Origin: Thermoanaerobaculia bacterium
GTDB lineage: Bacteria; Acidobacteriota; Thermoanaerobaculia; Multivoradales; UBA5704
Reading direction: 5' to 3'
Length of the DNA stretch: 64,000 nt
Assembly: GCA_035556715.1 (NCBI GenBank)
Contig: DATMER010000074.1
Span: 3,737 to 67,736 of the forward strand
Shown here: in pieces, positions 1 to 64,000 of the stretch
How the letters are laid out: every line of letters begins with the position of its first letter
Position numbering within the stretch: the stretch's first letter is position 1
The notes under the pieces: model-generated
The model's input: only the letters and a program-made list of their open reading frames with translations
Databases searched by the model: none
Told to the model about the DNA's origin: nothing
Translations under genes and position numbers: made by a program

Positions 1-1121
1 CCGCCGAGCCGTGCGACCAGCACCTTGACCCGCTGATTCTCCTGGTCGATGGCGATCGCCTTGCGCATCCAGCGATGGGCTTCCCCGGCATCGCCCGAGG
101 CGAGAGCGGCGATGCCCATGGCGGCGTAGGGCTCGGCGTTGTCGCGGTAGAGGCGCATGGCCCGCTTGTAGAAGCGCCGCGCCTCGTCGATGCGGCCATG
201 GGAAAGGCTCAGGTCCCCCAGGGAGAGATAGATGTACGGGTTGCGGCTGCCCAGAGTGCCGGACAGCGCCAGCAGGTCCTCGGCTTCCTGCTGCTTGCCC
301 TGGTGGCGCAGGAGCGCCGCCAGGTTCTGATAGGCCGAGACGGCCAGGGGATCGATCTCCAGTGCCTTGCGGTAGGCCTCCTCCGCCCGGGTGAGATCGC
401 CGCTCCGGCGCAGAGCCACGCCGTAGTTGATCCAGGCGCCGGGCAGCTCCGGATCGATCGTTACGGCCTTCAGCAGCCACGGCAGGGCCTCGTCCTGCTT
501 GCCGGCCCGCAGCAGCTCGCCGCCGCGGTTGGAGTGGAAGAGGGCGATGGCGGTCAGGTCGGAGATCCGGCGCACATGCCGGTATCCGGGCTCCGGCGCG
601 GCCGAGAAGTCGAGGATCTTGATCTCGGAACCGGTGCCGTAGCCGGCGCTCACGTGCCCGGAGACCACCACGAGATCCCCCTCCTTCTCGAACCTTTCGA
701 CGTCGTCCACGTCCAGGAAGTAGGCGGGCACGCCGATCTCGCGCGCCATGCCCACGAAAAGGCTGGTGAAGGCCAGGCAGTTGGCGCGCCGGGTCTCGAA
801 GACCTCCTGCGCCGTGGCGGTGTGGCGGGGCTCGTACACGACCTTGAGCTTGTCGGGATCGACCAAGCCGGCGAGCAGGGTCTCCAGGCGCTTCTCCGGC
901 GCCGTCTCCTGGGGCACCAGGCGGTGTGCCCACGCCCGCATCTCCTCGGTGATCTCGTAGGGAATGACGACGCCGGAGGGCTCGAGCCCGCGGTTGCGCA
1001 GCTCGCGGGCGACGTCGCCGGCATCCAGATTCCGCGCAATTTCCGACGAGGCGCAGCCGGCAGCCAGCAGCGCTGCGGCGAGAAGCGCGCTGTCGAGAAG
1101 TGGGAGACGGCGGGTCAGCAT
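1..1121 (-). CDS. Transglutaminase-like / TPR-repeat lipoprotein (C-terminal part runs off window start)
   Basis: Minus-strand ATG at 1121 with GGAGG RBS 7 nt upstream; N-term MLTRRLPLLDSALLAAALLAAGCAS has a lipobox. ANCLAFTSLFVGMAREIGVPAYFL resembles a transglutaminase-like Cys core. C-terminal half has TPR-like AEEAYRKALEIDP repeats. The forward ORF 75..1196 is its antisense artefact. Confidence 0.7.
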   Translation of the reverse strand, partial: MLTRRLPLLDSALLAAALLAAGCASSEIARNLDAGDVARELRNRGLEPSGVVIPYEITEEMRAWAHRLVPQETAPEKRLETLLAGLVDPDKLKVVYEPRHTATAQEVFETRRANCLAFTSLFVGMAREIGVPAYFLDVDDVERFEKEGDLVVVSGHVSAGYGTGSEIKILDFSAAPEPGYRHVRRISDLTAIALFHSNRGGELLRAGKQDEALPWLLKAVTIDPELPGAWINYGVALRRSGDLTRAEEAYRKALEIDPLAVSAYQNLAALLRHQGKQQEAEDLLALSGTLGSRNPYIYLSLGDLSLSHGRIDEARRFYKRAMRLYRDNAEPYAAMGIAALASGDAGEAHRWMRKAIAIDQENQRVKVLVARLG

Positions 1122-1131
1122 GGGCGGCTCC

Positions 1132-1701
1132 TCAGACAGCCCGTGCGGGACGCCGGAAGAGCAGCCTCTTCACTCCGAAGTAGAGGAGGCCCATGACGAG
1201 CAGCATCGCCACGACCGGCACCACGATCGCGAGCACCGCCAGCAGGGCCGAGCCGCCCGCTTCCATGGTGGCGATCACCGGGTTGCCGAGGCCGCCCGTG
1301 GTGAAGGACGAGACCTGGCGCGCGGTGGCGGTGATGCCCTGGAAGACCGCCGCGGTGCCGCCGCCGCCCACAATCGCGAGCGTCCAGCGCAGGAACGGGT
1401 CCACGTCGGTGACCGAGGAGGCCGTCACCACCATGCCGGCGACGATCGCGGTCGGTGTGGCGATGGCGTCGAGCAGGTTGTCCACCCAGGGGACGTAGTA
1501 GCCGGCAATCTCCAGCGCGGTCGCGAGCGAGAAGGTGATCAGGGCCGCGCTGGTGCCGATCCAGGCGAAGCCGTCGCCGAGCTCCAGATAGCCGGCTCCG
1601 GCACGGGAGGCGATGCTCATGACGAGGAGGGGCACGAAGACCCGGAAACCGCAGGCCGCGGCCAGACCGAGGCCGAGAAGAATGCTGAGGAGAGTCTCCA
1701 T
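1132..1701 (-). CDS. DUF4126-family membrane protein
   Basis: 189 aa, multi-TM, Gly/Ala-rich helices (AGYYVPWVDNLLDAIATPTAIVAGMVV); stop lies 10 nt upstream of the lipoprotein start, so a likely operon. Confidence 0.6.
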   Translation of the reverse strand: METLLSILLGLGLAAACGFRVFVPLLVMSIASRAGAGYLELGDGFAWIGTSAALITFSLATALEIAGYYVPWVDNLLDAIATPTAIVAGMVVTASSVTDVDPFLRWTLAIVGGGGTAAVFQGITATARQVSSFTTGGLGNPVIATMEAGGSALLAVLAIVVPVVAMLLVMGLLYFGVKRLLFRRPARAV

Positions 1702-1788
1702 GGCGGCTCCTTTCGTCAGCGGGTGGCAGTTTGGGCCATCCGTGTGACTAGGATAACGCAGGCGGGGGCCGCGACCTTCCCCCGGAGG

Positions 1789-1947
1789 CCCTCACCCCCG
1801 TCCCCTCTCCCGGTCCCCCGAGCACGCCCTCCCCGGGCGAGGGGCGCCACCGCCCACCCAACAGCAACAGCAATCCACAGAAAGTCTCCCCCTCTCCCGG
1901 GGAGGGCGTGCTTGGGTGGACCGGGAGAGGGGGCCGGGGGGTGAGGG
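1789..1947. repeat. GC-rich palindromic intergenic repeat, copy A
   Basis: Termini CCCTCACCCCCGTCCCCTCTCCC ... GGGAGAGGGGGCCGGGGGGTGAGGG are inverse complements. Its right arm encodes the last codons of the HerA-like gene. Confidence 0.7.
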
Positions 1948-1951
1948 CCCT

Positions 1952-4438
1952 CTACCAGACCGCCTCCCCCTCCCGCTTCGGCGCCCAGGCGAGGGTGAGG
2001 GCCCGCACCTCGATGTCCTGGCGCCGGGGCTTCAGGCCCAGGACCTCCAGCTCCTCGGCCTCGGGGTCCAGACGCTGCTCCAGGCGCTCGATCTCGGTCT
2101 CCAGCTCGGCATTCAGGTCCGTGAGCTTCTTCTTCACGGACTCGATGGTCTCCTCGGCGTGCGCCACGTCCTTGCGCTCCTGCATGGTCCTGCTCACGCC
2201 GCGCATCGCGCTGCCCGCCCGGCTGATATTGCCGTAGCTCAGCGTCTTGCGGCCGAAGAGCGCTCCCATGACCGCGGTGCCGGCGGAGATCACGGTGCTC
2301 CAGGTCTGGCTCGACGCCTGGGCCTCCTGCTTCTCCCGCGCCTGCTCGGCGCGGCGCAGGCGCTCCTCCAGTTGCGCCACCTTGGGACCGTGCTTGCGGC
2401 GCAGCGCCTCGACCTGGGCGTCGCGCCGCTCCCGCGCGAGGTCGCCCAGCCGGATGCGGAAATCGCGCTCGGTCTCGCCGGGCTGCGACAGCGCGCCGAA
2501 GTTGACGCTGCGGAAGACTTCCAGCCGCCGCGTGCGGTAGAGGGAGTCCTCCAGCCCCTTGCGCCAGCCGTCGTAGCTGCGCGCCCGCGCCGCCGGAGCG
2601 GGCAGCGGGCAGAAACGCGCTCCGGGGACCGGCTCCCGCTCCAGCGACTCCTTCTCCACCTCGACCGGCTCGGCCGCGTACCAGTCGACGTCCCCGGCCC
2701 CGGCGAGCGGCGCCAGCAGGAAGAGGTCCTCGGCATGGTCGATTCCCGTCTTCGGCTCCACGTAATGGACGGTCGCGGCGGCGTAGAGGTGGGGCTCGTA
2801 GACCACGCCGTCCGGCCGGGTGCGGACCGGCAGGTAGCTCTGCGGGATATCCGGTGGGAGCACGGGCGGCAGGCCGGCCTGCCCGTCCGAGGGGCGCGGC
2901 GCGGCGGGCGCGACCGCCGCGGCGGCCGGAGCGGTCGACGCCGCCGCTGCCTGCGGAGTGACACCCGCGGTGGGACCCTGGGAGGTCACGCGGCCAGCGG
3001 GCAATGCCTGCTTGCGCGGATCCATCAGACGCTTGAGCTCGGGCCGGGTGAGCGGGCCGCGCAGGTAGGACATGGCCCAGCGCGTCTGGAACACGGCCGG
3101 CGCCTCCTCGTGCACGTCGTGCAGGAAGAAGACCCGCTTGTCGAGCCTGGAGAGGATCTCCTCGATCCGCTTGCGGTCGAAGGTCCCGCCGGCCGCGGCT
3201 CCTTCCAATCCGTCCAGGAGGCGCTGCTTGTCGCGCTCGGTCTGCAGGCGTCCCAGGAACCAGGTGCCGACGTTGCCGAGCCCCTTGTAGTCGATGTCCA
3301 CCGGGTTCTGGGTGGCGAGCACGAGCCCGAGGCCGAACGCGCGCGCCTGCTTGAGGAGGGTCAGGAGCGGTCTCTTCGACGGCGGCTCCGCGACCGGCGG
3401 CATGAAGCCGAAGACCTCGTCCATGCAGAGGATCGCCCGCAGGCTGCTCGTGCCCGGACGGCTGCGCGCCCAGCCGAGCGTCTGGTTGAGCAGCAGGGAG
3501 ACGAAGAACATGCGCTCGCGATCCGAGAGGTGGGCGATCGAGAAGATCGAGACCCGCGGCTTGCCCGAAGGGGTGTAGAGCAGGCGGTCGACGTCCAGCG
3601 GCTCGCCGTGGAGCCAGGCCCCGAAGCCGGGCGAGCCGAGCAGGTTGTTCACCGCCATGGCCAGCTCGAAGCGCTCCTTGGCGGGATAGAACGACTCCAG
3701 GTCCATGACGCCGATGCGCTCCACCGGCGGCTTCTGGATCTGCTGGATGAGCGCCGCCAGGTCGAGCCCCTTCCCCTGCCGCCAGGCCGCGTCGAAGATC
3801 GTGGCCATCAGGATCGAGTCCCGCCCGCGGACCGGATCGGAGTCGATCCCCAGCAGCGAGAGCAGGCTCGCCACCAGGGTGGTGACCCGCTCGCGCAGGA
3901 GGTCGCCGTCCTCCACGATCCCGGGCGGCGGCGCGTCGAGCGAGGAGAGGATGGAAACCGGCAGCCCGGCCTCGCTGCCGGGGGTGTAGACGGCGAAGTC
4001 CGCGACCTCCTTCAAGCGCGCGATGCGCTCGCCGCTCTGCCCCCACCGTGCGAGCCCCTCGCGCCAGGTCTCGGCCTCCTTGGCCGCGAACGCCTCCGGC
4101 GTGAGCCCGGCGCGGGCGGCGGCGTTCGGGTCGATCCACGGCGCGAAGTCGGCCGGCCGCAGCTCCGGGAAGGTCAGGAGGAGGTTGGCCAGGTCCCCCT
4201 TGGGATCGATGACCAGCGCGGGGATGCGGTCGATCGCGGCCTCCTCGATCAGGGAGATCAGGAGCCCGGTCTTGCCGCTGCCGGTCATGCCGACGCAGAC
4301 CGCGTGGGTCAGCAGGTCGCGAGAATCGTAGAGGAGCGGGGTGGTTGACGCTTCCCCGCGCTGCAGGTCGAAGGGCCGTCCCAGGTAGAACGCCCCGAGC
4401 TTTTCGTATGCCGCGATGTCTTCCGCCATGGGCGGCAT
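1952..4438 (-). CDS. HerA-like / DUF853-DUF87 P-loop ATPase with C-terminal coiled coil
   Basis: Walker A VCVGMTGSGKTGLL; Walker B region LCMDEVFGF; the LVLATQNPVDIDYKGLGNVGTWFLGRLQTERDK segment is typical of the HerA/FtsK-like AAA family; coiled-coil tail (EIERLEQRL). Confidence 0.75.
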   Translation of the reverse strand: MPPMAEDIAAYEKLGAFYLGRPFDLQRGEASTTPLLYDSRDLLTHAVCVGMTGSGKTGLLISLIEEAAIDRIPALVIDPKGDLANLLLTFPELRPADFAPWIDPNAAARAGLTPEAFAAKEAETWREGLARWGQSGERIARLKEVADFAVYTPGSEAGLPVSILSSLDAPPPGIVEDGDLLRERVTTLVASLLSLLGIDSDPVRGRDSILMATIFDAAWRQGKGLDLAALIQQIQKPPVERIGVMDLESFYPAKERFELAMAVNNLLGSPGFGAWLHGEPLDVDRLLYTPSGKPRVSIFSIAHLSDRERMFFVSLLLNQTLGWARSRPGTSSLRAILCMDEVFGFMPPVAEPPSKRPLLTLLKQARAFGLGLVLATQNPVDIDYKGLGNVGTWFLGRLQTERDKQRLLDGLEGAAAGGTFDRKRIEEILSRLDKRVFFLHDVHEEAPAVFQTRWAMSYLRGPLTRPELKRLMDPRKQALPAGRVTSQGPTAGVTPQAAAASTAPAAAAVAPAAPRPSDGQAGLPPVLPPDIPQSYLPVRTRPDGVVYEPHLYAAATVHYVEPKTGIDHAEDLFLLAPLAGAGDVDWYAAEPVEVEKESLEREPVPGARFCPLPAPAARARSYDGWRKGLEDSLYRTRRLEVFRSVNFGALSQPGETERDFRIRLGDLARERRDAQVEALRRKHGPKVAQLEERLRRAEQAREKQEAQASSQTWSTVISAGTAVMGALFGRKTLSYGNISRAGSAMRGVSRTMQERKDVAHAEETIESVKKKLTDLNAELETEIERLEQRLDPEAEELEVLGLKPRRQDIEVRALTLAWAPKREGEAVW

Positions 4439-4439
4439 C

Positions 4440-5654
4440 CTACCAAGCGCGGGGGTCGAGCGCGTAGGGCAGCGGCGTCAAATTCTCGAGCCCGCCCGGC
4501 CCCAGGTGAACCAGGTCTTCCAGCCTCACTCCGTACTTCTCGGCGGGCTCGTACAGGCCGGGCTCCAGGGTGAAGACATCCCCCTCGCGGAGGACCCCTT
4601 CGGCTCCCGAGACCTTGCGGAAGACCGGCTGCTCGTGGAGGTCGAAGCCCACGCCATGGCCGAGATTGTGGACATAGCCGCGGATCGTCCTGGGATCGGA
4701 GATCGGAGTCGGGAACCCCTCGGACTCGAAAAAGGCGCAGACCTCCTCCTGGAGATCCCAGCCGCGGACGCCCGGCTTTGCCCTGCCGTGCGACTGCTCG
4801 AGAGCTGCGAGGACGAGAGCATGGGCGCGGCGCAGGGCCGGCGACGGCTCGCCGACGCAGAACGTCCGGGTACAGTCAGCGAACATCGCGCCTTTCGAGT
4901 AGATGTCCACGACGATCGGCTCTCCCGCCCGGAGCACGCGCTCCTGCGTGCCGGCCGAATGGGGCACGCCCCCCTCCTCCGCCGGCGCGACGATGTTGCC
5001 CTTGGGCTGTTCCAGACCGCGGGCGGCGAGGGCCTGCCCGATCTCGGAGCGCAGGCGGGCGACCGTCAGCCGCTCGCCTTCAATCCAGAGCTCGCCCTCC
5101 CGGACCGCGGCAGCGGCGAGGCGGACCGCCACCCGGCGCATCGCATCCATCACCCCCTTGGCGGCGGTGCGGATCGCGGCCACCTCGGCCGACGTCTTCT
5201 TCTTGCGCACGGCGAGGACGATCGGGTTGCCGGGCACCCAGGTCCAGCCCTTGCGGGCCAAGGCGGCGGTGGCAGCCTGGATGAGCCCGGCCTGGCCGTG
5301 GCCGGCGAGGGCGACGCGGCCCGGAGCGACTCCGGCCGTTCCCAGAGCCCGCTCTGCCACCCAGGCCATGACGTCGCCGGGCTCGGCGGCCAGGTTCTGC
5401 CACCGTGCCATGTCCAGGTGCTCGGGGGTGATCAGGCGGAGGCCGGTCGCCGCCGCCTCGTCCCGCTCCATGGGAGTCTGGTAGGCGAGGCAAGCCGGCC
5501 CCTCGGATGGAACAACGAGCTGGCTGTCGCCGAGGTGAACGTCGCCGACGAAGGGGGCGAGGTCGGGGTCCTGAGAAGACCGGGCAAGGACGAGCAGGGC
5601 ATTGCAGCCCCGCTCCTCCAGCCCGGCTCTCAGCTCAGTAAGGCGGTCCGACAC
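4440..5654 (-). CDS. pepP: M24 family metallopeptidase (Xaa-Pro aminopeptidase/prolidase-like)
   Basis: Pita-bread fold signature HNLGHGVGFDLHE with metal ligands (D, H, E); 1 bp from the neighbouring gene. Confidence 0.85.
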   Translation of the reverse strand: MSDRLTELRAGLEERGCNALLVLARSSQDPDLAPFVGDVHLGDSQLVVPSEGPACLAYQTPMERDEAAATGLRLITPEHLDMARWQNLAAEPGDVMAWVAERALGTAGVAPGRVALAGHGQAGLIQAATAALARKGWTWVPGNPIVLAVRKKKTSAEVAAIRTAAKGVMDAMRRVAVRLAAAAVREGELWIEGERLTVARLRSEIGQALAARGLEQPKGNIVAPAEEGGVPHSAGTQERVLRAGEPIVVDIYSKGAMFADCTRTFCVGEPSPALRRAHALVLAALEQSHGRAKPGVRGWDLQEEVCAFFESEGFPTPISDPRTIRGYVHNLGHGVGFDLHEQPVFRKVSGAEGVLREGDVFTLEPGLYEPAEKYGVRLEDLVHLGPGGLENLTPLPYALDPRAW

Positions 5655-5657
5655 CGC

Positions 5658-5987
5658 CTACAGGTTGCGGTTGATGAAGCTCTCGAAAGCCGACTTCGGC
5701 ATGGCGCCCATCATGCGGTCCGCCATCTGGCCGTCCTTGAACAGGATGAACGTCGGGATGCTCGACACCTGGAACTGATACGCGATCTTCTGGTTCGAGT
5801 CGACGTCCAGCTTCGCGACGCGCACCTTGCCGTCCATCTCGTTGGCGATCTGGTCCAGGACCGGCGCCACCATGCGGCACGGGCCGCACCACGCCGCCCA
5901 GAAATCCACCAGAACGGGAGTATCCGACTTGAGGACCTCCTGCTCCCAGTTGTCCTCGCTAAGCGTCACGACCTTTTCGCTGGCCAT
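5658..5987 (-). CDS. trxA: Thioredoxin
   Basis: 109 aa; WCGPC active site, VAKLDVD, typical TrxA length. The ORF-track 818-aa ORF is a spurious upstream extension. Confidence 0.9.
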   Translation of the reverse strand: MASEKVVTLSEDNWEQEVLKSDTPVLVDFWAAWCGPCRMVAPVLDQIANEMDGKVRVAKLDVDSNQKIAYQFQVSSIPTFILFKDGQMADRMMGAMPKSAFESFINRNL

Positions 5988-6043
5988 TTGCAGTCCTCTC
6001 TTTTCTGAAATCAAAGGGCGCCGTCCTCTCGACCGCCCGCCCT

Positions 6044-7012
6044 CTACAACTCCGGGGCGGGCGCTTCTTGTTCCATCCGCCGCCGGCTGAAGAACTCGCG
6101 GGCGGTTTCCACGTCCCGTCCGATCTGCGCGGCGAGGTCCATCACCGAGGGGAAGATCCGCTCCTCCCGCAGCCGCTTGAAGAAGGAAAGCTCCACGCGC
6201 TCGCCGTAGACGTCCTGCTTGAAGTCCAGGATGTGGCTCTCCACCACGCGCTGGTAGTTCTCGTAGACGGTCGGCCGCGTGCCGACGTTGGTCACGGAGT
6301 CGAAGCTGGCCGGCACGCTGGGGAAGAAGACCCGGCTGGCGTAGACCCCGTCGAGGGGGAGCAGCTTGTTCTCCGGCACCAGGTTGATCGTCGGCCAGCC
6401 CAGGCGCTGGCCCATGCGGTCGCCGCGGGCGATGATCCCGGCGATCGAGTAGGGGCGCCCGAGCATGTCCATGGCCTCGGCGACCTTGCCCTCCGAGATG
6501 GCCCGCCGGATGCGCGAGCTGGAGATCCGCTCGCCGCCGAAGCTGACCTCGTCCACCCCGAAGGCGCGGAAGCCCAGGCTCTCCCCCATCTCCCGCAGCA
6601 GCGAGAGGTCTCCCTCGCGTCCGTGGCCGAAGACGAAGCTGGACCCGACGTAGATCTCCTTCAGGTCGAGCTTGCCGTGCAGGAACTCGCGCACGAACCG
6701 CTGCGCCGGGACCTTCGCGAGCTCTGGAGTGAAACGCACCACGAGGACCACCGAGATCCCCGCCTCTTCCAGGAGCTTCTCCTTCTGCGGCAGGGTGGTG
6801 AGCAGCGTCGGCGCCTGCCCCGGCCGCAGCACCGCGACCGGATGAGGGTCGAACGTGACTACTACGGACGGCACGCCCAGCTCCTCGGCCCGGGCCACGA
6901 TGAGGTCGAGGGCGTACCGCTGGCCGCGGTGGACGCCGTCGAAGTTGCCGATGGTGCCCACGCCGCCGCGGGGAAAGTCGCTCGCGTTGTAAGCGTCCTT
7001 GATGACGATCAT
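6044..7012 (-). CDS. ribF: Bifunctional riboflavin kinase / FAD synthetase
   Basis: N-terminal GNFDGVHRGH nucleotidyltransferase motif; C-terminal riboflavin-kinase PTIN..GVY..E motifs. Confidence 0.9.
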   Translation of the reverse strand: MIVIKDAYNASDFPRGGVGTIGNFDGVHRGQRYALDLIVARAEELGVPSVVVTFDPHPVAVLRPGQAPTLLTTLPQKEKLLEEAGISVVLVVRFTPELAKVPAQRFVREFLHGKLDLKEIYVGSSFVFGHGREGDLSLLREMGESLGFRAFGVDEVSFGGERISSSRIRRAISEGKVAEAMDMLGRPYSIAGIIARGDRMGQRLGWPTINLVPENKLLPLDGVYASRVFFPSVPASFDSVTNVGTRPTVYENYQRVVESHILDFKQDVYGERVELSFFKRLREERIFPSVMDLAAQIGRDVETAREFFSRRRMEQEAPAPEL

Positions 7013-7027
7013 CGGAGCGGGATGCTA

Positions 7028-8368
7028 TCAGAGCCCGACGATGTGCCCGACCAGGTCGTCGGCGTAGGCCTCGGTGATCTCCACCTCGACCAGGGCGCCG
7101 GCCGGGGCCGACCCGTCGTTGATGAGGAGCCGGCCGTCGATCTCCGGGGCCATGCCGTAGTGGCGCCCCTGGAGCAGGTGCTCGGTCTCCTCGCAGGGAC
7201 CCTCGACGATCACCTCCAGCCGCCTGCCCACCAGCCGCTGCCGGCGCTCCAGGGCGATCGGCTTCTGGGCCTCCAGGAGCTGGCGCAGGCGCCGGCGGGC
7301 CACGTGCCTGGGGACCCGGTTCGGGAGCGCCGCGCCCGGAGTGTCGTTCTCGGGGCTGTAGGCGAACGCGCCCAGGTGGTCGAAGCGGGCCTTCTCGATA
7401 AACCCGACGAGGTCCTGGAAGTGCTCCTCGGTCTCGCCCGGGAAGCCGACGATGAACGTCGAGCGCAGGAAGATGTCGGGCGCGAGCTCGCGGGCGCGCT
7501 CCAGGAGTCGCAGGTAGCGTTTTGCGTCCCCACCCCGCCGCATGGCCGAGAGCACGTCCCCGTGGCTGTGCTGGAGGGGGATGTCCATGTAGGAGCAGAA
7601 GCGCTTCTCGCTCCCCATGAGGCGGAGCAGATCCTCGTCCAGCGTGGTCGGATAGGCGTACAGGAACCGGATCCAGGGGATCGAGGTCTTGCTTAGCAGC
7701 TCCTCGACCAGCCGGGCCAGGCCATGGCGTCCGAGCCCCAGGTCCTCGCCGTAGCGGGTCGTGTCCTGGGCGATCAGGTTCAGCTCCACGATTCCCGACT
7801 CCTGCTCCAGGCGCCGGGCCTCCTCCACCAGGCTCTCGACGGTGCGGCTGCGGAACCGGCCGCGCCAGATCGGGATCGCGCAGAAGGTGCAGGGATTGTT
7901 GCACCCCTCGGCGACCTTCAGATAGGCGAAGCCGCGGGTGGTGAGCAGGCGAGGAGCGGTGTGGTCGAAGACCATGTGGGAGGGAGCCGGCAGGGGCGGA
8001 CCGCCGCCGAGCTGCACGACCTCGCCCACGTCCCGGAGCTGATCGAGACCGACAAAGCCGTCGATCTCCGGGATCTCCCGGGCCAGCTCCTTGCCGAACC
8101 GGTTGACCATGCACCCGGCGACCAGGACCTTCTCGACGCCCTTCCCCTTCCGGCCAACGACCTCCAGGATCGTGTCGATCGACTCCTGCTGGGCCTCCTC
8201 GATGAAGGCGCAGGTGTTGACGACCACGGTGTCGGCGCTGTCGAGGTCGTTGACGACCTCATAGCCGCGGCGCGCCAGCTCTCCGAGCATGACCTCGCTG
8301 TCAACGAGGTTCTTCGGGCAGCCGAGGCTGATCATGCCCACGCGGGGGCGGCGTACGGGTTCAGTCAT
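7028..8368 (-). CDS. rimO: Ribosomal protein S12 methylthiotransferase (radical SAM, MiaB family)
   Basis: MTTase N-domain (ISLGCPKNLVDSE); radical-SAM CNNPCTFC cluster motif; C-terminal TRAM domain. Confidence 0.9.
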   Translation of the reverse strand: MTEPVRRPRVGMISLGCPKNLVDSEVMLGELARRGYEVVNDLDSADTVVVNTCAFIEEAQQESIDTILEVVGRKGKGVEKVLVAGCMVNRFGKELAREIPEIDGFVGLDQLRDVGEVVQLGGGPPLPAPSHMVFDHTAPRLLTTRGFAYLKVAEGCNNPCTFCAIPIWRGRFRSRTVESLVEEARRLEQESGIVELNLIAQDTTRYGEDLGLGRHGLARLVEELLSKTSIPWIRFLYAYPTTLDEDLLRLMGSEKRFCSYMDIPLQHSHGDVLSAMRRGGDAKRYLRLLERARELAPDIFLRSTFIVGFPGETEEHFQDLVGFIEKARFDHLGAFAYSPENDTPGAALPNRVPRHVARRRLRQLLEAQKPIALERRQRLVGRRLEVIVEGPCEETEHLLQGRHYGMAPEIDGRLLINDGSAPAGALVEVEITEAYADDLVGHIVGL

Positions 8369-8410
8369 GAGCGGGAGAGTCTAGCAGACGGGGGGAGGAG
8401 GATATTCCGC

Positions 8411-8647
8411 GTGATAGGCTCGACCAGAGATGGTGCGCCTTTAACTGGAAACCTCGGTAGTCAGTTACCGGACGCACTCCATATCGCATCGGTTCATGCG
8501 GTCGAATACCTGCTCACCTGGAATTGCTCTCACATTGCCAACGCCGAGCTTTTGCCTCACGTGACGATCCTGGTCGAGGAGGCTGGCTTCAACATGCCGT
8601 TCGTTTGTACTCCCGAGGAACTGCAAGGAGACTCCCATGATCCATGA
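8411..8647 (+). pseudogene. Remnant of a PIN-domain (VapC-like) toxin, C-terminal ~75 aa only
   Basis: DALHIASVHAVEYLLTWNCSHI matches the PIN C-terminal D..A.A....LVT.N.K.F pattern. There is no room for an N-terminal PIN half before the rimO start; GTG start only. Confidence 0.35.
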
Positions 8648-8822
8648 CCCCATTGTCGAAGAGTTACATCGCCACCGTGAGAAGCTGTTTCGGGAGTTTG
8701 GCAATGACCCGAAAGCTCTGGTCGAGTACCTCCAAGAGAAAGAGCGCAGCTCGGGTCGACTCGTTCAGCCCCCGCCGTCGCCCAGCTCAGAGGTGCGGCG
8801 AGCTCGCTTTTCTCGCCGCTGA
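8637..8822 (+). CDS. Small hypothetical protein (possible TA partner), overlapping previous ORF via ATGA
   Basis: 61 aa, charged helix-rich (PIVEELHRHREKLFREFGNDPKALVEYLQEKE); ATG overlaps the upstream stop, suggesting translational coupling. No family recognised. Confidence 0.25.
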   Translation: MIHDPIVEELHRHREKLFREFGNDPKALVEYLQEKERSSGRLVQPPPSPSSEVRRARFSRR

Positions 8823-8840
8823 CCGGGGGCGTTGGAGCTG

Positions 8841-16556: not shown

Positions 16557-19031
16557 CTACGCCCCCTTGAGCGCCACCGTGGGATTGAGCCGCGCCGCCC
16601 GGCGGGCCGGGAGATAGCAGGCGATCAGGGAGACCAGGGCCAGGATCACGGGCACGGCCACGAAGCTGAGCGGATCGGTCGCCTCCACCCCGTAGAGCAT
16701 GCCGGCGACGGTGCGGGTCAGGGCCAGCGCGCCCGCCACCCCCGCAATCACCCCCCAGGCCACAAGCGCCATGCCCTGGCGCACCACGAGCCGCTGCACG
16801 TCCTGCGGGCGGGCGCCGATCGCCATGCGGATGCCGAACTCCCGCCCGCGCAGGCTCACCGAGTAGCTCAGGAGGCCGAACAGGCCCACCACCGCCACGC
16901 CCAGCCCGAGCAGCGCGAAGAGGCCGGCGACCTCGGCGTACATCCGCTGCTCGGCCAGGCCATTCGCCATGTGCTCGCGGCAGCTCACCAGGCTCACGAC
17001 GGCCAGGTCCGGATTGGCTTCCAGGAGCGCCCGCCGCAGCGCCGGGGTCAGGGTGGCCGCGGGCGCGGCCGAGCGCACCAGTAGCGTCATGCGCGGGTGG
17101 TTGCGCTGCCCGCTGGAGAGGTAGATCACCGGCTCCGGCTCCTCCATCAGCTTCGTGCGGACGTCCTTCGCCACTCCCACCACCTCGAAGGGCTTCTCCG
17201 CGACCTCCGGGGCGGCCAGGTCGACCAGGCGCAGGAGGCGGCCGACGGCGGGCTTCTCTCCCCAGAGCTTCTGCGCCATGCCGCGGCTCACCACCACCGC
17301 CCGCGGCGCGTCCTCGCGGTCCCGCTCGTCCAGGGCCCGTCCGGCCAGGATCGGGATGCCCACGGTCTCGAAGTAGGCCGGCGCCACCGAGTTGAAGGCG
17401 ACCTCGGTCTGCTCGTCCTGGCGGTCCAGGCTCGCGGCCAGCAAGGTCCGCGTCCACCCCGCGACCGGCAGGACGTGGGCCAGGCTCGCGGAGGCCACGC
17501 CGGGGGTCTCCCTCGCCTCGTCCAGCACCCTCTGATAGATGTTGGCGCCGCCCTCCCCCTCCATGACGTTGCGCGGGATGTTGACCGTGACCAGGAGCAG
17601 TCCGTCAGGGTCGAAGCCAGGGTTCACCCCCTGCGCCTGTCCCAAGGTGCGGACCAGCAGGCTGCCGGTCAGGAGGAGGAGGACCGACAGGGCGACCTGG
17701 GCCACCACGAGGACCTTGCGCGGCGCGAGGCCGCTGTGACCTCCTCCGGAGCCGCTCGCCGCGGCGTCGCTCTTGAGGGGGCCGAGGAGATCCCCGCGCA
17801 TCACCCGCAAGGCCGGGCCGAACGCGCCGAGGAAGGCGCAGAGCACCGTGGTGAGCGCGGCGAAGGCGGCGATGCGGCCGTCGACCTGCAACAGCCGAGT
17901 CCCCGCGGCCCAGTCGCCCAGGCCGCTTGGCGAGGTCATCACGTAGGACTCGATCCTCTGCCCGAGGACGGCGGCCACGCCCAGGCCCAGCACCCCGCCC
18001 ACCAGGCAGAGCACCAAGCTCTCGGCCATCACACCGGAGAGCAGCCAGGCCCGGCTGGCGCCGAGCGACGCCCGGATCCCCCACTCCCGCTGCTTCGCGA
18101 TGGCCCGCGCCAGCAGCAGGTTGGCGATGCTCACGCACGCCAGGAGCAGGAAGGCGGAGGCCACGCCCATGAGCATGCGCGTCCGGTCGAGCCACTCCGG
18201 GTCCCCCCACCCGGGGTCGTACTCGCCAAACAGGACCACGTCCATCCGGCGCGGCTTGGCGTCGGGAAGCGGCACCGCGGCGTCGAGCGACCGGCCGAGC
18301 ACGTCCAGCGCGGCCTGCGCCTTCTCCCGGCTCACCCCCGGAGCGAGGCGGCCGGTGAGGTTCAGCCACTGGGCGTCGCGCTCGTGGAGCCGCGACGTCG
18401 CGGTCATCCGGTCCGTCAGGTTCGCCGGCACGTAGATCGCCGAAGCCAGGTTCGCTCCCTGGAAGCCCTCGGCGGCGACGCCGACCACCATCACGGCCAC
18501 GCCGTTGATGCGCAGCTCGCGTCCCACGACGTCGGGGCTCCCGCCCAGAGTGCCCTGCCAGAAGCGGTGGCTGAGGACCACCACGGGCGGTGCGTCCGGC
18601 CGGTCGTCCGCGGGCTGAATGAGCCTGCCCATCGTTGGACGGGTGTTGAAGAACCCGAAGAAATTGCCCGTCACCAGCCCGCCCCAGGCGAACGAGGTCC
18701 GCTCGCCCTCGGAGATGGAGGCGCCGAAGCGGGACGTGCCGACGAGGTCCACGACGGCTGTCTGGCTCTTCAGGAAATCCTGGTACTCGAGGTAGGAGAT
18801 GGCCCTGCGCGGCTCCTCCTCGGTCCCGGAGTAGACCGAGACGACACGCTCGGGGTGGGGAGCATCGATCGTCGGCCAGAGGAGCGCCGCCAGGTAGGCG
18901 AACAGGGCTGTGTTGGCCCCGATGCCGAGCGCCAGCGTGAGCACGGCCGGCAGCATCACGGCCGGCTGGCGGGAGAGCGACCGGAAGGCGGTCGAGAGCT
19001 GTCGCACGGCATCGCGCATGGGAACCTCCAA
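16557..19031 (-). CDS. ADOP-family ABC transporter permease (duplicated MacB-like periplasmic domain + FtsX permease)
   Basis: 824 aa. N-terminus MRDAVRQLSTAFRSLSRQP..LTLALGIGANTALF; two FtsX-like 4-TM modules (second ends LPARRAARLNPTVALK[GA]); no cognate ATPase adjacent. Confidence 0.8.
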   Translation of the reverse strand: MEVPMRDAVRQLSTAFRSLSRQPAVMLPAVLTLALGIGANTALFAYLAALLWPTIDAPHPERVVSVYSGTEEEPRRAISYLEYQDFLKSQTAVVDLVGTSRFGASISEGERTSFAWGGLVTGNFFGFFNTRPTMGRLIQPADDRPDAPPVVVLSHRFWQGTLGGSPDVVGRELRINGVAVMVVGVAAEGFQGANLASAIYVPANLTDRMTATSRLHERDAQWLNLTGRLAPGVSREKAQAALDVLGRSLDAAVPLPDAKPRRMDVVLFGEYDPGWGDPEWLDRTRMLMGVASAFLLLACVSIANLLLARAIAKQREWGIRASLGASRAWLLSGVMAESLVLCLVGGVLGLGVAAVLGQRIESYVMTSPSGLGDWAAGTRLLQVDGRIAAFAALTTVLCAFLGAFGPALRVMRGDLLGPLKSDAAASGSGGGHSGLAPRKVLVVAQVALSVLLLLTGSLLVRTLGQAQGVNPGFDPDGLLLVTVNIPRNVMEGEGGANIYQRVLDEARETPGVASASLAHVLPVAGWTRTLLAASLDRQDEQTEVAFNSVAPAYFETVGIPILAGRALDERDREDAPRAVVVSRGMAQKLWGEKPAVGRLLRLVDLAAPEVAEKPFEVVGVAKDVRTKLMEEPEPVIYLSSGQRNHPRMTLLVRSAAPAATLTPALRRALLEANPDLAVVSLVSCREHMANGLAEQRMYAEVAGLFALLGLGVAVVGLFGLLSYSVSLRGREFGIRMAIGARPQDVQRLVVRQGMALVAWGVIAGVAGALALTRTVAGMLYGVEATDPLSFVAVPVILALVSLIACYLPARRAARLNPTVALKGA

Positions 19032-19048
19032 CTGAAAACAAGGACGCC

Positions 19049-19579
19049 TTGCCGACGTATTGTAGAGCAGTGAACGCCAAGCTCTCGCGCCGGTTCGTCC
19101 TTTCTACGCTTCTGGGGGTGCTCGCGTTTGCCCAGGGCGAGCCCGCCAGCCTCGGGAAGGCCGACCGCATCCTGATCCTGAAGTCCGAGCGCAAGCTCAC
19201 GCTCTACCGTGAAGGCAGTCCCCTGAAGACCTACCTCGTGGCACTCGGCGGCGCCCCGGTCGGGGACAAGCAGTGCCAGGGGGACCAGCGGACGCCCGAA
19301 GGGACCTATCGGATCGAGCTCAAGAACAAGGCCTCCCGCTTCCACCTCTCCCTGCGGGTCTCCTATCCCGACGCCACGGACCGGGCCGAGGCCAGGAAGC
19401 GAGGCTGCTCCCCCGGAGGCGACATCATGATCCACGGCCTGGGCAAAAGCTTCGCCCACCTCGGAAAGCTCCATCGCGCCACGGACTGGACGCTGGGCTG
19501 CGTCGCCGTCACCAACGAGGAGATCGAGGAGATCTGGGCGGCGGTCGAGGTGGGGACGGCCGTGGAAATCCGGCCGTAG
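19049..19579 (+). CDS. L,D-transpeptidase (YkuD family)
   Basis: Signal peptide; catalytic DIMIHG ... TLGCVAV (His/Cys) motif. Confidence 0.75.
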   Translation: MPTYCRAVNAKLSRRFVLSTLLGVLAFAQGEPASLGKADRILILKSERKLTLYREGSPLKTYLVALGGAPVGDKQCQGDQRTPEGTYRIELKNKASRFHLSLRVSYPDATDRAEARKRGCSPGGDIMIHGLGKSFAHLGKLHRATDWTLGCVAVTNEEIEEIWAAVEVGTAVEIRP

Positions 19580-19586
19580 GCTTCTC

Positions 19587-19929
19587 CCCGGGAGCGCCGG
19601 CATCCTGCCGGCATCTTTTCCCTTCCAAACGCCGGCTATGGCCCGGCTCCCAGTCGTACAACGCGCAATCGCCGCGGCTGAGCTGTACGCAACGGGTACG
19701 ACCCGTACCCGGCGCGCACGGCCCACACGCGAAGGGGACGACTCGTATCCGACGGGTAGGGCCTCGTACCCGCAGGATACGGCTCGCCCGCGCAGGTTAC
19801 GCCTCGTACGCGAAGGGTAGGGCTTCCTACCCGGCGCGTACGCTTCGCCCCCGAAGGTTACGGCCCGTTCCCCCGATGGGGAGGCGTTCCCCAACGAGTA
19901 TGGCCGGCAGGATGCCGGCGCTCCCAGGG
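19587..19929. repeat. ~340-bp hairpin-rich element bounded by 26-bp inverted repeats
   Basis: Boundary repeats CCGGGAGCGCCGGCATCCTGCCGGCAT (19587-19612) and its inverse (19903-19929). Interior has several perfect 7-8-bp palindromes (CGGGTACG-ACC-CGTACCCG, CGTATCC...GGATACG, GGGTAGGGCTTCCTACCC). Confidence 0.5.
19596..19619 (+). terminator. Rho-independent terminator
   Basis: GCCGGCATCCTGCCGGC perfect 7-bp stem followed by ATCTTTT, 17 nt after the L,D-transpeptidase stop. Confidence 0.6.
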
Positions 19930-19960
19930 AAAAGAGCGCTTCCGATGAGCTGTTTCCTGG

Positions 19961-20029
19961 GCGGGCGGTGGCGCCCCTCGCCCGGGGCGGGCGTGCTCGG
20001 GGGACCGGGAGAGGGGACGGGGGTGAGGG
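19961..20029. repeat. Palindromic repeat family, partial copy B
   Basis: Right half GGGACCGGGAGAGGGGACGGGGGTGAGGG plus the inverse of the copy-A internal segment; overlaps the 3' end of the STAND gene. Confidence 0.55.
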
Positions 20030-20031
20030 CC

Positions 20032-22889
20032 CTACCCCACCGCCCCCTCCAACCACCGCACCTCCCGCTCCCGCCGTCCATACCCGGTCTCGTTCACCAG
20101 CTCCCGCGCCCGCGCCACATGCCGCCGCGCTTCGGCGAGATCCCCCTGGTCCCGGCAGAGGCGCGCCCACTCGAGGTGCGCGTCGCACTCGTACAGGCGC
20201 ATCGGGCCGCGCTCGGCGATTTCCAGGGCTTCGTTGAGGTCAGCGGCGGCGCCGGCAAAGTCAGAGCAAAAGCGCCGGAGGGTGGCGCGAGCCAGGAAGC
20301 CGCGGGGCAGATCGTCCTCCTGGCTGGCCCGCCGCAGGCCGTCTACCGCCTGGTCCAGTTGCTCGGCGGCTTGAGCGAGCCCGGCGGCGCGGTCTTCCCC
20401 AGTGGCTGCCGGCTGAGGGGCTGTCAGAGCCAAGCCGAGGTGGGCGCGGCCCAGGGTAAGGTCGTCGAGGGCAGTGCTGAGGAGCGAGTACCAGCTTTTT
20501 CCATACTTCAGCGTCTGCCTCGCCCGCTCCAGCACCTCCCGGCAGGCCTGTCGGAACCGCTCCACCTCCTCCAAGCGGGAGCCCACCCCGGCGAGCCCAT
20601 CCAGACCGGCTCCGACCTCCGGCTCCGACCGGCCCAGCAGCAGATCGCAGTACCGAAAACCCCCTTGCGAAGCGAGCGGGGGGTACTCCGGCTGCCGCTC
20701 CGCATGCATCGCCTCGGCCTCGCGGAAGGCCGCCGCGCTCTCCTCCCACCGGCCCGCTTGGTTCAGGGCGTCGGCCCAGGTCGTCCGATTGACAATCCGC
20801 TGAAAGGCATCGCCGCTACGGTCGGCCAACTCGACGCTCTGCTCGCCGAATGACATGGCGCGCGGCACGTCCCCTAGGGTCAAGGTCAGCTCGCTGAGGT
20901 TGCTGCCGATGATCGCGGCGTTCTTCCACTTCTCCTGAGCGATGCGCGCCTCCAGACTCACCTTCATCGGCTCTATCGCCTCCGCCAAGCGGCCCAGGGC
21001 GCGGAGGACGATGGCGGCCTCGTTCAGGATGAACGCCTGATCCGCTGCGGTAACGTGGGCGGAGGGCTGGGACCAGGGGCGATCGAAGAAGCCCGCCAGC
21101 GCCGTCAGCCCCGAGCCGAAGGCTCCGAGCTTCCTCAAACTGAAGTGCTCGTTCCCCCGCAGGATCCGCCGCCAGTAGACTTCGTCCATTGCCTCCTGCA
21201 GCCGCCCCGCCCGACAGCCGTGGATGATAGCGGCGTAGAGGGGTTGCATCGCTTCTAGGGTGTCAGGAAGGTCCGGTGCTGCCTGGCGCAGGTGCTCGTA
21301 GAGGCGCCGGTTGCCTTCCTGCCAAGCGTCGGAGCGGTGGCTCTCGAGTTCCTCCGCGAAGCAGGCGCGCACCAGGGGATGAGCATCGAGGGTCTCCGGC
21401 TCGCGCGCGTCGGCCGCCGCCAGCAGACCGTGATCCCGCAGGGTGGCGATGGCGAGCCGCCAGTCTTCGTCCGAGAGGCCCACCAGGGGCTCCGTAAGCC
21501 CTGGGATCGGCGGCACGGCACGCAGGGCCTTCAGGACGTCGGCCTCCGCGGGCCGGTCGAAGAGGCCGAGGAGACGGAGGATCGCGAGCTCTGGACCCTC
21601 TCCCAGCCAGTGGGCGTAGGTGGCGATCACATGGAAGGCGCGGCCGCCCTGTTTCTCGTCGGCCCGGTGGAGATCGATCTCCCGCCGCTTGCGGATGTCG
21701 CCGCCGTGGGCCCGGCGAAGGAAGTTGCCGAGAAGGGTCAGGGTGAGGGCGTGTCGCTTGAAGTCCTCGGCTGCGGCGCGTAGCTCGCTCTCCCGGCCAT
21801 TCACGCCGAGTTGGCGAAGAAGATCCACCGCAGCGCCAAGCTCTAGTTCCTCCAGGGGGATCTGCGATGCCGTGCTTGGGGAGCCGGAGAGGTCGGCGAT
21901 CCGTTCCCGGGTGGTAACCACGCAGAGGCCCGGGTTGCCCGCGGCAAGACTCTTGAGGAGGGCGGAGAGGCCGGGGTCCTTGAGGCGGCCCTCGATCTCC
22001 GGCCGGCCCGGCGGGTATTGCAGGGGCTCGACACCGTCGAGGACGAGCAGAGAGCGCTCCTTCCTGATGAGTCCTGCGAGGCGGGCGCCGCGGTCGTGAA
22101 GGGAGACGGCCTTGGGGTCGGGATCACCGAAGAAACGGAGGGCGTGGTCGATGAACGCTCGGCGGAGGTGTTCTGGTCTTTGCTCCCCTGGCTGTAGAAC
22201 GACCAGTCCAGCACCCGCACGGCCCCGCGCCAGCCCTCGGCCGCCATGCGGTCCATCCAGCGGGCGACCAGCGCCGACTTGCCGACGCCCCCGAAGGCCA
22301 CCAGGGTGAGGACGTGGATGGTTGGGTTCTCCCAGGCTGCATCCAGCCGGGCGATCTCTGCCTCCCGGCCGACGAACTTCGAGCCGGGGATGGGTAGACG
22401 GCCGGTGTCGAGGAGGGGACCCGGGTAGGGGGGCGCCGGGCTCGTGGAGGACGCCGTTGGGCCGGGAAAAACGGGTTGCTGCGCCGGCTTGGGTCGGTCG
22501 TCAGAGACCGCGGTGAGCACGGCCGCCTTGGCCACGTCGGCAGGCAGCCCCACCAGATCGGCATAGATCAACGGCTTGAGCAGTCCGGTGGGTGAGCACG
22601 GCGCAACCCGCAGAGGGATCAATTTGCGGTCCTCGCCACGGGGATCCTGCGCGAAGGCAGCAGCCCATTCCGGCTGGGTGTAGTCGGCCTTGAGGTAGTT
22701 GTCGGTCAGGACCACCACCGTCTTGCGTGTCTCGCCGGCCGCCTTCTGCATCTCCAGGACGAAGTTGCCACCAGGCCGGAAGTCCCACGGCTGATAGACC
22801 ACCTGATAGCCCGCCTCTTCGAGCATCCAGGCGATCCAATCGGCCCACGCCTTGTCGGCACTATTGAAGCTGACGAAGAAGTCTTTCAT
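20032..22889 (-). pseudogene. TIR - NB-ARC (STAND P-loop NTPase) - TPR protein, apparently frameshifted
   Basis: Frame A (22889 to ~22170): bacterial TIR domain then Walker A VAFGGVGKSALVARW. Frame B (~22200 to 20032): Walker B LLVLDGVEP, RNBS-B GLCVVTTRE, GLPL-like ALTLTLLGNFL, then TPR repeats. The two frames overlap near 22160-22200. Confidence 0.65.
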
Positions 22890-22922
22890 CGAGTTCCCAG
22901 ACTCGTTCGACGGCGCCGCGTG

Positions 22923-23330
22923 CTACGACTGGGAGGTCCAGTCTTCGAGGGCTATTCCAAGGCCCGTGAAGTGCCGGGTGTTGTTCGTCACAAGCGTAGC
23001 GTTCCACTTCCGGGCCAGTGCGGCGAGCAGGAGATCGGGATCGGAAATCCCTTGGCCAGACCGGTGCCGCTCCGCCCAAAACCGGGCCGCCTTATCCCAA
23101 TCCTCGAACGAGGGCTCGCAACGCTGCCACGTGGCCGTCAACTGCTCGTAGAGCCGGAGGAGCCGGTATGCCCCTTTCAAATGGAGGTAGCGGGTCAGCT
23201 CGTAGTGCGCAACGGAAGCGAGGAGGAACGACTTCCCCTGCCGCACGGCCTCATCCAACTTCGCAGGCACTGGGGGAACGTTCTTCAGGATGTAGCTGAG
23301 CGTATTCGTATCGAGGAGAAGGACGCTCAT
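22923..23330 (-). CDS. vapC: PIN-domain ribonuclease toxin VapC
   Basis: LLDTNTLSY N-terminal Asp motif and LVTNNTRHF C-terminal motif; 135 aa. Confidence 0.85.
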   Translation of the reverse strand: MSVLLLDTNTLSYILKNVPPVPAKLDEAVRQGKSFLLASVAHYELTRYLHLKGAYRLLRLYEQLTATWQRCEPSFEDWDKAARFWAERHRSGQGISDPDLLLAALARKWNATLVTNNTRHFTGLGIALEDWTSQS

Positions 23331-23629
23331 CAGTCCTCTTCTGTCAGGCTTGCGAAGCGGATCGGATGCTCGTCCCGAAAGGTCTCGAATGCGCCAAGGA
23401 CCTCTTCCTCCTCAGGCGTGAGCTGCACGGAGCGCAACTCGGCCAGCGCAGCAAGCGTCCGTTGCTGGGCAGAGAGATGAGCTGCTGGGCTCAGTTGTGC
23501 GTCACCTGCCGGCCGATGCGTGAGGACAATAACTTCGGCAGGCCCCTCCGGAAAATCGTCCGGGAGCCGAACCTCGACTCGATGGTCTTCTTGGATCGTC
23601 ACCTTCAGCTTATGAGCATGCACGGCCAA
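23330..23629 (-). CDS. vapB: VapB-type antitoxin
   Basis: 99-aa acidic protein directly upstream of vapC with a 1-nt overlap; C-terminal EEEEVLGAFETFRDEHP tail. Confidence 0.6.
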   Translation of the reverse strand: MAVHAHKLKVTIQEDHRVEVRLPDDFPEGPAEVIVLTHRPAGDAQLSPAAHLSAQQRTLAALAELRSVQLTPEEEEVLGAFETFRDEHPIRFASLTEED

Positions 23630-23740
23630 GCCCTCCGTTACAACTACAATTGTAAACGCATCTGCCTTTAGCAGCGGGAGCCTGCTGCCTGAGTCGTAAA
23701 TGCCGGAGGCACTCGGGTGGCTGCCCGAGGATTCAGGCCC

Positions 23741-24523
23741 TCACCCCGCGAACCACTTCACCGCCTCCTTAGCAATGTCCGGAGGCACCGTGTGCGGGCC
23801 GTCGAACTCCCGGTAGAGGACATCGTAGCCCGCGTTCTTGAGCTGCGGGACCAGCTTGCGGCTGCAGCGGTCGATAGAGAGCACCTGGTCACCCGTGCCG
23901 TGGGAAACGTAGATCTTCGGCTTCCCCCGCTGGTCCTTCGGCACCATGAAGCCGGGCGAGAGGGCGATCACGTGGCTGAAGAGGTCGCCGTTGGTGATCC
24001 CGATCGAGAGCGCGTAGGAGGCGCCGTCCGAGAAGCCCTCGGCCGCGATGCGCTTCGGGTCCACGGCGCAGCGGGCGAAGGTGTGCTCCAGGGCGCGGTC
24101 GAGGAAGGCGATGTCCGGACCGTAGCCCCCTTCGAGGACGTCCCAGGTCTGCCCCCGGGAGTCCGTGGCCAGGAGGATCAGCCCGGCCTCGTCCGCCAGG
24201 TTCTGGAAGGGTCCCAGGGCGCGGCGGGCGCTCCCTCCCGCGCCGTGCAGCATCACGGCGAGCGGGGCGGGACGGTCCGCCTTGTAGCCCTTGGGCACGT
24301 AGAGGACGCCGTCGCGCCGTCCGCCCAGCCCGAGCTCGTGCAGCCCCGGCTTCGCCTCTTCCATGGGAGCCCCGGGGCGGGCCACGAGCCGCGCTTCGGT
24401 GGCTGTCGATGGCAAGGCATCCCCCTTCTTCTTCGCGTTCTGCGCGTTCTGCGCGGACAGCTGGCGCGCCGCCGCAAGGCCCAGGAACGCCATGGAGAGC
24501 AGCTCGCGCCGAGTCATTTCCAT
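23741..24523 (-). CDS. Secreted alpha/beta-hydrolase (phospholipase/carboxylesterase or PHB-depolymerase-like esterase)
   Basis: Tat/Sec-like signal MEMTRRELLSMAFLGLAAA; nucleophile elbow GFSDGAS; HGTGD His region; 260 aa. Confidence 0.7.
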   Translation of the reverse strand: MEMTRRELLSMAFLGLAAARQLSAQNAQNAKKKGDALPSTATEARLVARPGAPMEEAKPGLHELGLGGRRDGVLYVPKGYKADRPAPLAVMLHGAGGSARRALGPFQNLADEAGLILLATDSRGQTWDVLEGGYGPDIAFLDRALEHTFARCAVDPKRIAAEGFSDGASYALSIGITNGDLFSHVIALSPGFMVPKDQRGKPKIYVSHGTGDQVLSIDRCSRKLVPQLKNAGYDVLYREFDGPHTVPPDIAKEAVKWFAG

Positions 24524-24527
24524 CCCC

Positions 24528-25151
24528 TCATGAGATGAGCCAGAAGCCCCCGAGCATGATCGAGGCCGCCGAGGTGCCTCCGAGGAGGGCCTGGTAGCCC
24601 CGGCTTCCGAAAGCCGCCAGCCGGACGGCCGCGAGCCCCAGGACCGAGGCGAACGCCACCATGGCCATGATCGCACCGAGACCGAAACCGCCCATGTAGG
24701 CCAGCGACGCCGACCGCGAGGGGAGGGCCAGGGCCGGAAAAAGCCCGAGGATGTGCGAGCTGCCGGCCAGGCCGTGGATCCCACCGATCCAGAGCGCCGC
24801 CAAGCCGCTCCGCGGGTGCGCGTGGGCTTCCGCCTCCTCGGTCAGCCGCGGTCCGAACGCCTTGCGCAGTCCCCAGAGCCCCACCGCGATCAGCACCGCT
24901 CCGACCAGCCGCTCGCTCCACGAGGAGACCCGCTCCAGGGGCAGCACATCCCGCAATCCGAGAGCCAGGAGACCGATCAGCCAGACCCCGCCGCTGTGCC
25001 CCAGGCCCCAAAGCAAGCCCGTGCCCCATCCGCTGCGCCGCTCCCCCACCACGAGGGGCGCGACAGCCGAAAGATGGTCCGGCCCCGCGAGGGCGTGAGT
25101 GAGCCCGGCGAGCAGTCCGGCGAGGGTGGCGATCCAGACGCCGTGGTCCAT
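24528..25151 (-). CDS. NicO/UreH-like nickel-cobalt transporter family membrane protein
   Basis: Six predicted TM helices; H-x5-DH (THALAGPDHLSA) and GHSGG motifs. Confidence 0.5.
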   Translation of the reverse strand: MDHGVWIATLAGLLAGLTHALAGPDHLSAVAPLVVGERRSGWGTGLLWGLGHSGGVWLIGLLALGLRDVLPLERVSSWSERLVGAVLIAVGLWGLRKAFGPRLTEEAEAHAHPRSGLAALWIGGIHGLAGSSHILGLFPALALPSRSASLAYMGGFGLGAIMAMVAFASVLGLAAVRLAAFGSRGYQALLGGTSAASIMLGGFWLIS

Positions 25152-25176
25152 GGGGTGGAAAGTCTAGCACCCGGAA

Positions 25177-25343
25177 CCTCACCCCCTGTCCCCCTCTCCC
25201 GTCTCCCACCCCTCCCCCGCCGGGAGAGGGGGAACGTATCTGGGGCCGCCGTGACCGAACGCGAGGCACGACAGCCTCAGTCACGTCCCCCCTCTCCCGG
25301 GGTCGGGCCGGCGGGAGACGGGAGAGGGGGACAGGGGGTGAGG
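25177..25343. repeat. Palindromic repeat family, full copy C
   Basis: CCTCACCCCCTGTCCCCCTCTCCC...GGGAGAGGGGGAACG...CCCCCCTCTCCCGGGG...GGGAGAGGGGGACAGGGGGTGAGG in the divergent region between the NicO-like gene and smc. Confidence 0.7.
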
Positions 25344-25460
25344 TCTCCACTCCCCTACCACATCTTGTGGTCATCTTCCAGACTCGCCCACAGCTTGTAG
25401 GACGGTCCGGCCGTCTGATATCCTGCCCCGCACGGTCGAAACCGCCAGGGCACATCACAC

Positions 25461-28400
25461 ATGCTGAAAGTCAAACGCCTCGAGATTTCCGGATTCAAAT
25501 CGTTCGTCGATCCTGTGCGCGTCGAGTTCGCGGGCGGGATCACGGCCATCGTCGGTCCCAACGGGTGCGGCAAGAGCAACCTGTCGGAAGCCATGACCTG
25601 GGTGCTTGGCGAGCAGAGCGCCAAGTCCCTGCGCGGCGGCACGATGGAGGACGTCATCTTCAACGGCTCCGAGCAAAGGAAGCCCCTCGGCATGGCCGAG
25701 TGCACCCTGACGCTGGAGACCGACTCCTCCTTCCAGGGCGCGGACGGCGGCTGGATGACCATCGGCCGCCGGGTCTTCCGGGGCGGCGAAAGCCAGTACC
25801 GGCTCAACGGCCGGGTCGTGCGCATGAAGGAGATCAAGGACATCCTGATGGACACCGGCCTGGGCATCCGCGCCTACTCGGTGATCGAGCAGGGCAAGAT
25901 CGGGATGATCCTCTCCGGCAAGCCGCAGGAGCGGCGCAAGCTGATCGAGGAGGCCGCGGGCATCACGCGCTACAAGGCGCGCAAGACCGTGGCCGAGGTC
26001 AAGCTCCAGGAGGCCACGGCCAACCTGCTCCGGCTGGACGACGTGATCTCCGAGGTCGAGCGCGCCCTGCGCTCCCTCAAGCGCCAGGCGAGCGCGGCGC
26101 GGCGCTACCAGGAAAAGGAAGTCGAGTACCGCGAGCTGCTGGAGAAGGTCCTCTCCGGCCGCTGGGCCGCCCTCTCCGCCCGTCTGCGCGAGCTGCGCTC
26201 GAAGATCGAGGAGGCCACCACCCGGGAAGCCGGGCTCGCCGCCGACCTGCATCGCGACGAGGCCGCTCTTGCCGAGGGGCGGCAGCGGCTCGACGAGCTG
26301 GCGCGAGCCATGGCCGAGCGGCACCAGAAGGTGGCCGAGCTCGCGGCCACGATCGAAGGACGCCAGGAGTTCCTCAAGGCCAACCGCCAGACCGTCAAGG
26401 AGATCGGCGAGCGGGCCGAGCAGGACCGCGGCATGGCCGAGCGCCGGGAAGCCGAGATCCAGGCCCACGTGGACGCCCTCGAAGCCCTGGAGGAGCGGCG
26501 CCTCGAGCTCGCGGCCGAGCGCGACCTGGCCGCCCAGGCCGTCGAGGCCGACGAACGCCAGATCGCCTCGGCCGAGCGCGACCTGCAGCAGGTGGCCGCC
26601 CGGGTCGAAGCCGTGCGCGGCCAGCTCGCGGCCGCCGTCAACGAGATCAACGCGTTCCGGCAGCGGGTCCAGCAGTCGCAGATCGAACTGGAGCGCGGCA
26701 ACTTCCGGCGCCATCACCTGGACCAGGAGCTGACCCAGCACGCGCACGAGCTCAAGCAGGCCGCCGAGGCCCTGGCCCTCGCTCAGGAGAAAGTGAAGGC
26801 CTCCGACACCGCCCTGACCGGCAAGAGCGCCGACCAGGAGCGCGTCGCCTCCGCCCTGGAAGTGACCCTGCGCCGCGAGGCCGAAGCCTCCGAGCGCAAG
26901 CGGGGCCTGGAGGACCAGCTCTCCGGCTCACGCCAGAGGCAGCGCATCCTGGCCGAGCTATCCCGTGCCCACGCCCAGCGCCGGGCCGCCCTGGAAAAAG
27001 CCCTCGCCGCCGCCGGCCTCGCCGAGCCCGCCTGGCTCGCCGGCCAGGCCAAGGCCCTGGAGGGCTGGGAGCGGAGCCTGGACGTCTATCTCGGCAGCCT
27101 GGCCGATGCGGTGGTCCTGGCGCCGGGCGCCTCGGCCCGCGACCTGGCCCAGGCCCTGGCCGGACGCTCGGCCGCGGTGCTCGTCGAGCGCCGCCCCCCC
27201 TCGGAGGACGAGCACGTCGCGATCGTGGACGATCCAGCCGTGGTCCTCTCCCTGGGAGAGGCCCTGGCCCTCCCCGAAGAGCTGGCCGTGGCCCTGCCGC
27301 CCGCTTTCCTGGTGCGCACCGCGGCTGACGCCGAGCGGCTGGCGCGGCTCCATCCGGGCTTCGCCTTCCTGAGCCGCGAGGGTGTCTGGGTGCAGGCCGG
27401 CACCTTCCACGTCGAGGGCGAGGTGGCGACGCCGGGCGTGCTGGAGCGCGAGAGCGAGCTGGCCGCGTTGGGCAAGTCGATCCCCGACCTGGAGCGCCAG
27501 CTTCGGGAGTCCACCACGGAGCTGGAGCGGCTGGTGGCGGAGCGGGCGAACCTGGCGAGGGAGTCGAACCGGCTGCAAGGAGAAGTCGCGCAGCTCCGGC
27601 AGGAGCTGGCCGTCCACCGCGCCCGCCAGGAGGACGCCGCGACCCGCCACCGGCGCCTCACCTCCGAGCAGGAAACTCTCACGGGAGAGCAGCAGGAGAT
27701 CGCCCGCGAGATCGAGCGCGTGACCCAGCGCCGCCAGCAGCTCCAGGACGAGCTGACCGCCTCCGAGCAGCGCAACGCCTCGCTCCAGGAAGCGTTCGAC
27801 CGCGCCCAGGCAGAGCTCGACGCGTCCAAGGCATCCCGCGAGGCCCTGCGCACCGCGAGCGCCGGCCGGCGCGGCCGCCTGGAGCTGCTCGACGAGCGCC
27901 TGGAGTCGCACGACCGCGAGGAGTCGCGCCTCCGCTCCGAGGTGGATCGCGGCCGGCGGCAGGTCGCCCTCTGGCGCGAGGACGCCAACAAGCTCGCGGC
28001 CCGGCGGCAGGACCTGGAGGCAGCCATCGTCAAGGCCGAACAGGACCTGCAAAGTGCCCTGGAGCGGCGGGCCTCCGCGGAAGAGGGAGTCCTGGAACAG
28101 CAGCAGCGGCTCGACGAGCGGCGCGAAGAGATCCAGGGACTGGACGAGCGCATCCACGAGACCCGCGACCGGCGCGACGCCGTGCGGACCGAGGTCGAGG
28201 AGCACCGCGTCGCCCACGCCGCTCTCCGCCAGGACGCCGAGCACCTGTCCGTGACCTACCACGAGCACTTCGAGAAGCCCCTCCCACCGTCGGAAGAGCT
28301 TCCGGAAGAGCCGCCGGCCGACCTCGCCGAGCTGGAGGCGGAGCTGGCGCGCACCAAGGCCGCGCTGGAGCGGCTCGGGCCGGTAAACCTGCTGGCCGTG

Positions 28401-29000
28401 CAGGAGCACGACGAGCAGGAGGAGCGCTTCCAGTTCCTGACCACCCAGCGCGCCGACGTGGCGAACTCGGTGGACAGCCTGCGCAAGACGATCAAGGAGA
28501 TCAACGAAGCCTCGGGCGAGCGCTTCCAGACCACCTTCCAGGAGGTCAACAAGCACTTCGGAGAGACCTTCGCGAGACTGTTCCGCGGCGGCGAAGCCGA
28601 GATGCGCCTCCTGGACGAGGAGGACATGCTGGAGAGCGGCATCGAGATCCTGGCCCGCCCGCCGGGCAAGCGCCTGCAGAACCTGATGCTGATGTCCGGA
28701 GGCGAGAAGGCGCTGACCGCGATCGCCCTGCTCTTCGCCCTGTTCAAGACGAAGCCGTCGCCCTTCTGCATCCTGGACGAGGTGGACGCGCCGCTCGACG
28801 ACGTGAACACCACCCGTTTCGTGGACGTCCTGCGGGAGATGTCGGGAAGCACCCAGTTCATCGTCATCACCCACAACAAGCTGACCATGGAGGTCGCGGG
28901 CACGCTCTACGGCGTGACCATGGAAGAGAAGGGAGTCTCGAAGCTGGTCTCCGTCCAGATGGAGGAAGTCCAGCCCGAGGAGCAGCGGGCGACGGCTTAG
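25461..29000 (+). CDS. smc: Chromosome segregation protein SMC
   Basis: N-terminal FKSF..GPNGCGKSN Walker A; long coiled coils; hinge; C-terminal LSGGEK signature and ILDEVDAPLD Walker B. Confidence 0.95.
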   Translation: MLKVKRLEISGFKSFVDPVRVEFAGGITAIVGPNGCGKSNLSEAMTWVLGEQSAKSLRGGTMEDVIFNGSEQRKPLGMAECTLTLETDSSFQGADGGWMTIGRRVFRGGESQYRLNGRVVRMKEIKDILMDTGLGIRAYSVIEQGKIGMILSGKPQERRKLIEEAAGITRYKARKTVAEVKLQEATANLLRLDDVISEVERALRSLKRQASAARRYQEKEVEYRELLEKVLSGRWAALSARLRELRSKIEEATTREAGLAADLHRDEAALAEGRQRLDELARAMAERHQKVAELAATIEGRQEFLKANRQTVKEIGERAEQDRGMAERREAEIQAHVDALEALEERRLELAAERDLAAQAVEADERQIASAERDLQQVAARVEAVRGQLAAAVNEINAFRQRVQQSQIELERGNFRRHHLDQELTQHAHELKQAAEALALAQEKVKASDTALTGKSADQERVASALEVTLRREAEASERKRGLEDQLSGSRQRQRILAELSRAHAQRRAALEKALAAAGLAEPAWLAGQAKALEGWERSLDVYLGSLADAVVLAPGASARDLAQALAGRSAAVLVERRPPSEDEHVAIVDDPAVVLSLGEALALPEELAVALPPAFLVRTAADAERLARLHPGFAFLSREGVWVQAGTFHVEGEVATPGVLERESELAALGKSIPDLERQLRESTTELERLVAERANLARESNRLQGEVAQLRQELAVHRARQEDAATRHRRLTSEQETLTGEQQEIAREIERVTQRRQQLQDELTASEQRNASLQEAFDRAQAELDASKASREALRTASAGRRGRLELLDERLESHDREESRLRSEVDRGRRQVALWREDANKLAARRQDLEAAIVKAEQDLQSALERRASAEEGVLEQQQRLDERREEIQGLDERIHETRDRRDAVRTEVEEHRVAHAALRQDAEHLSVTYHEHFEKPLPPSEELPEEPPADLAELEAELARTKAALERLGPVNLLAVQEHDEQEERFQFLTTQRADVANSVDSLRKTIKEINEASGERFQTTFQEVNKHFGETFARLFRGGEAEMRLLDEEDMLESGIEILARPPGKRLQNLMLMSGGEKALTAIALLFALFKTKPSPFCILDEVDAPLDDVNTTRFVDVLREMSGSTQFIVITHNKLTMEVAGTLYGVTMEEKGVSKLVSVQMEEVQPEEQRATA

Positions 29001-29032
29001 TCGTTTTATCCGTTCCTGTGTCTCTCGATTGA

Positions 29033-29057
29033 GCCCGCCGTCCTGGCGGGCTTTTTG
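29033..29057 (+). terminator. Rho-independent terminator after smc
   Basis: GCCCGCCGTCCTGGCGGGC stem-loop followed by TTTTT. Confidence 0.7.
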
Positions 29058-29119
29058 CTTCTCCTTCAAGCATTGTTGTCTGCCGTCCGGATGTCCATCA
29101 GAAAGGAGCGCTCCCCCGC

Positions 29120-29872
29120 ATGAACCGCCTGAGCCCGCTGCTGCTCTGCACCTCCCTGCTCGCTCTCGCTACCCCTGCCGACGCCGCCCATCGCTGCTTC
29201 CCCCAGACGATCCAGTGCGGGGAGACCCGGCAGACCTCGCTCGACGCGTCCGAGTGCTTCATCGACGAGGAGTCCTGGGCCGACTTCTTCACGTTCGCCG
29301 GCCCGGCCGGGCAGTCGGTCACCATCACCATGACCTCGACCGTGTTCACCCCCTCGATCCTCCTCTTCGACCCGCACAACCTGGCGCTGCAGCAGGACGC
29401 CAGCGGCTCGACCCTGACGGTCAACCACGCCCTCGACGAGACCGGGCTCTGGCGCATCGCCGCCACCTCGGCCGAGGCCAAGGAGACGGGCAGCTATACC
29501 ATCACCCTCCAGTGCTCCACCCCGGCGCTGCCGGCCGGCCCTTTCCTGACCACTCCGGAGATCCCCGGCTTCCGCTTCAAGGTCAGGATCGGCGACCGGG
29601 CTGGCGCCAAGCAGGACGAGGACGACTGCCTCGACGAGACACTGTGCATCAGCGGCGCGATCCCGACCCGTACCGAGATCCTGATCCGCGTGATCGGTCC
29701 GAGGCCCAACGGCTTCCTCTGGCCTACGGTGGTCAAGCTCAACACCACCCAGACCGAGGTCTGGATCCAGCAGATCAGCACGGGAGTAACGAAGTACTAC
29801 CTGCTCCCGGGCGCCGGCCCGACCAGCAGCGACCTGCCCGGGTTCTTCGACAGGAACGGTTTCCTGCCGTAA
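29120..29872 (+). CDS. Secreted hypothetical protein
   Basis: Signal peptide MNRLSPLLLCTSLLALATPADA; Cys pairs; no recognised family. Confidence 0.5.
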   Translation: MNRLSPLLLCTSLLALATPADAAHRCFPQTIQCGETRQTSLDASECFIDEESWADFFTFAGPAGQSVTITMTSTVFTPSILLFDPHNLALQQDASGSTLTVNHALDETGLWRIAATSAEAKETGSYTITLQCSTPALPAGPFLTTPEIPGFRFKVRIGDRAGAKQDEDDCLDETLCISGAIPTRTEILIRVIGPRPNGFLWPTVVKLNTTQTEVWIQQISTGVTKYYLLPGAGPTSSDLPGFFDRNGFLP

Positions 29873-29882
29873 GATCCCGTCC

Positions 29883-30398
29883 ATGCGCTGGACCGAACGG
29901 ACGTTCCGCTTCGACCTGCCGGTCGAGATGCTCCCCGTCGTGATTGAGCGCCTGCGCGGCGCGATCCCCCGCATCGAGGACAAGGTGCGGGGGATCCCTC
30001 CCGGGGTCCTCACCCGGAGGGACGGCGACGCCTGGTCGATCCAGGAGCACATCGGCCACCTGCTCGACCTCGACGAGCTGCACCTGGGCCGGCTGGACGA
30101 CTACCTGGCCGGCGCCGAGGTGCTCCGCCCCGCGGACATGGAGAACCGCAAGACCTGGCAGGCCAACCACAACCTGCGGGCAGCCGAATACCTGGTTCAG
30201 CAGTTCCGCCGCGAGCGCGAGAGCTTCGTCGAGCGGCTGGAGACCTGGGACCCCGGGCGCGCCGGCCAGTCCGCCATTCATCCCCGCCTCAAGCAGCCCA
30301 TGCGGGTCATCGACATGGCCTTCTTCGTGGCCGAGCACGACGACCACCATCTGGCTCTCATGACCGGACTGGCGCGCAGGCTCGCTACTTTTCCTTGA
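29883..30398 (+). CDS. DinB/YfiT-like (DinB_2) metal-dependent hydrolase family protein
   Basis: His-rich motifs IQEHIGHLLDLDE and VAEHDDHHL; ~170 aa four-helix-bundle size. Confidence 0.7.
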   Translation: MRWTERTFRFDLPVEMLPVVIERLRGAIPRIEDKVRGIPPGVLTRRDGDAWSIQEHIGHLLDLDELHLGRLDDYLAGAEVLRPADMENRKTWQANHNLRAAEYLVQQFRRERESFVERLETWDPGRAGQSAIHPRLKQPMRVIDMAFFVAEHDDHHLALMTGLARRLATFP

Positions 30399-30516
30399 TC
30401 CCATTCCCCCTCTCCCCAGCCCTCTCCCCCATGCTGGGGGAGAGGGAGATCGCGGAGGAACGGAAGTTGCACCGCCCCGGGCGCGGCCGGCTCAACTCCC
30501 GGCCCGGAGGCGGAAC

Positions 30517-31878
30517 ATGCGCACAAGAATCCCCATCCTGATCCTCCCCCTGCTGCTCGGAGCCTGCACCTACGAGGATGCTACCGACGAACAGCCGAGC
30601 GAGACCCCGGCCGCCCAGCAGCAGTCCCAGGCCCCCCGGTACTCCGTGCCGATCGGCGCTGCCGAGTACGACCCGGCCGCGCTGGAGCAGGGGCGCCGCG
30701 ACCCAGCCTGGAGGCAGTACGCCGAGCGCGACCGCGCGGAGAGGCTCGGGACGGCTCCGGCTCCCCAGGGCACGGCCCAGTCCCCACTGACCCCGGGTAT
30801 GGAGCCCCCTCCCCCGCCGGGAGCCGAGGGCGGATCGACGGCGGGAGCTTTGCCTCCGGGCCGGCGCTCCGGAGAGACCTTCGAGCAGATCTCGCCGGAC
30901 GCGCTGAGCGGCAACCCCGCTCTGCCCCTGGGGCAGGACGGCGGCGGCCCCAGCGTGCTCCGCGCCCAGATCCTCCTGGACCGTGCCCGCTTCTCGCCCG
31001 GCGTCATCGACGGCAACTGGGGAAAGAACACCGAGAAGGCGGTCTACTGGTTCCAGTTCGCCCAGGGCCTGAACACCACCGGCGAGGTGGACCAGGGCAC
31101 CTGGGACGCGCTCGTCCGCACCGCAGGACCTGGCGAGCCCCTCGCCCGGGTCCAGGTGACGCAGGAGGACCTGAAAGGTCCCTTCGTCGATCCCCTGCCC
31201 GACGATCCCTACGAGCAGGCGAAGCTCGAATGCCTCTGCTACAGCTCCCCCCTGGAGCTCTTTGCCGAGCGCGGCCACGCCACGCCCGAGCTGGTCCAGA
31301 AGCTGAATCCACAGGTCGACTTCGCCAGCCTTCAGGCGGGCACCGAGATCGCGCTGCCGAACGTCCCGCAGACCCGGCCGGAGGATGTCCCTTCTCAGAG
31401 TGGAGCCAAGGCAACTCCGGCCGCCAACCGGCCCCCCGCTGAAGGAGGACAGGCCGAGGGAGGACAGATAGCCCGGCTCCTGATCTCCAAGAGGGGCTTC
31501 TACCTGCAGGCCGTGGACGCCCAGGGGCATATCCTCTACCACTTCCCCACCACGCTCGGGTCAAAGTACGACCCCTCGGCGAGCGGCACGCTCCAGCTCA
31601 CCGGCATCTACCCCGAGCCCGACTTCCACTACCAGCCGAAGCTCTTCGCCGACGTGTCCGACGACAAGCCGGAGGCTCATCTCCCTCCGGGGCCGAACTC
31701 CCCGGTCGGCCTGGTGTGGCTCGACCTCTCCAAGCCCCACCACGGCATCCACGGCACGGCCACCCCGGAGACGATCGGCTACACTTCCAGCCACGGCTGC
31801 ATCCGGCTGACGAACTGGGACGCGCTGTTCCTGGCGCGCCACGTCAAGCCGGGCACGCAGGTCGTGTTCAGGGAGTGA
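30517..31878 (+). CDS. Lipoprotein L,D-transpeptidase with peptidoglycan-binding domain
   Basis: Lipobox LLLGAC; PG_binding_1-like GVIDGNWGKNTEKAVYWFQ; YkuD catalytic HGIHGT...SSHGCIRL. Confidence 0.8.
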   Translation: MRTRIPILILPLLLGACTYEDATDEQPSETPAAQQQSQAPRYSVPIGAAEYDPAALEQGRRDPAWRQYAERDRAERLGTAPAPQGTAQSPLTPGMEPPPPPGAEGGSTAGALPPGRRSGETFEQISPDALSGNPALPLGQDGGGPSVLRAQILLDRARFSPGVIDGNWGKNTEKAVYWFQFAQGLNTTGEVDQGTWDALVRTAGPGEPLARVQVTQEDLKGPFVDPLPDDPYEQAKLECLCYSSPLELFAERGHATPELVQKLNPQVDFASLQAGTEIALPNVPQTRPEDVPSQSGAKATPAANRPPAEGGQAEGGQIARLLISKRGFYLQAVDAQGHILYHFPTTLGSKYDPSASGTLQLTGIYPEPDFHYQPKLFADVSDDKPEAHLPPGPNSPVGLVWLDLSKPHHGIHGTATPETIGYTSSHGCIRLTNWDALFLARHVKPGTQVVFRE

Positions 31879-31996
31879 TGGAGGGCTGAGTGGAGCGTGA
31901 AGGGGGCTATGGCGAAGGTCGACGGGCGGACCGCACGCCACACGGCTTCCTATGGGGTGGATTCTTAACTGGACAGTATTTGGGTATAGGCTTCCG

Positions 31997-32342
31997 TATG
32001 ATCCTCATGGCCACCATCGCCCGCCTCACGCCCGAAGAAGCCCACCTCCTCCAGGGCCGCCTGGAGGCCGAGCAGGTCTCCGTGTCCATTCACGAGGATC
32101 ACAATGCCGGGCTCCCGGTAGCAGGCGGCTCCACCGCGGGAGTAAGCCTGGAGGTGCCGGACGAGCAAGCCGGGCGTGCCAGGGAGATCCTGAGGCAGAT
32201 CGCAGAAACCGAGGCGGAAGCCGATACTCCGCAACCCGATCCGGCGCGGCTCGCCTGGCTCCGGTTTGGAGACGGACTCGAGCTTGTCCTCTTCGTCCTG
32301 TTCCTCGCCGCGGCCTGTATCGCTTCTTCGCTTCGTAAGTAG
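31997..32342 (+). CDS. DUF2007-domain protein with C-terminal TM helix
   Basis: IARLTPEEAHLLQGRLEAEQVSVSI matches the DUF2007 beta-alpha pattern; C-terminal hydrophobic helix. Confidence 0.55.
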
Positions 32343-32399
32343 CGCGTCACGGCGATCGAGGGCGTGAAGGGGGGCAGATGGCTACCGGTAAGCCCCGGG

Positions 32400-32725
32400 C
32401 TCCATTATTTTGGATCGAAATTGCCTTCGATCGCTTCGGAATGGAATCCAGCGCATAAAAATCTCATCGAACGCGCTCGTCTCCATTACTATGTACCCGA
32501 TTTCATTTCCGATCCATACGAATGGATCCCATCCCATAAAAACGCCGTCGAAGCCTTAATCTCCATTCCTATGGATCGAAAATGAAATCGGGTCCATCAG
32601 ATTGGACTCGAACGCATAAAGATCCCGCCGAGCGCGATCTTCTCCATTATTATGGATAAAAAGTCATTCGTATCCATCCGAATGGGTTCTGGCGCGTTCC
32701 GCGGGCTGTTTATGCGTCCGAAATG
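32400..32725. repeat. Tandem direct repeats, ~80-81 bp x 4 (plus degenerate extension to ~32870), low-GC
   Basis: Units start CTCCATTAYTWTGGA at 32400, 32481, 32561 and 32643. Shared blocks GAATGGRWYC and CGCATAAARAYC. Located between the convergent DUF2007 gene and the Cys-rich gene. Confidence 0.7.
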
Positions 32726-32873
32726 ACTCTGACGCGCCTGAAGCGACGCCTGGCTGCCCCTCCGGCCTCCTGCCGCTCCGCGAGATCCCGGTTGCGTCCT
32801 GAACCGTTCGGACCGGACCGAATCGATTCGAGCGCGCCCGAATTCATTCCGAGCCGTCCGAAATGCCTTGCGC

Positions 32874-33209
32874 TCAGAGGCAGGTGCCGGCTTCGCAGCG
32901 ATAGCGGATGAAGCCCTGCACCTTGTAGCCGAGGTCGAGGTGATCCCAAGTACAGGCGCTGGTGATCACGAGGGATTGAAAGCAGACCTCATACGTGTTG
33001 CAGTTCACGTAGGGGAGCGCCTTGTCCTGCAGCTTGGCCTCGGCCTCGGCGCAGGAGTAACCCTTGGCCATGAACGTCGGCGTGCTGTACAGGGTGTTGT
33101 CGCAGTAACAGATCGCCTGCGCCTCGCGCGGATTCGCGAGCTCATAGGCCGCGAGCAGGCTCAGGGCGATGGTGGCGAGGGCACCGAGGGAGAGTCGAAA
33201 ACGATTCAT
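32874..33209 (-). CDS. Small secreted cysteine-rich protein (111 aa, 10 Cys)
   Basis: Signal peptide MNRFRLSLGALATIALSLLAAYELA; mature ~85 aa with 10 Cys (ICYCDN, YSCAE, NCNTYEVC, SACTWD, RCEAGTC). Confidence 0.55.
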   Translation of the reverse strand: MNRFRLSLGALATIALSLLAAYELANPREAQAICYCDNTLYSTPTFMAKGYSCAEAEAKLQDKALPYVNCNTYEVCFQSLVITSACTWDHLDLGYKVQGFIRYRCEAGTCL

Positions 33210-33398
33210 TGAAATCCTCCTCATCAGAAATGGTAGATCCAAGTAGTTTAGCAGGATGTAATTATTCTCCGCTAGTCGCCTGACTAGTCGAGGCTTAAGC
33301 GAGCGCGTCCTGTAGGCGTCCTGATTTTCGGGACGCCGGCGGGGAGACCAGGATCTCTGGCGAGCTAAGTAGCTGTGTTTAGGGGAGTTATTGCTTGA

Positions 33399-33479
33399 TG
33401 CCGGAGGCGGGACTCGAACCCGCACGCCTTGCGGCGAGAGATTTTAAGTCTCCTGCGTCTGCCATTCCGCCACTCCGGC
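33399..33479 (-). tRNA. tRNA-Leu (anticodon UAA)
   Basis: GCCGGAG acceptor stem; D-arm; anticodon loop CTTAAAA (UAA); long variable arm CGCC-GCAA-GGCG; T-arm GCGGG-TTCGAGT-CCCGC; discriminator A; CCA not encoded. Confidence 0.85.
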
Positions 33480-33579
33480 CGGAGGACATTCTAGCTGGTT
33501 CCGCCCGGCTCTTCCCTCCCGGTCGCGGAAAGGTACAATCCCCCGCACGAATCGAAGGCGATCCCATGAAGGAGGTCCC

Positions 33580-35190
33580 TTGGCCCGCACTCTTCCTGTC
33601 CTCGCCACCGTTGCGTTCCTGAGCATCCCCGCCTCGGCCTTCGCGGAGCCGGTGGACCTCGAAATGGTCACCCGCATCCGTGAGGAGGGCTTCCGGCACT
33701 CCCAGGTCCTGGAGACCGCCCGCCACCTGACCGACGTCATCGGCTCCCGCCTCACCGGCTCGCCCGGGATGAAGGCGGCCAACGACTGGACCCGGCAGCG
33801 GCTTGAGGAGTGGGGCCTGGAGAAGGCTCACCTGGAGGACTACCCCTTCGGCCGGGGTTGGTCGTTCAGCCGGGCGGCCGTCCACATGACCAAGCCTCAG
33901 CAGGGACCGCTCCACGCCCTGCCGCGGGCCTACACGCCGGGCACCGCCGGTCCCGTCCGCGGCACGACCCTGATCGCCAAGTTTGAGAAGGAGTCGGACT
34001 TCGACGCCTGGCGCGGCAAGCTGGCGGGCAAGGTCGTCCTCTTCGAGGACCCCTTCGACTTCGCCAACCCCGACGAGGTCGATCCCCGCGAGTACACCGC
34101 CGAGAAGCTGCTCGAGCTCGGCCGGTTCGAGATCCCCCCGGACCGGGACCGGGCGGAGCTCAAGAAGAGAGGGGTGGAGCGCGCCAAATTCCGGGATGCC
34201 CTCAACCGCTTCCTCGCGGAGGAGAAGACCCTGGCCGTAATCAACGTCAGCAACCGGCCCTGGGGCGTGGTGCGGGTCACCCGCGGCGGGAGCTTCGAGC
34301 CCGGCCTGAGCGTGGGCGTGCCGACCGTGGTCATGGCCGCTGAGCACTACAACCGCCTGCACCGGCTCATCTCCGCGGGCACCGAGGTCGAGTTGGAAGT
34401 CGAGGTCGAGGCGCGCTACCACGACGAGGACGAGATGGCCTACAACACCATCGCCGAGATCCCGGGTACGGACCGCAAGGGGGAGATCGTCATGGTGGGG
34501 GCGCACCTCGACTCCTGGCACGGCAGCACCGGCGCTACGGACAACGCCGCCGGCTGCGCCGTGGTCATGGAGGCCGTGCGCATCCTCAAGGCGATCGGGG
34601 TCAAGCCGCGGCGCACGATCCGCATCGCCCTGTGGAGCGGCGAGGAGCAGGGGCTCATGGGCTCGGTCGACTACGTGGCCGAGCACTTTGCCGCCTGGAG
34701 CGGTCCCGAGGACCCCGAAGAGAAGAAGTGGATCCGCCGCGACAACTGGCGGGGCGAGGGCAAGCTCGCCCTGCGCCCCGGGCACGAGAAGCTCTCGGCC
34801 TACTTCAACATGGACAACGGCGCCGGCCGCATCCGCGGCATCTATGCCGAGGGGAACGCGGCGGTCCGGCCGATCTTCGAGTCCTGGCTCGCCCCCTTCC
34901 ATGACATCGGAGCCGACACCGTGACCCTGCGCGCGACGGGCGGCACGGATCACGAGGCGTTCCTGGACGTCGGCCTGCCCGGGTTCCAGTTCGTGCAGGA
35001 CAGGCTCGACTACTCGGCGCGCACCCACCACTCGAACCTGGACGCCTTCGACCATCTGGACCGGGACGCCCTGGTGCAGGCGTCGGTCGTGGTGGCCTCG
35101 TTCCTCTACAACGCCGCCACGCGGCCGGAGAAGCTCCCCCGGCCTCCCCTTCCGGTGACGATACCGGCACCGAACCCTTCCACGCCCTGA
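33580..35190 (+). CDS. M28 family aminopeptidase with PA domain
   Basis: Signal peptide; zinc ligands GAHLDSWHGSTGATDNAAG, SGEEQGLMGS, HHSNLD. Confidence 0.85.
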   Translation: MARTLPVLATVAFLSIPASAFAEPVDLEMVTRIREEGFRHSQVLETARHLTDVIGSRLTGSPGMKAANDWTRQRLEEWGLEKAHLEDYPFGRGWSFSRAAVHMTKPQQGPLHALPRAYTPGTAGPVRGTTLIAKFEKESDFDAWRGKLAGKVVLFEDPFDFANPDEVDPREYTAEKLLELGRFEIPPDRDRAELKKRGVERAKFRDALNRFLAEEKTLAVINVSNRPWGVVRVTRGGSFEPGLSVGVPTVVMAAEHYNRLHRLISAGTEVELEVEVEARYHDEDEMAYNTIAEIPGTDRKGEIVMVGAHLDSWHGSTGATDNAAGCAVVMEAVRILKAIGVKPRRTIRIALWSGEEQGLMGSVDYVAEHFAAWSGPEDPEEKKWIRRDNWRGEGKLALRPGHEKLSAYFNMDNGAGRIRGIYAEGNAAVRPIFESWLAPFHDIGADTVTLRATGGTDHEAFLDVGLPGFQFVQDRLDYSARTHHSNLDAFDHLDRDALVQASVVVASFLYNAATRPEKLPRPPLPVTIPAPNPSTP

Positions 35191-35227
35191 CGCGTATAAC
35201 ATCCCAAGCGAAATGGGAGGTCTACGG

Positions 35228-36634
35228 ATGTACACACGAAAACTGCCGCCGGTTCTCACACTGGCCTTGGCCCTGATGACCGGGACTCAGGGGCTCGCCG
35301 CGGCGACCCTCAAGGTGACGCCGCCAGAGCTGAAGATCCGGCAGCACCAGCTCGCCAACGGGCTGAAGATCGTCCTCCACGAGGACCGCTCGGTCCCGGT
35401 CGCCAACGTCCAGGTCTGGTACCACGTCGGCTCGAAGGACGAGCGCCAGGGGCGGAGCGGCTTCGCGCACCTGTTCGAGCACATCATGTTCAAGGGCTCG
35501 GCCAACGTGGAGCCCGAGGAGCACATCAACTTCATCAGCTCCATCGGCGGGCGCTTCAACGCGACCACGGACTTCGACCGCACGCTCTACTTCCAGACCT
35601 TCCCCAGCCAGTACCTGGAGCGGATGCTCTGGATGGAGGCCGACCGCATGCGCTCGCTGGACGTGTCGGAGGAGAACTTCCTCTCCGAGCGCGACGTGGT
35701 CAAGGAGGAGCGGCGGCTCCGGATCGAGACCCCGCCCTTCGGCCGGCTCTTCGAGGTGGTGCTCGACAAGACCTTCACCGCCCATCCGTACCGCATCCTC
35801 CCCATCGGCAGCATGGCCGACCTGGAGGCCGCCACGATCGAGGACGTGCGGGAGTTCCACCGCACCTACTACGTGCCCAACAATGCCACGCTCGTGATCT
35901 CCGGCGACTTCCAGTCAGACGAGACGCTGGGCTGGATCGAGAAGCACTTCGGCTCGATCCCCAAGGGGCAGGCGATCCCGCGCAACGTCCCGAAGGAGCC
36001 GGCGCAGACGGCCGAGCGCCGGACAGTCGAGTACGACGCGAACACGCCGCTCCCCGCGGTGATCTTCACGTACCACATGCCCGAGGCCGGGCACCCCGAC
36101 CTCTACGCGCTGCAGGTGGCCGCCAATGTCCTCTCCAACGGCCAGAGCTCGCGGCTCTACCGCAAGATGGTCTACGACCAGCAGATCGCGCTGGAAGCCG
36201 GCGGTCAGACGATCATCCTGGAGGACCCCGGGGTCTTCTTCTTCTTCGCGATCCTGCAGGCCGGCAAGACGGTCGAGGAGGCCGAGAAGGCGCTCGCCGA
36301 GGAGGCGGAGCGGCTGCGCAACGAGCCGGCGCCCCAGGAGGAGCTGGAGAAGGCCAAGAGCCAGATCGTTGCCGGGCAGGTCTTCGAGCGCCAGACCGTG
36401 CAGGACAAGGGCGTGGCCATCGGCTACGCCAGCGTGATCCTGGGCGACGTATCGCGGGTCGACAAGGACCTCGCCGAGTTCCAGAAGGTCACGGCCGCGG
36501 ACGTGCAGCGGGTGGCCCGGACCTACTTCCGGCCGGAGAACCGCACCGTCGTCCACATGCTGCCCGCGGCCATGAAGCCGGGACAGGGTCAGCCCGAAGG
36601 GAAGCCCGAGGGAAAGACGGAGGAGCAGCCATGA
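35228..36634 (+). CDS. M16 family zinc peptidase (active subunit)
   Basis: Inverted zincin motif HLFEHIMFKG (HxxEH); signal peptide; GGGAGG RBS 7 nt before ATG 35228. Confidence 0.85.
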   Translation: MYTRKLPPVLTLALALMTGTQGLAAATLKVTPPELKIRQHQLANGLKIVLHEDRSVPVANVQVWYHVGSKDERQGRSGFAHLFEHIMFKGSANVEPEEHINFISSIGGRFNATTDFDRTLYFQTFPSQYLERMLWMEADRMRSLDVSEENFLSERDVVKEERRLRIETPPFGRLFEVVLDKTFTAHPYRILPIGSMADLEAATIEDVREFHRTYYVPNNATLVISGDFQSDETLGWIEKHFGSIPKGQAIPRNVPKEPAQTAERRTVEYDANTPLPAVIFTYHMPEAGHPDLYALQVAANVLSNGQSSRLYRKMVYDQQIALEAGGQTIILEDPGVFFFFAILQAGKTVEEAEKALAEEAERLRNEPAPQEELEKAKSQIVAGQVFERQTVQDKGVAIGYASVILGDVSRVDKDLAEFQKVTAADVQRVARTYFRPENRTVVHMLPAAMKPGQGQPEGKPEGKTEEQP

Positions 36635-38163
36635 AGATCACCCGATTTGTCCTCTCGCGATTTGCCCTCTCGATAACCGCCCTGGCCCTGCTGACGGGCG
36701 CGGCCTCCGCGCAGGAGGCCAAACCGAAGCAGACCCCTCCCCCGCCCAAGCCGGCCAAGGAGATCCGCTTCCCTGCCTTTGAAGAGAAGACGCTCGCCAA
36801 CGGGCTGCGCCTGGTGGTCATCGAGCAGCACGAGACGCCGTCGCTCTCCGCGCAGCTGCTCTTCCCGGGCGGCAAGGTCCACGCTCCCGCCGGCAAGGCG
36901 GGTCTGGCCGACGCCACCGCCGCTCTGGTCCGGGAAGGGACCACGGCGCGCTCGGCGCAGCAGATCGCCCAGACCATCGATTCGGTGGGCGGTGTGCTGA
37001 CCACGGGCGCGAGCCTGGAGTCGGGCTTCGCCGGGGTGCGCGTGACCTCGGACCAGCTCGACCTGGCGCTCGACCTCCTCTCGGACGTGATCCTGCGCCC
37101 GAGCTTCCCGGCCGAGGAGCTGGAGCGCTGGCGCAACCAGACGCTGAGCGGCCTCCAGATCCAGCAGACGGACCCCGAGTACATCGCGGACGCGGCCTTC
37201 GTGCAGGCCGTCTACGGCGGCCACCCCTACGGGCAGCCGGCCACGGGCACGCCGGAGTCGGTCCAGGGCCTGACGCGGGACGACCTCGCCGCCTTCCACC
37301 GCCGGCAGTACGTGCCCAACGAGTCGATCCTGGCGATCGTCGGCGACGTCAAGGCGGCCGACGCATTCGCCAAGGCGGAGCGCTTCTTCGGCGCCTGGAA
37401 GCGGGGCGAGGAGTCGCGCATCCCCGCGGTCAAGCCAGCGCAGGCGCAGCGCCGGATCGTCATCATCGACAAGCCCGACGCCGTGCAGACGCAGATCCGC
37501 GTCGGCCAGATCGCGATCGGCTACCGCGACCCCGACCACTTCGCCGCGCAGGTCTACGATTCCGTGGTGGGATCGAGCTCCAACTCGCGCCTGTATGAGG
37601 AGGTCCGGCGCAAGCGGGGTTTGTCTTACGGGGCCTTTACGGACCTCCGGCTGCCATCCGAGCCGGGCTGGTTCCTGGCGAACACGTTCACGAAGACCGA
37701 GTCCACGGCCGAGGCCCTGGGGCTGGTGCTGGAGGTGCTCGAAGGCATGGGCAAGACGCCTGTCCCGGCCGAGGAGCTGGAGACGCGCAAGACCTACCTG
37801 ACCGGCGCGTTCCCCCTGGAGATCGAGACGCCGGACGGCATCGCAGGCAAGGTGCTGGAGGCCATGAAGTTCGGCTATGGCCGCGAGTACCTGGAGAGCT
37901 ACCGCGACAAGCTGGGCGCGGTGACTGCCGAGCAGGTGAAGAGCTTCGCCGGGCGCAGGCTCCAGCCGGACCGGATGCTGGTCGTCCTGGTGGGCAACGC
38001 CAAGGCCTTCGCCGCGGACGTCGAGAAGCGCTTCGGAAAAGCGGAGACGATCCCCATCGGCGAGGTGGACCTGCTGCAGCCCGGGCTGCGGAAGAGCCCT
38101 CACCCCCCGGCCCCCTCTCCCGCCTCCCCATCTCCCTCCCCGGGAGAGGGGGAGACTGAATAG
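36631..38163 (+). CDS. M16 family peptidase, non-catalytic partner subunit
   Basis: M16 fold (LANGLRLVVIE...) without HxxEH; start overlaps the upstream gene (ATGA). C-terminal PHPPAPSPASPSPSPGEGETE tail is encoded by palindromic repeat D. Confidence 0.8.
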   Translation: MKITRFVLSRFALSITALALLTGAASAQEAKPKQTPPPPKPAKEIRFPAFEEKTLANGLRLVVIEQHETPSLSAQLLFPGGKVHAPAGKAGLADATAALVREGTTARSAQQIAQTIDSVGGVLTTGASLESGFAGVRVTSDQLDLALDLLSDVILRPSFPAEELERWRNQTLSGLQIQQTDPEYIADAAFVQAVYGGHPYGQPATGTPESVQGLTRDDLAAFHRRQYVPNESILAIVGDVKAADAFAKAERFFGAWKRGEESRIPAVKPAQAQRRIVIIDKPDAVQTQIRVGQIAIGYRDPDHFAAQVYDSVVGSSSNSRLYEEVRRKRGLSYGAFTDLRLPSEPGWFLANTFTKTESTAEALGLVLEVLEGMGKTPVPAEELETRKTYLTGAFPLEIETPDGIAGKVLEAMKFGYGREYLESYRDKLGAVTAEQVKSFAGRRLQPDRMLVVLVGNAKAFAADVEKRFGKAETIPIGEVDLLQPGLRKSPHPPAPSPASPSPSPGEGETE

Positions 38164-38253
38164 CAGCTTTCTCGCCTCAAGAGAGGGTGCGCGGGGGCGC
38201 CCCTCTCCCGGCGAGGGTGGTCGGGGAGGCGGGAGAGGGGACGGGGGTGAGGG
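38097..38253. repeat. Palindromic repeat family, full copy D
   Basis: CCCTCACCCCCCGGCCCCCTCTCCC...GGGAGAGGGGACGGGGGTGAGGG between the convergent M16 and ubiB genes. Confidence 0.7.
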
Positions 38254-38256
38254 CTG

Positions 38257-39939
38257 CTACCGCGGCGGCCTGTTCCGCCACACCCTCCAGTCGTCGTTGA
38301 AGAGGATGCTCAGCACCAGGGCGAAGCCGCAGAAGGCGGCGAGCAGGAAGAGGATCATCGCGAGACCCGGATAGCCGAACAGGGTGAAGGTGGTCCTCAC
38401 CTGCATCAGCAGCGCGGCGCCCACGATCAGGGCGGCCAGCACCAACCCCGAGGCGATCCGGTTCGCGATCTTCTGCAGGTTGTCCATCAACCGGCTCTCG
38501 TCGAAGGCGTTGACCTTGACCTCCAGGCGGTTCCCGGTCAGCGAGTCGAGGAGCGTGTTCAGCCGTCCCGGGAGCTGGTGCACCAGCTCGTACATTTCCA
38601 GGGTCGAGGAGAACAGGTTCGACGGCGACAGCCGCTTCATCATGTGCCGCCGCATGATCGAGTCGCTGTGCCGGCGCACGCTCTCCGTCGGGTTGAACCC
38701 GGGGTCCAGGCTCCGGGAGACGTCGTCCATGTGGAGCAGGGCCCGGCCGAGAATGGTCAGCTCCGGCGCCGGCCGGATGCCGTTCTCCGCGGCCTTGCGC
38801 GACAGCGCCATCACGATCCGGCCGACCTTGATCTGCTCGGCCGAGGCGTCCTGGGCCGCGCCCACCAGGTCGGAGATCTCGCGCTGGAAGCGGGTGTCGT
38901 CCGCGCCCTCCATCCGGGTGCCGATCTGCACCACGATCTCCGCGGCCTGATTGCCGCGGCCGTCGGTCACCGCCAGGATCAGCTTGAGCAGCTTCTCCTG
39001 CATCTGGGGATCGATCCGCGACACCATCCCGAGGTCCAGGAGCGCCAGCCGGCCGTCGCGGGTGATCAGGAGGTTGCCCGGGTGCGGGTCCGCGTGGAAG
39101 AAGCCGTCCACCAGGATCTGATCGAGGTAGGCCCGGCAGAGATCGTCCGCCAGGGCGCGGCCGTCGAAGTCGATGCGGGAGAGCGGCGACATCTCGGTGA
39201 TCTTGGTGCCCGGGATGTAGTCCATGGTCAGGATGCGGGAAGTCGTGTAATCGTCCACCGGCTGGGGCACGACGATCCGCTCGTAGCGCCGCAGGTTGGA
39301 GCCCAGGGTCACCAGGTTCAGCGCCTCGCGGCGGTAGTCGAGCTCGCGCAGCAGGGTCTTGCGGAACTCCTCCAGCATGTCCTGGAAGGCGAAGCGGCGG
39401 CCGACCTCGGTGTGCTTGTCGATGAAGCCCGCCATCTCGTGGAAGGCCTCGAGGTCCTCCAGGATGATCTGCTGGATGCCCGGGCGCTGCACCTTGACCA
39501 CGACCTCGCGCCCCGTGCGCAGCCGCGCCCGGTGGACCTGGCCCAGGGAGGCCGCGGCCAGCGGCACATTGTCGAAGTCCGCGAAGGCCTTCGAGAGCCG
39601 CACTCCCAGCTCGGAGGAGACGATCTGCTCGACGTCCGCGAAGGGGAAGGGCTCGATGTTGTCCTGCAACCGGGCGAGGGCGTCCAGGTAGGGCTGCGGC
39701 AGGAGGTCGGAGCGGGTCGAGAGGAGCTGCCCGAGCTTGATGAAGGTCGGCCCCAGCTTCTCCAGGTCGCGGGCGAGCTGCTCGGGATCGCCGGAGACCG
39801 CTTCCGAGGACGCGCTGTCATCCTGCGGCAGGTTCTCATCCATCTGGATGGCCTGCGCAAGATCGGCCCGCCCGTGCTTGATCAGCAGCGCGGCGATGTC
39901 CTTGTACCGTTTCAGATGATAGGTCTTCAGAGCGATCAT
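38257..39939 (-). CDS. ubiB: UbiB/ABC1-family atypical kinase
   Basis: KLGQLLSTR, VKVQRPG, HADPHPGNLL and LDLGMV motifs; two C-terminal TM helices. Start taken at MIALKT (39939), not the upstream ORF extension. Confidence 0.85.
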   Translation of the reverse strand: MIALKTYHLKRYKDIAALLIKHGRADLAQAIQMDENLPQDDSASSEAVSGDPEQLARDLEKLGPTFIKLGQLLSTRSDLLPQPYLDALARLQDNIEPFPFADVEQIVSSELGVRLSKAFADFDNVPLAAASLGQVHRARLRTGREVVVKVQRPGIQQIILEDLEAFHEMAGFIDKHTEVGRRFAFQDMLEEFRKTLLRELDYRREALNLVTLGSNLRRYERIVVPQPVDDYTTSRILTMDYIPGTKITEMSPLSRIDFDGRALADDLCRAYLDQILVDGFFHADPHPGNLLITRDGRLALLDLGMVSRIDPQMQEKLLKLILAVTDGRGNQAAEIVVQIGTRMEGADDTRFQREISDLVGAAQDASAEQIKVGRIVMALSRKAAENGIRPAPELTILGRALLHMDDVSRSLDPGFNPTESVRRHSDSIMRRHMMKRLSPSNLFSSTLEMYELVHQLPGRLNTLLDSLTGNRLEVKVNAFDESRLMDNLQKIANRIASGLVLAALIVGAALLMQVRTTFTLFGYPGLAMILFLLAAFCGFALVLSILFNDDWRVWRNRPPR

Positions 39940-40039
39940 CGGTTCTCCGGTCTCCGCAAAACTGCGATCTGGGATTTTGCAATGGGTGTGCCACGGCTCT
40001 CCGGGTAACATCCGCAGCGCTGTAGCGTTCTGATAAGAC

Positions 40040-41671
40040 ATGACTCGCTACGCCAAAATCCTGGTCCTGTTCCTCCTCCTTGCGGCCCCGGCCCTGGCCC
40101 GCCGCGAGAAGCTTGCCCTGCGCGCCGACAGCCTGGAGCTGCCCGGCGCCCCCTCGGCCGTGGTGGCCGCGGACGTCAACGGCGACGGCCTGCGCGACCT
40201 CACGGTCGTCCTCGCCTTTACCCGCTGGGGGGAGATCGGTATCGAGGAGTCGGTCGAGATGGACGACGTCGAGGGGCTGGTCGAGGTCCTCACGGTCATC
40301 CCCTCCCTGGTGGACCGCCGCGAGCTGCGGCTCTTCCTGGGCCGGCCCGGTGGCGGGTTCGACCCCGCGGCCCGGTCGATGGCGATCGGTCCCTCGGTGC
40401 TGTCTCTGGAAGAGGGTCCTCCGGGCGCTCCGGTCCTGGCGCTCACGGACGAGGGGCTCTCCGCGCTTCGGCTCCGCGGCTCCGATCTCGTCCTGGAGCC
40501 GCTGGTGAGAGAACGTCCGGTGCTCGCCGGCACGGGCACGTTCCTCCCCAACCTCGGGCTGGTGAAGGACCTGGACGGCGACGGCCGGGCCGACGTGCTC
40601 CTCCCCACTGCGGAGGGCGCCTCGGTCTACCTGAGCGGGCCGGACGGGCTCCGGCCCGAGCCCGCGTCCCGCCTGCGCTTCCCCCTGGACGACCTCCAGA
40701 GCGCCGGGCGCGGCAGCCTCTCCCGATTCCATCCGCTCCCCGAGGTGCGGGACGTGGACGGCAACCGCCTCCCCGACCTTGTGCTGCGGCCCGCGGGTGG
40801 CGGATGGACCGGCTTCCGGGTGCTGCGCAACCAGGGCGGCGGGCGCTTCTCCGAAGCTGTATCACCCATGCCAAAGAAGCTCGAAGGCCCCCGGGTGACC
40901 TACTTCGGCGACCTGGACGGCGACGGACGGGCCGAGTACGTGACCGAGGAGGAGAAGGGGCCGGGCGACGACGCCTCGATGCGCCAAGAGATGAAGCACG
41001 CGAAGCGGCCGAAGTTCCGCTTCCGCCTCCACCGCTCGCGCCCCGACCTGGGCATGGAGCCCAAGCCCTTCCAGGAATTCGAAGCCGAGGGCTACGCCTT
41101 CGAAGGCGGCGGGGACGAAGGGGAAGACGGCGTTTTCATCCGGATGCCGGGCAGCGGCATGCAGGACCTGAACGGCGACGGACGGATGGACATGATCGCG
41201 CTGACCCTGGACTTCTCCATGCTGCAGGCGGTCAAGGTCCTCACCGTGCAGCGGATCGGCATCGGGCTCGACTTCCACATCCAGTGCCAGGGCGCGGGAG
41301 GGAAGTTCGCGCCGGTCCGGGGTCTCGACCTGTCGGGCAAGATCAACCTCAATCTGAACAACCTGAAGCTCGGCCAGACCTCGCAGTTCGCGGGCGACTT
41401 CGACGGCGACGGCCGGGCCGACTTCACGCAGATGGGCCGCGGCAAGACGGTGACGATCCATCGCGGCCGGCCGGACTGCTCATACCCCGCGCAGCCGGAC
41501 CTCGCCGTCGAGCTCCGGGAGGCGCCGCGGGACCTCATGCTCGTCCAGGTGAGGGATCTGGACGGCGACGCGCTCGCCGACCTCCTGGTCATCCAGCCAC
41601 AGACGGTCAAGGAGGCGAACGTGACTCCGCCCGTGCGGCTCGACCTCTATCTGAGCCGGGGTGCAGGATGA
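40040..41671 (+). CDS. Secreted FG-GAP/VCBS-repeat protein
   Basis: Signal peptide; repeated Ca-binding-like DVNGDGLRD / DLDGDGRAD / DFDGDGRAD motifs. Confidence 0.65.
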   Translation: MTRYAKILVLFLLLAAPALARREKLALRADSLELPGAPSAVVAADVNGDGLRDLTVVLAFTRWGEIGIEESVEMDDVEGLVEVLTVIPSLVDRRELRLFLGRPGGGFDPAARSMAIGPSVLSLEEGPPGAPVLALTDEGLSALRLRGSDLVLEPLVRERPVLAGTGTFLPNLGLVKDLDGDGRADVLLPTAEGASVYLSGPDGLRPEPASRLRFPLDDLQSAGRGSLSRFHPLPEVRDVDGNRLPDLVLRPAGGGWTGFRVLRNQGGGRFSEAVSPMPKKLEGPRVTYFGDLDGDGRAEYVTEEEKGPGDDASMRQEMKHAKRPKFRFRLHRSRPDLGMEPKPFQEFEAEGYAFEGGGDEGEDGVFIRMPGSGMQDLNGDGRMDMIALTLDFSMLQAVKVLTVQRIGIGLDFHIQCQGAGGKFAPVRGLDLSGKINLNLNNLKLGQTSQFAGDFDGDGRADFTQMGRGKTVTIHRGRPDCSYPAQPDLAVELREAPRDLMLVQVRDLDGDALADLLVIQPQTVKEANVTPPVRLDLYLSRGAG

Positions 41672-43104
41672 AACGGACGCTGACGAGCCTGGTCCTGCTG
41701 CTCCTCCTGGCCGGAGCGAAGAAGGCCGCCGCCCCTCCCCCGCCGGTCGGTGTGACCGTCACGCGGAGCGGCAACGCGGAGGTCGTCCGCGCCGTGCTGC
41801 CCGGCTACCTCGAGGAAGTCGAGCTCCCCCGGCAGGCGGATGGGAAGCTGGACGTCGTCCTCCTCCTGAACGAGAAGGAACCGGACCCTGAGGACCTGAG
41901 GCGGCGGGAGCGGGACGGCGATCGTTCCGCCGACCCGGAGGACGCCGACAAGGCGCCGCGCTCTCTCCACCGTCTCGACCTCGCGGGCCAGGGCGCTCTC
42001 CGGCCGCTGCTCCAGGAAGTCCCACCTGGCACGCTGGGCGCCCTGGATCTGGACGGCGACGGCGCCGAGGAGGTCCTCCTGTCGACGAAGGATGGTCTCC
42101 GCTCGCTCGGTCCGGCCCACAAGCCGTCGGCTCCGCGGACGGTGCTGGACCTTTCCGGAGACCTGAGCTTCCCTTCCCGCTGGCGGAACGAGGAGATGCC
42201 CGGCGTCCTGGCAGGCGGCTTGGGTAAGGCCCGCGTTTATCTGCCGAACGGCAACGGACTGGCGCCATCCGTCGAGCGCGAGCTGCCGTCCCGGGCCACG
42301 CGCGAGCGCTGGGGCATCCGTCTCACGAGCCCCCGGGTGCGGACGGTGCGCGGGGACAGCCAGCTCCTCGCCGCCGGTCCCGAGGCCGAGGGCAAGCAGC
42401 GCCTCCGCAGCCTCCTGATCGGCGCGGACTCCACCACGGCAATCTGGTCCATCCTCCCCTCTCCCGAAGAGGTGGACACCGCCTGGTACGTGAAGATCGA
42501 CGGCATGCCCTCGCTGATCGTCACGAGCACGGCCGCGGACAAGATCGGGATCTTCGACAGCAAGCGGCTGCGGGTCTTCCCCCTGGTGGCCGACCGCGCC
42601 AGCGCGGGCCGGCGCCCCGTGCTGGCGACCCAGACCACGAGCCACCGCTGGCTTCCGGTCGATCCCGTGGTCATGGACCTGGACCGCGACGGCAAGGACG
42701 ATCTCGTGGTGCTCCAGCTCGACGGCATGGGTGGCGGAGAGGTCATCGCCGAGACCTTCTTCGGCCGGGGCGACGGCCGTTTCGAGACCCCCGGCCGCCG
42801 TCAGAAGTGGGACCTGGAGACCCGGGACTGGTGCTACGGCAAGGACCTGACCGGCGACGGCATCGCCGATCTAGCCCTGGCCGACCGCTGGAGGCTGCTC
42901 GTCTTTCCCGGCACCAAGGACCCCCGGCGCGCGCTCCTGGAGCGGAAGCCGCTGGAGATCCCGCTCAATCTCGGGAAAGGAGAGGACGGCGGCGCGAGGA
43001 GCCTACGGATCGCCGACCTCGACGCCGACGGCCGGAACGAGGCCGTGCTCACCGGCTCCGTGGCCACCGGGGGGGCTGTGGTGGTGGTGGTGCGGTTCCG
43101 GTGA
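41668..43104 (+). CDS. FG-GAP/VCBS-repeat lipoprotein
   Basis: Start overlaps the upstream stop (ATGA); LLAGAKK lipobox-like signal; DLDGDG, DLDRDGKDD, DLTGDGIAD and DLDADGRNE repeats. Confidence 0.65.
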   Translation: MKRTLTSLVLLLLLAGAKKAAAPPPPVGVTVTRSGNAEVVRAVLPGYLEEVELPRQADGKLDVVLLLNEKEPDPEDLRRRERDGDRSADPEDADKAPRSLHRLDLAGQGALRPLLQEVPPGTLGALDLDGDGAEEVLLSTKDGLRSLGPAHKPSAPRTVLDLSGDLSFPSRWRNEEMPGVLAGGLGKARVYLPNGNGLAPSVERELPSRATRERWGIRLTSPRVRTVRGDSQLLAAGPEAEGKQRLRSLLIGADSTTAIWSILPSPEEVDTAWYVKIDGMPSLIVTSTAADKIGIFDSKRLRVFPLVADRASAGRRPVLATQTTSHRWLPVDPVVMDLDRDGKDDLVVLQLDGMGGGEVIAETFFGRGDGRFETPGRRQKWDLETRDWCYGKDLTGDGIADLALADRWRLLVFPGTKDPRRALLERKPLEIPLNLGKGEDGGARSLRIADLDADGRNEAVLTGSVATGGAVVVVVRFR

Positions 43105-44806
43105 GGGCTGGGCGGGAGCAGGCGGACGCCGGCCGCATCTTCTGCCAGTAGTGCGGGATGGGCACCGGCCCCAGCTCCATCATCCCGTCCAGGAACGCCT
43201 TGAGCTGGAAGGATTCGCCCTTCGTCTTGCGGACCTCGTCGTAGAGCCCCTGCGCCTCGCGGTCGCCCAGGTAGTAGAAGGTGAGCTGTGGCGACGAAGT
43301 GATGGCGCGGACCCACATGTTGTTGGCGAACTGATCGTCCTGGAGGGCCTCCTCCCGGACGTAGCGCAGGACCTCGTCGCGGCTCATGTTCCGGGTGTGG
43401 ACGCGAATGTCCACCACGGTGCGGGCGATGTTCTCGAGCTGCTTCTTGAGGTGAGCCAGGCGGTCCAGCGGGCCGCCCCAGCCGAGGTCGAGGAGCAGCC
43501 GCTCCGAGAAGGTCCCCCATCCCTCCACGTAGACGCCGTCCGAGAAGAGCGCCCGCACCTTGCGCGGGTGGCGCGCGGCCCACTTGAGCTGCACGTAGTG
43601 GCCCGGAACCATTTCGTGCGGCGTGATCATGCGGTTGAAGTGGCTGTTGAAGTCGCGGAAGAACGCCGCCTTCTGCTCGGGCGTGGCGCTGTCCGGGACC
43701 GTGGGCAGGTAGAAGAGGGTGTCCGCATCCGGGGCGAAGGGACCCGCGGGATAGACCCCGCCCACGGCCTGGCCGATGAAGAAGGACGGCGAGCGGTCGA
43801 TGTGGAGCGTCGTGGGCTCGGGCAGGGTCATGAGGCCCTTGCTGCGCACGAACTCCAGCGCCTCGGGGACCAACTTGCGGTAGTCGGCCACGAACTCGTC
43901 CATGTCCTTGGCGTGGTCGGCGGCCACGCGCTCGAACAGGCGGCGGAGCAGCTCGCGGTCGTCCGCGGGAGCTTCTCCGGTCATCAAGTCCTTCCACACG
44001 CTCCGTCCATACGCAGCGGCCTCGGTCCTCCGGGCAGCCAGGGCGGCCTCGGCCCCGGCGAGCACGCGCTCCACCGGCTCCTCCACTCCGGTCACCAGCC
44101 GGAAGCGAGCAGCGTAGTCCTTTCCCAGGCGGGGAGAGCCGGTGGCCTTCTTCTGCAGACCGTCCAGGAACGTGGCCAGATCATCGAGAGCGGCTGCGGC
44201 CTGCCGCCCTGCTGCCTTCGCCTCCGGGGTATCCGCAATCTGCGGGAAACCCTCGCGGTAGAACTTCGCCGAGCCACGCAGGATGTTGGCCGCGATGCCA
44301 CAGATCTCAGGAGAGATCCGGGACGGATCGGCAAGCGCCTCCCGCGCCTGGGCCGCGAGCCGGGGGAGCTGCGCAGCCCGCGCAGCGGCCCGCGACAGCC
44401 GCTCGGCCTTGGGCAGGTCGTCGCGGACCAGGAGGAAGACCGTGGCGTCGCCCACGATGCCGGTCCAGAACAGCGGGTCCGTCTGCGGCCGAGCCTGGGT
44501 GCCGTGCTCGAAGACCTCCAGCTCGGCCTGCCGCAGGAGGAGCTCGGCATCGAGACGATCCTCAAAGGAGGTCGAAGGGGCTGTCATGAGCCGGCGGAAG
44601 CCGTCCGCGGCCCCGCGGTTGAAGTTGAGCCAGGACCGGCGGCGCGCCTCTGAAAGGTCCTCCAGGCGGCGGTCCAGGTCATGGCGCCCGGCCGCGGTCG
44701 CCTTGGTCGGGTACATGTCGAAGTAGCGCTCCAGGTAGGCGTCCTGGAAGGTCGTGGCCTGGGCGGGGGCGGCCAGGGCGGCGAGCAGGAGGAGGACGGT
44801 TTTCAT
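43049..44806 (-). CDS. DUF885-family secreted metalloprotein (HExxH)
   Basis: Signal MKTVLLLLAALAAPAQA; HEMVPGH zincin-like motif in the DUF885 context. 3' end overlaps the convergent gene by ~55 nt, so the exact stop is uncertain. Confidence 0.7.
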   Translation of the reverse strand: MKTVLLLLAALAAPAQATTFQDAYLERYFDMYPTKATAAGRHDLDRRLEDLSEARRRSWLNFNRGAADGFRRLMTAPSTSFEDRLDAELLLRQAELEVFEHGTQARPQTDPLFWTGIVGDATVFLLVRDDLPKAERLSRAAARAAQLPRLAAQAREALADPSRISPEICGIAANILRGSAKFYREGFPQIADTPEAKAAGRQAAAALDDLATFLDGLQKKATGSPRLGKDYAARFRLVTGVEEPVERVLAGAEAALAARRTEAAAYGRSVWKDLMTGEAPADDRELLRRLFERVAADHAKDMDEFVADYRKLVPEALEFVRSKGLMTLPEPTTLHIDRSPSFFIGQAVGGVYPAGPFAPDADTLFYLPTVPDSATPEQKAAFFRDFNSHFNRMITPHEMVPGHYVQLKWAARHPRKVRALFSDGVYVEGWGTFSERLLLDLGWGGPLDRLAHLKKQLENIARTVVDIRVHTRNMSRDEVLRYVREEALQDDQFANNMWVRAITSSPQLTFYYLGDREAQGLYDEVRKTKGESFQLKAFLDGMMELGPVPIPHYWQKMRPASACSRPALTGTAPPPPQPPRWPRSR

Positions 44807-44832
44807 GGGCGGGAGGATATCGCGAGGGCGGA

Positions 44833-44998
44833 CCTCACCCCCTGTCCCCCTCTCCCATCTCCCACCCGGCCCCCGCCGGGAGAGGGGGAACGTGGCTGAG
44901 GCCATCTTGCCTTCGCTCAGGCACGACTGCCACAGATACGTCCCCCCTCTCCCGGGGAGGGTAGGGCGGGAGATGGGAGAGGGGGACAGGGGGTGAGG
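44833..44998. repeat. Palindromic repeat family, full copy E
   Basis: Near-identical to copy C (CCTCACCCCCTGTCCCCCTCTCCCATCTCCC...GGGAGAGGGGGACAGGGGGTGAGG). Confidence 0.7.
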
Positions 44999-45002
44999 TC
45001 TC

Positions 45003-48000
45003 TTAAAACCGCGCCGCCGCCGCCTGCCGCTCGAGCTGCATGACCTTGGCGTCGGGGTCCACCACCACCTGCTCGGGCTCGAACGGGCAGCGGATCTTCG
45101 CCACCTTCTCCTCCCCCGCCCCGAGGACCAGCGTGACGCGCGACTCCTTGTAATCGGGAGAGACCCGGCCGTCCTCACCCCAGCGCCAGCCGGCCGCGGC
45201 GGCGACCTCGACGGGCATGCGGCCGGTGCCGGCGTTCTTTACCCTCACGGTCACCTCCCACTCCCCTCCCCGCTGCTCCTTCTTCGCGTCCGAGAGCTGG
45301 TACTCGGGGATCACGATGCCGAAGAACCACTGCCGGGCGAACTCGTCGTAGGCGGTTTTGTCCGGTGCGTGGCGGCGCATCGCGGCCACGAAGTCGTGGA
45401 CCACCGGGTGGTCCGGGTTGTTGTGATAGATCCGGAAGTAGTCCCGCGTCCCTTCGAAGAAAGCCTCCCGGCCCATAAGGTGCATCAGCATCCACGTAAC
45501 CCACATGCCCTTGTCGTAGATGACCGCCGTATCCCCCGGCCGGAAACGGTAGGTCTCGGCGAGCGGCTTCTCGTCGCTCGGCTGGCGGAACTCGGCGTAA
45601 AAGGTCTCGGACCGGATGGCGAAGCCGATGCTCGGCTGCAAGCCCCGCAGCTCCTCGGTGAGCAGCCGCGTGGCGAAATGGGCGGTGCCCTCGGACATCA
45701 CCACGCCCCCCGGACCCTCGCCATCCTGCACGACGTGCCCCCACCAGGAGTGGGCGGCCTCGTGGGCGGCGATCAAGAAGGCCGCGTCGATGTCGGGCAT
45801 GCGGCGCGTGAGGAAGCCGATCCCCTCGGAAAAGAAGATGTTCGTGGCATTGCCCCGGCCGTACTGCACCAGGTTCGGGAACTCGTTGAGCCGCAGCTCG
45901 CGCCACGGGTAGGGATGGAACCACTCCGAGAAGTGCTGCCGGGCGCCGTCCATCGCCTCCAGCATGCTGTCCAGGTTGTACGTGTGCTCGGGGTGATGGT
46001 AGATGACCGTGCCGTTCTTCCCGCGCTTCTCGGCCCAGCGGCCGAAGGCGATGTTGAAGACCCGCACCGGGTAATCGGTGATCCAGACCACGGTGCGGCG
46101 GCCGTCCCGGACCTCATTGCTCTCCAGGGCTCCGGTGGAGGTCAGCATGTACTCCGCGGGCAGCGTCACCCGCAGGCGGTGGGTGAAGGCCGAGCGGTCG
46201 AGCTCCGCCTGGGTGATCCCGCGGTGCCAGCCGGGAGGGAAGGTCCGGGGCTGGTGCCCCCGCTCCTCGTTCTCGTGCTGGACCTGCGGATCCGCGCCGA
46301 TCTCGGGCTGGTACCCGATTATTGGCACGAAGTCGGGGTTGCGCCCGGTGACGAGACCCCCGGCCGGGGTGATGAACTCGCCCTGAGTCACGGGCCCGCC
46401 CTTGAGCGAGATGCCGGGGAGCAGCGCCCCCTCGTAGCGGAAGCCCAGCCGGACCGTGCCACCCGGACGCAGCGACAGCCGGAAGATCTGGAGACCGTGG
46501 CTGTCTTCCGGCTTCACCGGCTTGCCGTTCAGAGTCCACGAAAGCCCCTTCCACGCCTTCCCCACCGTGACCGAGAACCAGGGCAGCTCCTGCGGGTGCT
46601 CGTTGCGCAGATCGTAGAAGCCGTTCACCTGGAAGCTCCGGGTATCGGGCTCCAGGTCCAGGTCCATCTCCACGTTGGCGATGTACGGCCCCGGCTGGTT
46701 CAGCCAGGTCGAGTGGTTGAACCGCCAGTAGTCCTCACGCCACTTGCGGACCGCTCCCCCTTCGTAGCCCCGGTTCACCTGGGACCAGAGGGCGAAGCCG
46801 AACGCGAGGGGGACGAGCGCGAGCGCCGCGGCGGTTAGGAGCGTCCTCTTCCGCTGGCCCGGCTGCCGGCCGAAGAGCGGGTGGAGCGGGTCGCGGTCCT
46901 GGCGCGCGAAGAGCCGGAAGGCCAGGTAGAGGAACAGGGCCGCGAGACCGAGCACCATCAGCCGGTTGAGGAGCAGGGCCGCCCGGTCCATGGGGAAGGT
47001 CCCCATGTCCGTCCAATTGAGGGCTCCGAAGAGCGCCCAGTTCCCCGCCCAAGTCATGTTGTTCTCCACCAGGGCCCAGACGGTCAGGATGAGCGCCATG
47101 AAACCGACCCCGTAGGTGCCGAACTGGCTTCGAGTGAGAGCGAACACGGCCAGGAGGAAGGAGACCCAGAGGATCACGGTGGGGATGAGCAGCAGCCCCC
47201 AGACCAGGAGGAAGGGTCCAAGGTCCATGTCCACGACGCCGCCCTGGTTGCGCATGACTATCGCCGCCGTGAACAGCGCCGCCAGCAGGACGGCGAGGAC
47301 GATCGCGCCGTTGGCGAGGGTCTTGCCCAGGAGCAGGGACGCCGTCCGGACCGGGGTAGTGTAGATCACCGCCGCCGCGCCCGTGGCGAGCTCCCGGCGC
47401 AGGGATTCCACCGTGTAGAAGAGCAGAAGGAGGAGCAGGCCGGCGGTCAGGATGTTGAACGAGCTCACCGCCGCGGTGCCGGGGGTGAGATAGATGTTCG
47501 ACTGGAACTCGTTCTCGAACTGGTTTACGAAGAAGAGCGCGACCAGGTTCAGGACGATGAAGACGAGGATGTACAGGGCCGGATGGGAGAACAGCTCCTT
47601 GATCTCGAACCGGGCCACCGTGAGAAGGCCGGATAGCGTCCCCCGCGCGCGGGAAGTCATGCCCAGGACGCCGAGAGGCTCCGAAGTCGGCACCGTGACC
47701 GCAGCCTCTTCAGCCTTGCGCCGCCAGCGCTCCCAGCGGGGAGCCTTCCGCGCCGTCTTGAGCCGTCCCGCGAAATGCCGCCGGGAAAGGTCCACCAGGA
47801 GCAGCCCCACCGCCGCGACCCCGAGGCGGCTCAGCAGGTACGGCGCCGACCAGGCGATCGGCTGCGTGTTGTAGTAAGCGATCCCCCGGTCCACCGTTAG
47901 ATAGGTCTGCCGCAGCCACTTGAAGCCCGAGGGGTCGAGCATCTGGACCCAGAACCGGGTGGTCTGGCTGATGTCCATCGGGTTCCAGCTCCAGAAGAAC

Positions 48001-48653
48001 CCCCAGAAGAAGAGGAATGCGGCCACCGGCAGGAAGAAGACCAGGACCGGCTTTCCAGTGAAGCGGCCGAGGGCGAAGGCGGCCCCGGCGACGAATAGAG
48101 CCGTCGGCACCAGGATCACCAGGATCGGGACCACGTAGATGCGCAGCGCGAACGGTCCGTAGGCCTCGGGCCGCTCCGGGTTCGGCATACCATGGGTGAA
48201 CACGATGATCATCAGGACGAACAGCGCGAGGACGCCCAGAGTGCTCCCGACCGCGCCCAGGAACTTGCCCCAGACGTACTCGCCGGGAGACAGCGGCGTC
48301 GAGTGCAGGATCTCGCCGACTTTGTTCTCGGCGTCGCGGATCAGCGGCGTGCCGGCGGCGATGGCCACGAAGAAGGAGAGGACGAAGAAGCCCATGATCG
48401 CCGCCACGTAGGCGATCTGGAACTCGGAGTTCACGTAGGCCAGGTTGCCCCCCATGGACGTGCTGTTCGAGCGCACGAGCCACTCCCCCTGGGACACCAT
48501 CCGGGCGTTCCAGGCCATGAAGATCACCCAGAACCAGAAGAACGGGCGGCGCAGGGACTCCTGGAGATCGAGCTGCGTGACGAGCCAGAGGCGGCGGATG
48601 CTCAAGGGCGGACCTCGCGATGCTGCTTCATGGTGGCTTCCTCCTCCAGCCAT
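45003..48653 (-). CDS. ABC-2 type transporter permease fused to C-terminal M1-family aminopeptidase domain
   Basis: N-terminal ~800 aa has many TM helices in ABC-2 permease style; C-terminal HEAAHSWWGH (HExxH) M1 zinc motif. Start uncertain: ATG 48653 or a frameshifted start at 48631 with a strong RBS. Confidence 0.65.
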   Translation of the reverse strand: MAGGGSHHEAASRGPPLSIRRLWLVTQLDLQESLRRPFFWFWVIFMAWNARMVSQGEWLVRSNSTSMGGNLAYVNSEFQIAYVAAIMGFFVLSFFVAIAAGTPLIRDAENKVGEILHSTPLSPGEYVWGKFLGAVGSTLGVLALFVLMIIVFTHGMPNPERPEAYGPFALRIYVVPILVILVPTALFVAGAAFALGRFTGKPVLVFFLPVAAFLFFWGFFWSWNPMDISQTTRFWVQMLDPSGFKWLRQTYLTVDRGIAYYNTQPIAWSAPYLLSRLGVAAVGLLLVDLSRRHFAGRLKTARKAPRWERWRRKAEEAAVTVPTSEPLGVLGMTSRARGTLSGLLTVARFEIKELFSHPALYILVFIVLNLVALFFVNQFENEFQSNIYLTPGTAAVSSFNILTAGLLLLLLFYTVESLRRELATGAAAVIYTTPVRTASLLLGKTLANGAIVLAVLLAALFTAAIVMRNQGGVVDMDLGPFLLVWGLLLIPTVILWVSFLLAVFALTRSQFGTYGVGFMALILTVWALVENNMTWAGNWALFGALNWTDMGTFPMDRAALLLNRLMVLGLAALFLYLAFRLFARQDRDPLHPLFGRQPGQRKRTLLTAAALALVPLAFGFALWSQVNRGYEGGAVRKWREDYWRFNHSTWLNQPGPYIANVEMDLDLEPDTRSFQVNGFYDLRNEHPQELPWFSVTVGKAWKGLSWTLNGKPVKPEDSHGLQIFRLSLRPGGTVRLGFRYEGALLPGISLKGGPVTQGEFITPAGGLVTGRNPDFVPIIGYQPEIGADPQVQHENEERGHQPRTFPPGWHRGITQAELDRSAFTHRLRVTLPAEYMLTSTGALESNEVRDGRRTVVWITDYPVRVFNIAFGRWAEKRGKNGTVIYHHPEHTYNLDSMLEAMDGARQHFSEWFHPYPWRELRLNEFPNLVQYGRGNATNIFFSEGIGFLTRRMPDIDAAFLIAAHEAAHSWWGHVVQDGEGPGGVVMSEGTAHFATRLLTEELRGLQPSIGFAIRSETFYAEFRQPSDEKPLAETYRFRPGDTAVIYDKGMWVTWMLMHLMGREAFFEGTRDYFRIYHNNPDHPVVHDFVAAMRRHAPDKTAYDEFARQWFFGIVIPEYQLSDAKKEQRGGEWEVTVRVKNAGTGRMPVEVAAAAGWRWGEDGRVSPDYKESRVTLVLGAGEEKVAKIRCPFEPEQVVVDPDAKVMQLERQAAAARF

Positions 48654-48713
48654 TACGGGTGGCGGGCGGTCGGGTTTCAGGTAGGATTGTGCCAACCTCC
48701 TGAGGAGAAGGAT

Positions 48714-49520
48714 ATGACCCGATTCCGTTGGGTATTGGCCTTCGTGCTGGCCGCCGGTTGCGCGACCGCTCCCCCGCCTCCGAAGCCCGCGGCTCTGCCT
48801 GCTCCTGGCACCGAAGACCTCTGGGCAGTCTACGCCGCGGCAGTGCGGACGGCGCAATACCCCGTCCAGGACCACATCTCCCGCGATCTGGTGCCGATCC
48901 TCCGCACCAATCCGGAGCTGCGTTGGGACCAGGGGCGTGTCCTGATGGCCACCTGGACGAAGAAGAAGTACTACGAGGGCAAGGTCGGCCAGCCCTACAC
49001 GCTTCCCAAAGGCGTCACCGTCTGGCTGACCGCCGTGCCCTATCTCCAGGAGGACTGCCGCGGCTGGGGCCTTCCTGCCGAGAAGCTTCCCCTCCGCATT
49101 GCCCAGTCGCTGGGCCTGCCGCCGCCGTCCGAGGGAGGCAACGACGCCTTCGTCCAGATGTGGGTCGATCCCCGCACGTTCTTCCGTCCCTGCTCCGATC
49201 CCGAGATCACCGACCAGGAGTGCCAGGTTTATCTCGACGGTGGGCCGGCCGACCGGACCGGCGATTGTCCGTGGTCCGCCGATCAAGTCTCCGGCGCCTT
49301 CGTCCGCGTCTCGGACAGCCACCTCGACTGGATGTGCGGCAACTGGAAGAGCACCTACACCGGGGACCCGATGACCAGCTATCCGTGGACCGCTCTCGGC
49401 TACACCTTCGACTGGGGGGACCTCCTCCACCCCTGGGGCCAGAGCGAGTATGTGGTGCCGCCGGGAACGACGGTGTGGATCGACAAGAAGATCTTCACGG
49501 CGGAGGAGTACTGCCGGTAG
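48714..49520 (+). CDS. Lipoprotein of unknown function
   Basis: MTRFRWVLAFVLAAGCATAPP lipobox; several Cys; its 3' end is duplicated downstream at 50195-50340. Confidence 0.6.
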   Translation: MTRFRWVLAFVLAAGCATAPPPPKPAALPAPGTEDLWAVYAAAVRTAQYPVQDHISRDLVPILRTNPELRWDQGRVLMATWTKKKYYEGKVGQPYTLPKGVTVWLTAVPYLQEDCRGWGLPAEKLPLRIAQSLGLPPPSEGGNDAFVQMWVDPRTFFRPCSDPEITDQECQVYLDGGPADRTGDCPWSADQVSGAFVRVSDSHLDWMCGNWKSTYTGDPMTSYPWTALGYTFDWGDLLHPWGQSEYVVPPGTTVWIDKKIFTAEEYCR

Positions 49521-49525
49521 TGCTT

Positions 49526-49822
49526 CTAAGATCCGAGGCGATACTTCCAATAGTCTGGATGGCGGCTGTGGTGCTTGACCACTAGGATGCGTATGTCGTC
49601 GCCTTCCTGGCGGTAGTAGATGCCATAAGGAAAACGCCGCATCACCAAGCGTCGCACATCATCCTCGACGACCCGCCAGCGATAGGGGGCGGCCAGGATC
49701 GCAGCAATGGCAGCGTCGAAATCGCGCAGGAAGCGACTGCCGAGCCCTGGCTCCCGGCCTTCGTAGAACCGGACGGCCTCAACCAACTCTCCCTCAGCGT
49801 CCGGATGGTAGGTCAGCTTCAT
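49526..49822 (-). CDS. relE: RelE/ParE-family toxin
   Basis: 98 aa; RelE/ParE-like conserved basic residues RRFPYGIYYRQEGDDIRILVVKHHSRHP. Confidence 0.8.
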   Translation of the reverse strand: MKLTYHPDAEGELVEAVRFYEGREPGLGSRFLRDFDAAIAAILAAPYRWRVVEDDVRRLVMRRFPYGIYYRQEGDDIRILVVKHHSRHPDYWKYRLGS

Positions 49823-50052
49823 CGGAGAGCTCGGCGCGCAGCCTCCATGACCTGCTCGTGAGACCGGCCCTCGACCGCCCCCGTAGCCAGCTCTCGATCC
49901 CGCCTCTTAGCCTGATCGACGGCTTCTCGCTCCTCAGCGCCGCCGCCAACTCCAGGCTCTTCATCGATGCTCTGCCAGAGCGCTTGCGCCAAGTCAATCC
50001 GATCTGACAGCGGTAGCGCCAGCACCTTCTGGGTAAGCTCTTCGTTCGACAT
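49819..50052 (-). CDS. Addiction-module antitoxin (TIGR02574-like)
   Basis: MSNEELTQKVLALPLSDRIDLAQALWQSIDEE; its stop overlaps the relE start. The upstream in-frame extension to 50154 is a duplicated 5' fragment of the DUF3782 gene. Confidence 0.6.
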   Translation of the reverse strand: MSNEELTQKVLALPLSDRIDLAQALWQSIDEEPGVGGGAEEREAVDQAKRRDRELATGAVEGRSHEQVMEAARRALR

Positions 50053-50194
50053 GGCTTCCAAAGTAAGAGGTCCCTGAGCTTGAGTCAAGCGAGCCTGTCT
50101 AGCACCAGACCTGAGCTCTTGGTCGGTCACGGAATCAATGTTCTCCCAAAGCACACCCGCAGTGACATCCTATCACGCGACGTGACCATCTCAC

Positions 50195-50340
50195 CTGGCA
50201 GCGCTCGGCTACACCTTTGACTGGGGGATGTCCTCCATCCTAAAGGACAGAGCGAGTACGTGGTGCCGCCGGGAACGACTGTGTGGATCGAGAAGATCTT
50301 CACGGCAGAGAGTACTGCGGAGGAGAAACCCAGACACCCT
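50195..50340 (+). pseudogene. Decayed duplicate of the 3' end of lipoprotein gene 48714..49520
   Basis: ~85% nucleotide identity to 49385-49520, with two 3-nt deletions; encodes ...VVPPGTTVWIEKIFTAE. Confidence 0.6.
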
Positions 50341-50351
50341 GACTCCGAAGC

Positions 50352-50398
50352 CGCGCGGGCGGGGGCTTCCTCTCCCGCGAAGCGGGGGAGGATAGAGG
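50352..50398. repeat. Left inverted repeat (IR-L) of STAND cassette
   Basis: GGGCTTCCTCTCCCGCGAAGCGGGGGAGGATAGAGGAGGGGGTC is ~42/47 identical to the inverse complement of 53286-53332. Confidence 0.6.
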
Positions 50399-50408
50399 AG
50401 GGGGTCTT

Positions 50409-50804
50409 CTACCCGTTCCCCACCCGGTTCCCGCTCCCCGCAATCTGGACGTTCGTGTTGCCGTCCCCGGTGATGTTCGCCGTCTGCTGGATCGAGACCC
50501 CCGGCCGGACCTCTTCCACGAGGCGAGCCAACTCGGTGAGAAGGTCGGGATCCGCCGCGAGCCGCTCCTCCAGGAACAGGCGCACGGCCGCCTGGGCATC
50601 CGGCTTCTCCGGCGCGGCCTCCAGCTTGGTCAGGGCCTTCTCCTCGGCGGGTCCGGTGAAACGCTGCTTGAGTGTCTGATACAGCTTGCCGGCTCCCCCG
50701 ACGGTCGCCTCCCCGATCTTCTTCGCACCGGCCTTGGCAGCTTCGACGAGATAGGGGGATAGTAAGGTTACGACGGCTGTTGCGACGGTCGCAGGATCGA
50801 TCAT
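50409..50804 (-). CDS. Small hypothetical protein sharing a terminal motif with the adjacent STAND ATPase
   Basis: 131 aa. C-terminal ITGDGNTNVQIAGSGNRVGNG resembles the STAND N-terminal SGEQNVNVQIQGDNNVVLLG. Confidence 0.45.
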   Translation of the reverse strand: MIDPATVATAVVTLLSPYLVEAAKAGAKKIGEATVGGAGKLYQTLKQRFTGPAEEKALTKLEAAPEKPDAQAAVRLFLEERLAADPDLLTELARLVEEVRPGVSIQQTANITGDGNTNVQIAGSGNRVGNG

Positions 50805-50839
50805 GAGGGGCTCCCTGGGTCAGGAGAAGGTTCGAAAGG

Positions 50840-53242
50840 CTACGGCGATTCGGGCGGTTGGATCTTCTGAAAGGTAGAGTCGATTGCCTCGATCAGCTCG
50901 GAATCGGGTTGCCGATCGTTCTGCTCCGAGAGTCTTAGATACAAGGAGGTCATCTTCGCCATTCCTTCCTGCAAAGTCGCCGGGCGGGCTAAGAAAAAAT
51001 GCAGATGCATTCGGACAGCCTCCTCCGAAAACTGCAGCGCCTTACCAAAATCACCGAACTCCTGTAGGCAACAGGCTAAATTGTAAAGAGAGAAGGCAAG
51101 ACTCAGCCTGAACTCTTCCAGGCCAGTTTGCGAGAGATCACGAAATACATCCACTGCCTCTGCCGCCACCTCTAGTGCCTCTTCGCGACGGCCAAGATCG
51201 CTCAGAATGCCTGACAGGATGGTGAGCGACTTTCCAAGGTCCGGACGGAACGCGTCCGGATGAGACTGCGAAAGCTCGCGATATACATCCACCGCCTCCT
51301 GCACTGCCTTGAGAGCCTCTTTATGATGGTCAAGAAGGCGCAGCCAGAGAGCCAGATTGCTGAGCGATGCCGCAAGCTGCAAACGAAATACGCCGGGAGA
51401 GGACTGCGAAAGCTCACGACATACATCCACCGCCGCCTGCACTGCCTCCAGCGCCTCTTTATAACGCCTAAGATCACCCAGACAGCTAGACAGGTTGATG
51501 AGCGACTTCCCAAGATCCGGAAGGAATGCGTCTGGGCGGGACTGTGCAAGCTCGCGCAAGATGGCCACCGACTCCTGAACAGCCTCCAAGGCCTCTTTGT
51601 GACGGCCGAAACCGCTCAGACGGTTGGACAGGGTAATTAGCGAAAGCGCCAAGTGCGGACGAGACGTGTCCTGCGGAAGCTCGCGATTTGCATCCACCGC
51701 CTCCTGCGCCAAATGCAGAGCCTCTTCGCTACGGCCAAGAGCGTTCAGACGGATGGACAGGTTGTTGATGAACCCGGCCAGCTCTTCCTTGTCACCTTCC
51801 ACCCGGAGCCTTTCCACCACCGCTGCCGTGAGCCTTGCGGCGACCTCGCGCAAGACCAGTGTCTTCTCCGGGAGCTGATTGACCAGCCTCAACAGAGCTT
51901 GCGTGTCTCCGACTCTTTCCGCCAGGCAATCGAGCCATTCCGCGGGCCTCCCATCCACGCCGCCGAAGTCCTGGGCCATCCGGATGACCACTGCGGTGAT
52001 GCGCTCCGGCGCGATGGCGGCCGCGCGGGCGACCGACTCCCTGGCCTTGCCGGGATCGCCGTCGCCGAGGGCGAGGAGGATTGCGGCCTCCCCTACGATG
52101 TCCGGAAGGATTGGTGCGACGTCCGCCCCTGCCCTGGGGAGCACCGCGTGCAGGATCTTGTAGATCTCTGGAGGATCACCGACTCTAACGTAGCGCAACG
52201 CTCTCGCCTCGACCTCGATGGCTTCTTCCGCCTGATCGCGCGTGAGCCCCTGGCAGAGGGTCGCATACGCCGCCATGTGGCAGACCAGGGACCGTGAGTG
52301 TTGCAGGCGGCTCTCGCCGATCCGCCCGATCCGGTTCAGCTCGTGCCGCCGGGCGACCTCGAAGGCTAGGTCGGACCTATTCAAGGTGAGGACGTGCGCG
52401 AAGCCCTCCCTTGCCGCAATCAAGCCGGCCATCAAAAGGAAAAGCGGCTCGCCGCCCCACTCCAGTTTTGCCAGGTCGCGGTCGAACCCACGGCCCTCCT
52501 CCGGCAGCCTCAGATCGCTCCCCGCCTTACTGAATACCTCTTCGAGGATGTTGCGCCGGTCCTCGACAGGCGCGAGAGGAGAGAGCACGTAAGGGCCATC
52601 GGCAGGATCGAGCTTGCGCTGGACGGCGGTATCGCCCCACCCTCCGCTCTGGAAGGCTTCCGCCCACCAGCCGCCTTTGGGATCGGCGTACCGCTCGAGG
52701 AGCAGGATACGGAGCTTGCCGCCAGCCGGCGGTGAGCTGGCGAGGTCGTCCAGCCAATCCCGCAGCCAGGGGAGTCGGGCAGCCGCGTAGTCCACTACGG
52801 CGAGGGTGGGGCGCGGCAGGCTGGCCGTGACGGATTCCAGGGACGGGGTGGCCTTCACGAAACCGGCGCTCCATCCCCGTAGGACTGCCTCCTCGCAGAG
52901 CTCCAGGGCGAGGCGTGTCTTGCCGCCTCCTCCAGGCGCCGTGACCACGCGGATGGACAGGTCCGGATCACCATCCATCCAGGACCAGAGGTCGGCAAGC
53001 TCCCGCTCCCGTCCCACGAGGGGGACCGCCATGGCGTAGGGGCTGAGGATCTCGGCGGCCTCGCCTGCCTCAACGGGGGAAGAGAGGGCTTCCCTCCGGC
53101 GGCCCCGGTAGAGCGTGAGGTCGAGACGGGACCTACCGAGGAGGACGACGTTGTTGTCGCCCTGGATCTGCACGTTGACGTTCTGCTCCCCGGAGAGGCT
53201 CGCGCTCTGGGAACGGCTCGGCGCGTCGGGGTCGGAGGGCAT
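50840..53242 (-). CDS. STAND-type P-loop NTPase with C-terminal TPR array
   Basis: Walker A VVTAPGGGGKTRLALEL; hhhhD Walker B LAVVD; at least 8 TPR units, several encoded by near-identical 126-bp nucleotide repeats. Confidence 0.75.
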   Translation of the reverse strand: MPSDPDAPSRSQSASLSGEQNVNVQIQGDNNVVLLGRSRLDLTLYRGRRREALSSPVEAGEAAEILSPYAMAVPLVGRERELADLWSWMDGDPDLSIRVVTAPGGGGKTRLALELCEEAVLRGWSAGFVKATPSLESVTASLPRPTLAVVDYAAARLPWLRDWLDDLASSPPAGGKLRILLLERYADPKGGWWAEAFQSGGWGDTAVQRKLDPADGPYVLSPLAPVEDRRNILEEVFSKAGSDLRLPEEGRGFDRDLAKLEWGGEPLFLLMAGLIAAREGFAHVLTLNRSDLAFEVARRHELNRIGRIGESRLQHSRSLVCHMAAYATLCQGLTRDQAEEAIEVEARALRYVRVGDPPEIYKILHAVLPRAGADVAPILPDIVGEAAILLALGDGDPGKARESVARAAAIAPERITAVVIRMAQDFGGVDGRPAEWLDCLAERVGDTQALLRLVNQLPEKTLVLREVAARLTAAVVERLRVEGDKEELAGFINNLSIRLNALGRSEEALHLAQEAVDANRELPQDTSRPHLALSLITLSNRLSGFGRHKEALEAVQESVAILRELAQSRPDAFLPDLGKSLINLSSCLGDLRRYKEALEAVQAAVDVCRELSQSSPGVFRLQLAASLSNLALWLRLLDHHKEALKAVQEAVDVYRELSQSHPDAFRPDLGKSLTILSGILSDLGRREEALEVAAEAVDVFRDLSQTGLEEFRLSLAFSLYNLACCLQEFGDFGKALQFSEEAVRMHLHFFLARPATLQEGMAKMTSLYLRLSEQNDRQPDSELIEAIDSTFQKIQPPESP

Positions 53243-53285
53243 GGATTCGGCTCGTCGGAGGTTTCTCTCAAGATATCACGCGCAG

Positions 53286-53332
53286 ATGTGCGGACCCCCT
53301 CCCCTGCCCTCCCCCGCTGCGCGGGAGAGGGA
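53286..53332. repeat. Right inverted repeat (IR-R) of STAND cassette / partial palindromic-family copy F
   Basis: GACCCCCTCCCCTGCCCTCCCCCGCTGCGCGGGAGAGGGAGCC; followed at 53336-53353 by GGAGGAGTACTGCCGGTGG, a copy of the lipoprotein 3' end. Confidence 0.6.
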
Positions 53333-53351
53333 GCCCGGAGGAGTACTGCCG

Positions 53352-53625
53352 GTGGCGCGAGAGATTGTGAGCGGCAGGCGCGCGGCGCACGCCCTGAGAG
53401 GGCGGCTTCCGCCCTTTAAAGGGCGGTGTCCGCCCTCTGAGGGACGATGCTCGCCCTTTGAGGGACGATGCCCGCCCTCTGAGGGGCAGCCTTCGCCCTT
53501 TGAGGGACGATGTCCGCCCTTCGAGGGACGGTCTCCGCCCTTCGAGGGGCGATGCCCGCCCTTTGAGGGATGGCATCCGCCCTTTGAAGGCGACGGCCGC
53601 CCCGGAAGGGCGAGCGCCTCCGCAT
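53352..53625. repeat. Tandem array of ~13 x 21-bp direct repeats
   Basis: Unit consensus CGCCCTYYGAGGGACGATGYC, each containing a CCCT-N3-AGGG mini-palindrome. ORFs on both strands here show heptad periodicity and are repeat artefacts. Confidence 0.75.
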
Positions 53626-53667
53626 GAGGACATCCGGCGACCGGAGAGGAGTTATTGCCTGTAGAGC

Positions 53668-54249
53668 CTAGAAGACGCGAGGCTGGAAGCTCTCGGGTAC
53701 ATCGAGCTGGAACTGGTCGTCGTGGATCCGGGCGAAGTAGAAGCCTTCCTGGAGCACCTTCTCCTGCAGCTTGCCAGGCGCGTGCACCGCGGCGATGATT
53801 CCGTAGACCTTCTTGTCCTTGTAGATGGGGAAGAAGTCGCGGAACTCCTGGAGAATCCTGTTCATCTGGTCGAGAGCCTCTTCGCGGAGGTGGCTCTTGA
53901 CCTCGACGACGAACATGTCGTCGCTGAAGTTGGAGAAGGCGAGCACGTCAACCTCCATGGAGTGGCCGTTGCGCTTGACCCGGACGCTGGGAGCGATCAC
54001 TTCCATGCCGAAGCGCTGGCTCAGGATCTTGGCCATGGATGGGAGAGCCAGGCCTTCCGTGAAGCTGCCGAACTTGTCGCTCAGGCCGCCGATCTGCCGC
54101 TTCAGCTCCCGCGTCTCCTCCCGTGCCAGCCGAGCGTACTCCTGCGCGGCCTCACGAAGCACTCGCTCGGTCTCCCGCTGGGACTCAGTCAGCTCGGCAT
54201 GCTTGACTGCCAGCGAAGCCATCAGGTCTCTGAGCTCTTGGTCGGTCAT
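53668..54249 (-). CDS. DUF3782-family PD-(D/E)xK-like protein
   Basis: N-terminal coiled coil (TESQRETERVLREAAQEYARL); EVDVLAFSN ... VVEVKSHL resembles a PD-(D/E)xK core. Start at MTDQELR (54249); the upstream extension to 54303 is shared with the 50093-50150 duplicate. Confidence 0.55.
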   Translation of the reverse strand: MTDQELRDLMASLAVKHAELTESQRETERVLREAAQEYARLAREETRELKRQIGGLSDKFGSFTEGLALPSMAKILSQRFGMEVIAPSVRVKRNGHSMEVDVLAFSNFSDDMFVVEVKSHLREEALDQMNRILQEFRDFFPIYKDKKVYGIIAAVHAPGKLQEKVLQEGFYFARIHDDQFQLDVPESFQPRVF

Positions 54250-54308
54250 GGAATCAATGTTCTCCCGAAGCGCGCCCGCCACTCGATGAGAACATCGTAA
54301 CACGGAAC

Positions 54309-56411
54309 CTACGCCGTCCGGACCCGCACCGCTACGAAGGTGACGTCATCGTTGGGGGGCTTGCCGCCGGTCCAGGAGCGGGCGGATTCGCCGAGGCCGG
54401 CGATGACCTCTTCGGGGCTTCGGGCTCCCAGCTCCTGGAAGCGCTGCCTCACCCGGGGATAGCCGAAGGGCTCCCCGCGGTCGTCCTGCAGTTCGGGCAG
54501 ACCGTCGCTCATCAGGAGCAGCATGTCTCCGGCGGCGATGGCGAAGCTGGCCTCCTGGTAATCAGACGCGAGCCCGCCCAGGGGCATCCCCTCCAGGGCG
54601 ATCTCCTCCACCTCCCCGGCGGCGGCGCGGAAGAGTAGGGCCGGAGGCATGCCGGCCGCGGCGATGGTAAGGGTCTTCCCGTCCACGCGGACGAGGGTCA
54701 GGCCCATGGCCATCCGGCCCAGCTCCATGCGCTTCACGGCGCCTGCGGCTTCGGTCAGGAACTCCCGGGGCGCGGACCTTCCGGAGTCGGCTGAGAACAG
54801 GCTCTTCACCACCGTCACCATGGTCCCGGCCCGGGCGCCGTGCCCCGTGGCATCGCCCACGGTTGCGGTCAGGACGCCCTCCTCCGACAGGTGGAAGTCG
54901 TAGTAGTCGCCCCCGACCTCGGTCGCGGTCTGCATGGACACGGCGATCTCGAAGCCGGGATGGTCGGGCAGGGTCTTGGGCAGGAGGGAGAGCTGGAAGG
55001 CGCGGGCCTCCTCCAGCTCCCGGGTCTTGCGCTCGTACTCGCGGCGCAGGAGCCGCTGCTCGGTCTCCTGCTCCACGAGCCTCTCCTGGTTCTCGCGCAG
55101 GTCGCCCGCCATCCGGTTGAACGCCGCGGCCAGGGCGCCGATCTCGTTGCGCGAGCGCACCGAGACCCGGGTGCCCAGGTCCCCCCCGGCGATCTTCTCC
55201 GCCCCTTGCTTCAGGACGCTGACGTCGCGGGTCATCCGGTTGGACAGCGGCAGGATGCCCACCAGGGCCAGTCCGATCAGGGCGAGGCCCCAGCCGAAGT
55301 TGCGCGCCGCGGTGCGCTTGACCTCTTCCAGGGATTGGCGGATCGGCCGCGCCACGCCCAGGGTCAAACCGCTGTCCGGGTCCTTCGAGGTGACGACCAC
55401 CCAGCCTTCGAGGATGTGCTGCGAGGAGGAGCTGTCGTTTCCGAGGTCGATCGGCAGCCCCTGCACCTTCTTCAGGTCCTCGTCGCTCGCGGCGTGGAAC
55501 TTGCCCTCGGCGTCGACTGCGAAGGGGATCTCGCCGCGCTCCCGGCGTGCCCTGCCGAGGACGCGGCTGAGGACCTGGTCGGGACGGACCCGGGCGCGGA
55601 CCCAGCCGACCACCCGGCCCTGGTCCTTCACCGGCGCCTCGATCTCCTTGCCGAGGAGGAGCCGGGTCTCCTTGCGCCGCTGCTCGAGCCGGGCCTCCAC
55701 CTCCCGGCGGCGCGCCTCGGCCTCGCGCATCTTGCGCTCCACCTCCTCCAGCTTCTCCGGATCGGGCGCGCCGGGATGGACGATGACGACCTTGCCCTCG
55801 TCGCCGGGCACGCCGGTCAGGTTCATGTCCGCGATCTCCTCGGCCGCGATCGCCGTGGCGCTTTCCACGTATTCCGGAATCTCCGCTCCTTGCGCCCTGG
55901 CGTGCTGCTGAGCCTTGCGGACCTCTTCCATGATCTCGCGGACGTCGATGACGATCGGAGGCGCGGGCGGCGCCGGGGGAGCGGGGAAGCCTGCGGAGCC
56001 TTCAGGAGCCGGCTCGGGGGCGGGGGGAGCTTCCGCGGGAGGGACCGGGAGCTCGCCGGAGACGGGATCTATAGGGGGCGCGGCCGGGGTGAACTCCAGC
56101 GAGTCCACGAAGGGCGCGGATTCGCCCATGGCCCGGAGCACTTCGGGCATCTCCGCCTCCAGCTCCTCCTCGACCTGCCGCTCCAGCAGGGTGGAGAGCG
56201 GGATCTCGCCCACCCTCTCGAGGCTGCGCCCGAGCTCCGCCCGGATCGTGGACATCCGGCCGTTCATCTCCTGCGTCAGCTCCGCGGCCTCGGCCTCCAC
56301 CGCCTGGCGCACGGCCCGCTGGGATGACGCATAGGAGTAGAGGACGATTCCGGTCAGCGGCACCACGGAGAGCAGGAGGAAGGCGACGACGAGCTGGGTG
56401 CGGATCTTCAT
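54309..56411 (-). CDS. Membrane-anchored HAMP-domain PP2C-type serine phosphatase (RsbU/SpoIIE-like)
   Basis: N-terminal TM; Pro/Ala-rich linker; second TM plus HAMP (NRMTRDVSVLKQGAEKIAGGDLGTR); PP2C motifs GGDYYDF, ATVGDATGHG, LLLMSDGLPE. Confidence 0.8.
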   Translation of the reverse strand: MKIRTQLVVAFLLLSVVPLTGIVLYSYASSQRAVRQAVEAEAAELTQEMNGRMSTIRAELGRSLERVGEIPLSTLLERQVEEELEAEMPEVLRAMGESAPFVDSLEFTPAAPPIDPVSGELPVPPAEAPPAPEPAPEGSAGFPAPPAPPAPPIVIDVREIMEEVRKAQQHARAQGAEIPEYVESATAIAAEEIADMNLTGVPGDEGKVVIVHPGAPDPEKLEEVERKMREAEARRREVEARLEQRRKETRLLLGKEIEAPVKDQGRVVGWVRARVRPDQVLSRVLGRARRERGEIPFAVDAEGKFHAASDEDLKKVQGLPIDLGNDSSSSQHILEGWVVVTSKDPDSGLTLGVARPIRQSLEEVKRTAARNFGWGLALIGLALVGILPLSNRMTRDVSVLKQGAEKIAGGDLGTRVSVRSRNEIGALAAAFNRMAGDLRENQERLVEQETEQRLLRREYERKTRELEEARAFQLSLLPKTLPDHPGFEIAVSMQTATEVGGDYYDFHLSEEGVLTATVGDATGHGARAGTMVTVVKSLFSADSGRSAPREFLTEAAGAVKRMELGRMAMGLTLVRVDGKTLTIAAAGMPPALLFRAAAGEVEEIALEGMPLGGLASDYQEASFAIAAGDMLLLMSDGLPELQDDRGEPFGYPRVRQRFQELGARSPEEVIAGLGESARSWTGGKPPNDDVTFVAVRVRTA

Positions 56412-56450
56412 CAGGGATAGTTTACGAGGAGATCTCCGGGAAGTTCGGAT

Positions 56451-56584
56451 CCCTCACCCCCTGGCCCCCTCTCCCATCGCACTCCCGCCCTCCCGGGAGA
56501 GGGGGAACCTTTCTTATGCCTCCTCTCTTTTCCCCCTCTCCCGGTGGAAGGGAGGGGATGGGAGAGGGGGCCAGGGGGTGAGGG
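56451..56584. repeat. Palindromic repeat family, full copy G
   Basis: CCCTCACCCCCTGGCCCCCTCTCCC...GGGAGAGGGGGCCAGGGGGTGAGGGG between the divergent phosphatase and M28 genes. Confidence 0.7.
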
Positions 56585-56607
56585 GTCCGTCGGGTAGACT
56601 GCCCTGA

Positions 56608-57516
56608 ATGCATCCCACCCTCCGACGGACCGCTGTCCTTCTGGCGTTCCTCGCCGCCTGCCGCGGTGAAACGGAGGCGCCGCCTCCGGCTCCGACTCCC
56701 CGGCCCGCGGTCCATCTTCTGGGAGAGGGGATCGACGTGGCGCGGGCCATGGCCCACCTCCGGAAGCTGGCGGAGAGCCCGCGGCCGACCGGCTCGGCCG
56801 CGGAGGCCCGCGCCGCGGCGTACCTGGAGAAAGAGCTGGCGTCGTATGGCTACCGGGTCGAGCGCCAGCCCGTCCCCCTGCCCGGCGGCGGGGAGTCGGC
56901 CAACGTCATCGCGCTCCCTTCAGACCCGGACTTCGACCCGGCGGAGGACCGCCACCTCCTCACGGGGGCACACTACGACACGGTCGCGGGGAGCCCAGGG
57001 GCCAACGACAACGCCTCGGGCGTCGCCGTCCTTCTGGAAGTGGCGCGGGCTCTCGGAACCCGTCCCGCCAAGTTGCCGGTGGTGCTCGTGGCCTTCGGCG
57101 CCGAGGAGGGGCGGGCGGGCCCCCACCATCAGTCTCTGGGCGGCTCGCAGCATTACGCCCGCGGGATGTCCCCGGAAGAAGCGCGCCACCTCGCGGCCAT
57201 GATCAACCTGGACATGGTCGGCCGCGGGGACGCGCTGCTCCCGACCCTGAGGATCAACATGAAGCGCGGGGTCCACCAGCGGATGCTCGGCATCGCCGGC
57301 CGGCTGGGGGTGCCGGCGAAGGAGCACCTGACGCCCCAGGTCTCGGACTCCGTGCCCTTCGCGAGCCGGGGGGTGGAGACGGCCTGGCTTTGGACCGGCG
57401 TGGAGCCGTCCTATCATTCCCCCTTGGACACTCCGGAGAAGATCACGCCGGAGACGCTGGACTGGGCCGGGCGGCTGACCCTGGCCACCATCCGATCGTT
57501 TGACGTAAATGATTGA
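56608..57516 (+). CDS. M28 family peptidase (lipoprotein)
   Basis: LAFLAAC lipobox; HYDTV..GANDNASGVAVLLE and FGAEEG zinc-ligand motifs. Confidence 0.8.
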   Translation: MHPTLRRTAVLLAFLAACRGETEAPPPAPTPRPAVHLLGEGIDVARAMAHLRKLAESPRPTGSAAEARAAAYLEKELASYGYRVERQPVPLPGGGESANVIALPSDPDFDPAEDRHLLTGAHYDTVAGSPGANDNASGVAVLLEVARALGTRPAKLPVVLVAFGAEEGRAGPHHQSLGGSQHYARGMSPEEARHLAAMINLDMVGRGDALLPTLRINMKRGVHQRMLGIAGRLGVPAKEHLTPQVSDSVPFASRGVETAWLWTGVEPSYHSPLDTPEKITPETLDWAGRLTLATIRSFDVND

Positions 57517-57527
57517 GGGAGACGCAG

Positions 57528-57923
57528 ATGAACGACGCAACCTACGTAACCGACGCCCATGCCGCCATCGACGCCGCCCGGGAGCAGGCAGCCCGGGAGG
57601 GCAAGCGGGTGGCCGTCGTCTTCGGCGCCAACTGGTGCCCGGACTGCTACGCCCTGGAGAAGGCGCTCACCCACCGGCTCGTGGAGCCGATCCTGGAGCC
57701 CAGCTACGTGGTCGTGAAGGTCACGGTGGGCAACCGCAACCAGAACCTCGACCTCATGGCCGACTACGGCATGGACGTGGTGAGGGGCATCCCCGCCATC
57801 GCCATCCTGGAGCCCGACGGCACCCTGATCAAAGCCCAGACCGACGGCGAGTTCCGCAACGCCAACTCGCTGCTATCCGTGGCCGAGATCGCGACCTTCT
57901 TCCACAAATGGGCGCCTAAGTAG
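57528..57923 (+). CDS. Thioredoxin-fold protein (WCPDC)
   Basis: VAVVFGANWCPDCYALE active-site motif; GAGGGAG RBS 7 nt upstream of ATG 57528; ~130 aa. Confidence 0.7.
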   Translation: MNDATYVTDAHAAIDAAREQAAREGKRVAVVFGANWCPDCYALEKALTHRLVEPILEPSYVVVKVTVGNRNQNLDLMADYGMDVVRGIPAIAILEPDGTLIKAQTDGEFRNANSLLSVAEIATFFHKWAPK

Positions 57924-57924
57924 G

Positions 57925-57996
57925 CCCTCACCCCCGTCCCCTCTCCCGGGGCGGGTGTGCTTGGGAGGAGCGGGAGAGGGGGCCGGGGGGTGAGGG
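57925..57996. repeat. Palindromic repeat family, short copy H
   Basis: CCCTCACCCCCGTCCCCTCTCCCGGGG...GGGAGAGGGGGCCGGGGGGTGAGGG (arms only, ~72 bp). Confidence 0.65.
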
Positions 57997-58027
57997 TCTG
58001 TTCCAAACCGCCCCCCGCCCCTGTCTC

Positions 58028-58891
58028 ATGTCTTTTGACATGAGGCTACCGGTCCGCAAGCTCGTCCTGACCACGCTCTACGCAACCGCGCTGGCGGTCA
58101 TCGTCCTCTACGCGTGGGAGGGCAGCTCGTATTACTCGACCCCCCTGATCGAGCGCCCGCGGCACGAGGATTACTGGACGCTCAAGCCCGGCGGCTCGCG
58201 CGGGCACGCTCTTGGCATCGCGGGCTCTTCGCTGATGGTCGTGATGCTGGTCTACTCGGTGCGCAAGCGGACCAAGGCGTTGCGCGGCGCGGGCAAGCTC
58301 CGGGACTGGCTCGACTTCCACATCTTCTGCGGCGTGATCGGGCCGCTGCTGGTGGTGCTCCACAGCTCGTTCAAGGTGCACGGGCTGGTAGCGCTCAGCT
58401 TCTGGTCCATGGTGGTGGTGGCGCTCTCCGGGGTATTGGGGCGCTATCTCTATCTCCAGATCCCGCGCACGCGGGCGGGCGACCAGCTCAGCCTCGCGGA
58501 GGTCGAGGAGCTGAACGCGGACCTCACCCGGCGGCTGCGCGAGGAGCTCGGCGAAGCGCCCCTCCAGGAGCTGGAGGCCCTCGCGGCCGGCAGCCTGAAG
58601 CCCGGGACGCCGCTCCTGCCCCTCCTCCTGCGCATGCCGGTCGAAGGGGTCCGCCTGCGCTGGCGGCTGCGCTCTTTCCGGAGGAGGTATCGGCGGCATG
58701 GAGGGTCCACCGAGCTGCTCCGGACGATCCGCCAGAAGGCGCTCCTCCAGCGCCGGCTGCTCCTCTGGAGCCGCCTCCAGGAGCTGTTCCACCACTGGCA
58801 CGTCCTCCACAAACCCTTCGCGGTCGTGATGTACGTCTTCATGATCGTCCACATCGTGGTCGCGGTCCTGACCGGCTACGCCTGGCAATAG
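58028..58891 (+). CDS. His-rich polytopic membrane protein, candidate cytochrome b-type quinol-interacting subunit
   Basis: About 5-6 TM helices with conserved His (HALGIAGSS, FHIFCGVIGPLLVVLH, HHWHVLHKPFAVVMYVFMIVH). First gene of the cytochrome cluster; family not identified. Confidence 0.45.
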   Translation: MSFDMRLPVRKLVLTTLYATALAVIVLYAWEGSSYYSTPLIERPRHEDYWTLKPGGSRGHALGIAGSSLMVVMLVYSVRKRTKALRGAGKLRDWLDFHIFCGVIGPLLVVLHSSFKVHGLVALSFWSMVVVALSGVLGRYLYLQIPRTRAGDQLSLAEVEELNADLTRRLREELGEAPLQELEALAAGSLKPGTPLLPLLLRMPVEGVRLRWRLRSFRRRYRRHGGSTELLRTIRQKALLQRRLLLWSRLQELFHHWHVLHKPFAVVMYVFMIVHIVVAVLTGYAWQ

Positions 58892-58892
58892 G

Positions 58893-60662
58893 ATGCGAAA
58901 GGGGATCGTCCTGGCGCTGCTCCTCGCCTCGGCCCCCCTCGCGGCCCAGCTCTCTCCCGGCAAGCTCAGCCAGCCGCACGCCAAGCTGGAGGGGAGCACC
59001 AACTGCCTCAAGTGCCACCAGGCGGCGCAGGGGGTGGCTCCCGCGCGGTGCCTCGACTGCCACACCGCGCTGAAGAGCCGGATCACCGCCGGCCGCGGCC
59101 TTCACGCCCGCCCGGGCTACCAGGCCTGCCAGACCTGCCACATCGAGCACCACGGGCGGGAGTTCCAGCTCATCGACTGGGGGAAGAAGGGAAAGGCCGG
59201 ATTCGACCACCGCCTGACCGGATGGCCCCTGGAAGGAGCCCACGCCAAGCAGGCGTGCGGCTCCTGCCACCGCAACGAGAAGAAGACCTTCCTCGGGCTC
59301 GAGCGCACCTGCCGCTCCTGCCACCAGGACGAGCACCGCGGCCAGTTCGCCCAGCAGTCCTGCGTCGCCTGCCACACCCTGACGGCTTGGAAACCGCCCG
59401 CGAAGTTCAACCACGCGAAGACCGCCTTCCCGCTCACCGGCCAGCACCAGGCCGTGGCCTGCGCGAGCTGCCATCCGAAGAAGAGCGACGCGAGGGGCGA
59501 GTTCCTTGCCTTGAAGGGGGTCGCGCACCAGAGCTGCTCCAACTGCCACAAGGACCCGCACCAGGGACGGTTCGGCGCCACCTGCCAGCAGTGCCACTCC
59601 ACCGCCGGATGGAAGACGGGCGCCATGGCCAACTTCAATCATGACCGCACCGGCTTCCCGCTCACCGGGCGGCACAAGGCCGTGGCCTGCGCGAGCTGCC
59701 ACAAGTCCGGAAGCTTCACGAAGCTGGCGCACCAGCGGTGCACCGACTGCCACAAGGATCCGCACCAGGGGCGGCTCGGCACGACCTGCCAGCAGTGCCA
59801 CTCGACCGCGGGATGGGCCTCGGGGAGCCGCGCGAAGTTCGACCACGACCGGACCCGCTTCCCCCTGCGCGGCCGGCACGAGAAGGTGGACTGCCAGAAG
59901 TGCCACACCTCCGGCCGGGGCCTGCGCTTCGCAAAGTTCCAGGCATGCGCGGACTGTCACAAGAACGTCCACGCGGGCCAGATCGCCAGCTCCACGTGCG
60001 AGAGCTGCCACACGGTCGGGGGCTTCTCCCCCTCGACCTTCACCCTGGAGCGGCACCAGGAGAAGACCGACTATCCCCTCCAGGGAGCGCACCTCGCCGT
60101 GCCCTGCATCGCCTGCCACAAGAAGAATGCGGCCGGGGTGATCCGCTTCCGCTGGGAGTCGACCGAGTGCCAGGCCTGCCATGGCGATCCCCACAAGGGG
60201 GAGATGACTCGCGTCCAGGGTCCGCAGGGGTGCCGGACGTGCCACTCGATCAACTCCTGGTCCCACCTGGCAGCCTTTGATCACTCCCGGACCGGATTCC
60301 CCCTGGATGGCGGGCACCAGCGGGTGTCCTGCGGCGGATGCCACAAGCCGGGCAAAGACGGTACGGTCAGCTTCAAGGGCACCCCGAAAGCCTGCAACGC
60401 CTGCCATGGCGATCCCCATGAAGGGCAACTCGTCCAGGCAGGTTGCCAGTCCTGCCACTCGGTGCAGGCCTGGTCCCGCGTCACGTTCGACCACGATCGG
60501 CACTCGCGCTTCAAGCTGGTGGGGGCCCACAGCCGCCTCGCCTGTAGCGCGTGCCACCGTTCAGAGAGCCGGGGCGGAAAGACCGTCGTCCGCTTCAAGC
60601 CTCTGCCGGTCACCTGCGAGGGGTGCCACGCGACCCCCACTGCGCGAGGGAGGACCTCATGA
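58893..60662 (+). CDS. Multiheme c-type cytochrome, 23 CxxCH motifs
   Basis: Signal peptide; 23 canonical CxxCH heme-binding sites counted (CLKCH ... CEGCH), regularly spaced. Confidence 0.9.
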   Translation: MRKGIVLALLLASAPLAAQLSPGKLSQPHAKLEGSTNCLKCHQAAQGVAPARCLDCHTALKSRITAGRGLHARPGYQACQTCHIEHHGREFQLIDWGKKGKAGFDHRLTGWPLEGAHAKQACGSCHRNEKKTFLGLERTCRSCHQDEHRGQFAQQSCVACHTLTAWKPPAKFNHAKTAFPLTGQHQAVACASCHPKKSDARGEFLALKGVAHQSCSNCHKDPHQGRFGATCQQCHSTAGWKTGAMANFNHDRTGFPLTGRHKAVACASCHKSGSFTKLAHQRCTDCHKDPHQGRLGTTCQQCHSTAGWASGSRAKFDHDRTRFPLRGRHEKVDCQKCHTSGRGLRFAKFQACADCHKNVHAGQIASSTCESCHTVGGFSPSTFTLERHQEKTDYPLQGAHLAVPCIACHKKNAAGVIRFRWESTECQACHGDPHKGEMTRVQGPQGCRTCHSINSWSHLAAFDHSRTGFPLDGGHQRVSCGGCHKPGKDGTVSFKGTPKACNACHGDPHEGQLVQAGCQSCHSVQAWSRVTFDHDRHSRFKLVGAHSRLACSACHRSESRGGKTVVRFKPLPVTCEGCHATPTARGRTS

Positions 60663-61495
60663 CGAAGCCGCTTCTCCTCCAACTCCTGCTGGCCGCCGGC
60701 TTCCTGATCGCGATCATTGCAGGGACGGCTCAGGGCCAGGAGACTGGAGGCAATCCCCACGGCCCTCTCCGCGTGGGATGCGAGACCTGCCACTCCCCCG
60801 AGGGGTGGCGCCCGCTGCGCAAACCCCTGCCCTTCGACCACGGCAAGGAGACCGGGTTCCCCCTGGTCAAGAGCCACCGGGAGGTCGCGTGCCTCGGCTG
60901 CCACCAGGACCTCCGGTTCCAGCGCGTGGCCACGGCATGCGTGGACTGCCATCGCGATCCCCACCGGGGAGAGCTGGGGCTCTCCTGCGAGAGCTGCCAC
61001 TCGCCCCACGGCTGGGACAGCCGGCGCCAGGTCTTCGAGATCCACAACGCGAGCCTGTTCCCGTTGACCGGGGCGCACACGGCCCTGGACTGCGGGTCGT
61101 GCCACCGGGGGAGCCCGCCGAACGAGTTCCGCGGCACGCCGAGGGACTGCTTCTCCTGCCACGCCGAAGACTACCGCCGCGCCCAGCCCGACCATGTCCG
61201 CTCCGGGTTCCCGACGCAGTGCGAGACCTGCCACACCACCTCGGACTTCTCGGACGCGGACTTCCGGGCGCACGACGCGCGGTTCTTCCCCATCTTCTCG
61301 GGTGTGCATCGGGGGGTCTGGGATAGCTGCTCGAGCTGCCACACCTCGGTCAACCAGGGGAACTTCCAGAACTTCACCTGCCTGACCTGCCACGAGCACC
61401 GGCGGAGCGAGATGGACGACGAGCACGACGACGTCCGTGCCTACCGCTATGAGAGCAACGCGTGCCTGTCCTGCCATCCGCAGGGGAGGGAGTAG
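60659..61495 (+). CDS. Multiheme c-type cytochrome, 10 CxxCH motifs
   Basis: ATG overlaps the upstream stop (ATGA); signal/TM MTKPLLLQLLLAAGFLIAIIAG; 10 CxxCH sites. Confidence 0.85.
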   Translation: MTKPLLLQLLLAAGFLIAIIAGTAQGQETGGNPHGPLRVGCETCHSPEGWRPLRKPLPFDHGKETGFPLVKSHREVACLGCHQDLRFQRVATACVDCHRDPHRGELGLSCESCHSPHGWDSRRQVFEIHNASLFPLTGAHTALDCGSCHRGSPPNEFRGTPRDCFSCHAEDYRRAQPDHVRSGFPTQCETCHTTSDFSDADFRAHDARFFPIFSGVHRGVWDSCSSCHTSVNQGNFQNFTCLTCHEHRRSEMDDEHDDVRAYRYESNACLSCHPQGRE

Positions 61496-61497
61496 AG

Positions 61498-63240
61498 ATG
61501 AACCAGTCCTTCTTCTGTAGGGGCGGGTCTTGTGCCCGCCCGGGTGGGCGGAGATCCCGCTCCACGATCCCGCCGCATCTCGTTCCCGGAAGTTTCCCCC
61601 GCCCGGGCGGGCACAAGACCCGCCCCTACATTTACTTACTCTGTCTGCTGATTGCCGGGCCGCTGCTCGCCCAGAACCCCCTGGCGGTGCGCTATCGATC
61701 CGCGGACACCATCTATCTCACCGCCGGACGAGCCGCGGGGCTGGAGGTCGGGGACCGCCTGGAGGTCGTGCGAGGGAGTGAAGTCATTGCCGAGATCGAG
61801 GTGATCTTCACGGCCGAGCACTCGGCCTCCTGCCGCGTCCTGAGCGAGCGCAAGCCGGTCCAGCCGGCGGACCGGGTGCGGCGGATCGGCGAGACGACAC
61901 CGGCTCCATCCCCTCAGGAAACTCCCGCACCTGCCCCGGCCCCGCAGCCGGAAGAGCCGCGGCGATCCTTGTTCGGAAACCGGGAGAGCTACCGTCCCTC
62001 CCGGACCCGCGTGACCGGCGCGGTCTCCCTCGATACGGAGACCTTCTCCGACGGGACCGAGGACCGCCGCGACTTCAACCGCACCGCGGCCCGGCTCAAT
62101 CTCCGGGTGCGGGACATCGCCGGCACTCCGCTCCAGGTCCGCCTGCGGATGAGGTCCCTGAACGAGGAGCGCGAGCGGCGGCTGACCGGCGGCATCCCCG
62201 AATCCACGAGCCGCGACCGCCTCTATGAGCTGGCCGTGATCTACGAGCCCGACGACGCCCGCTACGGCTTCCGTCTCGGCCGGCTCGGCACCAGCCCGTT
62301 CCTGGGGATCGGCTATCTCGACGGCGGCCTCGGCAAGATGCGGGTCGTGGGACCGCTGGAGCTGGGCGGTTTCTACGGCCGGCGGCCGAACGTCGAGGAG
62401 CTGGGCTTCGATGGCTCCGGCTCCAAGTACGGCCTCTTCGCCAGGATTGCCCCGGAGTCGAACGCGGTCGAGTTCCTCGTCGCGGGCATCCGCGAGGAGG
62501 GCGACACGGACATCAGCCGCGAGTACGTGGCCGTCGAGACCCGGTACGACGCGGGCGAGCGCTGGAGCTTCCACCAGCACGCCGAGCTGGACCTCAACAC
62601 CGGCTGGCGCGAAGAGGCCGCGGGCAGCACCTCGCAGCTCTCCCAGCTCGCGCTCACCGCCATCGGCCGGGTCTCGGACCGTAGCCGGGTGGTGATCTCC
62701 TACGACCGCTACGAGCGCTACTTCACCGAGGAGACCCGCTTCCTCCCCACTGAGCTGTTCGACGACCTGACGCGCCAGGGGCTGAGGGTGAGCTGGCAGG
62801 CGGGACCGCCGCGCGGGCTGAATTTCTCGGTGACCGGCGGCGCCCACTTCGCGGATGCCCCCGATGAGGATATCGAAGGACTGGAGTCCGACACGAGCTA
62901 CTCCCTGGGCCTCGGCGCCTGGCATCCCGAGCTGTCCGGCCTCAAGCTCTTCGTAGGCGCCGACGTGCTGGGCTTCACCAATCCGACCACCGACGGCATC
63001 CTCGTCAACGCCCGGTTGGGCCGGCGCTTCAACCCGGGCCACGAGCTGAGCTTCACCCTGGGCGGCACCCTCTCCCGGCAGCCGCTCCTGGTCGACGAGG
63101 AGACCACCACGCAATGGGCGAGAGCTTCGCTCTGGCTGGAGCTGCCCCTGGACCTCTTCGGCCAGGCCGAGCTCGAAGTCCTGACCGGCGACGAGATCGA
63201 GGGTCAGCGCCTGAGCCTCGGCCTCGGGTACCGCTTCTGA
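61498..63240 (+). CDS. Putative outer-membrane beta-barrel protein (porin partner of cytochromes); start uncertain
   Basis: Signal-like [15 protein letters not shown]; alternating amphipathic beta-strand pattern; C-terminal LGLGYRF with terminal Phe. The only in-frame ATGs (61462, 61498) lie upstream of or within the palindrome. Confidence 0.5.
61519..61626. repeat. Nested palindrome: two 28-bp inverted arms, each itself a 7-bp-stem hairpin
   Basis: TAGGGGCGGGTCTTGTGCCCGCCCGGG ... CCCGGGCGGGCACAAGACCCGCCCCTAC, ~48 nt apart, starting 24 nt after the 10-heme cytochrome stop. Confidence 0.6.
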
Positions 63241-64000
63241 TGTCCGAGCCGGTCCTCGTCTGGGGCGCGGCCCTCCTGATCGCGGGCCTGATCGTCCTCC
63301 CCTACCTCCTCCGGTTCCGCCGGAGGGTGAAGCTGGACCGGGAGCGCAAGGAGGAGGCCGCGGCCCTGGGCATCGACAAGCCCGCGGCCCAGTTCCCCTA
63401 CATCGACCCGAGCCGCTGCATCGGCTGCGGCGCCTGCGTGAAGGCCTGCCCCGAAGGGGACGTGCTCGGTGTCGTGGGCGGCACGGCCGTGGTGGTCAAC
63501 GGCCTGAAGTGTGTGGGGCACGGCCGCTGCGAGGAGGCCTGCCCGGTCGGCGCGATCCAGGTCGGCCTCGGCGATCTCAAGTCGCGGGAGGACGTCCCTC
63601 TCCTCGACGATCATTATCAGACCACCGTCCCCGGCATCTACATCGTGGGCGAGCTCGGCGGGCTCTCCCTGGTCCGCAACGCCGCGTTCCAGGGACGCCG
63701 GGTCATCGAGCACCTGCCCCGGATGGAGAGCACGCCGGGAGTCCTGGATGTGGCCATCGTCGGAGCAGGACCGGCGGGCTTGAGCGCGGGCCTCACCGCC
63801 GCCACCTCCGGCCTCTCCTACGCGGTCTTCGAGCGGGAGGAGACCCTGGGCGGCAGCCTCCTCCACTACCCGCGGCGCAAGATGGTCCTCACGCAACGCG
63901 TCGAGCTGCCCCCCTGGGGATCGCTGGACCGCGAGGAGTACTCCAAGGAGGTCCTCCTCGATCTCTTCGAAGGGCTGGTCCGGGATCACACTCTCGACGT
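63240..64000 (+). CDS. 4Fe-4S ferredoxin domain + FAD/NAD(P)-binding oxidoreductase (runs off window end)
   Basis: ATG overlaps the OMP stop (TGATG); N-terminal TM; two Cys clusters CIGCGACVKACP and CVGHGRCEEACP; Rossmann motif VAIVGAGPAGLSAG. Not in the ORF track because there is no stop before the window end. Confidence 0.7.
   Translation, partial: MSEPVLVWGAALLIAGLIVLPYLLRFRRRVKLDRERKEEAAALGIDKPAAQFPYIDPSRCIGCGACVKACPEGDVLGVVGGTAVVVNGLKCVGHGRCEEACPVGAIQVGLGDLKSREDVPLLDDHYQTTVPGIYIVGELGGLSLVRNAAFQGRRVIEHLPRMESTPGVLDVAIVGAGPAGLSAGLTAATSGLSYAVFEREETLGGSLLHYPRRKMVLTQRVELPPWGSLDREEYSKEVLLDLFEGLVRDHTLD

Follow-up and report, generated by a model that had tools for sequence, protein, structure and literature searches.

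The BoxC or PIT motifs of bacteria have been known since the 1990s. The motif was described in E. coli and other bacteria as a potential intrastrand triplex (Hoyne et al. 2000; Holder et al. 2015, PMC4666352) and, under the name TM(ECO), takes the form CCCTCNCCC N3-6 GGGNGAGGG N3 GGGNGAGGG; the TM(ECO) count of Holder et al. covered 262 proteobacterial genomes (PMC4666352). In E. coli the motif exhibited no promoter or terminator activity, blocked polymerase in vitro and was associated with rearranged loci; the triplex was not detected by in vivo DMS footprinting, and double-stranded DNA stayed duplex. In the published work BoxC is kept apart from REP, and no association with mobile elements emerged.

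The window analysed here is a 64-kb stretch of DNA (69% G+C) from a Thermoanaerobaculia MAG, for which the initial annotation had reported a single family of at least eight intergenic palindromic repeats resembling REP or MITE elements. Judged by its sequence, the conserved core of these repeats is the BoxC/PIT/TM(ECO) motif in a variant form. The termini and inner pair are not those of a lineage-specific REP; together they make up a three-block motif that is present in many phyla. The same blocks occur in the same order (CCCTCNCCC, GGGNGAGGG, GGGNGAGGG); the second loop is short, and includes the ‘CCG’ of E. coli type B; the motif is intergenic, in both orientations, with no tie to the function or direction of genes; inverted pairs are common and in many cases carry two loop-2 types, as in E. 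coli; partial-deletion decay keeps a hairpin; and the host loci differ between relatives. Unlike the published motif, the window units have blocks reaching 10-11 nt and a G-rich first loop of 17-24 nt, as against 3-6 nt, and the host belongs to the Acidobacteriota (Thermoanaerobaculia). Most window copies, moreover, are composite palindromes of 134-167 bp, in which inverted pairs of units surround a variable centre of 28-57 nt, predicted to form one hairpin of -118 to -160 kcal/mol. Since the first loop lies outside 3-6 nt in all 13 main units, these are variants and not canonical BoxC/PIT/TM members; the shorter loop is seen only in the unit at 30407-30447 (5 nt) and in an orthologous unit of the related locus L128 (3 nt).

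Each unit consists of a pyrimidine block (CCCCTCTCCC), the G-rich loop, the purine complement of the first block (GGGAGAGGGG) and, after 2-3 nt, a mirror purine block (GGGGGTGAGG). Block 1 is CCCCTCTCCC or CCCCTCGCCC in 13 of the 13 main units. Block 2, GGGAGAGGGG(G), is invariant and shows at most one mismatch to the complement of block 1, and block 3, GGGGGTGAGG(G), permits 10-11 consecutive allowed triads in mirror register versus 8-10 in direct-repeat register. When the window was scanned for CCCCTCTCCC, 3-40 nt, GGGAGAGGGG, 1-6 nt and GGGGTGAGG, with at most one mismatch per block, 14 units were matched (approximately one per 4.6 kb), compared to none in each of 30 composition-preserving shuffles. 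Sequence of the kind described was present at all eight places, with coordinates within 1-5 nt, and seven of these hold the main family with its 13 units. The five long copies share 68-86% pairwise identity (mean 75%), against a mean of 62% and a maximum of 68% for random 160-mers from the window, and the three blocks are invariant, with varying loops, in 19 aligned units from three genomes. The initial annotation had itself raised the possibility that the copies are unrelated low-complexity stretches, alike through their G/C-rich composition. The base composition of the window favours this to some degree, as do single 10-mers with one mismatch (28 versus 15 expected), but the shuffles, the block invariance, the pairwise identity above background and a match of 97% over 74 nt between copies 1 and 2 refute it, and its probability is negligible.

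Copy 1 (1789-1947), a composite palindrome, lies between the stop of a HerA-like gene (1952, minus strand) and the start of a DUF4126 gene (1701, minus); its left unit (1790-1844, minus) has ‘AC’ as loop 2 and is separated by the centre (1845-1888) from a right unit (1889-1946, plus) with ‘CCG’. Copy 2 (19958-20031, plus) is a solo half element in which block 1 CCCCTCGCCC and a 23-nt loop precede GGGAGAGGGG-AC-GGGGGTGAGGG. It adjoins the TAG stop of a TPR gene (20032-21921, minus), and the 97% match is its complementarity to the left arm of copy 1 (1787-1860). Copy 3 (25177-25343) is a composite palindrome with ‘ACA’ in both units (25177-25231, minus; 25289-25343, plus), located in the divergent region between the starts of a 207-aa gene (25151, minus) and smc (25461, plus). 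The composite palindrome of copy 4 (38097-38253; units 38098-38151, minus, ‘CCG’, and 38200-38252, plus, ‘AC’) is found between convergent genes, with the end of an M16 peptidase ORF (38163) inside it and the stop of an ABC1 kinase gene at 38257. Copy 5 (44833-44998), with units at 44833-44887 (minus) and 44944-44998 (plus) and 82-nt arms that are 85% complementary, is also composite; it lies between the stop of an ABC2/M1 gene (45003, minus) and a probable DUF885 start (~44807, minus), and shares 86% identity with copy 3 over a stretch that takes in the centre. The site of copy 7 was correctly recognised, though the inverted repeat of this composite palindrome reaches 56446-56589 and not 56451-56584; its units (56452-56504, minus; 56533-56583, plus) have ‘CCA’ as loop 2 round a centre of 28 nt, in the divergent region between the SpoIIE start (56411, minus) and an M28 peptidase gene (plus). 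Copy 8 (57925-57996), 1 nt past the stop (57923) of a thioredoxin-like gene, is a single 72-bp hairpin of overlapping units (57926-57981, minus, ‘AC’; 57938-57995, plus, ‘CCG’), the structure that a long form would take after a deletion between its direct CCCCTCTCCC repeats. The loop-2 types AC and CCG are combined in copies 1, 4 and 8.

The remaining site, copy 6 (given as 53286-53332), does not belong to the main family. It is a divergent variant with GGGGGAGGG and GGGGAGGGGG blocks, extending over 53293-53336 (minus) as CCCTCTCCC-GCGCAGC-GGGGGAGGG-CA-GGGGAGGGGG, in which block 2 is mirrored by block 3. Two further copies of the motif had been missed. The first is a degenerate variant triplex-type motif at 50363-50406 (plus; CCTCTCCC-GCGAAGC-GGGGGAGG-ATA-GAGGAGGGGG), which lies in inverted orientation to its partner at 53293-53336; together they flank genes for proteins of 131 aa and 800 aa (TPR). 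The other is the short-loop variant triplex motif at 30407-30447 (minus; CCCTCTCCCCC-AGCAT-GGGGGAGAGGG-CT-GGGGAGAGGGGG), flanked by the stop of DinB (30398) and the start of YkuD (30517). Its third block mirrors block 2 exactly, and an orthologous copy is found in L128 at 4238-4276. Separately, a true GTAG-type doublet is located at 61517-61629 of the window.

Divergent, convergent and co-directional regions are all occupied, and the copies lie wholly between genes apart from 67 nt shared with the end of the M16 ORF; copy 4 supplies the last 22 codons of this peptidase gene (36631-38163). Five of the seven main copies begin 1-4 nt from a stop codon. The spurious ORFs that the repeat was said to generate are indeed present, with proline/serine-rich translations. 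The elements are non-coding and encode nothing able to move them. Recognition of the family during annotation averts false ORF calls, and draws attention to genuine genes in which the repeat has replaced the original end.

The nested pairing described for the long copies is correct, in that they fold as single hairpins (-118 to -160 kcal/mol, with z from -7.5 to -16; for instance, RNA mfe -132.7 and z -11.5 for copy 1, -147.6 and -13.4 for copy 3, and mfe -151.4 for copy 5). With folding computed as Watson-Crick pairing only, the predicted minimum-energy fold of the paired elements is one long hairpin with no free third block, and the model makes the paired element a very stable long hairpin or cruciform. 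A single strand could form a hairpin onto which block 3 folds back, the predicted triads being G·G:C, A·A:T and T·A:T. All 14 units also match a G-quadruplex motif (at least four G3+ tracts on one strand, loops of 1-7 nt), with 4-7 G3+ tracts each; the window contains 23 putative G-quadruplex motifs in total.

Variant families alter all three blocks together, such that block 3 stays the mirror of block 2 and block 1 remains complementary to it (block pairs GGGAGAAGAGGG/GGGGTGATGAGGG, GGGAGAGAGGGGG/GGGGGAGTGAGGG and GGGGGAGAGGG/GGGGAGAGGGGG). A cyanobacterial variant, GGGAGAAGGGG/GGGGGATGAGGG, yields 11 mirror triads versus four under a direct-repeat model; the two models are separable only in a few asymmetric variants, of which two have interior asymmetry and the rest differ in G-run lengths. 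At the sequence level, the co-variation of the blocks is consistent with a fold-back triplex constraint.

The site upstream of smc (copy 3) is empty in L127, L189, L130 and L178, where SMC identity is 91-95%; L128 has a short-loop unit (3-nt loop) at this position and L154 a composite. Because the element is absent or in short-loop form in close relatives (88-95% SMC identity), copies have been gained and lost. The copy 7 site is filled in L126, empty in L125 and occupied by a different palindromic insert in L123, and the copy 8 site in L126 holds an element of about 205 bp with the same right boundary. In the L126 elements at both sites the blocks are invariant and the loops and centres are different. 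The elements have thus undergone duplication inside the genome as well as gain and loss among close relatives, and they decay by deletion between internal repeats.

The likeness to REP and MITE elements holds in form, the repeats being dispersed, intergenic, palindromic and non-coding, but does not extend to a GTAG signature, target-site duplications or a transposase in the window. A conserved GTAG beside the hairpin is the defining feature of REP/RAYT systems. We consider it improbable that the repeats are REPINs, that is, inverted pairs of REP hairpins moved in trans by a RAYT encoded elsewhere in the genome. Like REPINs and BIMEs, they are intergenic, multi-copy inverted doublets of short palindromic units round a spacer, which form mosaic combinations with other repeats and are variably present among close relatives. 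Neither the 13 ends nor the comparison of filled with empty alleles at three sites revealed a target-site duplication, as expected of HUH single-strand transposition. Classical GTAG-type REP doublets exist in the lineage, one at 61517-61629 of the window and others that form part of the centre of triplex-motif composites from L135 and L084. The window elements themselves, however, lack GTAG, which was not found at the 13 element ends inspected, and no conserved GTAG/CTAC is present at the flanks. CTAC within 16 nt is approximately 2-fold enriched in the unique flanks (11 versus 4.6 expected for 153 genome cases, 8 versus 4.0 for 157 viral cases); TTAC and CTAA are enriched as well, a pattern that nearby stop codons of opposite-strand genes would produce. 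Pfam scans revealed no transposase, Y1/RAYT or IS gene among the 40 predicted genes of the window, and the core is common to many phyla whereas REPs are lineage-specific. The published separation of BoxC from REP, without a mobile-element link, argues in the same direction. An origin as MITEs, i.e. deletion derivatives of an IS with terminal inverted repeats CCCTCACCCCC...GGGGGTGAGGG read by a DDE transposase, is very unlikely. The size class (134-167 bp), inverted termini, long predicted hairpin RNA, dispersed insertion of non-coding DNA near gene ends and possible ORF extension (the M16 peptidase tail) recall Correia, ERIC/IRU and Nezha, and there are subfamilies with common centres (copies 3 and 5, 86%). 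These features are offset by the lack of target-site duplications at the 13 ends and in the filled/empty pairs, by the absence of a parent IS or transposase from the window, and by a spacer that differs in its entirety between filled and empty alleles, i.e. not a clean insertion. The same sites can also hold solo half elements or single units with a short loop, and the presumed terminal repeat corresponds to block 3 of the three-block motif, which in most other phyla also occurs singly and unpaired.

The pattern GGGAGAGGGG N2-5 GGGGTGAGG is found at no fewer than 120 genome loci in many phyla, and a scan for the same core identified it in more than 120 viral contigs. A C-rich block lies within 70 nt upstream in 145 of 158 matches, usually separated by a short gap (mode 3 nt, ~3-10 nt). 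G-rich first loops of 19-33 nt are confined to Thermoanaerobaculia/Holophagales loci (L003, L053, L055, L059, L084 and L106); only the long loop is lineage-specific, and the core is shared across phyla. Fold structure alone leaves the recurrence of the same 9-11-mers across phyla unexplained, and may point to a protein that reads the sequence or to horizontal spread. The viral contigs examined are real tailed phages. In viral contigs, the motif occurs just upstream of a Shine-Dalgarno sequence and start codon, on the opposite versus the same strand in 50 versus 11 cases (p = 5e-7), counts drawn from related contigs with many copies each, which are not independent observations. No significant orientation bias was found in the bacterial genome loci (15 versus 23; 7 versus 10).

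This viral antisense bias is among the points in favour of a role in transcripts, as a 3′-end stabiliser, unconventional terminator or translational regulator, which we nevertheless regard as unlikely. The G-rich blocks resemble a strong Shine-Dalgarno sequence and the C-rich blocks the 3′ tail of 16S rRNA, with GGGGGTGA appearing by eye similar to GGAGGTGA, which is complementary to the 16S 3′ end; the proximity of five main copies to stop codons and the extreme stability of the RNA folds would also fit. Against this, no T-tract follows the hairpins: the search for intrinsic terminators (hairpin plus T-run) gave no call at any element end, and its calls in the window were not above those in shuffles; the same scan found a canonical terminator after smc (29031-29053). 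Copies 3 and 7 lie between divergent promoters and need not be transcribed, the genome loci lack a significant orientation bias, and the E. coli motif has neither promoter nor terminator activity. The phage bias, taken from non-independent contigs, could equally reflect selection against G-rich, Shine-Dalgarno-like or G4-prone mRNA. Rfam returned only generic hairpin matches, far below threshold.

On balance, the repeats are probably the Thermoanaerobaculia version of BoxC/PIT/TM(ECO), with blocks selected for the fold-back structure or its reader. Selection would keep the three blocks for this structure or for a factor recognising it, and the fold-back would act in DNA that is transiently single-stranded during replication, repair or transcription; in practice, it would create local structural obstacles and make intergenic regions unstable. 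The elements are unlikely to serve specifically as promoters, terminators or coding sequence.

A wider proposal, which we advance as speculative and rather unlikely in full, is that the three-block motif is a selected functional module, that the co-variation of its blocks is evidence for a fold-back triplex or its reader in cells, that it has a role in phage gene expression or replication, that phages are the cross-phylum vehicles of the 30-nt core, and that the long-loop pairs of Thermoanaerobaculia are a lineage elaboration. The almost invariably antisense position of the phage motif, directly upstream of ribosome-binding sites, would suggest such a role. If true, block co-variation would supply the evolutionary evidence that in vivo footprinting in E. 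coli failed to give. What is new here is the presence of the motif in Acidobacteria, in a distinct and dense long-loop paired form; its turnover among close relatives, yet with invariant blocks at orthologous sites; the concerted change of the three blocks in variant families; and the carriage of the same core, with a strong strand bias, by real phages. Together, the long-loop form, the turnover, the block co-variation and the phage bias make selection on a triplex-capable architecture, and the agent that copies it, more testable questions.

The initial annotation had described dispersed GC-rich palindromic repeats in this DNA, and the family is real: our search for the unit pattern returned 14 instances in the window (G+C content about 69%), against zero in 30 shuffles of it. 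There are 12 exact occurrences of the 10-mer CCTCACCCCC, all of them at annotated places and mostly as facing pairs. Read on the G-rich strand, the unit has three blocks, in the order CCCCTCTCCC, GGGAGAGGGG(G) and GGGGGTGAGG(G). The first loop, between the first and second blocks, is 17-24 nt long and G-rich too; the second, between the second and third blocks, measures 2-3 nt (AC, CCG, ACA or CCA). Across 19 aligned units, 13 from the window and six from two related genomes, the three blocks are invariant and both loops are variable.

Five long copies (copy 1, 1789-1947; copy 3, 25177-25343; copy 4, 38097-38253; copy 5, 44833-44998; and copy 7, 56451-56584) are inverted unit pairs with a centre of 28-57 nt between them, and such composite palindromes of 134-167 bp are the usual form of the main family; the centres too are common to copies 3 and 5. 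Copy 2 (19961-20029) is a solo half element, 97% complementary to copy 1 in its left arm. Copy 8 (57925-57996; 72 bp) has exactly the structure of a long form minus the stretch between its two direct CCCCTCTCCC repeats. The remaining annotated place, 53286-53332, lies outside the family: it holds a divergent variant of this type of motif, with an inverted partner at 50363-50406. These two variant motifs (50363-53336), 89% complementary, flank a two-gene module (131 aa and a TPR protein of 800 aa), and the order of nearby genes in the window and in the compared locus L121 differs from that in the related locus L126. The unit pattern also located a short-loop variant at 30407-30447 that the initial annotation had not listed.

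The proposed hairpins were borne out by folding with ViennaRNA, in which each long copy forms one hairpin, with energies between -118 and -160 kcal/mol (z from -7.5 to -16). All 14 units match a G-quadruplex motif as well, and a quadruplex may compete with a triplex in these units.

The core of the unit is that of BoxC, a motif known from E. coli since the 1990s (Holder et al. 2015, PMC4666352) and renamed PIT element in 2000 and TM(ECO) in 2015 (PMC4666352). The published pattern is CCCTCNCCC N3-6 GGGNGAGGG N3 GGGNGAGGG, of which 3610 instances were counted in 262 proteobacterial genomes (PMC4666352). The isolated TM(ECO) strand forms a purine-motif triplex in vitro; a triplex was not detected in vivo, the E. 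coli motif had no promoter or terminator activity, and motif-bearing loci are rearranged more between strains (PMC4666352). Inverted pairs in E. coli always combine two types of second loop (PMC4666352); likewise, copies 1, 4 and 8 combine AC with CCG, the latter being the E. coli type B loop. The BoxC pair at 164547-164631 of MG1655 is unlabelled in the RefSeq annotation.

A scan of one genome per species found GGGAGAGGGG N2-5 GGGGTGAGG at at least 120 loci, including Chloroflexota, Planctomycetota, Acidobacteriota, Xanthomonadales, Pseudomonas, Cyanobacteria, Bacteroidota and candidate phyla, some of these loci having a G+C content of only 37-38%. For 145 of the 158 matches a C-rich block lies up to 70 nt upstream, usually with a short loop between. 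Because the core occurs in many phyla with this block upstream, it is not a lineage-specific REP. The long loop is confined more narrowly: among the matches listed (at least 120 genome loci), first loops that are G-rich and 19-33 nt long are found only in Thermoanaerobaculia, the group within the Acidobacteriota to which our metagenome-assembled genome belongs, and in Holophagales. It is through these long G-rich loops (17-24 nt here) that the main family departs from the published BoxC/TM(ECO) pattern.

In variant families from relatives and other phyla all three blocks have changed together. Their second and third blocks are GGGAGAAGAGGG / GGGGTGATGAGGG; GGGAGAGAGGGGG / GGGGGAGTGAGGG; GGGGGAGAGGG / GGGGAGAGGGGG (window 30407-30447 and its orthologue in the related locus L128); GGGGGAGGG / GGGGAGGGGG (window 53293-53336); GGGAAGGGG / GGGGATGGGG or GGGGTTGGGG (loci L164, L179 and L190); and, in a cyanobacterial variant, GGGAGAAGGGG / GGGGGATGAGGG. 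The complementarity of the first block to the second is explained by a hairpin. In every asymmetric variant the third block is a mirror of the second (A becoming A or T), not a direct copy, and this is clearest in the cyanobacterial variant, where the mirror register allows 11 triads and the direct one four. The mirror relation would be explained only by the third block folding back on the duplex, or by a factor that reads that geometry; since independent asymmetric cases are few, we regard this reading as suggestive.

The copies do occupy the varied intergenic settings claimed for them, lying between co-directional genes (copies 1, 5 and 8 and the 30.4-kb variant), at convergent gene ends (copies 2 and 4) and in divergent promoter regions (copies 3 and 7). 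A stop codon lies 1-4 nt from the start of five of the seven main copies. The ORF of the M16 peptidase (36631-38163) runs 67 nt into copy 4 (38097-38163), its final 22 codons being repeat-encoded (PHPPAPSPASPSPSPGEGETE, then stop); homology of this protein to solved M16 structures stops near residue 457 of 510. No T-tract terminator was called at any element end, and the same scan placed a canonical terminator after smc. Rfam contains no matching family at gathering thresholds; the matches with E <= 1 were eukaryotic miRNA-precursor models far under threshold, i.e. generic hairpins, and were rejected. Pfam scans of the 40 predicted window proteins revealed no transposase of any kind.

Orthologous loci were obtained by exact-protein look-ups of M28 peptidase homologues and by a metagenome scan with SMC; the database copy of the window's M28 gene has a later start than the 302-aa version, which had no exact match. 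L126 (M28 identity 77%, good synteny) carries composites of about 205 bp at the sites of copies 7 and 8, with blocks identical to those of the window and different first loops and centres; the right boundary of site 8 is the same in both (GGGTGAGGG / (T)CTGTTCCAAAC). Both sites are empty in L125, and the element is absent from both in L123, where the copy-7 site holds another palindromic insert (9930-10050) with AAGGAC-type short repeats; unrelated palindromic repeats thus colonise one intergenic spot. Upstream of smc, at the site of copy 3, four relatives with SMC identities of 91-95% have an unrelated spacer of 22-68 bp, L128 (88%) has a short-loop unit whose second block, ACA loop and third block are those of copy 3, and L154 has a composite element. 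Most relatives contain no unit in the up to 23 kb inspected. From these filled and empty sites we conclude that copies come and go over short evolutionary spans. Filled and empty alleles differ over the entire spacer, and their comparison revealed no target-site duplication at sites 3, 7 and 8. Where elements persist, the blocks stay constant and the rest drifts.

In an exact-pattern scan of IMG/VR, at least 120 viral contigs (loci L204-L323; examples are L227/L243, L234/L278, L272, L274 and L279) contained the short-loop motif in its full 29-base form, a result that differs from the 2015 report, where no phage association was found for the E. coli motif (PMC4666352). Several of these contigs come from genuine tailed phages, as PHROG hits to terminase, portal, head protease and tape-measure genes show, and one has a Mu-like transposase. 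On multi-copy viral contigs all copies are on one strand, the G-rich strand being antisense to the phage genes. The motif closely precedes a ribosome-binding site and start codon of the opposite strand in 50 cases and of the same strand in 11 (p = 5e-7), counts that are not independent, as related phages give several copies each. One viral copy at least is situated within a portal ORF. Among cultured phages, a BLAST search with a 38-nt consensus matched only two, Leptolyngbya phage Lsp-JY19 and Virus Rctr41k, and told less than the IMG/VR scan. The four viral matches to the long-loop pattern are all extended-stem loops, none with the G-rich Thermoanaerobaculia loop, so there is no evidence of phages carrying the long-loop variant. 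The viral occurrences of the short-loop motif suggest phages as a possible vehicle for its spread, and a strand-specific constraint behind the bias; a simple alternative would be selection against G-rich, possibly Shine-Dalgarno-like sequence in mRNA. On a Polyangiales contig (L006, 1-140) and an Anaerolineales contig (L103, 1-819), second and third blocks or whole units are arranged head-to-tail with periods of 36-42 bp, and the motif can therefore expand as a satellite too.

Chance similarity among low-complexity sequences is excluded by the empty shuffles, by the blocks invariant in 19 units, and by the pairwise identity of the long copies, which is 68-86% as against at most 68% for random 160-mers. 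The REP/MITE-like character first assigned to the repeats survives in their outward form, which agrees with both the REPIN/RAYT and the MITE readings and lends them partial support, but fails on the defining tests: GTAG and duplications are absent, and the core is common to many phyla instead of being lineage-specific. Of five stop codons directly beside elements, four are TAG preceded by G (G-TAG), and these were considered as a REP GTAG; among unique flanks (153 from genomes, 157 viral) CTAC is only about 2-fold enriched, alongside TTAC and CTAA. This enrichment fits stop codons on the opposite strand, and the GTAG/RAYT signature was therefore rejected.

A rival of another kind is a role at the RNA level, to which the proximity of copies to stop codons and the strand bias in phages both point. 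It accords poorly with copies between divergent promoters, with the missing T-tracts, with bacterial loci that have no significant orientation bias in symmetric stop- and start-adjacency tests, and with the negative assays in E. coli (PMC4666352).

The window also contains a classical REPIN-like doublet (61517-61629), two exact inverted copies of GTAGGGGCGGGTCTTGTGCCCGCCC of the GTAG...CTAC type, with none expected by chance. It starts 18 nt past the ATG at 61499, in frame with ORF 61462-63240, and may lie inside the 5' end of a gene; the RAYT model fits this doublet, not the triplex-motif family. Two Thermoanaerobaculia loci (L135, 8330-8395, and L084) have GTAG-type REP hairpins in the middle of triplex-motif composites; on phage contig L243 (8615-8660) such a hairpin lies beside the motif, as a 41-nt insertion that the related phage L234 lacks. 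Such mosaics of REP and triplex motif are reminiscent of E. coli BIMEs.

Several other features were observed. Between the start of the TPR gene (53242) and the end of a DUF3782-like gene (53668) is a tandem array (53379-53609) with about 11 repeats of a 21-bp unit, in which a small hairpin, GGGCGG-nnnn-CCGCCC, precedes TnTGAG. A 4.9-kb segment (19581-24527) with TPR, TIR-AAA (21843-22889) and esterase-like genes lacks a counterpart in the close relative L189 and may be an accessory or defence-type island; at its left edge are an inverted repeat (19581-19612 / 19903-19934), three 61-bp repeats (19706-19868) and the solo copy 2. A 143-bp A+T-richer palindrome with 54-nt arms, 81% complementary (32473-32615), is located in the lowest-GC stretch of the window, about 800 bp from a tRNA-Leu(taa) on the minus strand (33399-33479), and could be a MITE or an integration-site remnant. 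A lanthipeptide-type cluster (10501-16069, minus strand) comprises a LanM-like synthetase (DUF4135 and LANC_like; 12875-16069, minus strand) and a C39-peptidase ABC exporter (10501-12708, minus strand).

The main family is best called a lineage-specific long-loop variant of a known, still unexplained motif class. We infer that the element is orphan structural repeat DNA, the blocks of which would be maintained through a fold-back structure formed while the DNA is transiently single-stranded. It would act mainly as an obstacle to polymerases and as a source of local instability, such as the deletion between its own direct repeats in copy 8, which matches deletions reported in copies of the E. 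coli motif (PMC4666352).

Follow-up and report, generated by a model that had tools for sequence, protein, structure and literature searches.

A gene for a TIR-STAND-TPR protein is spread over two reading frames in a 64,000-nucleotide stretch (the window) of a Thermoanaerobaculia (Acidobacteriota) genome from soil. This arrangement raises the question whether an intact immune-type gene was damaged during sequencing or assembly, or whether the organism carries a broken copy, and what kind of protein such a gene would have encoded. Both possibilities, a sequencing or assembly indel and genuine pseudogenisation, had been put forward in an initial annotation of the locus. Both still hold, and presence of the same break in four assemblies tilts the balance towards a real deletion. 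The locus is probably a copy, recently inactivated by deletion of a single nucleotide, from a lineage-specific family of immune-sensor-type genes.

The proposed combination of a TIR domain, a STAND NTPase and TPR repeats was borne out by Pfam matches to TIR_2 and TPR models, by sequence motifs and by the fold of a homolog (Table 1). The TIR_2 match scored 107 bits, above the Pfam gathering cut-off of 28 bits. In TIR NADases, Glu at the conserved W-x-x-x-E position is the catalytic residue, and its candidate equivalent was found in the window protein. Frame 1 starts with an ATG at 22889 and is meaningful through ...SKDQNTSAE, of which the final codon (GAG) lies at 22160..22158. Frame 3, which from 22155 reads FIDHALRFFGDPDP..., carries Walker B, TTR, HPL and the TPRs up to the stop codon at 20034..20032. 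In the family alignment, TTR and a D-x-HPL motif (aa 502-506) were invariant or nearly so. A motif initially described as GLPL-like was located in frame 3, but its actual sequence is HALTLTLLG.

Table 1. Features of the disrupted gene and of the upstream gene pair (window coordinates; residue numbers refer to the repaired protein).
Feature	Position	Strand	Remarks
Disrupted TIR-STAND-TPR gene, whole	20032..22889	minus	Stop 20032-20034 included; 952 codons if repaired; two frames give a protein collinear with intact homologs of 945-964 aa
TIR domain, aa 4-115	22545..22880	minus	Pfam TIR_2, E 1e-30
Putative catalytic Glu74, in YTQPEW	22670..22668	minus	Aligned to E of WPQKEL in PdTIR structure 3h16
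Walker A/P-loop GGVGKS, aa 200-205	22275..22292	minus	Frame 1; invariant among 47 aligned sequences
Frameshift site	22156..22157	minus	CG in place of the relatives' Pro codon CCN; one C (G on plus strand) lost
Out-of-frame tail, 104 codons and stop	21843..22157	minus	Stop 21845..21843; ends the 348-aa ORF annotated as TIR protein by gene callers
Walker B LLVLDG, aa 281-286	22033..22050	minus	Frame 3; L281, L284, D285 and G286 invariant in family alignment
Sensor-1-like TTR, aa 326-328	21907..21915	minus	T326 and T327 invariant in family alignment
HPL at end of winged-helix region (MHD-equivalent), aa 504-506	21373..21381	minus	H504, P505 and L506 invariant
C-terminal all-helical TPR-like sensor region, aa ~545-952	20035..21258	minus	Pfam TPR_12/TPR_2
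vapC-like PIN toxin gene, 135 aa	22923..23330	minus	33 nt upstream of the TIR gene ATG; Pfam PIN 31.1 bits, cut-off 23.6
vapB-like small gene, 99 aa	23330..23629	minus	TGA stop overlaps the vapC ATG by 1 nt

Alignment with intact homologs directly placed the lesion in the nucleotide-binding domain, as a single frameshift between the P-loop and Walker B, which agreed with the initial annotation. All 25 relatives read GAG CCN TTC (E-P-F) at the junction, with CCG as the middle codon in 16 of them, whereas the window reads GAG CG TTC. The lesion is thus a 1-nt deletion in the codon for Pro245 (CCG to CG), a residue that is invariant in the eight closest proteins. The deletion form of the junction in the window is GAGCGTTC and the intact form is GAGCCGTTC. 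The frames had been estimated to meet between 22160 and 22200, near a AAAGACCAGAAC run. The break does fall inside the 22140-22220 span initially singled out for resequencing, but lies 3-4 nt outside the narrower estimate and 13 nt 3' of the run (22181..22170) rather than in it. When repaired, the protein aligned end to end with its intact homologs, at 74-82% identity; this alignment, together with a frame switch that falls on an invariant Pro, indicated that the two-frame structure is not a chance pattern. A search of the rest of the gene for a second lesion (stop or indel) against intact homologs yielded none, and the window gene missed 9 of 374 conserved positions, as compared to a median of 13 for intact homologs, so that no decay was detected. 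Since no second lesion was found and conserved residues were kept, the deletion, if real, is recent. Codon-position GC in the out-of-frame tail was abnormal (0.49/0.85/0.74). A GC3 phase plot was too noisy to serve as a frameshift detector for the window or as a gauge of assembly quality, with a GC3 of 0.84-0.85 for the gene and of 0.88-0.95 for its neighbours.

The identical 348-aa frameshift product, including its tail, is on record in four sources: NCBI, JGI/IMG, Logan and ENA. In the NCBI MAG, HWM92103.1 is the exact product and adjoins HWM92102.1, the 598-aa C-terminal half, while JGI/IMG holds an identical product on a 208-kb contig. The break was confirmed at the DNA level in the other two sources: a contig of the Logan assembly of SRR7976076 matched 3,631 nt of the window at 100% identity, and a MEGAHIT k141 contig (ENA ERZ27251540) showed one SNP relative to the window in 21 kb. 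The window runs past the end of the ENA contig, and the deletion is present in at least three distinct consensus sequences, although the four records may all stem from one or two read sets. Judged by the k141 names and the SMAG methods, which describe short-read de Bruijn graph assembly (PMC10640626), all are short-read builds of this type. An intact allele from the same species was sought by protein search, in which the best intact match was 82%, and by a scan of JGI metagenomes with a junction pattern that admitted both forms, which recovered only two relatives (83-84% nucleotide identity), both intact. A GTDB genome scan contained no locus with 100% identity, and a literature search on the run accession and on Thermoanaerobaculia TIR systems returned nothing relevant.

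The break is flanked by the Walker A (GxxxxGK[ST]) motif on one side and the Walker B (hhhhD) motif on the other. A TTR-type motif supplies the sensor-1 Arg, and a conserved MHD-like His marks the end of the winged helix. TTR-type and MHD-like His motifs are defining marks of NB-ARC domains. The NTPase had initially been called NB-ARC, an assignment that agreed with these motifs and with structural matches of a homolog but not with the Pfam NB-ARC profile (PF00931), which gave no match at E<=1. Below threshold, Pfam AAA_16 (E 1e-5; 26 bits, cut-off 32.6) and NACHT (E 0.015) were found, and a PDB sequence-profile search for the NOD returned only TIR matches. The NOD fold (NBD-HD-WHD) was compared on P0001, an intact homolog with 82% identity, rather than on the repaired window sequence. 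Its AlphaFold model (mean pLDDT 74) matched the STAND-TPR protein 6MFV (E 1.7e-9) and, at about 1e-5 to 1e-4, Apaf-1 (3SHF), RPP1 (7CRC) and CED-4 (2A5Y). The TPR-like region of this model consisted of helical repeats (pLDDT >90) and matched the TPR folds of LGN and MalT domain III. Motifs and homolog fold therefore support assignment of the predicted NTPase as AP-ATPase/NB-ARC-like. Classification with PADLOC v2 profiles, as suggested at the outset, recognized the TIR domain, but the NTPase-TPR body had no match up to an E value of 1.

The gene belongs to a lineage-specific family that has expanded to multiple copies and whose range, in a GTDB genome scan, was essentially confined to Thermoanaerobaculia/Holophagales. 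More than 3,600 proteins scored at E<=1e-10. Across the family, TIR, kinase and HTH N-termini are swapped and TIR occurs at either terminus, while the sensor is about 80% identical between paralogs with different effectors. Tandem copies occur, as do other broken or remnant copies, seen in short-read assemblies (L009, L044 and L052, and the C-terminal remnants L048/50/51/54). Swapped effectors, tandem copies and broken copies fit birth-and-death turnover, and the window allele most likely represents a very recent loss-of-function mutation in a family under such turnover. A tblastn search of the window for a paralog that might act as complementing copy or recombination donor matched only the gene itself. 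The neighbourhoods of two homologs, P0003 and P0008, were unrelated.

A vapBC pair immediately upstream of the gene, noted in the initial annotation, was corroborated by the PIN match of the vapC-like gene and by conserved homologs of the vapB-like gene. The vapC-like product also matched the NCBIfam VapC model, at an E value of 2e-10 that is below the cut-off of that model. The order is that of type II VapBC systems, with a small gene ahead of the PIN toxin gene and a 1-nt overlap between the stop of the former and the start of the latter; the putative antitoxin differs in that it comes from an unannotated family. Its 83 homologs range from 59 to 127 aa (most 85-110 aa), and searches of Pfam, NCBIfam and PADLOC with the 99-aa protein gave no match and no recognised antitoxin or DNA-binding domain. 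At this position, the ENA and Logan gene callers chose an ORF on the opposite strand. Apart from vapBC, the genes that directly flank the locus are of housekeeping type, and a sigma-70 promoter scan of 19500-24000 gave no site. Elsewhere, vapBC-like pairs recurrently, but not always, adjoin STAND-TPR immune-type genes. Obligate coupling was rejected, as two of three unselected VapB-like loci had no STAND neighbour. One vapBC-linked copy (L056) carries a second, independent frameshift, located inside TIR, which separates a TIR ORF from a body of 846 aa. It is conceivable, but quite improbable, that vapBC, a swappable effector and the constant STAND-TPR body form a functionally coupled modular cassette, in which the toxin-antitoxin module would serve to stabilise the immune gene or to regulate it, and recurrent 1-nt frameshifts, as in the window and in the TIR of L056, would provide a common and possibly selectable off-switch for a costly or autoimmune copy. 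Tandem arrays, in which the 3' end of a body abuts the next vapBC block, are sometimes seen.

Avs proteins are effector-STAND-TPR sensors that oligomerise upon binding of phage proteins (PMC13581612), and their TIR domains have been treated as NAD+-depleting effectors (10.64898/2025.12.03.692087). By analogy with Avs proteins and NLRs, the intact window protein, with an N-terminal TIR effector, a predicted central AP-ATPase/NB-ARC-like STAND switch and a C-terminal TPR sensor in one polypeptide, might recognise a trigger through its TPR region, with a phage protein as the likeliest candidate. The NTPase would then exchange nucleotide and oligomerise, and the clustered TIR domains, in which the catalytic Glu appears to be kept, would degrade NAD+ and abort infection. 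In the window allele, loss of one C in the Pro245 codon would inactivate the gene: its translation is predicted to yield 348 residues, made up of TIR, half of the nucleotide-binding domain and 104 nonsense residues, while in the frame of the remaining parts (Walker B, sensor-1, winged helix and TPR) the first start would come only past Walker B.

This account depends on the missing C being real. If the gene of the organism were intact, an error would have spread to all public records from the same reads. A single lesion, perfect collinearity and undiminished conservation of residues have the look of an error in an intact gene, and all records are metagenome assemblies, possibly of one or two read sets, in which a systematic error or a mix of minority and majority alleles may occur. 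However, four pipelines that differ in assembler and in contig boundaries arrived at the identical break, and two consensus sequences that are told apart by one SNP elsewhere both contain it; each of these observations speaks against an assembler artefact. Moreover, short-read consensus indels outside homopolymers are rare, and the only such context at the break is a CC dinucleotide in non-repetitive surroundings, with no homopolymer of at least 4 nt within 28 nt. An artefact is thus considered unlikely, and a genuine deletion of recent date is the probable origin of the missing C. Expression of a functional, regulated full-length protein from this sequence, by programmed -1 ribosomal frameshifting or transcriptional slippage, was effectively refuted and has a near-zero probability. 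The shift from frame 1 to frame 3 has the direction that a -1 slip can correct, but no slippery heptamer (X XXY YYZ) was found in 22100-22260, which, together with the lack of a homopolymer, indicated that the shift is not programmed. In addition, the rescue window between conserved residues spans only about 6 nt, and all 25 relatives read through the junction in a single frame with Pro at this position, so that there is no conserved recoding signal. Gene callers report two ORFs, of 348 and 590/598 aa, and L056 is likewise divided, as would be expected if the TIR fragment and a C-terminal sensor fragment with a start of its own acted as two proteins. Such a functional split is highly improbable, as the cut runs through the nucleotide-binding domain, Walker B in frame 3 precedes any start (the first, a GTG at 21921, lies past it), the first ORF ends in 104 out-of-frame residues with abnormal composition, and the break of L056 lies elsewhere, so that the split point is not conserved. 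We infer that the deletion is a true mutation in the cells and that the allele is null.

A different reservation concerns the role of the family, whose anti-phage function is suggested by its architecture. AP-ATPase-TPR proteins with variable effectors have been described as general conflict systems (PMC8195603), and the family could instead consist of STAND regulators of signalling or cell death that act in other conflicts or in regulation, of the MalT/AfsR type or in conflict systems of 'multicellular bacteria', in which case a broken copy says nothing on phage defence. This precedent, the unmatched body in PADLOC, weak NCBIfam similarity to the TPR region of AfsR and the HTH or kinase N-termini of some paralogs are consistent with such a role. 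Conversely, the apparently retained catalytic Glu of TIR, and effector swapping on a constant body, multi-copy expansion, copy decay and toxin-antitoxin linkage, which are typical of immune loci, argue against it, and a role outside phage defence is rated as a minority possibility. An inactivated copy of an immune-sensor-type gene remains the preferred reading.

As in Avs/AVAST systems, a single tripartite polypeptide combines a swappable N-terminal effector, here TIR, with a conserved NTPase-sensor body and a TPR-like helical sensor, and ligand-induced oligomerisation would be expected to activate the effector. In contrast to Avs/AVAST, the body matches no PADLOC v2 Avs or other STAND model, the sensor is unusually conserved across paralogs with different effectors, TIR is found at either terminus and the taxonomic range is narrow. 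The best structural matches of the P0001 model were the PH0952-type archaeal STAND-TPR protein (PDB 6MFV), Apaf-1, CED-4 and the plant TIR-NLR RPP1. The order Walker A, Walker B, TTR and His-containing WHD motif is shared with 6MFV and the AP-ATPase/NB-ARC clade, and the TIR-NOD order with plant TNLs. The window protein differs from this clade in a similarity too low for Pfam NB-ARC or for PDB profiles beyond TIR, and the family in having a TPR rather than an LRR or WD40 sensor. TIR_2 and the conserved Glu at W/Y-x-x-x-E are shared with bacterial TIR NADases (PdTIR 3H16, AbTIR), whereas the putative TIR NADase of the window is fused to STAND-TPR instead of being standalone or part of a Thoeris-type operon.

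A single inactivated copy of a bacterial NLR/Avs-like gene is in itself a routine case. It does expose an annotation problem: NCBI, JGI and ENA list a 'TIR domain-containing protein' of 348 aa, of which the last 104 residues are out of frame, while the C-terminal half has an entry of its own as 'hypothetical'. Beyond the single locus, soil Thermoanaerobaculia hold a large TIR/kinase/HTH-STAND-TPR expansion without a PADLOC class, of which the effector shuffling, tandem duplication and frequent decay resemble the birth-and-death evolution of NLRs in plants and animals. This STAND-TPR family is also recurrently linked with an unannotated VapBC-like module, which might have a role in stabilising or regulating the immune genes.

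Three-frame translation of the minus strand placed the TIR domain and Walker A in frame 1 (MKDFF, TIR, GGVGKSALVARW, VLDWSFYSQGSKDQNTSAE), which thereafter became low-complexity and rich in Ser, Pro, and Arg. Frame 3 was open from approximately 22500 and, from position 22155, encoded FIDHALRFFGDPDPKAVSLHDRGARLAGLIRKERSLLVLDGVEP, VVTTRER, HALTLTLLG, DAHPLVR, and TPRs, up to a stop at 20034..20032. Pfam searches yielded TIR_2 (E 1e-30) and a weak AAA_16 match for the first part and TPR_12/TPR_2 for the second. These translations and domain matches therefore showed that the initial annotation, in which TIR and Walker A shared one frame, Walker B, TTR, a GLPL-like motif, and TPRs lay in another, and the two frames met near 22160-22200, described the split gene correctly. 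Its observation was thereby confirmed and its interpretation was supported, with the refinements described below.

Positions of the two reading frames and of features in their surroundings (window coordinates)
Feature	Position	Strand	Length	Remarks
TIR-carrying ORF	22889..21843	minus	348 aa	ORF listing
C-terminal ORF	21921..20032	minus	629 aa	ORF listing; other frame than the 348-aa ORF
vapC, PIN/VapC protein	23330..22923	minus	135 aa	Pfam 31 bits, above cut-off; NCBIfam VapC E 2e-10
vapB-like ORF	23629..23330	minus	99 aa	stop overlaps vapC ATG by 1 nt
ENA gene call opposite vapB-like ORF	23366..23671	plus	101 aa	
Imperfect inverted repeat GAACGCTCGGCGGAGGTGTTC	22153-22173	plus		7 pairs including G-T; terminator-like scan
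Apparently non-coding, 3' of TIR-STAND gene	19580-20031		~450 nt	
Class II lanthipeptide-type cluster	~11843-16413	minus		gene calls from ENA contig, L006; adjoins MacB-like permease
Cluster member, ORF		minus	78 aa	
Cluster member, LanM-like synthetase	~12875-16069	minus	1064 aa	DUF4135 + LANC_like
Cluster member, ORF		minus	57 aa	
Cluster member, C39-peptidase ABC transporter		minus		

With the repaired 952-aa protein as query, 3,658 proteins were matched (E ≤ 1e-10). The best matches were intact proteins of 945-964 aa from Thermoanaerobaculia MAGs and soil metagenomes, with 74-82% identity over 100% of the query. The junction read ...SKDQNTSAEPFID[HY]ALRFFGDPDP, with an invariant Pro, in all eight closest homologs. 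At the DNA level, GAG CCN TTC was found in 25/25 relatives (CCG in 16), versus GAG CG TTC in the window; the codon for Pro245 is therefore short of one C, at 22156/22157 (GAACGCTC on the plus strand, versus the expected GAACGGCTC). The run originally suspected, AAAGACCAGAAC (22181..22170), lies 13 nt 5' of the deletion. In the homolog model, the break maps to the nucleotide-binding domain, after the second beta strand and before the next helix. The inverted repeat spanning the deletion site could in principle favor a slippage deletion, but its position is probably a coincidence.

The identical 348-aa frameshift product, including its nonsense tail, is on record in four sources: NCBI (HWM92103.1, encoded in a Thermoanaerobaculia MAG next to HWM92102.1, the C-terminal half), JGI/IMG (contig of 208,348 nt), Logan (SRR7976076 assembly), and ENA (ERZ27251540, contig k141_3212413, 75,740 nt). 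HWM92103.1, whose last 104 residues are out-of-frame sequence, carries the ordinary label 'TIR domain-containing protein', HWM92102.1 is called a 'hypothetical protein', and neither is marked as a pseudogene. The Logan contig was 100% identical to window 20002-23632, and the ENA contig differed from the window by one SNP over 21,047 nt (position 18501, window G, ENA C), which falls inside a MacB/FtsX-type permease gene. In aligned coordinates, the window continues for ~2.5 kb beyond the ENA contig end and so represents yet another assembly. Together, these differences indicate that the deletion occurs in at least three consensus sequences built separately, which are assemblies and not necessarily separate samples. 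Judging by its k141 name, the ENA contig came from short reads assembled with MEGAHIT; the SMAG soil catalogue, the source of related MAGs, was likewise built from Illumina reads with MEGAHIT (PMC10640626). No homopolymer of four or more nucleotides was present within 28 nt of the deletion, whose context is non-repetitive. Repeated short-read consensus and non-repetitive context argue against an assembler artefact or homopolymer error, and a missing C of artefactual origin is accordingly considered unlikely. Judged from the assembled consensus sequences, the deletion is probably a real mutation.

Two explanations in which the split would be functional were rejected. Programmed frameshifting is contradicted by the absence of an X XXY YYZ heptamer in 22100-22260, by the shortness (~6 nt) of the only stretch where slippage would rejoin both conserved flanks, and by the single-frame junction in all relatives (25/25). 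For a two-protein arrangement, the first start codon in the downstream frame is GTG 21921, 3' of Walker B, so that no NTPase-competent second polypeptide is possible; in addition, codon-position GC was abnormal in the tail of the first ORF (0.49/0.85/0.74, versus 0.66/0.50/0.85 in its genuine part). Additional downstream stops or indels, which the initial annotation had named as the sign of a true pseudogene, were not seen: alignment with the closest homologs revealed no other majority-supported gaps or stops, and the sole extra difference lay in a variable TPR linker, which carries 7 inserted residues. Among positions conserved in ≥90% of the family (n = 374), the repaired protein missed 9, versus a median of 13 (range 2-45) for intact homologs. 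Invariant positions were kept in 25/25 cases upstream and 109/110 cases downstream of the break, the exception being a conservative L613V. The frameshift, if real, is therefore young. Most probably, a real 1-nt deletion has very recently knocked out this copy from a lineage-specific TIR-STAND-TPR expansion.

An AlphaFold model of P0001, the closest intact homolog (82% identity; pLDDT 74 overall, >90 in the TPR part), comprised a TIR domain (1-130), a Pro-rich linker, a P-loop alpha/beta, helical, and winged-helix region (~160-540), and a long helical-repeat domain. In a Foldseek search against the PDB, its top match was 6MFV, an archaeal STAND-with-TPR protein (E 1.7e-9), with further matches to Apaf-1, RPP1 (a plant TIR-NLR), CED-4, MalT domain III, and LGN-type TPRs. 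The NB-ARC label is backed by these fold matches and by motifs of the AP-ATPase/NB-ARC clade (GGVGKS, LLVLDG, TTR, HPL), but not by the Pfam NB-ARC model, which gave no match at E ≤ 1; by sequence, the family profile retrieved only TIR chains from the PDB. By alignment, the TIR has kept its equivalent of the conserved PdTIR Glu. The PADLOC classification proposed in the initial annotation matched the TIR, but the NTPase-TPR body matched no Avs, bNACHT, or other STAND model. By architecture, the intact protein would work as an Avs/NLR-type sensor (PMC13581612; PMC8195603).

The vapBC pair reported directly upstream was substantiated by the PIN match and by a conserved partner. Homologs of the 99-aa protein numbered 83, with lengths of 59-127 aa (most 85-110). 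The protein itself matched nothing in Pfam, NCBIfam, or PADLOC and belongs to an unannotated family of putative antitoxins. Gene calls conflict in 23330-23671, where both ENA and Logan (89 aa) call the opposite strand. At homologous loci in other genomes and metagenomes, vapBC adjoined an effector-STAND-TPR gene on the same strand (L015, L019, L028, L051, L056, L057, L059/L060). The order vapB-vapC-STAND was found in the window, L015, L056, and L057, while vapBC lay directly 3' of the STAND stop in L019, L028, and L051. In L019 and L051, the STAND 3' end and the vapBC homology block abut within 1-2 nt; STAND sequence occurs on both sides of vapBC in L015 and L051. In the STAND-linked loci (the pair lies at 22923-23655 in the window), amino-acid identity was 66-92% for VapC and 54-85% for the VapB-like protein. 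Three VapB-like loci were picked regardless of STANDs: in one, the next gene encodes a distinct effector-STAND-TPR protein (DUF4062, TIR-like NADase domain), and in the other two it is unrelated. L058 and L061 lack a STAND. Linkage is thus frequent without being obligate. GC3 was 0.84-0.85 in the TIR-STAND gene and 0.79 in vapC (GC 0.62), versus 0.88-0.95 in flanking genes (segment 19620-23330), a weaker bias that would fit an accessory or horizontally mobile segment.

A GTDB scan yielded 46 loci, up to five per genome, 45 of which were in Thermoanaerobaculia, Holophagales, or other Acidobacteriota MAGs and one in a Rhodospirillaceae MAG. The NTPase-TPR body (~80% identical) was joined to an N-terminal TIR (two subtypes), a C-terminal TIR, an N-terminal XRE-HTH, protein kinase, SEFIR, or PF13749 domain, or no recognizable domain; a single TIR subtype (identity up to 90%) was found C-terminally in some copies rather than N-terminally. 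Such shuffling, on a body of roughly 60-80% identity, is exemplified by loci L017, L020, L022, L036, and L045 and proteins P0006, P0007, P0010, P0031, P0062, P0086, P0102, and P0108. Tandem paralogs occurred in L020 and L030. Damaged or truncated copies were common: short-read assemblies contained frame switches (L009, L044, L052) and C-terminus-only remnants (L048, L050, L051, L054); frame switches in nanopore-derived MFD MAGs (L039, L041, L043, L049) may be long-read errors. P0115 (L041, 1032 aa) is a read-through translation with long out-of-frame Arg/Pro/Gly-rich stretches; wrong frames stay open at high GC, so such chimeric 'proteins' enter databases. L056 (JGI 3300049002, contig Ga0494386_0000666, 7786-10655) likewise has a vapBC-linked TIR-STAND gene with a frameshift, independent of the first: a frame switch inside the TIR (…ISADFL | SDFIRGTEVP…) separates a 97-aa TIR ORF from an 846-aa body (P0051). 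Given this birth-and-death pattern, a genuine knockout in the window is unsurprising, and only the modular vapBC/effector/STAND-body arrangement, together with its recurrent inactivation, has some potential for novelty.

Follow-up and report, generated by a model that had tools for sequence, protein, structure and literature searches.

A degenerate array of palindromic repeats between convergent genes in Thermoanaerobaculia, probably a member of a lineage-specific non-coding repeat family

The BOX elements of Streptococcus pneumoniae are built as boxA-boxB(n)-boxC, mycobacterial MIRUs carry small ORFs, and sopC of F, a plasmid centromere array, consists of 12 units of 43 bp with an inverted repeat in each. 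REP and BIME sequences are imperfect palindromes of 20-40 bp that are extragenic, often occur in regular clusters between convergent genes, have hairpin potential on both strands and serve as targets of insertion sequences (PMC2817692, PMC1525189). One end of the palindrome of REP units is marked by a conserved tetranucleotide, GTAG or CGTC (PMC3733652), and their copy number is typically >100 per genome (PMC2817692). In the Acidobacteriota, small repeat families are almost undescribed; no paper on them was found in the literature, and Rfam holds no model that matches the repeats described here.

The locus analyzed here lies in a 64-kb stretch of DNA (64,000 nucleotides, termed the window) from a member of the Thermoanaerobaculia. 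An array of tandem repeats, together with its lead-in and tail, occupies the whole 531-bp intergenic stretch 32343-32873, which is probably a degenerate copy of a lineage-specific, non-coding Thermoanaerobaculia repeat element, most similar to selfish or structural DNA of the REP/BIME type. A previous examination of the letters and ORFs alone (the sequence-only reading) had described four AT-rich direct repeats between two convergent genes, and had proposed a repeat-structured small RNA, a decayed repeat-peptide gene or a horizontally acquired remnant. Its description was largely borne out. Four units are present, the first three starting exactly where they had been placed (32400, 32481 and 32561), while the fourth start, given as 32643, is off by one base (CTCCATT occurs at 32642). 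The flanking genes are indeed convergent, the plus-strand DUF2007 gene ending at 32342 and the minus-strand Cys-rich gene at 32874, and the array is much richer in AT than its surroundings: the GC content of 0.445 at 32400-32599 is the minimum of the entire window, compared with 0.62-0.77 elsewhere.

Table 1. Features in and around the repeat array (window coordinates; the lead-in is a candidate part of the array).
Feature	Position	Strand	Basis or remarks
Synteny breakpoint	31877..31878		Relatives colinear with window 23735-31876, diverging after
DUF2007 gene, left flank (Pfam PF09413)	31998..32342	+	94-95% DNA identity to contig L131
Lead-in	32343..32399		From DUF2007 stop codon to unit 1; contains …ATGGCTACCGGTAAGCCCCGGGCTCC…
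Unit 1, AT-rich 80-bp higher-order repeat	32400..32480		Sequence reading, repeat search
Unit 2, 27-bp centre inverted relative to unit 3	32481..32560		Inverted repeat I1
Unit 3, colinear with family model positions 249 onward as successive ~20-mers (TCAGATTGGACTCGAA, then ATCCCGCCGAGCGCGATCTT)	32561..32641		Family model alignment
Unit 4, 5' half kept, 3' half an inverted partial unit	32642..32722		Repeats I2, D1
Tail, GC-richer, 20/21-bp palindromic units (CCGAATCGATTCGAG, CCGAATTCATTCCGAG)	32723..32873		Tandem Repeats Finder, nhmmer, local alignment
Cys-rich secreted-protein gene, right flank	32874..33212	-	ORF list; homologues in soil contigs

The units of the array are 80-82 bp in length and share 63-73% identity with each other. 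A repeat search of the array returned a family (D1) whose copies are spaced 81, 80 and 80 bp apart, and a further one (D2) of 94 nt at 73% identity. Since the copies are merely 63-73% alike, Tandem Repeats Finder missed the 80-bp period and reported only a 20-bp period within the tail (32818-32862). The 16-mer CTCCATTAYTATGGAT, with up to 3 mismatches allowed, was matched five times in the 64-kb window, each time within the array, where shuffled sequences would be expected to yield 0.09 matches. Among the blocks that had been described as conserved, CTCCATTAYT is found in all four units, while the GAATGG-like and CGCATAAA-like blocks are found in three of the four. Each unit contains two 14-bp palindromes of the form TCCAT-N4-ATGGA (the window palindrome site, ATCCATACGAATGGAT), situated ~31 bp apart around an asymmetric centre, and the palindrome pair is followed by CGCATAAARAT and then by a GC-rich linker. 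The palindrome is kept eight times over the units, and ATGGA is their best-kept motif.

Not all of the units are oriented alike. In 25 of 27 bases, the centre of unit 2 matches the reverse complement of that of unit 3, a far closer match than that between the units overall, and the corresponding inverted repeat (I1) spans 54 nt with 81% complementarity. As the symmetric units can be read for orientation at their centres only, inversion is clear for units 2 and 3 (score 23 versus 5), and the remaining pairs are ambiguous. In the inverted part of unit 4, GTTTATGCG is the reverse complement of CGCATAAAC. The lead-in may represent a degenerate first stretch of the array; it carries no statistical support by itself, and is suspected to belong because a related array, described below, begins right at the stop codon of the same gene. 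No second copy of the array was detected elsewhere in the 64-kb window or in ~37 kb of related loci.

The array has GC-rich relatives. The soil metagenome contig L131 carries a DUF2007 gene with 94-95% DNA identity to that of the window, and the homology ends at the stop codon. At the equivalent place, and directly from the stop codon, L131 contains a tandem array that is rich in GC and shows periods of 21, 42 and 125 bp. The family unit is a 21-mer, GGCTCCGAATCGATTCGGAGCC, with a 16-bp palindrome, TCCGAA-N4-TTCGGA, in which the half-sites are conserved and the central 4 bp variable; the linker alternates between GCCCC and RTGGC. Elsewhere in L131, a structured-looking GC-rich leader (1020-1210) without an Rfam match lies upstream of a gene encoding a LAB_N-domain protein.

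A scan of the JGI metagenomes with the exact pattern GGCTCCGA-N11-GCCCCTYCGRA returned 47 loci, mostly single matches attributable to chance, among which two clear arrays (in contigs L147 and L179) and two weak arrays were recognized. Most of the others, including L178, were discarded as chance matches in coding DNA; an 18/36/72-bp repeat in L167, which is probably coding, was also set aside. The L147 array (~4131-4565) is located between divergently transcribed genes for an S15 peptidase and a DUF998 protein. The L179 array (1780-2018 and 5406-5545) is a single array split by a 3.4-kb IS1-like element. This element (2019-5405) has 20-bp terminal inverted repeats, GGTAGTGGCTCAATTTGACC, and encodes an IS1-like DDE transposase together with an SDH/ClpP-like protease as a passenger gene. 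The arrays of L131, L147 and L179, which are ~400-435 bp long, are colinear over ~400 bp at 77-84% identity, and the flanking genes differ among all three. A protein encoded on L147 is annotated as derived from a Thermoanaerobaculia MAG, and the source of the window is likewise a member of the Thermoanaerobaculia; the family thus appears to be native to this class rather than foreign. The description of the family as dispersed rests on these three contigs.

Several further sequences bear some resemblance to the family. A sister array in L159 (6040-6260) consists of eight units of 21 bp, GGCTCC-CGACCGGTC-CGGAGC, which possess the outer arms of the family around a different core, and a short remnant of two to three units occurs in L168 (2520-2600). 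In L144 (1720-1880), a contig of 34% GC, one family-like unit, GGGGCTTTCGATACATTCGGAGCCAT, adjoins an unrelated AT-rich repeat of 21/42 bp.

The relationship of the window array to this family was assessed at several levels of sensitivity. BLAST of the array against the family returned nothing, and the window remained below significance (E<0.01 was not reached) when the full family model was searched over 1.5 Mb. A profile of the L131 42-mers, run over the 64-kb window, gave its four top matches all within 32661-32881. In local alignments with the three arrays, the AT-rich part scored z of 2.8-7.9 and the tail z of 3.3-8.0, as opposed to -1.0 to 2.7 for flanking controls; the tail, which extends up to the Cys-rich gene, is the part of the array most similar to the GC-rich family. 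When the family model was restricted to the intergenic region, window positions 32585-32722 aligned colinearly with model positions 249-402, so that one 80-bp unit matches four consecutive ~20-mers. The differences between the AT-rich part and the family comprise 25 changes from GC to AT and five from AT to GC, and those of the tail are balanced. On the basis of these weak similarities, namely the concentration of weak matches and the z-scores against shuffled sequences, the window array is taken to be a diverged, AT-shifted member of the family.

The window and L131 arrays differ from each other far beyond the 5% DNA divergence of the adjacent gene, which indicates that either strict orthology between the arrays does not hold or the array changes far more rapidly than neutral DNA. 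The sequence-only reading had named a lack of transcription together with a complete absence of other copies as the outcome that would favour a neutral decayed remnant; related copies do occur, in L131, L147 and L179, none of them being of the AT-rich variant. An exact-pattern scan for the AT-rich unit in 185,579 species representatives, a set that does not include the source genome, yielded two matches (Anaerostipes and Christiangramia), which is approximately the chance rate. In viral contigs, the AT-rich unit gave single chance matches only, in a loose scan, and the family pattern had no match; neither the window array nor that of L147 had a blastn match among plasmids and phages.

The following course of events is proposed for the origin of the window array. 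The better-preserved element comprises ~400-435 bp with roughly 17-20 head-to-tail units of 21 bp, each based on a palindrome of 16-22 bp, (GGC)TCCGAA-N4-TTCGGA(GCC), with the alternation of the two linkers creating the 42-bp and 125-bp higher-order periods. Four such units in the window, originally a block of ~84 bp that now measures 80-82 bp, would have gained changes mainly from GC to AT. The altered block would then have been re-amplified four times, most simply via unequal recombination or slippage, and recombination between the inverted arms of one unit's centre may have flipped that centre. The GC-rich 20/21-bp form of the family would have survived in the 3' tail.

The synteny with relatives ends precisely at the L,D-transpeptidase stop codon, such that everything from the DUF2007 gene through the array to the Cys-rich gene belongs to a lineage-variable segment. 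The transpeptidase of the window is 100% identical to a protein from a 208-kb contig of a TPA Thermoanaerobaculia MAG. The break was seen in comparison with four related loci, in which the transpeptidase is ~81% identical in protein sequence. Past this point the relatives carry a tRNA-Thr(cgt) gene with integrase islands or toxin genes, and the window instead carries the DUF2007 gene, the array, the Cys-rich gene and a tRNA-Leu(taa) gene (33399-33479, minus strand). The islands of the relatives (L006, 7613-12848; L008, 7595 onward; L009, 7453-7527) contain P4-type integrase genes (with D5 primase; AlpA, resolvase and DnaB) or ParE toxin genes.

The DUF2007 gene itself (31982-32337 in the window; also in L131, L132, L135 and L136) forms a sharply bounded island of homology of ~350 bp, with 78-95% DNA identity. 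The island occurs in at least three contexts: after the L,D-transpeptidase gene, after the end of an FKBP-like gene, and after a PMT_2 gene with PTS EI downstream. The last few codons of the gene vary among the copies. The array is absent from all of the more distant DUF2007 homologues (71-76% identity) that were examined.

On the right flank, the Cys-rich gene is part of a cassette of ~400 bp (window ~32861-33253, minus strand; L001, 197-591; L002, 141-530; L003, 214-617), with 87-95% DNA identity in three soil contigs that have three distinct sets of flanking sequences. The cassette includes a 112-aa secreted Cys-rich protein, which has no Pfam family, and its own conserved upstream region (…TGCTAAACTACTTGG…AGGAGGATTTC-ATG). 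In L003, the cassette is flanked by a pair of direct repeats of 83 bp, 89% identical and with 519 bp between them, which duplicate the 3' end of the neighbouring gene. Homology of the cassette stops ~11 nt beyond the Cys-rich stop codon, where the array starts, and the cassette abuts the tail. When the Cys-rich gene was used as an anchor, its four homologues were found in differing flanks, none of which contained the array. It has the appearance of a minute gene cassette that is mobile or has undergone recombination.

Additional elements were observed within the window. A MITE-like palindromic element of ~170 bp occurs twice in the window (25176-25344 and 44830-45000) and once in a related contig (L008, 1647-1786), in all cases in intergenic positions, with terminal inverted repeats ACCTCACCCCCTGTCCCCCTCTCCC / GGGAGAGGGGGACAGGGGGTGAGGT. 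Moreover, an extra ~880 bp (28999-29880) is present between the SMC and DinB genes, which are adjacent to each other in four relatives; this stretch holds a 250-aa ORF (29120-29872, plus strand) with a weak, sub-threshold match to the PPC domain.

In one rival reading, the AT-rich block would simply be foreign DNA left behind by a horizontally acquired element, its likeness to the GC-rich arrays being coincidental. The block has the lowest GC content of the window, it lies in a segment that is absent from the relatives, which have their tRNA-Thr gene and integrase islands after the transpeptidase gene, and a tRNA-Leu gene is situated 530 bp away. However, the similarity to the family is significant for the array and not for its flanks, the differences run from GC to AT, no plasmid, phage or viral relatives were found, and the GC3 of the adjacent DUF2007 gene is normal. 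A foreign origin of the AT-rich block is regarded as very improbable. The tRNA-Leu gene was considered as an integration site and rejected, as no repeat of its 3' end was found. Among the proposals of the sequence-only reading, that of a horizontally acquired or decayed remnant came closest: the stretch is a degenerate copy in a lineage-variable segment, bounded by the break at the end of the L,D-transpeptidase gene, but the repeat family appears native to the class rather than foreign AT-rich DNA, the relatives being GC-rich and at least one of them belonging to the Thermoanaerobaculia. Two other repeat types were rejected. Integron attC arrays have R''/L''…L'/R' boxes, and their palindromes end in RYYYAAC and GTTRRRY; an attC site did not fit, for the outer palindrome ends, as read from the sequence, are CTCCATT…AATGGA with no in-register GTTRRRY core, and a CRISPR was dismissed upon inspection of the sequence.

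The arrangement of the half-sites invites a different interpretation, in which the array would be a cluster of operator-like sites for a dimeric DNA-binding protein and would act as a platform for regulation or titration, or in the manner of a centromere. The protein would recognize the half-sites TCCGA/TCGGA, or TCCAT/ATGGA in the case of the window, which recur every 21 bp, a distance of two helical turns. Their conservation on both sides of a variable centre would fit such a role, as would the eightfold retention of TCCAT-N4-ATGGA in the window units and the near absence of compensatory change, which is expected if the sequence rather than its pairing is read. In L147, moreover, the array lies between divergent genes, near what we read as a promoter-like site (TTGACA-N18-TAGACT). 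On the other hand, no regulator or partition gene is common to the four contexts, which are convergent, tandem and divergent alike; the half-sites are often damaged on one side; the L179 array is interrupted by an insertion sequence, and decay is far advanced in the window copy; and relatives on plasmids or phages are lacking. No rep or par domains were detected in the neighbours that were scanned, so that the linked rep/par genes and the plasmid or phage relatives that characterize iterons and centromeres were not found. Such a cluster of protein-binding sites is nevertheless the main rival of a passive repeat element, because the conserved half-sites, the variable centre and the absence of compensatory change fit it too, although we consider it an unlikely explanation overall. 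A broader version would treat the ~430-bp arrays as functional multi-site platforms that are specific to the Thermoanaerobaculia and load one dimeric protein, either as DNA (titration, insulator or centromere-like) or as RNA (a CsrB-like sponge with ANGGAN loops), with the window as a diverged variant of half-site TCCAT/ATGGA; this version is rather more doubtful.

The 501-nt region folds far better than shuffled sequences on both strands (z of -6.7 and -7.4), as palindrome-rich DNA generally does. The four window units, by comparison, adopt dissimilar folds that are mostly no better than those of shuffled sequences (mostly z above -2.5), and in a consensus fold of the units the covariation term was unfavourable. 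In 50 family units, Watson-Crick pairs were in slight excess over the shuffle control (283 versus 269 ± 6.6), and the mismatches comprised 39 of G-T and 50 of A-C, by which no strand is favoured. Among the orthologous hairpins of the GC-rich relatives, 17 one-sided changes that break a pair were counted versus a single compensatory change, and column variability was higher in the loop (0.35) than in the stem (0.23). A cmscan of the window region and L131 against Rfam, at E up to 10, recovered microRNA-model noise and tRNA only. In a consensus scan, two terminator-like sites were found versus 1.4 expected, and promoter-like sites were not enriched; likewise, attempts to read the units as sigma-54, sigma-70 or intrinsic-terminator signals gave nothing above chance.

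These data bear on the proposal that the array encodes a multi-hairpin non-coding RNA, for example a CsrB/RsmZ-like protein sponge in which alternate hairpins would display an A-N-G-G-A-N loop (RATGGAY). The strong folding of the whole region and the A-type units, with ATGGA at the loop position and ATGGA as the best-kept motif of the window, speak in its favour. The lack of strand preference, the 17:1 ratio of breaks to compensation and the greater variability of the loops argue against it, as do the discordant folds and unfavourable covariation of the window units, in which the GGA sits inside the stems. Neither a covariance-model match nor a compensated structure, the hallmarks of a structured non-coding RNA, was found, and the small RNA suggested by the sequence-only reading is therefore considered very unlikely.

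The coding capacity of the array was also evaluated. The 73-aa plus-strand ORF reported previously does exist (32364-32585) and includes the motifs EWNPAHKN and EWIPSHKN. Three further points could be taken to indicate that the array is what remains of a gene that encoded a secreted heptad-repeat protein, or that the ORF is still translated: the 21-bp unit corresponds to seven codons; an ORF of 44 aa in L131 (857-991, minus strand), which encodes a signal peptide, enters the array from the right and stops inside it; and a search of 1.84 billion representative proteins gave 15 matches to the 73-aa ORF at E up to 1e-3. These matches were judged to be spurious, as they comprise unrelated repeat families (DUF4379, CARDB, Big_13, or none) that share short motifs such as EWxPxKN, and no match for the ORF was found in Pfam. 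Its GC3 is 0.49, compared with 0.77-0.93 in the neighbouring genes. Substitutions among the related arrays are spread evenly over the codon phases (23/22/25), their indels are of 1, 7 and 8 bp, and jumps of 83 bp in spacing bring repeat and reading frame out of register. A protein-coding repeat gene would be expected to show substitutions with three-base periodicity, indels that keep the frame and the GC3 bias of the host; none of these was seen, and the decayed repeat-peptide gene finds no support; we hold this origin, or continued translation of the ORF, to be highly improbable. In the GC-rich copies all six frames remain open throughout, and spurious ORFs are therefore easily called in such arrays.

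The passive repeat element consequently remains the preferred explanation, and the function of the array, if viewed in this light, is probably passive as well. The element would spread or persist at low copy number, tolerating or attracting insertions, with a passive effect on its surroundings. Tolerance of insertions is illustrated by the L179 array, split by its IS1-like element, and by the Cys-rich cassette of the window, which ends exactly at the tail. Apart from the IS inserted in L179, no transposase or other mobilizing gene was linked to the arrays. Being palindromic, the array would place stem-loops at the 3' ends of both convergent transcripts, where they could help termination or mRNA stability; the above-mentioned consensus scan for terminator-like sites lends no support to such a terminator or stabilizer role. 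On present evidence, the window copy is decayed and without a specific function.

The family could mark genome plasticity in Thermoanaerobaculia MAGs and could alert to artefacts of assembly or annotation. The window copy provides an example of how tandem higher-order repeats may arise from a palindromic unit and drift towards AT.

Comparison with the known systems places the arrays closest to REP/BIME clusters, with more limited resemblance to the others. With the CsrB/RsmZ RNAs they share many consecutive hairpins, some with GGA in the loop, but an Rfam match, a promoter or terminator and a strand bias are all missing, and GGA is not the most conserved feature. In common with sopC, they consist of tandem direct repeats with a palindromic site in each unit, which is protein-binding in sopC and only a candidate for such binding here; they differ in having no nearby partition genes or plasmid relatives, in occupying several chromosomal contexts and in including decayed copies. 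Like BOX elements and MIRUs, they are dispersed intergenic elements composed of tandem modules, with a variable number of modules and the potential for secondary structure. There is, however, no sequence similarity to either, and the modules are 21-bp palindromes, with no distinct terminal modules and no MIRU-like small ORFs.

The likeness to REP/BIME sequences is more extensive. The arrays are extragenic, are evenly spaced, have hairpin potential on both strands, are hit by insertion sequences and contain a palindrome of 16-22 bp every 21 bp in the relatives and TCCAT-N4-ATGGA in the window, and the two alternating types of unit and linker, together with the flipped centre of unit 2 versus unit 3, recall the alternating orientation within BIMEs. 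In contrast to REP units, they bear no in-register GTAG or CGTC tag, the units starting with GGCTCC/CCCCTT in the family and with CTCCAT in the window. The copy number of the array looks low (a single array in the 64-kb window, with ~37 kb of related loci containing none), and no RAYT-type transposase was seen in the 64 kb of the source genome that were covered. Furthermore, the units follow each other strictly head-to-tail, separated by 5-bp linkers, and the entire ~430-bp array forms one conserved colinear block across sites. The family therefore resembles REP/BIME clusters yet is not a member of that class, since the tag is absent, the copy number is seemingly low and the array travels or persists as a colinear block. 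The preservation of an entire palindrome array of ~20 units, colinear at different genomic places, is unusual for REP-like DNA.

Follow-up and report, generated by a model that had tools for sequence, protein, structure and literature searches.

Probable successive 3'-end displacement at a recombination hotspot between convergent lipoprotein and SpoIIE phosphatase genes in Thermoanaerobaculia

Analysis of a 64-kb stretch of DNA, hereafter the window, from a Thermoanaerobaculia bacterium (Acidobacteriota; assembly GCA_035556715.1, contig DATMER010000074.1) revealed that positions 49372-54308 are the variable part of a recombination hotspot located between two convergent conserved genes, one for a lipoprotein and the other for a HAMP-SpoIIE phosphatase. 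Our preferred reading, to which sequence comparison leads us to give a probability of about 0.6, is that the island is a stack of alleles accumulated through successive 3'-end displacement, i.e. recombination anchored in a flanking gene followed by an illegitimate second join. An earlier note on this DNA had described an insertion hotspot, and a comparison with 16 related loci, all on Thermoanaerobaculia metagenome contigs at 75-85% identity, bears this out (numbers preceded by L denote the loci compared): between the lipoprotein gene and the convergent HAMP-SpoIIE gene, content differs in every one of them and island size ranges from 0 to 8.8 kb. The empty sites that the note had suggested looking for do exist, since the lipoprotein gene directly abuts SpoIIE in L003 and the two matches abut in L011; L006 and L007 are near-empty, with the 21-bp array alone, and the content of L022 and L018 is limited to the toxin-antitoxin (TA) module and to DUF3782, respectively. 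All the features listed in the note are present, within 1-2 nt of where it had placed them (Table 1). The DUF3782 gene, regarded there as the fixed far boundary, is cargo, since it lies at either end of the island depending on the locus: its neighbour is the lipoprotein gene in L005, L009, L015 and L016, and SpoIIE in the window and in L004, L017 and L018. The real limit of the island is the SpoIIE stop, at 54309.

Table 1. Features of the island and of its two flanking genes (positions in the 64-kb window).
Feature	Positions	Strand	Description and basis
Lipoprotein gene	48714..49520	+	Conserved left flank; intact ORF, lipobox LAAGC, ends EEYCR*
A	49372..49523	+	Current functional gene end; 23-nt core at 49501-49523; short EYCR* tail accompanying the TA module
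TA module	49526..50090	-	ParE toxin (49526-49822), antitoxin (49819-50052), some 38 nt of upstream DNA up to a TTGACT box; Pfam
B'/R'	50097..50182	-	DUF3782 cassette remnant: codons 1 to about 12 (ATG mutated to GTG) and upstream region of about 60 nt
A'	50183..50360	+	Displaced lipoprotein 3' end: 143-nt coding relic with indels, ancestral long tail, TGA stop at 50340-50342, native downstream sequence
IR-L	50363..50406	.	REP-like hairpin, in native position just after the old lipoprotein stop; inverted repeat
p131	50409..50804	-	Small protein of Bell-like effector appearance, C-terminal motif NTNVQIAGSGN; motif, homologs
STAND gene	50840..53242	-	STAND/NLR-like protein: N-terminal motif NVNVQIQGDNN, P-loop NTPase, TPR repeats; Pfam
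IR-R	53293..53336	.	Second copy of the REP-like hairpin, inverted; inverted repeat
A''	53336..53358	+	Lipoprotein-end relic of 23 nt, immediately upstream of the array
21-bp array	53379..53609	.	Hairpin units, about 9-11; TRF
DUF3782 cassette	53668..54308	-	DUF3782/DUF8196 gene (53668-54249), coiled coil and PD-(D/E)xK nuclease fold, with conserved upstream region (54250-54308); cargo, SpoIIE side
HAMP-SpoIIE gene	54309..56411	-	Conserved right flank, PP2C phosphatase, 'beta' type 3' end; Pfam, synteny

The three copies of the lipoprotein gene end, A, A' and A'', had already been noticed, and sequence matching confirms that they are real. The gene ends with GAGGAGTACTGCCGGTAG at 49503-49520. 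In A', positions 50183-50318 align with 49372-49514 over 136 columns (85% identity, five indels), and A' is thus a pseudogene fragment; A'' matches 49501-49523 at 21 out of 23 positions (the first 18 exactly, then 3 out of 5) and its homology does not extend beyond these 23 nt. Such repeats are not due to chance: the 16-mer GGAGGAGTACTGCCGG occurs exactly twice in the 64 kb, while about 3×10−5 exact second copies are expected by arithmetic. The lipoprotein itself, which has no Pfam domain, has homologs at 75-85% amino-acid identity in L001, L002, L004-L007, L009 and L015, and at 80-84% DNA identity in L016, L018, L022 and L023. Its residues Y266 and C267 are invariant, and the 1-15 residues that form the tail after EYC are hypervariable, with at least 25 different forms among 29 close homologs; breakpoints therefore pile up just past the last selected codon, and homology of the window gene to its relatives ends after TACTGC at 49514. 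The repetition of the 18-mer follows from what it encodes, EEYC, the final residues under selection: the gene stays functional only if a junction falls beyond this sequence, with which homology between alleles also comes to an end.

Rather than forming one att core, as had been proposed, each of the three copies comes with the downstream context of a different relative. For A, this context is the ParE/antitoxin pair of L022 and L023, and the junction made of the lipoprotein stop, 3-6 nt and the ParE stop is common to these loci and the window (where the two stops are 5 nt apart). The tail of A', cagacaccctga plus ccgaagcc, matches L001, L002, L004, L027 and L029, and what comes next, i.e. 16-18 nt, a REP-like hairpin and p131 (of the p131-STAND pair), is the context found in L027, with the hairpin alone in L004 and L029. 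For A'', the context is the 21-bp array of L031 and L006: in L031 it is the real gene end that has GAGTACTGCCGG adjacent to the array, and L006 has a comparable arrangement. The ancestral spacer of this convergent gene pair is the array, which occupies the same position in L001, L004-L007, L009 and L016. A' and A'', as orphan 3' fragments, carry their own former downstream DNA.

The note had interpreted the repeated gene ends as att-like footprints of site-specific integration. An unlinked integrase or a host Xer-type enzyme could use the lipoprotein end as attB, so that integrase-less elements would accrete in tandem; the 18-23-nt repeats would be attL, a hybrid att and attR, and attP would carry GGAGGAGTACTGC. 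This we consider unlikely. Empty sites are present, 3.8 kb are enclosed by an exact 18-nt repeat, the core includes the palindrome AGTACT, and in L009 and L015 an exact 27-nt repeat of the same gene-end region surrounds the DUF3782 cassette. There is also a likeness to the integrase-mediated islands found at the 3' ends of genes and tRNA genes, in that the copy brought by the element restores the gene, gene-end direct repeats bound the inserts and the inserts stack. However, the repeats are the tails of relics of uneven length, from 19 to 143 nt (143, about 60, 19 and 23 nt for the lipoprotein end; 110 and 52 nt for the SpoIIE end), and the 27-mer of L009 arises through two internal deletions in a longer relic. 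The earlier note had admitted that its interpretation would suffer if the 18-mers belonged to a longer duplicated gene, and this is partly so, the middle one being the tail of a 143-nt duplicated gene end and not a discrete junction repeat. An attP borne on an element would not bring along the downstream context of an allele, yet every relic has kept one, from a different allele each time. The same modules are moreover found at the SpoIIE end with SpoIIE relics, and these two unrelated target ends have no detectable common sequence. Lastly, no integrase, transposase or recombinase was found by Pfam scans of 38 window ORFs and of four proteins from the islands of relatives, or among the L016 gene calls; the note had already reported the lack of an integrase. 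Repeated 'att-like' gene-end sequences are, as a warning, insufficient to infer site-specific integration.

In relatives, the SpoIIE gene end, too, is displaced in the same way as the lipoprotein end. The TA pair announced by the note is present, with both proteins above the Pfam cut-offs (ParE_toxin PF05016, 37.6 bits for a cut-off of 23; Unstab_antitox PF09720, 30.4 bits for 23.3) and their genes overlapping by 4 nt; adjacent genes for a small antitoxin and a ParE/RelE-fold toxin are what a ParE-family type II system has, and we assign it to this class. Positions 49531-50090 match L016 at 81%, and also L022 and L023, with an upstream boundary identical in the four contexts, and in L016 the module adjoins SpoIIE: a 110-nt relic of the SpoIIE 3' end comes first, then TA, then intact SpoIIE. 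In L004, a 52-nt SpoIIE relic precedes DUF3782 (score 60, against 20.1 ± 3.8 for shuffles). Both relics, which adjoin the array, are SpoIIE ends of 'alpha' type, and the window gene is of 'beta' type.

Another possibility is internal rearrangement, that is, tandem duplications and deletions produced by replication slippage or template switching within a single lineage, with no contribution of foreign alleles. A and A' are indeed both of the 'KIFTAEEYC' allelic class, deletions at microhomologies (CTCCTC) occur in the relics of L009 and L015, and many alleles look deletion-derived (L009, L017, L018, L029). But the relics have the tails and downstream contexts of different allele types, and the terminal 22 nt or so of the L016 SpoIIE relic differ from the working copy as one allele from another, while the next 80 nt are 96% identical to it. 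Substitutions at the R'/A' junction are also common to four other lineages (derived TGGCAGC in L009, L015 and L016, TGACAGC in L005), and the island modules have a lower G+C content (0.54-0.64) than the flanks (0.65-0.72). We likewise consider this explanation unlikely.

Under 3'-end displacement, DNA from another allele of the same locus would pair with the conserved body of a flanking gene, which serves as the homologous anchor, and would bring its own version of the last bases of the gene together with its own downstream DNA. The far end of the incoming DNA would then be joined illegitimately. With a join upstream of the resident gene end, this end would be shifted towards the interior and degenerate into a relic; with a join downstream of it, the resident DNA would be overwritten. 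The order of events that we infer has four layers. The newest would be the ParE/antitoxin pair with the short EEYCR* end (A). The second would be what is left of a DUF3782 cassette (B'/R'), namely its upstream region and about 12 initial codons. The third would comprise A', the old gene end, and the hairpin native to it, together with p131 and the STAND gene, and the oldest would consist of A'' (23 nt) and the 21-bp array, with a DUF3782 cassette coming next at the SpoIIE side. The note's claim of a stepwise build-up, with successive additions each leaving a copy of the gene end, is retained in this scheme. For the second layer, the evidence is that 50111-50160 copies 54230-54279, the start codon region of DUF3782 and the DNA upstream of it, at 92%, with a degenerate extension covering about 50097-50182, and that B'/R' could be aligned with the upstream ends of eight DUF3782 copies; the rest of this cassette is overwritten by the TA module. 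Compared with L016, the modules (81% identity for TA, 83% for DUF3782, 87.5% at the DNA level for p131 and 75.5% for STAND) have diverged to roughly the same extent as the flanks (79-83%), which indicates long residence and local reshuffling, not a newly arrived element; TA and DUF3782 occupy swapped ends in the window and in L016.

Several points count against displacement. A and A'' form an exact 18-nt direct repeat around a 3.8-kb block, as site-specific or staggered-cut integration would also leave, and displacement explains this bracketing only if A'' is a very short relic. The second is the upstream boundary of the TA module, whose identity in four contexts is unexpected for independent illegitimate joins; it would be compatible with displacement only if selection on a promoter (TTGACT box) sets the boundary. 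Homology-facilitated illegitimate recombination is, moreover, a rare process in those species for which measurements exist (PMC5361080; PMC3240628). To our knowledge, no work on it concerns Acidobacteriota. Finally, as the relatives are all metagenome contigs sharing 75-85% identity, the comparison captures no recent event.

The nature of the DUF3782/DUF8196 protein suggests yet another scenario. It has a confidently predicted restriction-endonuclease-like fold with an invariant E..D..ExK motif and could, as a PD-(D/E)xK enzyme, cut flanking gene ends in alleles lacking its gene; one-sided repair from an occupied allele would copy the cassette and its substitute end, the cut end would become the relic, and TA and STAND would hitch-hike. 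The layout, from 5' part of the gene to new end, nuclease ORF and old end, resembles that of free-standing homing endonuclease insertions in fungal mitochondrial genes. The cassette displays presence/absence polymorphism at two positions in the locus and has sharp limits, its upstream region being kept even in unrelated loci, and the protein has 2741 homologs, including copies 55-58% identical in Microcystis, several per genome. Such homing-like spread nevertheless strikes us as improbable. TA modules displace ends with no neighbouring nuclease in L016, L022 and L023; the lipoprotein-side DUF3782 copy of the window was itself overwritten; none of three other DUF3782 loci (L019-L021) has flanking gene-end duplications; the two target gene ends have no detectable common motif; and the nuclease activity and specificity are predictions. 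More doubtful still is the extended form of the proposal, in which DUF3782/DUF8196 would be a new free-standing homing-like nuclease of chromosomal gene 3' ends that spreads with a substitute end and whose breaks create a hotspot capturing TA and NLR-like modules. That DUF3782 is cargo, that it left a 5' remnant at 50097-50182 and that the SpoIIE end is displaced as well had all escaped the earlier note.

Among known systems, the closest to successive 3'-end displacement are the rhs, CDI and T6SS effector-immunity loci, where homology-facilitated illegitimate recombination, with no integrase, has been proposed to cause the displaced orphan 3' ends (Jackson et al. 2009, as cited in Kirchberger et al. 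2017, PMC5361080). As in these arrays, the body of the gene is constant and its 3' end comes in alternative forms, incoming ends are accompanied by cargo, and old ends are stacked downstream as orphan fragments with their former downstream DNA. The differences are that what is displaced here amounts to a few tail codons without function, from the lipoprotein and phosphatase genes, and not to toxin domains, that the cargo consists of TA, NLR-like and nuclease genes and not of immunity genes, that both convergent genes anchor, and that the host is an acidobacterium. At the lipoprotein locus, with its C-terminal tail of 1-15 residues, there is no polymorphic toxin with immunity cargo; by analogy, the locus appears to work like this family but is not a toxin locus. 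It also recalls the cDHS hotspots of Pseudomonas aeruginosa (PMC10250203) by its fixed position between conserved genes and its nearly always different content, and exchange at defence hotspots flanked by core genes is thought to use the flanks (PMC10250203); here, however, the island is small, there is no meaningful PADLOC match, and the gene-end relics are distinctive. Integron cassette arrays similarly add small, nearly promoter-to-stop modules at one end and push back the older ones, but our locus has no IntI integrase, attI or attC and no common imperfect palindrome at module 3' ends, its repeats being gene-end relics. The process would be a known one with a new example, a locus of gene-end relics in Thermoanaerobaculia. 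With this example, the range of 3'-end displacement would grow from polymorphic-toxin loci to include ordinary genes, both partners of a convergent pair and the little-studied Acidobacteriota; the locus would also constitute a sequence-level record of an accessory-gene hotspot built without dedicated mobile-element machinery, its history being readable from the relic and the context of each layer.

The p131/STAND pair had been described as a cassette flanked by inverted repeats. An inverted repeat is indeed there (IR-L and IR-R, 44 nt, 89% complementary), enclosing p131 and the 800-aa P-loop/TPR STAND protein; its role as cassette ends is not supported. Two loci with no STAND gene, L004 and L029, have the hairpin after the lipoprotein stop, it is found at an unrelated locus (L019), and the STAND genes of L001 and L016 lack it. 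The IR-L element occurs at the matching position in L004, L009, L027 and L029, with a variant in L023, and IR-R is identical at 43 out of 43 positions to L009 1272-1314, the L009 pair enclosing only a 63-nt STAND remnant.

As to function, PADLOC returned for the cargo a marginal DrmD match for STAND (E 0.0024) and nothing for the other genes, and a role in defence is suggestive only, from the nuclease fold, the NLR-like/Bell-like pair and the ParE TA. The predicted nuclease gene DUF3782/DUF8196, widespread and patchily distributed in Acidobacteriota and Cyanobacteria, is one by-product of this study; the pair is another. STAND matches TPR_12 and TPR_10 in Pfam and, weakly and below cut-off, AAA_16 or nSTAND_NTPase5, with homologs in L001 (two copies), L016, L023 and L027; p131, without Pfam or PADLOC match, has a copy 88% identical in protein sequence in L001. 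Acidobacteriota are not mentioned in the description of Bell-domain effector/NLR pairs by Dyrka et al. (bioRxiv 10.1101/2020.01.06.895854), which the present pair resembles in that the C-terminal motif of a protein of about 130 aa is repeated at the N-terminus of the adjacent P-loop/TPR protein, the order in the window being STAND then p131. The NTNVQIAGSGN/NVNVQIQGDNN motif pair is conserved in the window, L001 and L016 (in L023, on the p131 side only), and the sharing of such a short motif between adjacent genes, at the C-terminus of the effector and at the N-terminus of the NLR, makes this a candidate amyloid-signalling pair of the Bell/NLR type.

All the elements that the earlier note described are present between the lipoprotein gene and the convergent HAMP-SpoIIE phosphatase gene: gene-end copies, a toxin/antitoxin (TA) module, an inverted repeat, a STAND gene, an array of 21-bp units and a DUF3782 gene. 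The current lipoprotein gene end is called A here, and its displaced second and third copies A' and A''. The G+C content of the modules in this island (0.54-0.64) is lower than that of the flanks (0.65-0.72), and the exact gene-end 16-mer has just two occurrences in the whole 64 kb. One more duplication, which had escaped the first reading, was found: 50111-50160 is a 92% copy of 54230-54279, i.e. of the DUF3782 start and the region upstream of it.

Coordinates of the features of the window and of the related or compared loci (L001-L031)
Feature	Location	Strand	Remarks
Lipoprotein gene	window 48714-49520	+	lipobox LAAGC; final bases GAGGAGTACTGCCGGTAG
ParE toxin	window 49526-49822	-	Pfam score above cut-off
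Unstab_antitox antitoxin	window 49819-50052	-	Pfam score above cut-off
A'	window 50183-50318	+	indel-ridden copy of the lipoprotein gene's last 143 nt, 85% identical
44-nt inverted repeat	window 50363-50406 and 53293-53336		arms 89% complementary
p131	window 50409-50804	-	131-aa gene within the inverted repeat
STAND gene	window 50840-53242	-	800-aa P-loop/TPR, within the inverted repeat
A''	window 53336-53358	+	third gene-end copy; 21/23 overall, 18 nt exact
21-bp tandem array	window 53379-53609; L001 19317-19575; L004 1139-1431; L006 4249-4476; L007 2448-2668; L009 1424-1701; L016 3050-3278
DUF3782 gene	window 53668-54249	-
HAMP-SpoIIE phosphatase gene	window 54309-56411	-
Conserved upstream of DUF3782	L019 5001-5642; L020 5001-5600; L021 5001-5618; window 54250-54308
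In-frame 21-nt repeat in DUF3782	L005 1734-1808; L009 910-963; L018 2240-2289		3.6, 2.6 and 2.4 copies
G/C-rich palindromic intergenic elements	window 1780-1950, 25177-25343, 38094-38253, 44833-44998, 56446-56589, 57938-57996
Second REP-like hairpin	L001 19180-19290; L002 10860-10957; L017 1-130; L020 about 5605-5640; L023 680-760		reverse complement in L017 and L023
HerA-like (DUF87) protein, 828 aa	window 1952-4438	-
Uma2-family putative endonuclease	window 9743-10504	-
C39-peptidase ABC exporter	window 10501-12708	-
LanM-type synthetase	window 12875-16069	-	DUF4135 + LANC_like

Sixteen related loci were collected by searching genome and metagenome contigs with the lipoprotein and by taking contigs on which DUF3782, ParE or the lipoprotein has a close homolog. 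The layouts differ from one relative to the next and include islands that are empty (L003, L011) or reduced to the array (L006, L007), so that both the hotspot and the empty sites for which the earlier note had asked are real. The DUF3782 gene, which had been taken as the far boundary, is itself variable content; on the right, the island ends at the SpoIIE stop codon (54309). L018 was considered as a primordial compact allele and rejected: one array unit is still present there, which makes an origin by deletion more likely. The modules are as far from their counterparts in L016 (75-87%) as the flanks are (79-83%).

Layout of the related loci, read from the lipoprotein gene to SpoIIE
Locus	Content
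L003 (distant)	empty; stops overlap
L011 (distant)	empty; matches abut
L006, L007	array of 21-bp units only
L031	gene end GAGTACTGCCGGCAGTAA straight into array; contig ends
L022	ParE/antitoxin only
L018	single array unit, DUF3782
L004	hairpin, array, 52-nt SpoIIE relic, DUF3782
L005	DUF3782, lipoprotein relic, array
L009	DUF3782, relic, hairpin pair around 63-nt STAND remnant, array
L015	DUF3782, relic, STAND (aa 1-27 unmatched); contig ends
L016	DUF3782, 19-nt relic, STAND, p131, PKD protein, array, 110-nt SpoIIE relic, ParE/antitoxin
L023	ParE/antitoxin, hairpins, p131, STAND
L027	hairpin, p131, STAND
L001	STAND, p131, second STAND, third NTPase, hairpin, array
L029	hairpin and SpoIIE remnant, M28 peptidase gene; SpoIIE deleted
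L017	DUF3782; SpoIIE mostly deleted; left flank off contig
L002	contig ends right after lipoprotein gene

The history of the island can be read from what follows each gene-end copy. Homology of the working lipoprotein gene with its relatives ends directly after TACTGC at 49514, beyond which the window has CGGTAG, 5 nt and the ParE stop; the junction in L022 and L023 is the same (one codon, TAG, 3-6 nt, ParE stop). A' runs on past TACTGC into a long tail, a stop codon and downstream bases (...cccagacaccctga...ccgaagcc...) that are also found in L001, L002, L004, L027 and L029, and next come the hairpin and p131, just as L027 has them. Because tail, hairpin and p131 continue as they do in relatives, A' is the gene's former native end with its old neighbours attached. 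A'' and A have in common 14 coding bases plus the CGGT after them, and the array starts 20-45 nt past A'', an adjacency seen also at the intact gene ends of L031 and L006; the idea that A'' is a longer relic including the ParE 3' end was rejected, with nothing past 23 nt (score 18; shuffles 15.9 +/- 3.2). Thus the three copies carry the downstream DNA of three different allele types, and what the window shows is a stack of alleles. Rearrangement of a purely internal kind, by duplication and deletion, would account for many of the derived alleles, but it leaves the allele-specific tails and contexts unaccounted for and appears improbable. The window-type end GAGTACTGCCGGT was absent from the 21 loci examined, and GAGTACTGCCGGC is present in L031, examined later. 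Gene conversion between A and A', first inferred from their common AGAAGATCTTCACGGC, was dropped because other homologs, too, have the 'KIFTAEEYC' variant as an allelic class.

The earlier note attributed the repeated gene end to site-specific integration. An exact 18-nt repeat, A and A'', does surround 3.8 kb, but the relics differ in length, the target genes are two and unrelated, and the context of each relic is allele-specific, all of which makes integration at an att site unlikely. Among 29 close homologs, the lipoprotein tail past an invariant Tyr-Cys has no fewer than 25 different versions. The breakpoints that survive are thus concentrated immediately past the last codon under selection, and the same 14-18 nt recurs with no att site needed. 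No recombinase was found among 38 scanned ORFs of the window, four island proteins scanned from L001 and L016, and the L016 gene calls. What survives of the original interpretation is a hotspot built by successive additions; the att sites, the boundaries proposed and the cassette bounded by an inverted repeat do not.

A remnant of a DUF3782 gene separates the TA module from A'. It comprises the first ~12 codons, the start now mutated to GTG, and the conserved stretch upstream of them, and this copy goes on in degenerate form over about 50097-50182. The junction of the remnant with the lipoprotein relic has derived substitutions: the relics of L009, L015 and L016 read TGGCAGC (L005: TGACAGC) and working genes TGGACCGC. 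These common substitutions point to an old DUF3782 insertion at the lipoprotein end, common to these lineages; in the window, the body of this DUF3782 copy would later have been overwritten by the TA module. One may ask whether the DUF3782 protein itself plays a homing-like role, its family being large and patchy (2741 matches, 55-58% identity in Microcystis), but this is quite unlikely, given that the same footprint exists at TA modules without an adjacent nuclease and that flanking duplications are absent at three other DUF3782 loci.

The SpoIIE side has relics as well. L016 has, after the array, a whole SpoIIE 3' end (~110 nt, stop included), then ParE/antitoxin and the working SpoIIE; 80 nt of the relic are 96% identical to the working copy, and its last ~22 nt are a different version ('alpha' vs 'beta'). 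The 52-nt relic that precedes DUF3782 in L004 is of the alpha type (score 60; shuffles 20.1 +/- 3.8). The beta end is always beside a module (TA or DUF3782) and the alpha end always beside the array, and TA and DUF3782 occupy opposite island ends in the window versus L016. The idea that the sequence past the TA module, in the window and in L023, is a scrap of the SpoIIE end was unsupported (p 0.1-0.97). SpoIIE is deleted in L029 (9840-10053, about 40 nt left) and almost wholly so in L017, where a 37-aa HAMP fragment remains; hence this right-hand 'core' flank is dispensable in some relatives.

The best explanation of the island, to which we give a probability of about 0.6, is successive 3'-end displacement by homology-facilitated illegitimate recombination, an incoming allele being anchored in the flanking gene and its far end joined illegitimately. 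The conserved body of the flanking gene would receive alternative 3' ends, orphan ends would move inward along with their former neighbours, and resident DNA would occasionally be overwritten rather than displaced. C-terminal displacement has been described in rhs and T6SS effector loci, with homology-facilitated illegitimate recombination proposed as its cause (PMC5361080), and the likeness extends to the constant body, the alternative ends, the inward orphan ends and some overwriting; the locus is an unusually legible case of an already known process. Module limits that coincide with what selection would keep fit displacement: the TA module extends from stop codon to a promoter-like box, TTGACT, and the DUF3782 module reaches a GTTCCGTG(A/T)TA box conserved even in unrelated loci. 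Displacement also agrees with the concentration of breakpoints past the last selected codon, with modules as diverged from L016 as the flanks, and with the lack of a recombinase among the proteins scanned. Displacement leaves a residue unexplained, namely the exact A/A'' repeat and the upstream boundary of the TA module, identical in four contexts.

The arms of the inverted repeat are copies of a REP-like hairpin. L004 and L029, both without a STAND gene, have it as a single copy following the lipoprotein stop; as a pair it brackets only the STAND remnant in L009, and in L019 it is next to an unrelated DUF3782 gene. In L001 and L016, STAND is not flanked by it. Single copies where there is no STAND gene, and the copy at an unrelated locus, led us to reject the arms as cassette termini, and the repeat is no evidence for the mobile STAND cassette that had been proposed. 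Larger G/C-rich palindromes with the same core, which look like REPs or MITEs, are scattered across the window (roughly 60-170 nt matched per site; form CCCTCACCCCC..CCCTCTCCC..GGGAGAGGGG..GGGGGTGAGGG). A second REP-like hairpin, cccctgggagcgctggcgtctcgccggc ... gccggcgagacgccagcgctcccagggg, is recurrent in the hotspot and is also found directly after the DUF3782 gene at an unrelated locus. Some 10 units of 20-21 bp, each of them a small G/C hairpin, make up the array that lies between the convergent lipoprotein and SpoIIE genes. It is conserved in position but fast-evolving in sequence, distant relatives lack it, and in L006 the lipoprotein ORF extends into it.

Within the coiled-coil part of DUF3782 there is a 21-nt tandem repeat, in frame, with different copy numbers among relatives. 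Over ~60 nt upstream of the gene, L019 and L020 have the conserved sequence GTTCCGTG(A/T)TA ... GGCGCGC..GGGGAGAAC ... ATG, of which L021 shares the leading GTTCCGTGATA box; these are three unrelated loci where DUF3782 protein identity is about 60%; this could be an extended -10 promoter and leader, or an element end. No flanking duplications were found at other DUF3782 loci. A PDB sequence search with DUF3782 and a promoter and terminator scan added nothing, Rfam gave sub-threshold chance matches only, and a literature search for DUF3782 yielded two incidental mentions.

PADLOC recognised no cargo protein convincingly, so the 'defence island' label is by resemblance only: a ParE TA pair, a nuclease-fold protein and an NLR-like STAND protein. 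The STAND N-terminal motif NVNVQIQGDNN matches the p131 C-terminal motif NTNVQIAGSGN, and a common short motif at the p131 C-terminus (QQTANITGDGNTNVQIAGSGNRVGNG) and STAND N-terminus (SGEQNVNVQIQGDNNVVLLG) is seen in the window, L001, L016 and L023 (p131 side only in L023). The two resemble a pair of Bell-like effector and NLR that carries a bacterial amyloid signalling motif; the same motif arrangement is described for Bell/NLR amyloid-signalling pairs in a paper that does not mention the window's phylum (bioRxiv 10.1101/2020.01.06.895854). Elsewhere in the window, the HerA-like and Uma2-family genes are possible further accessory or defence-type genes, and a class II lanthipeptide cluster lies at 10501-16069 on the minus strand.
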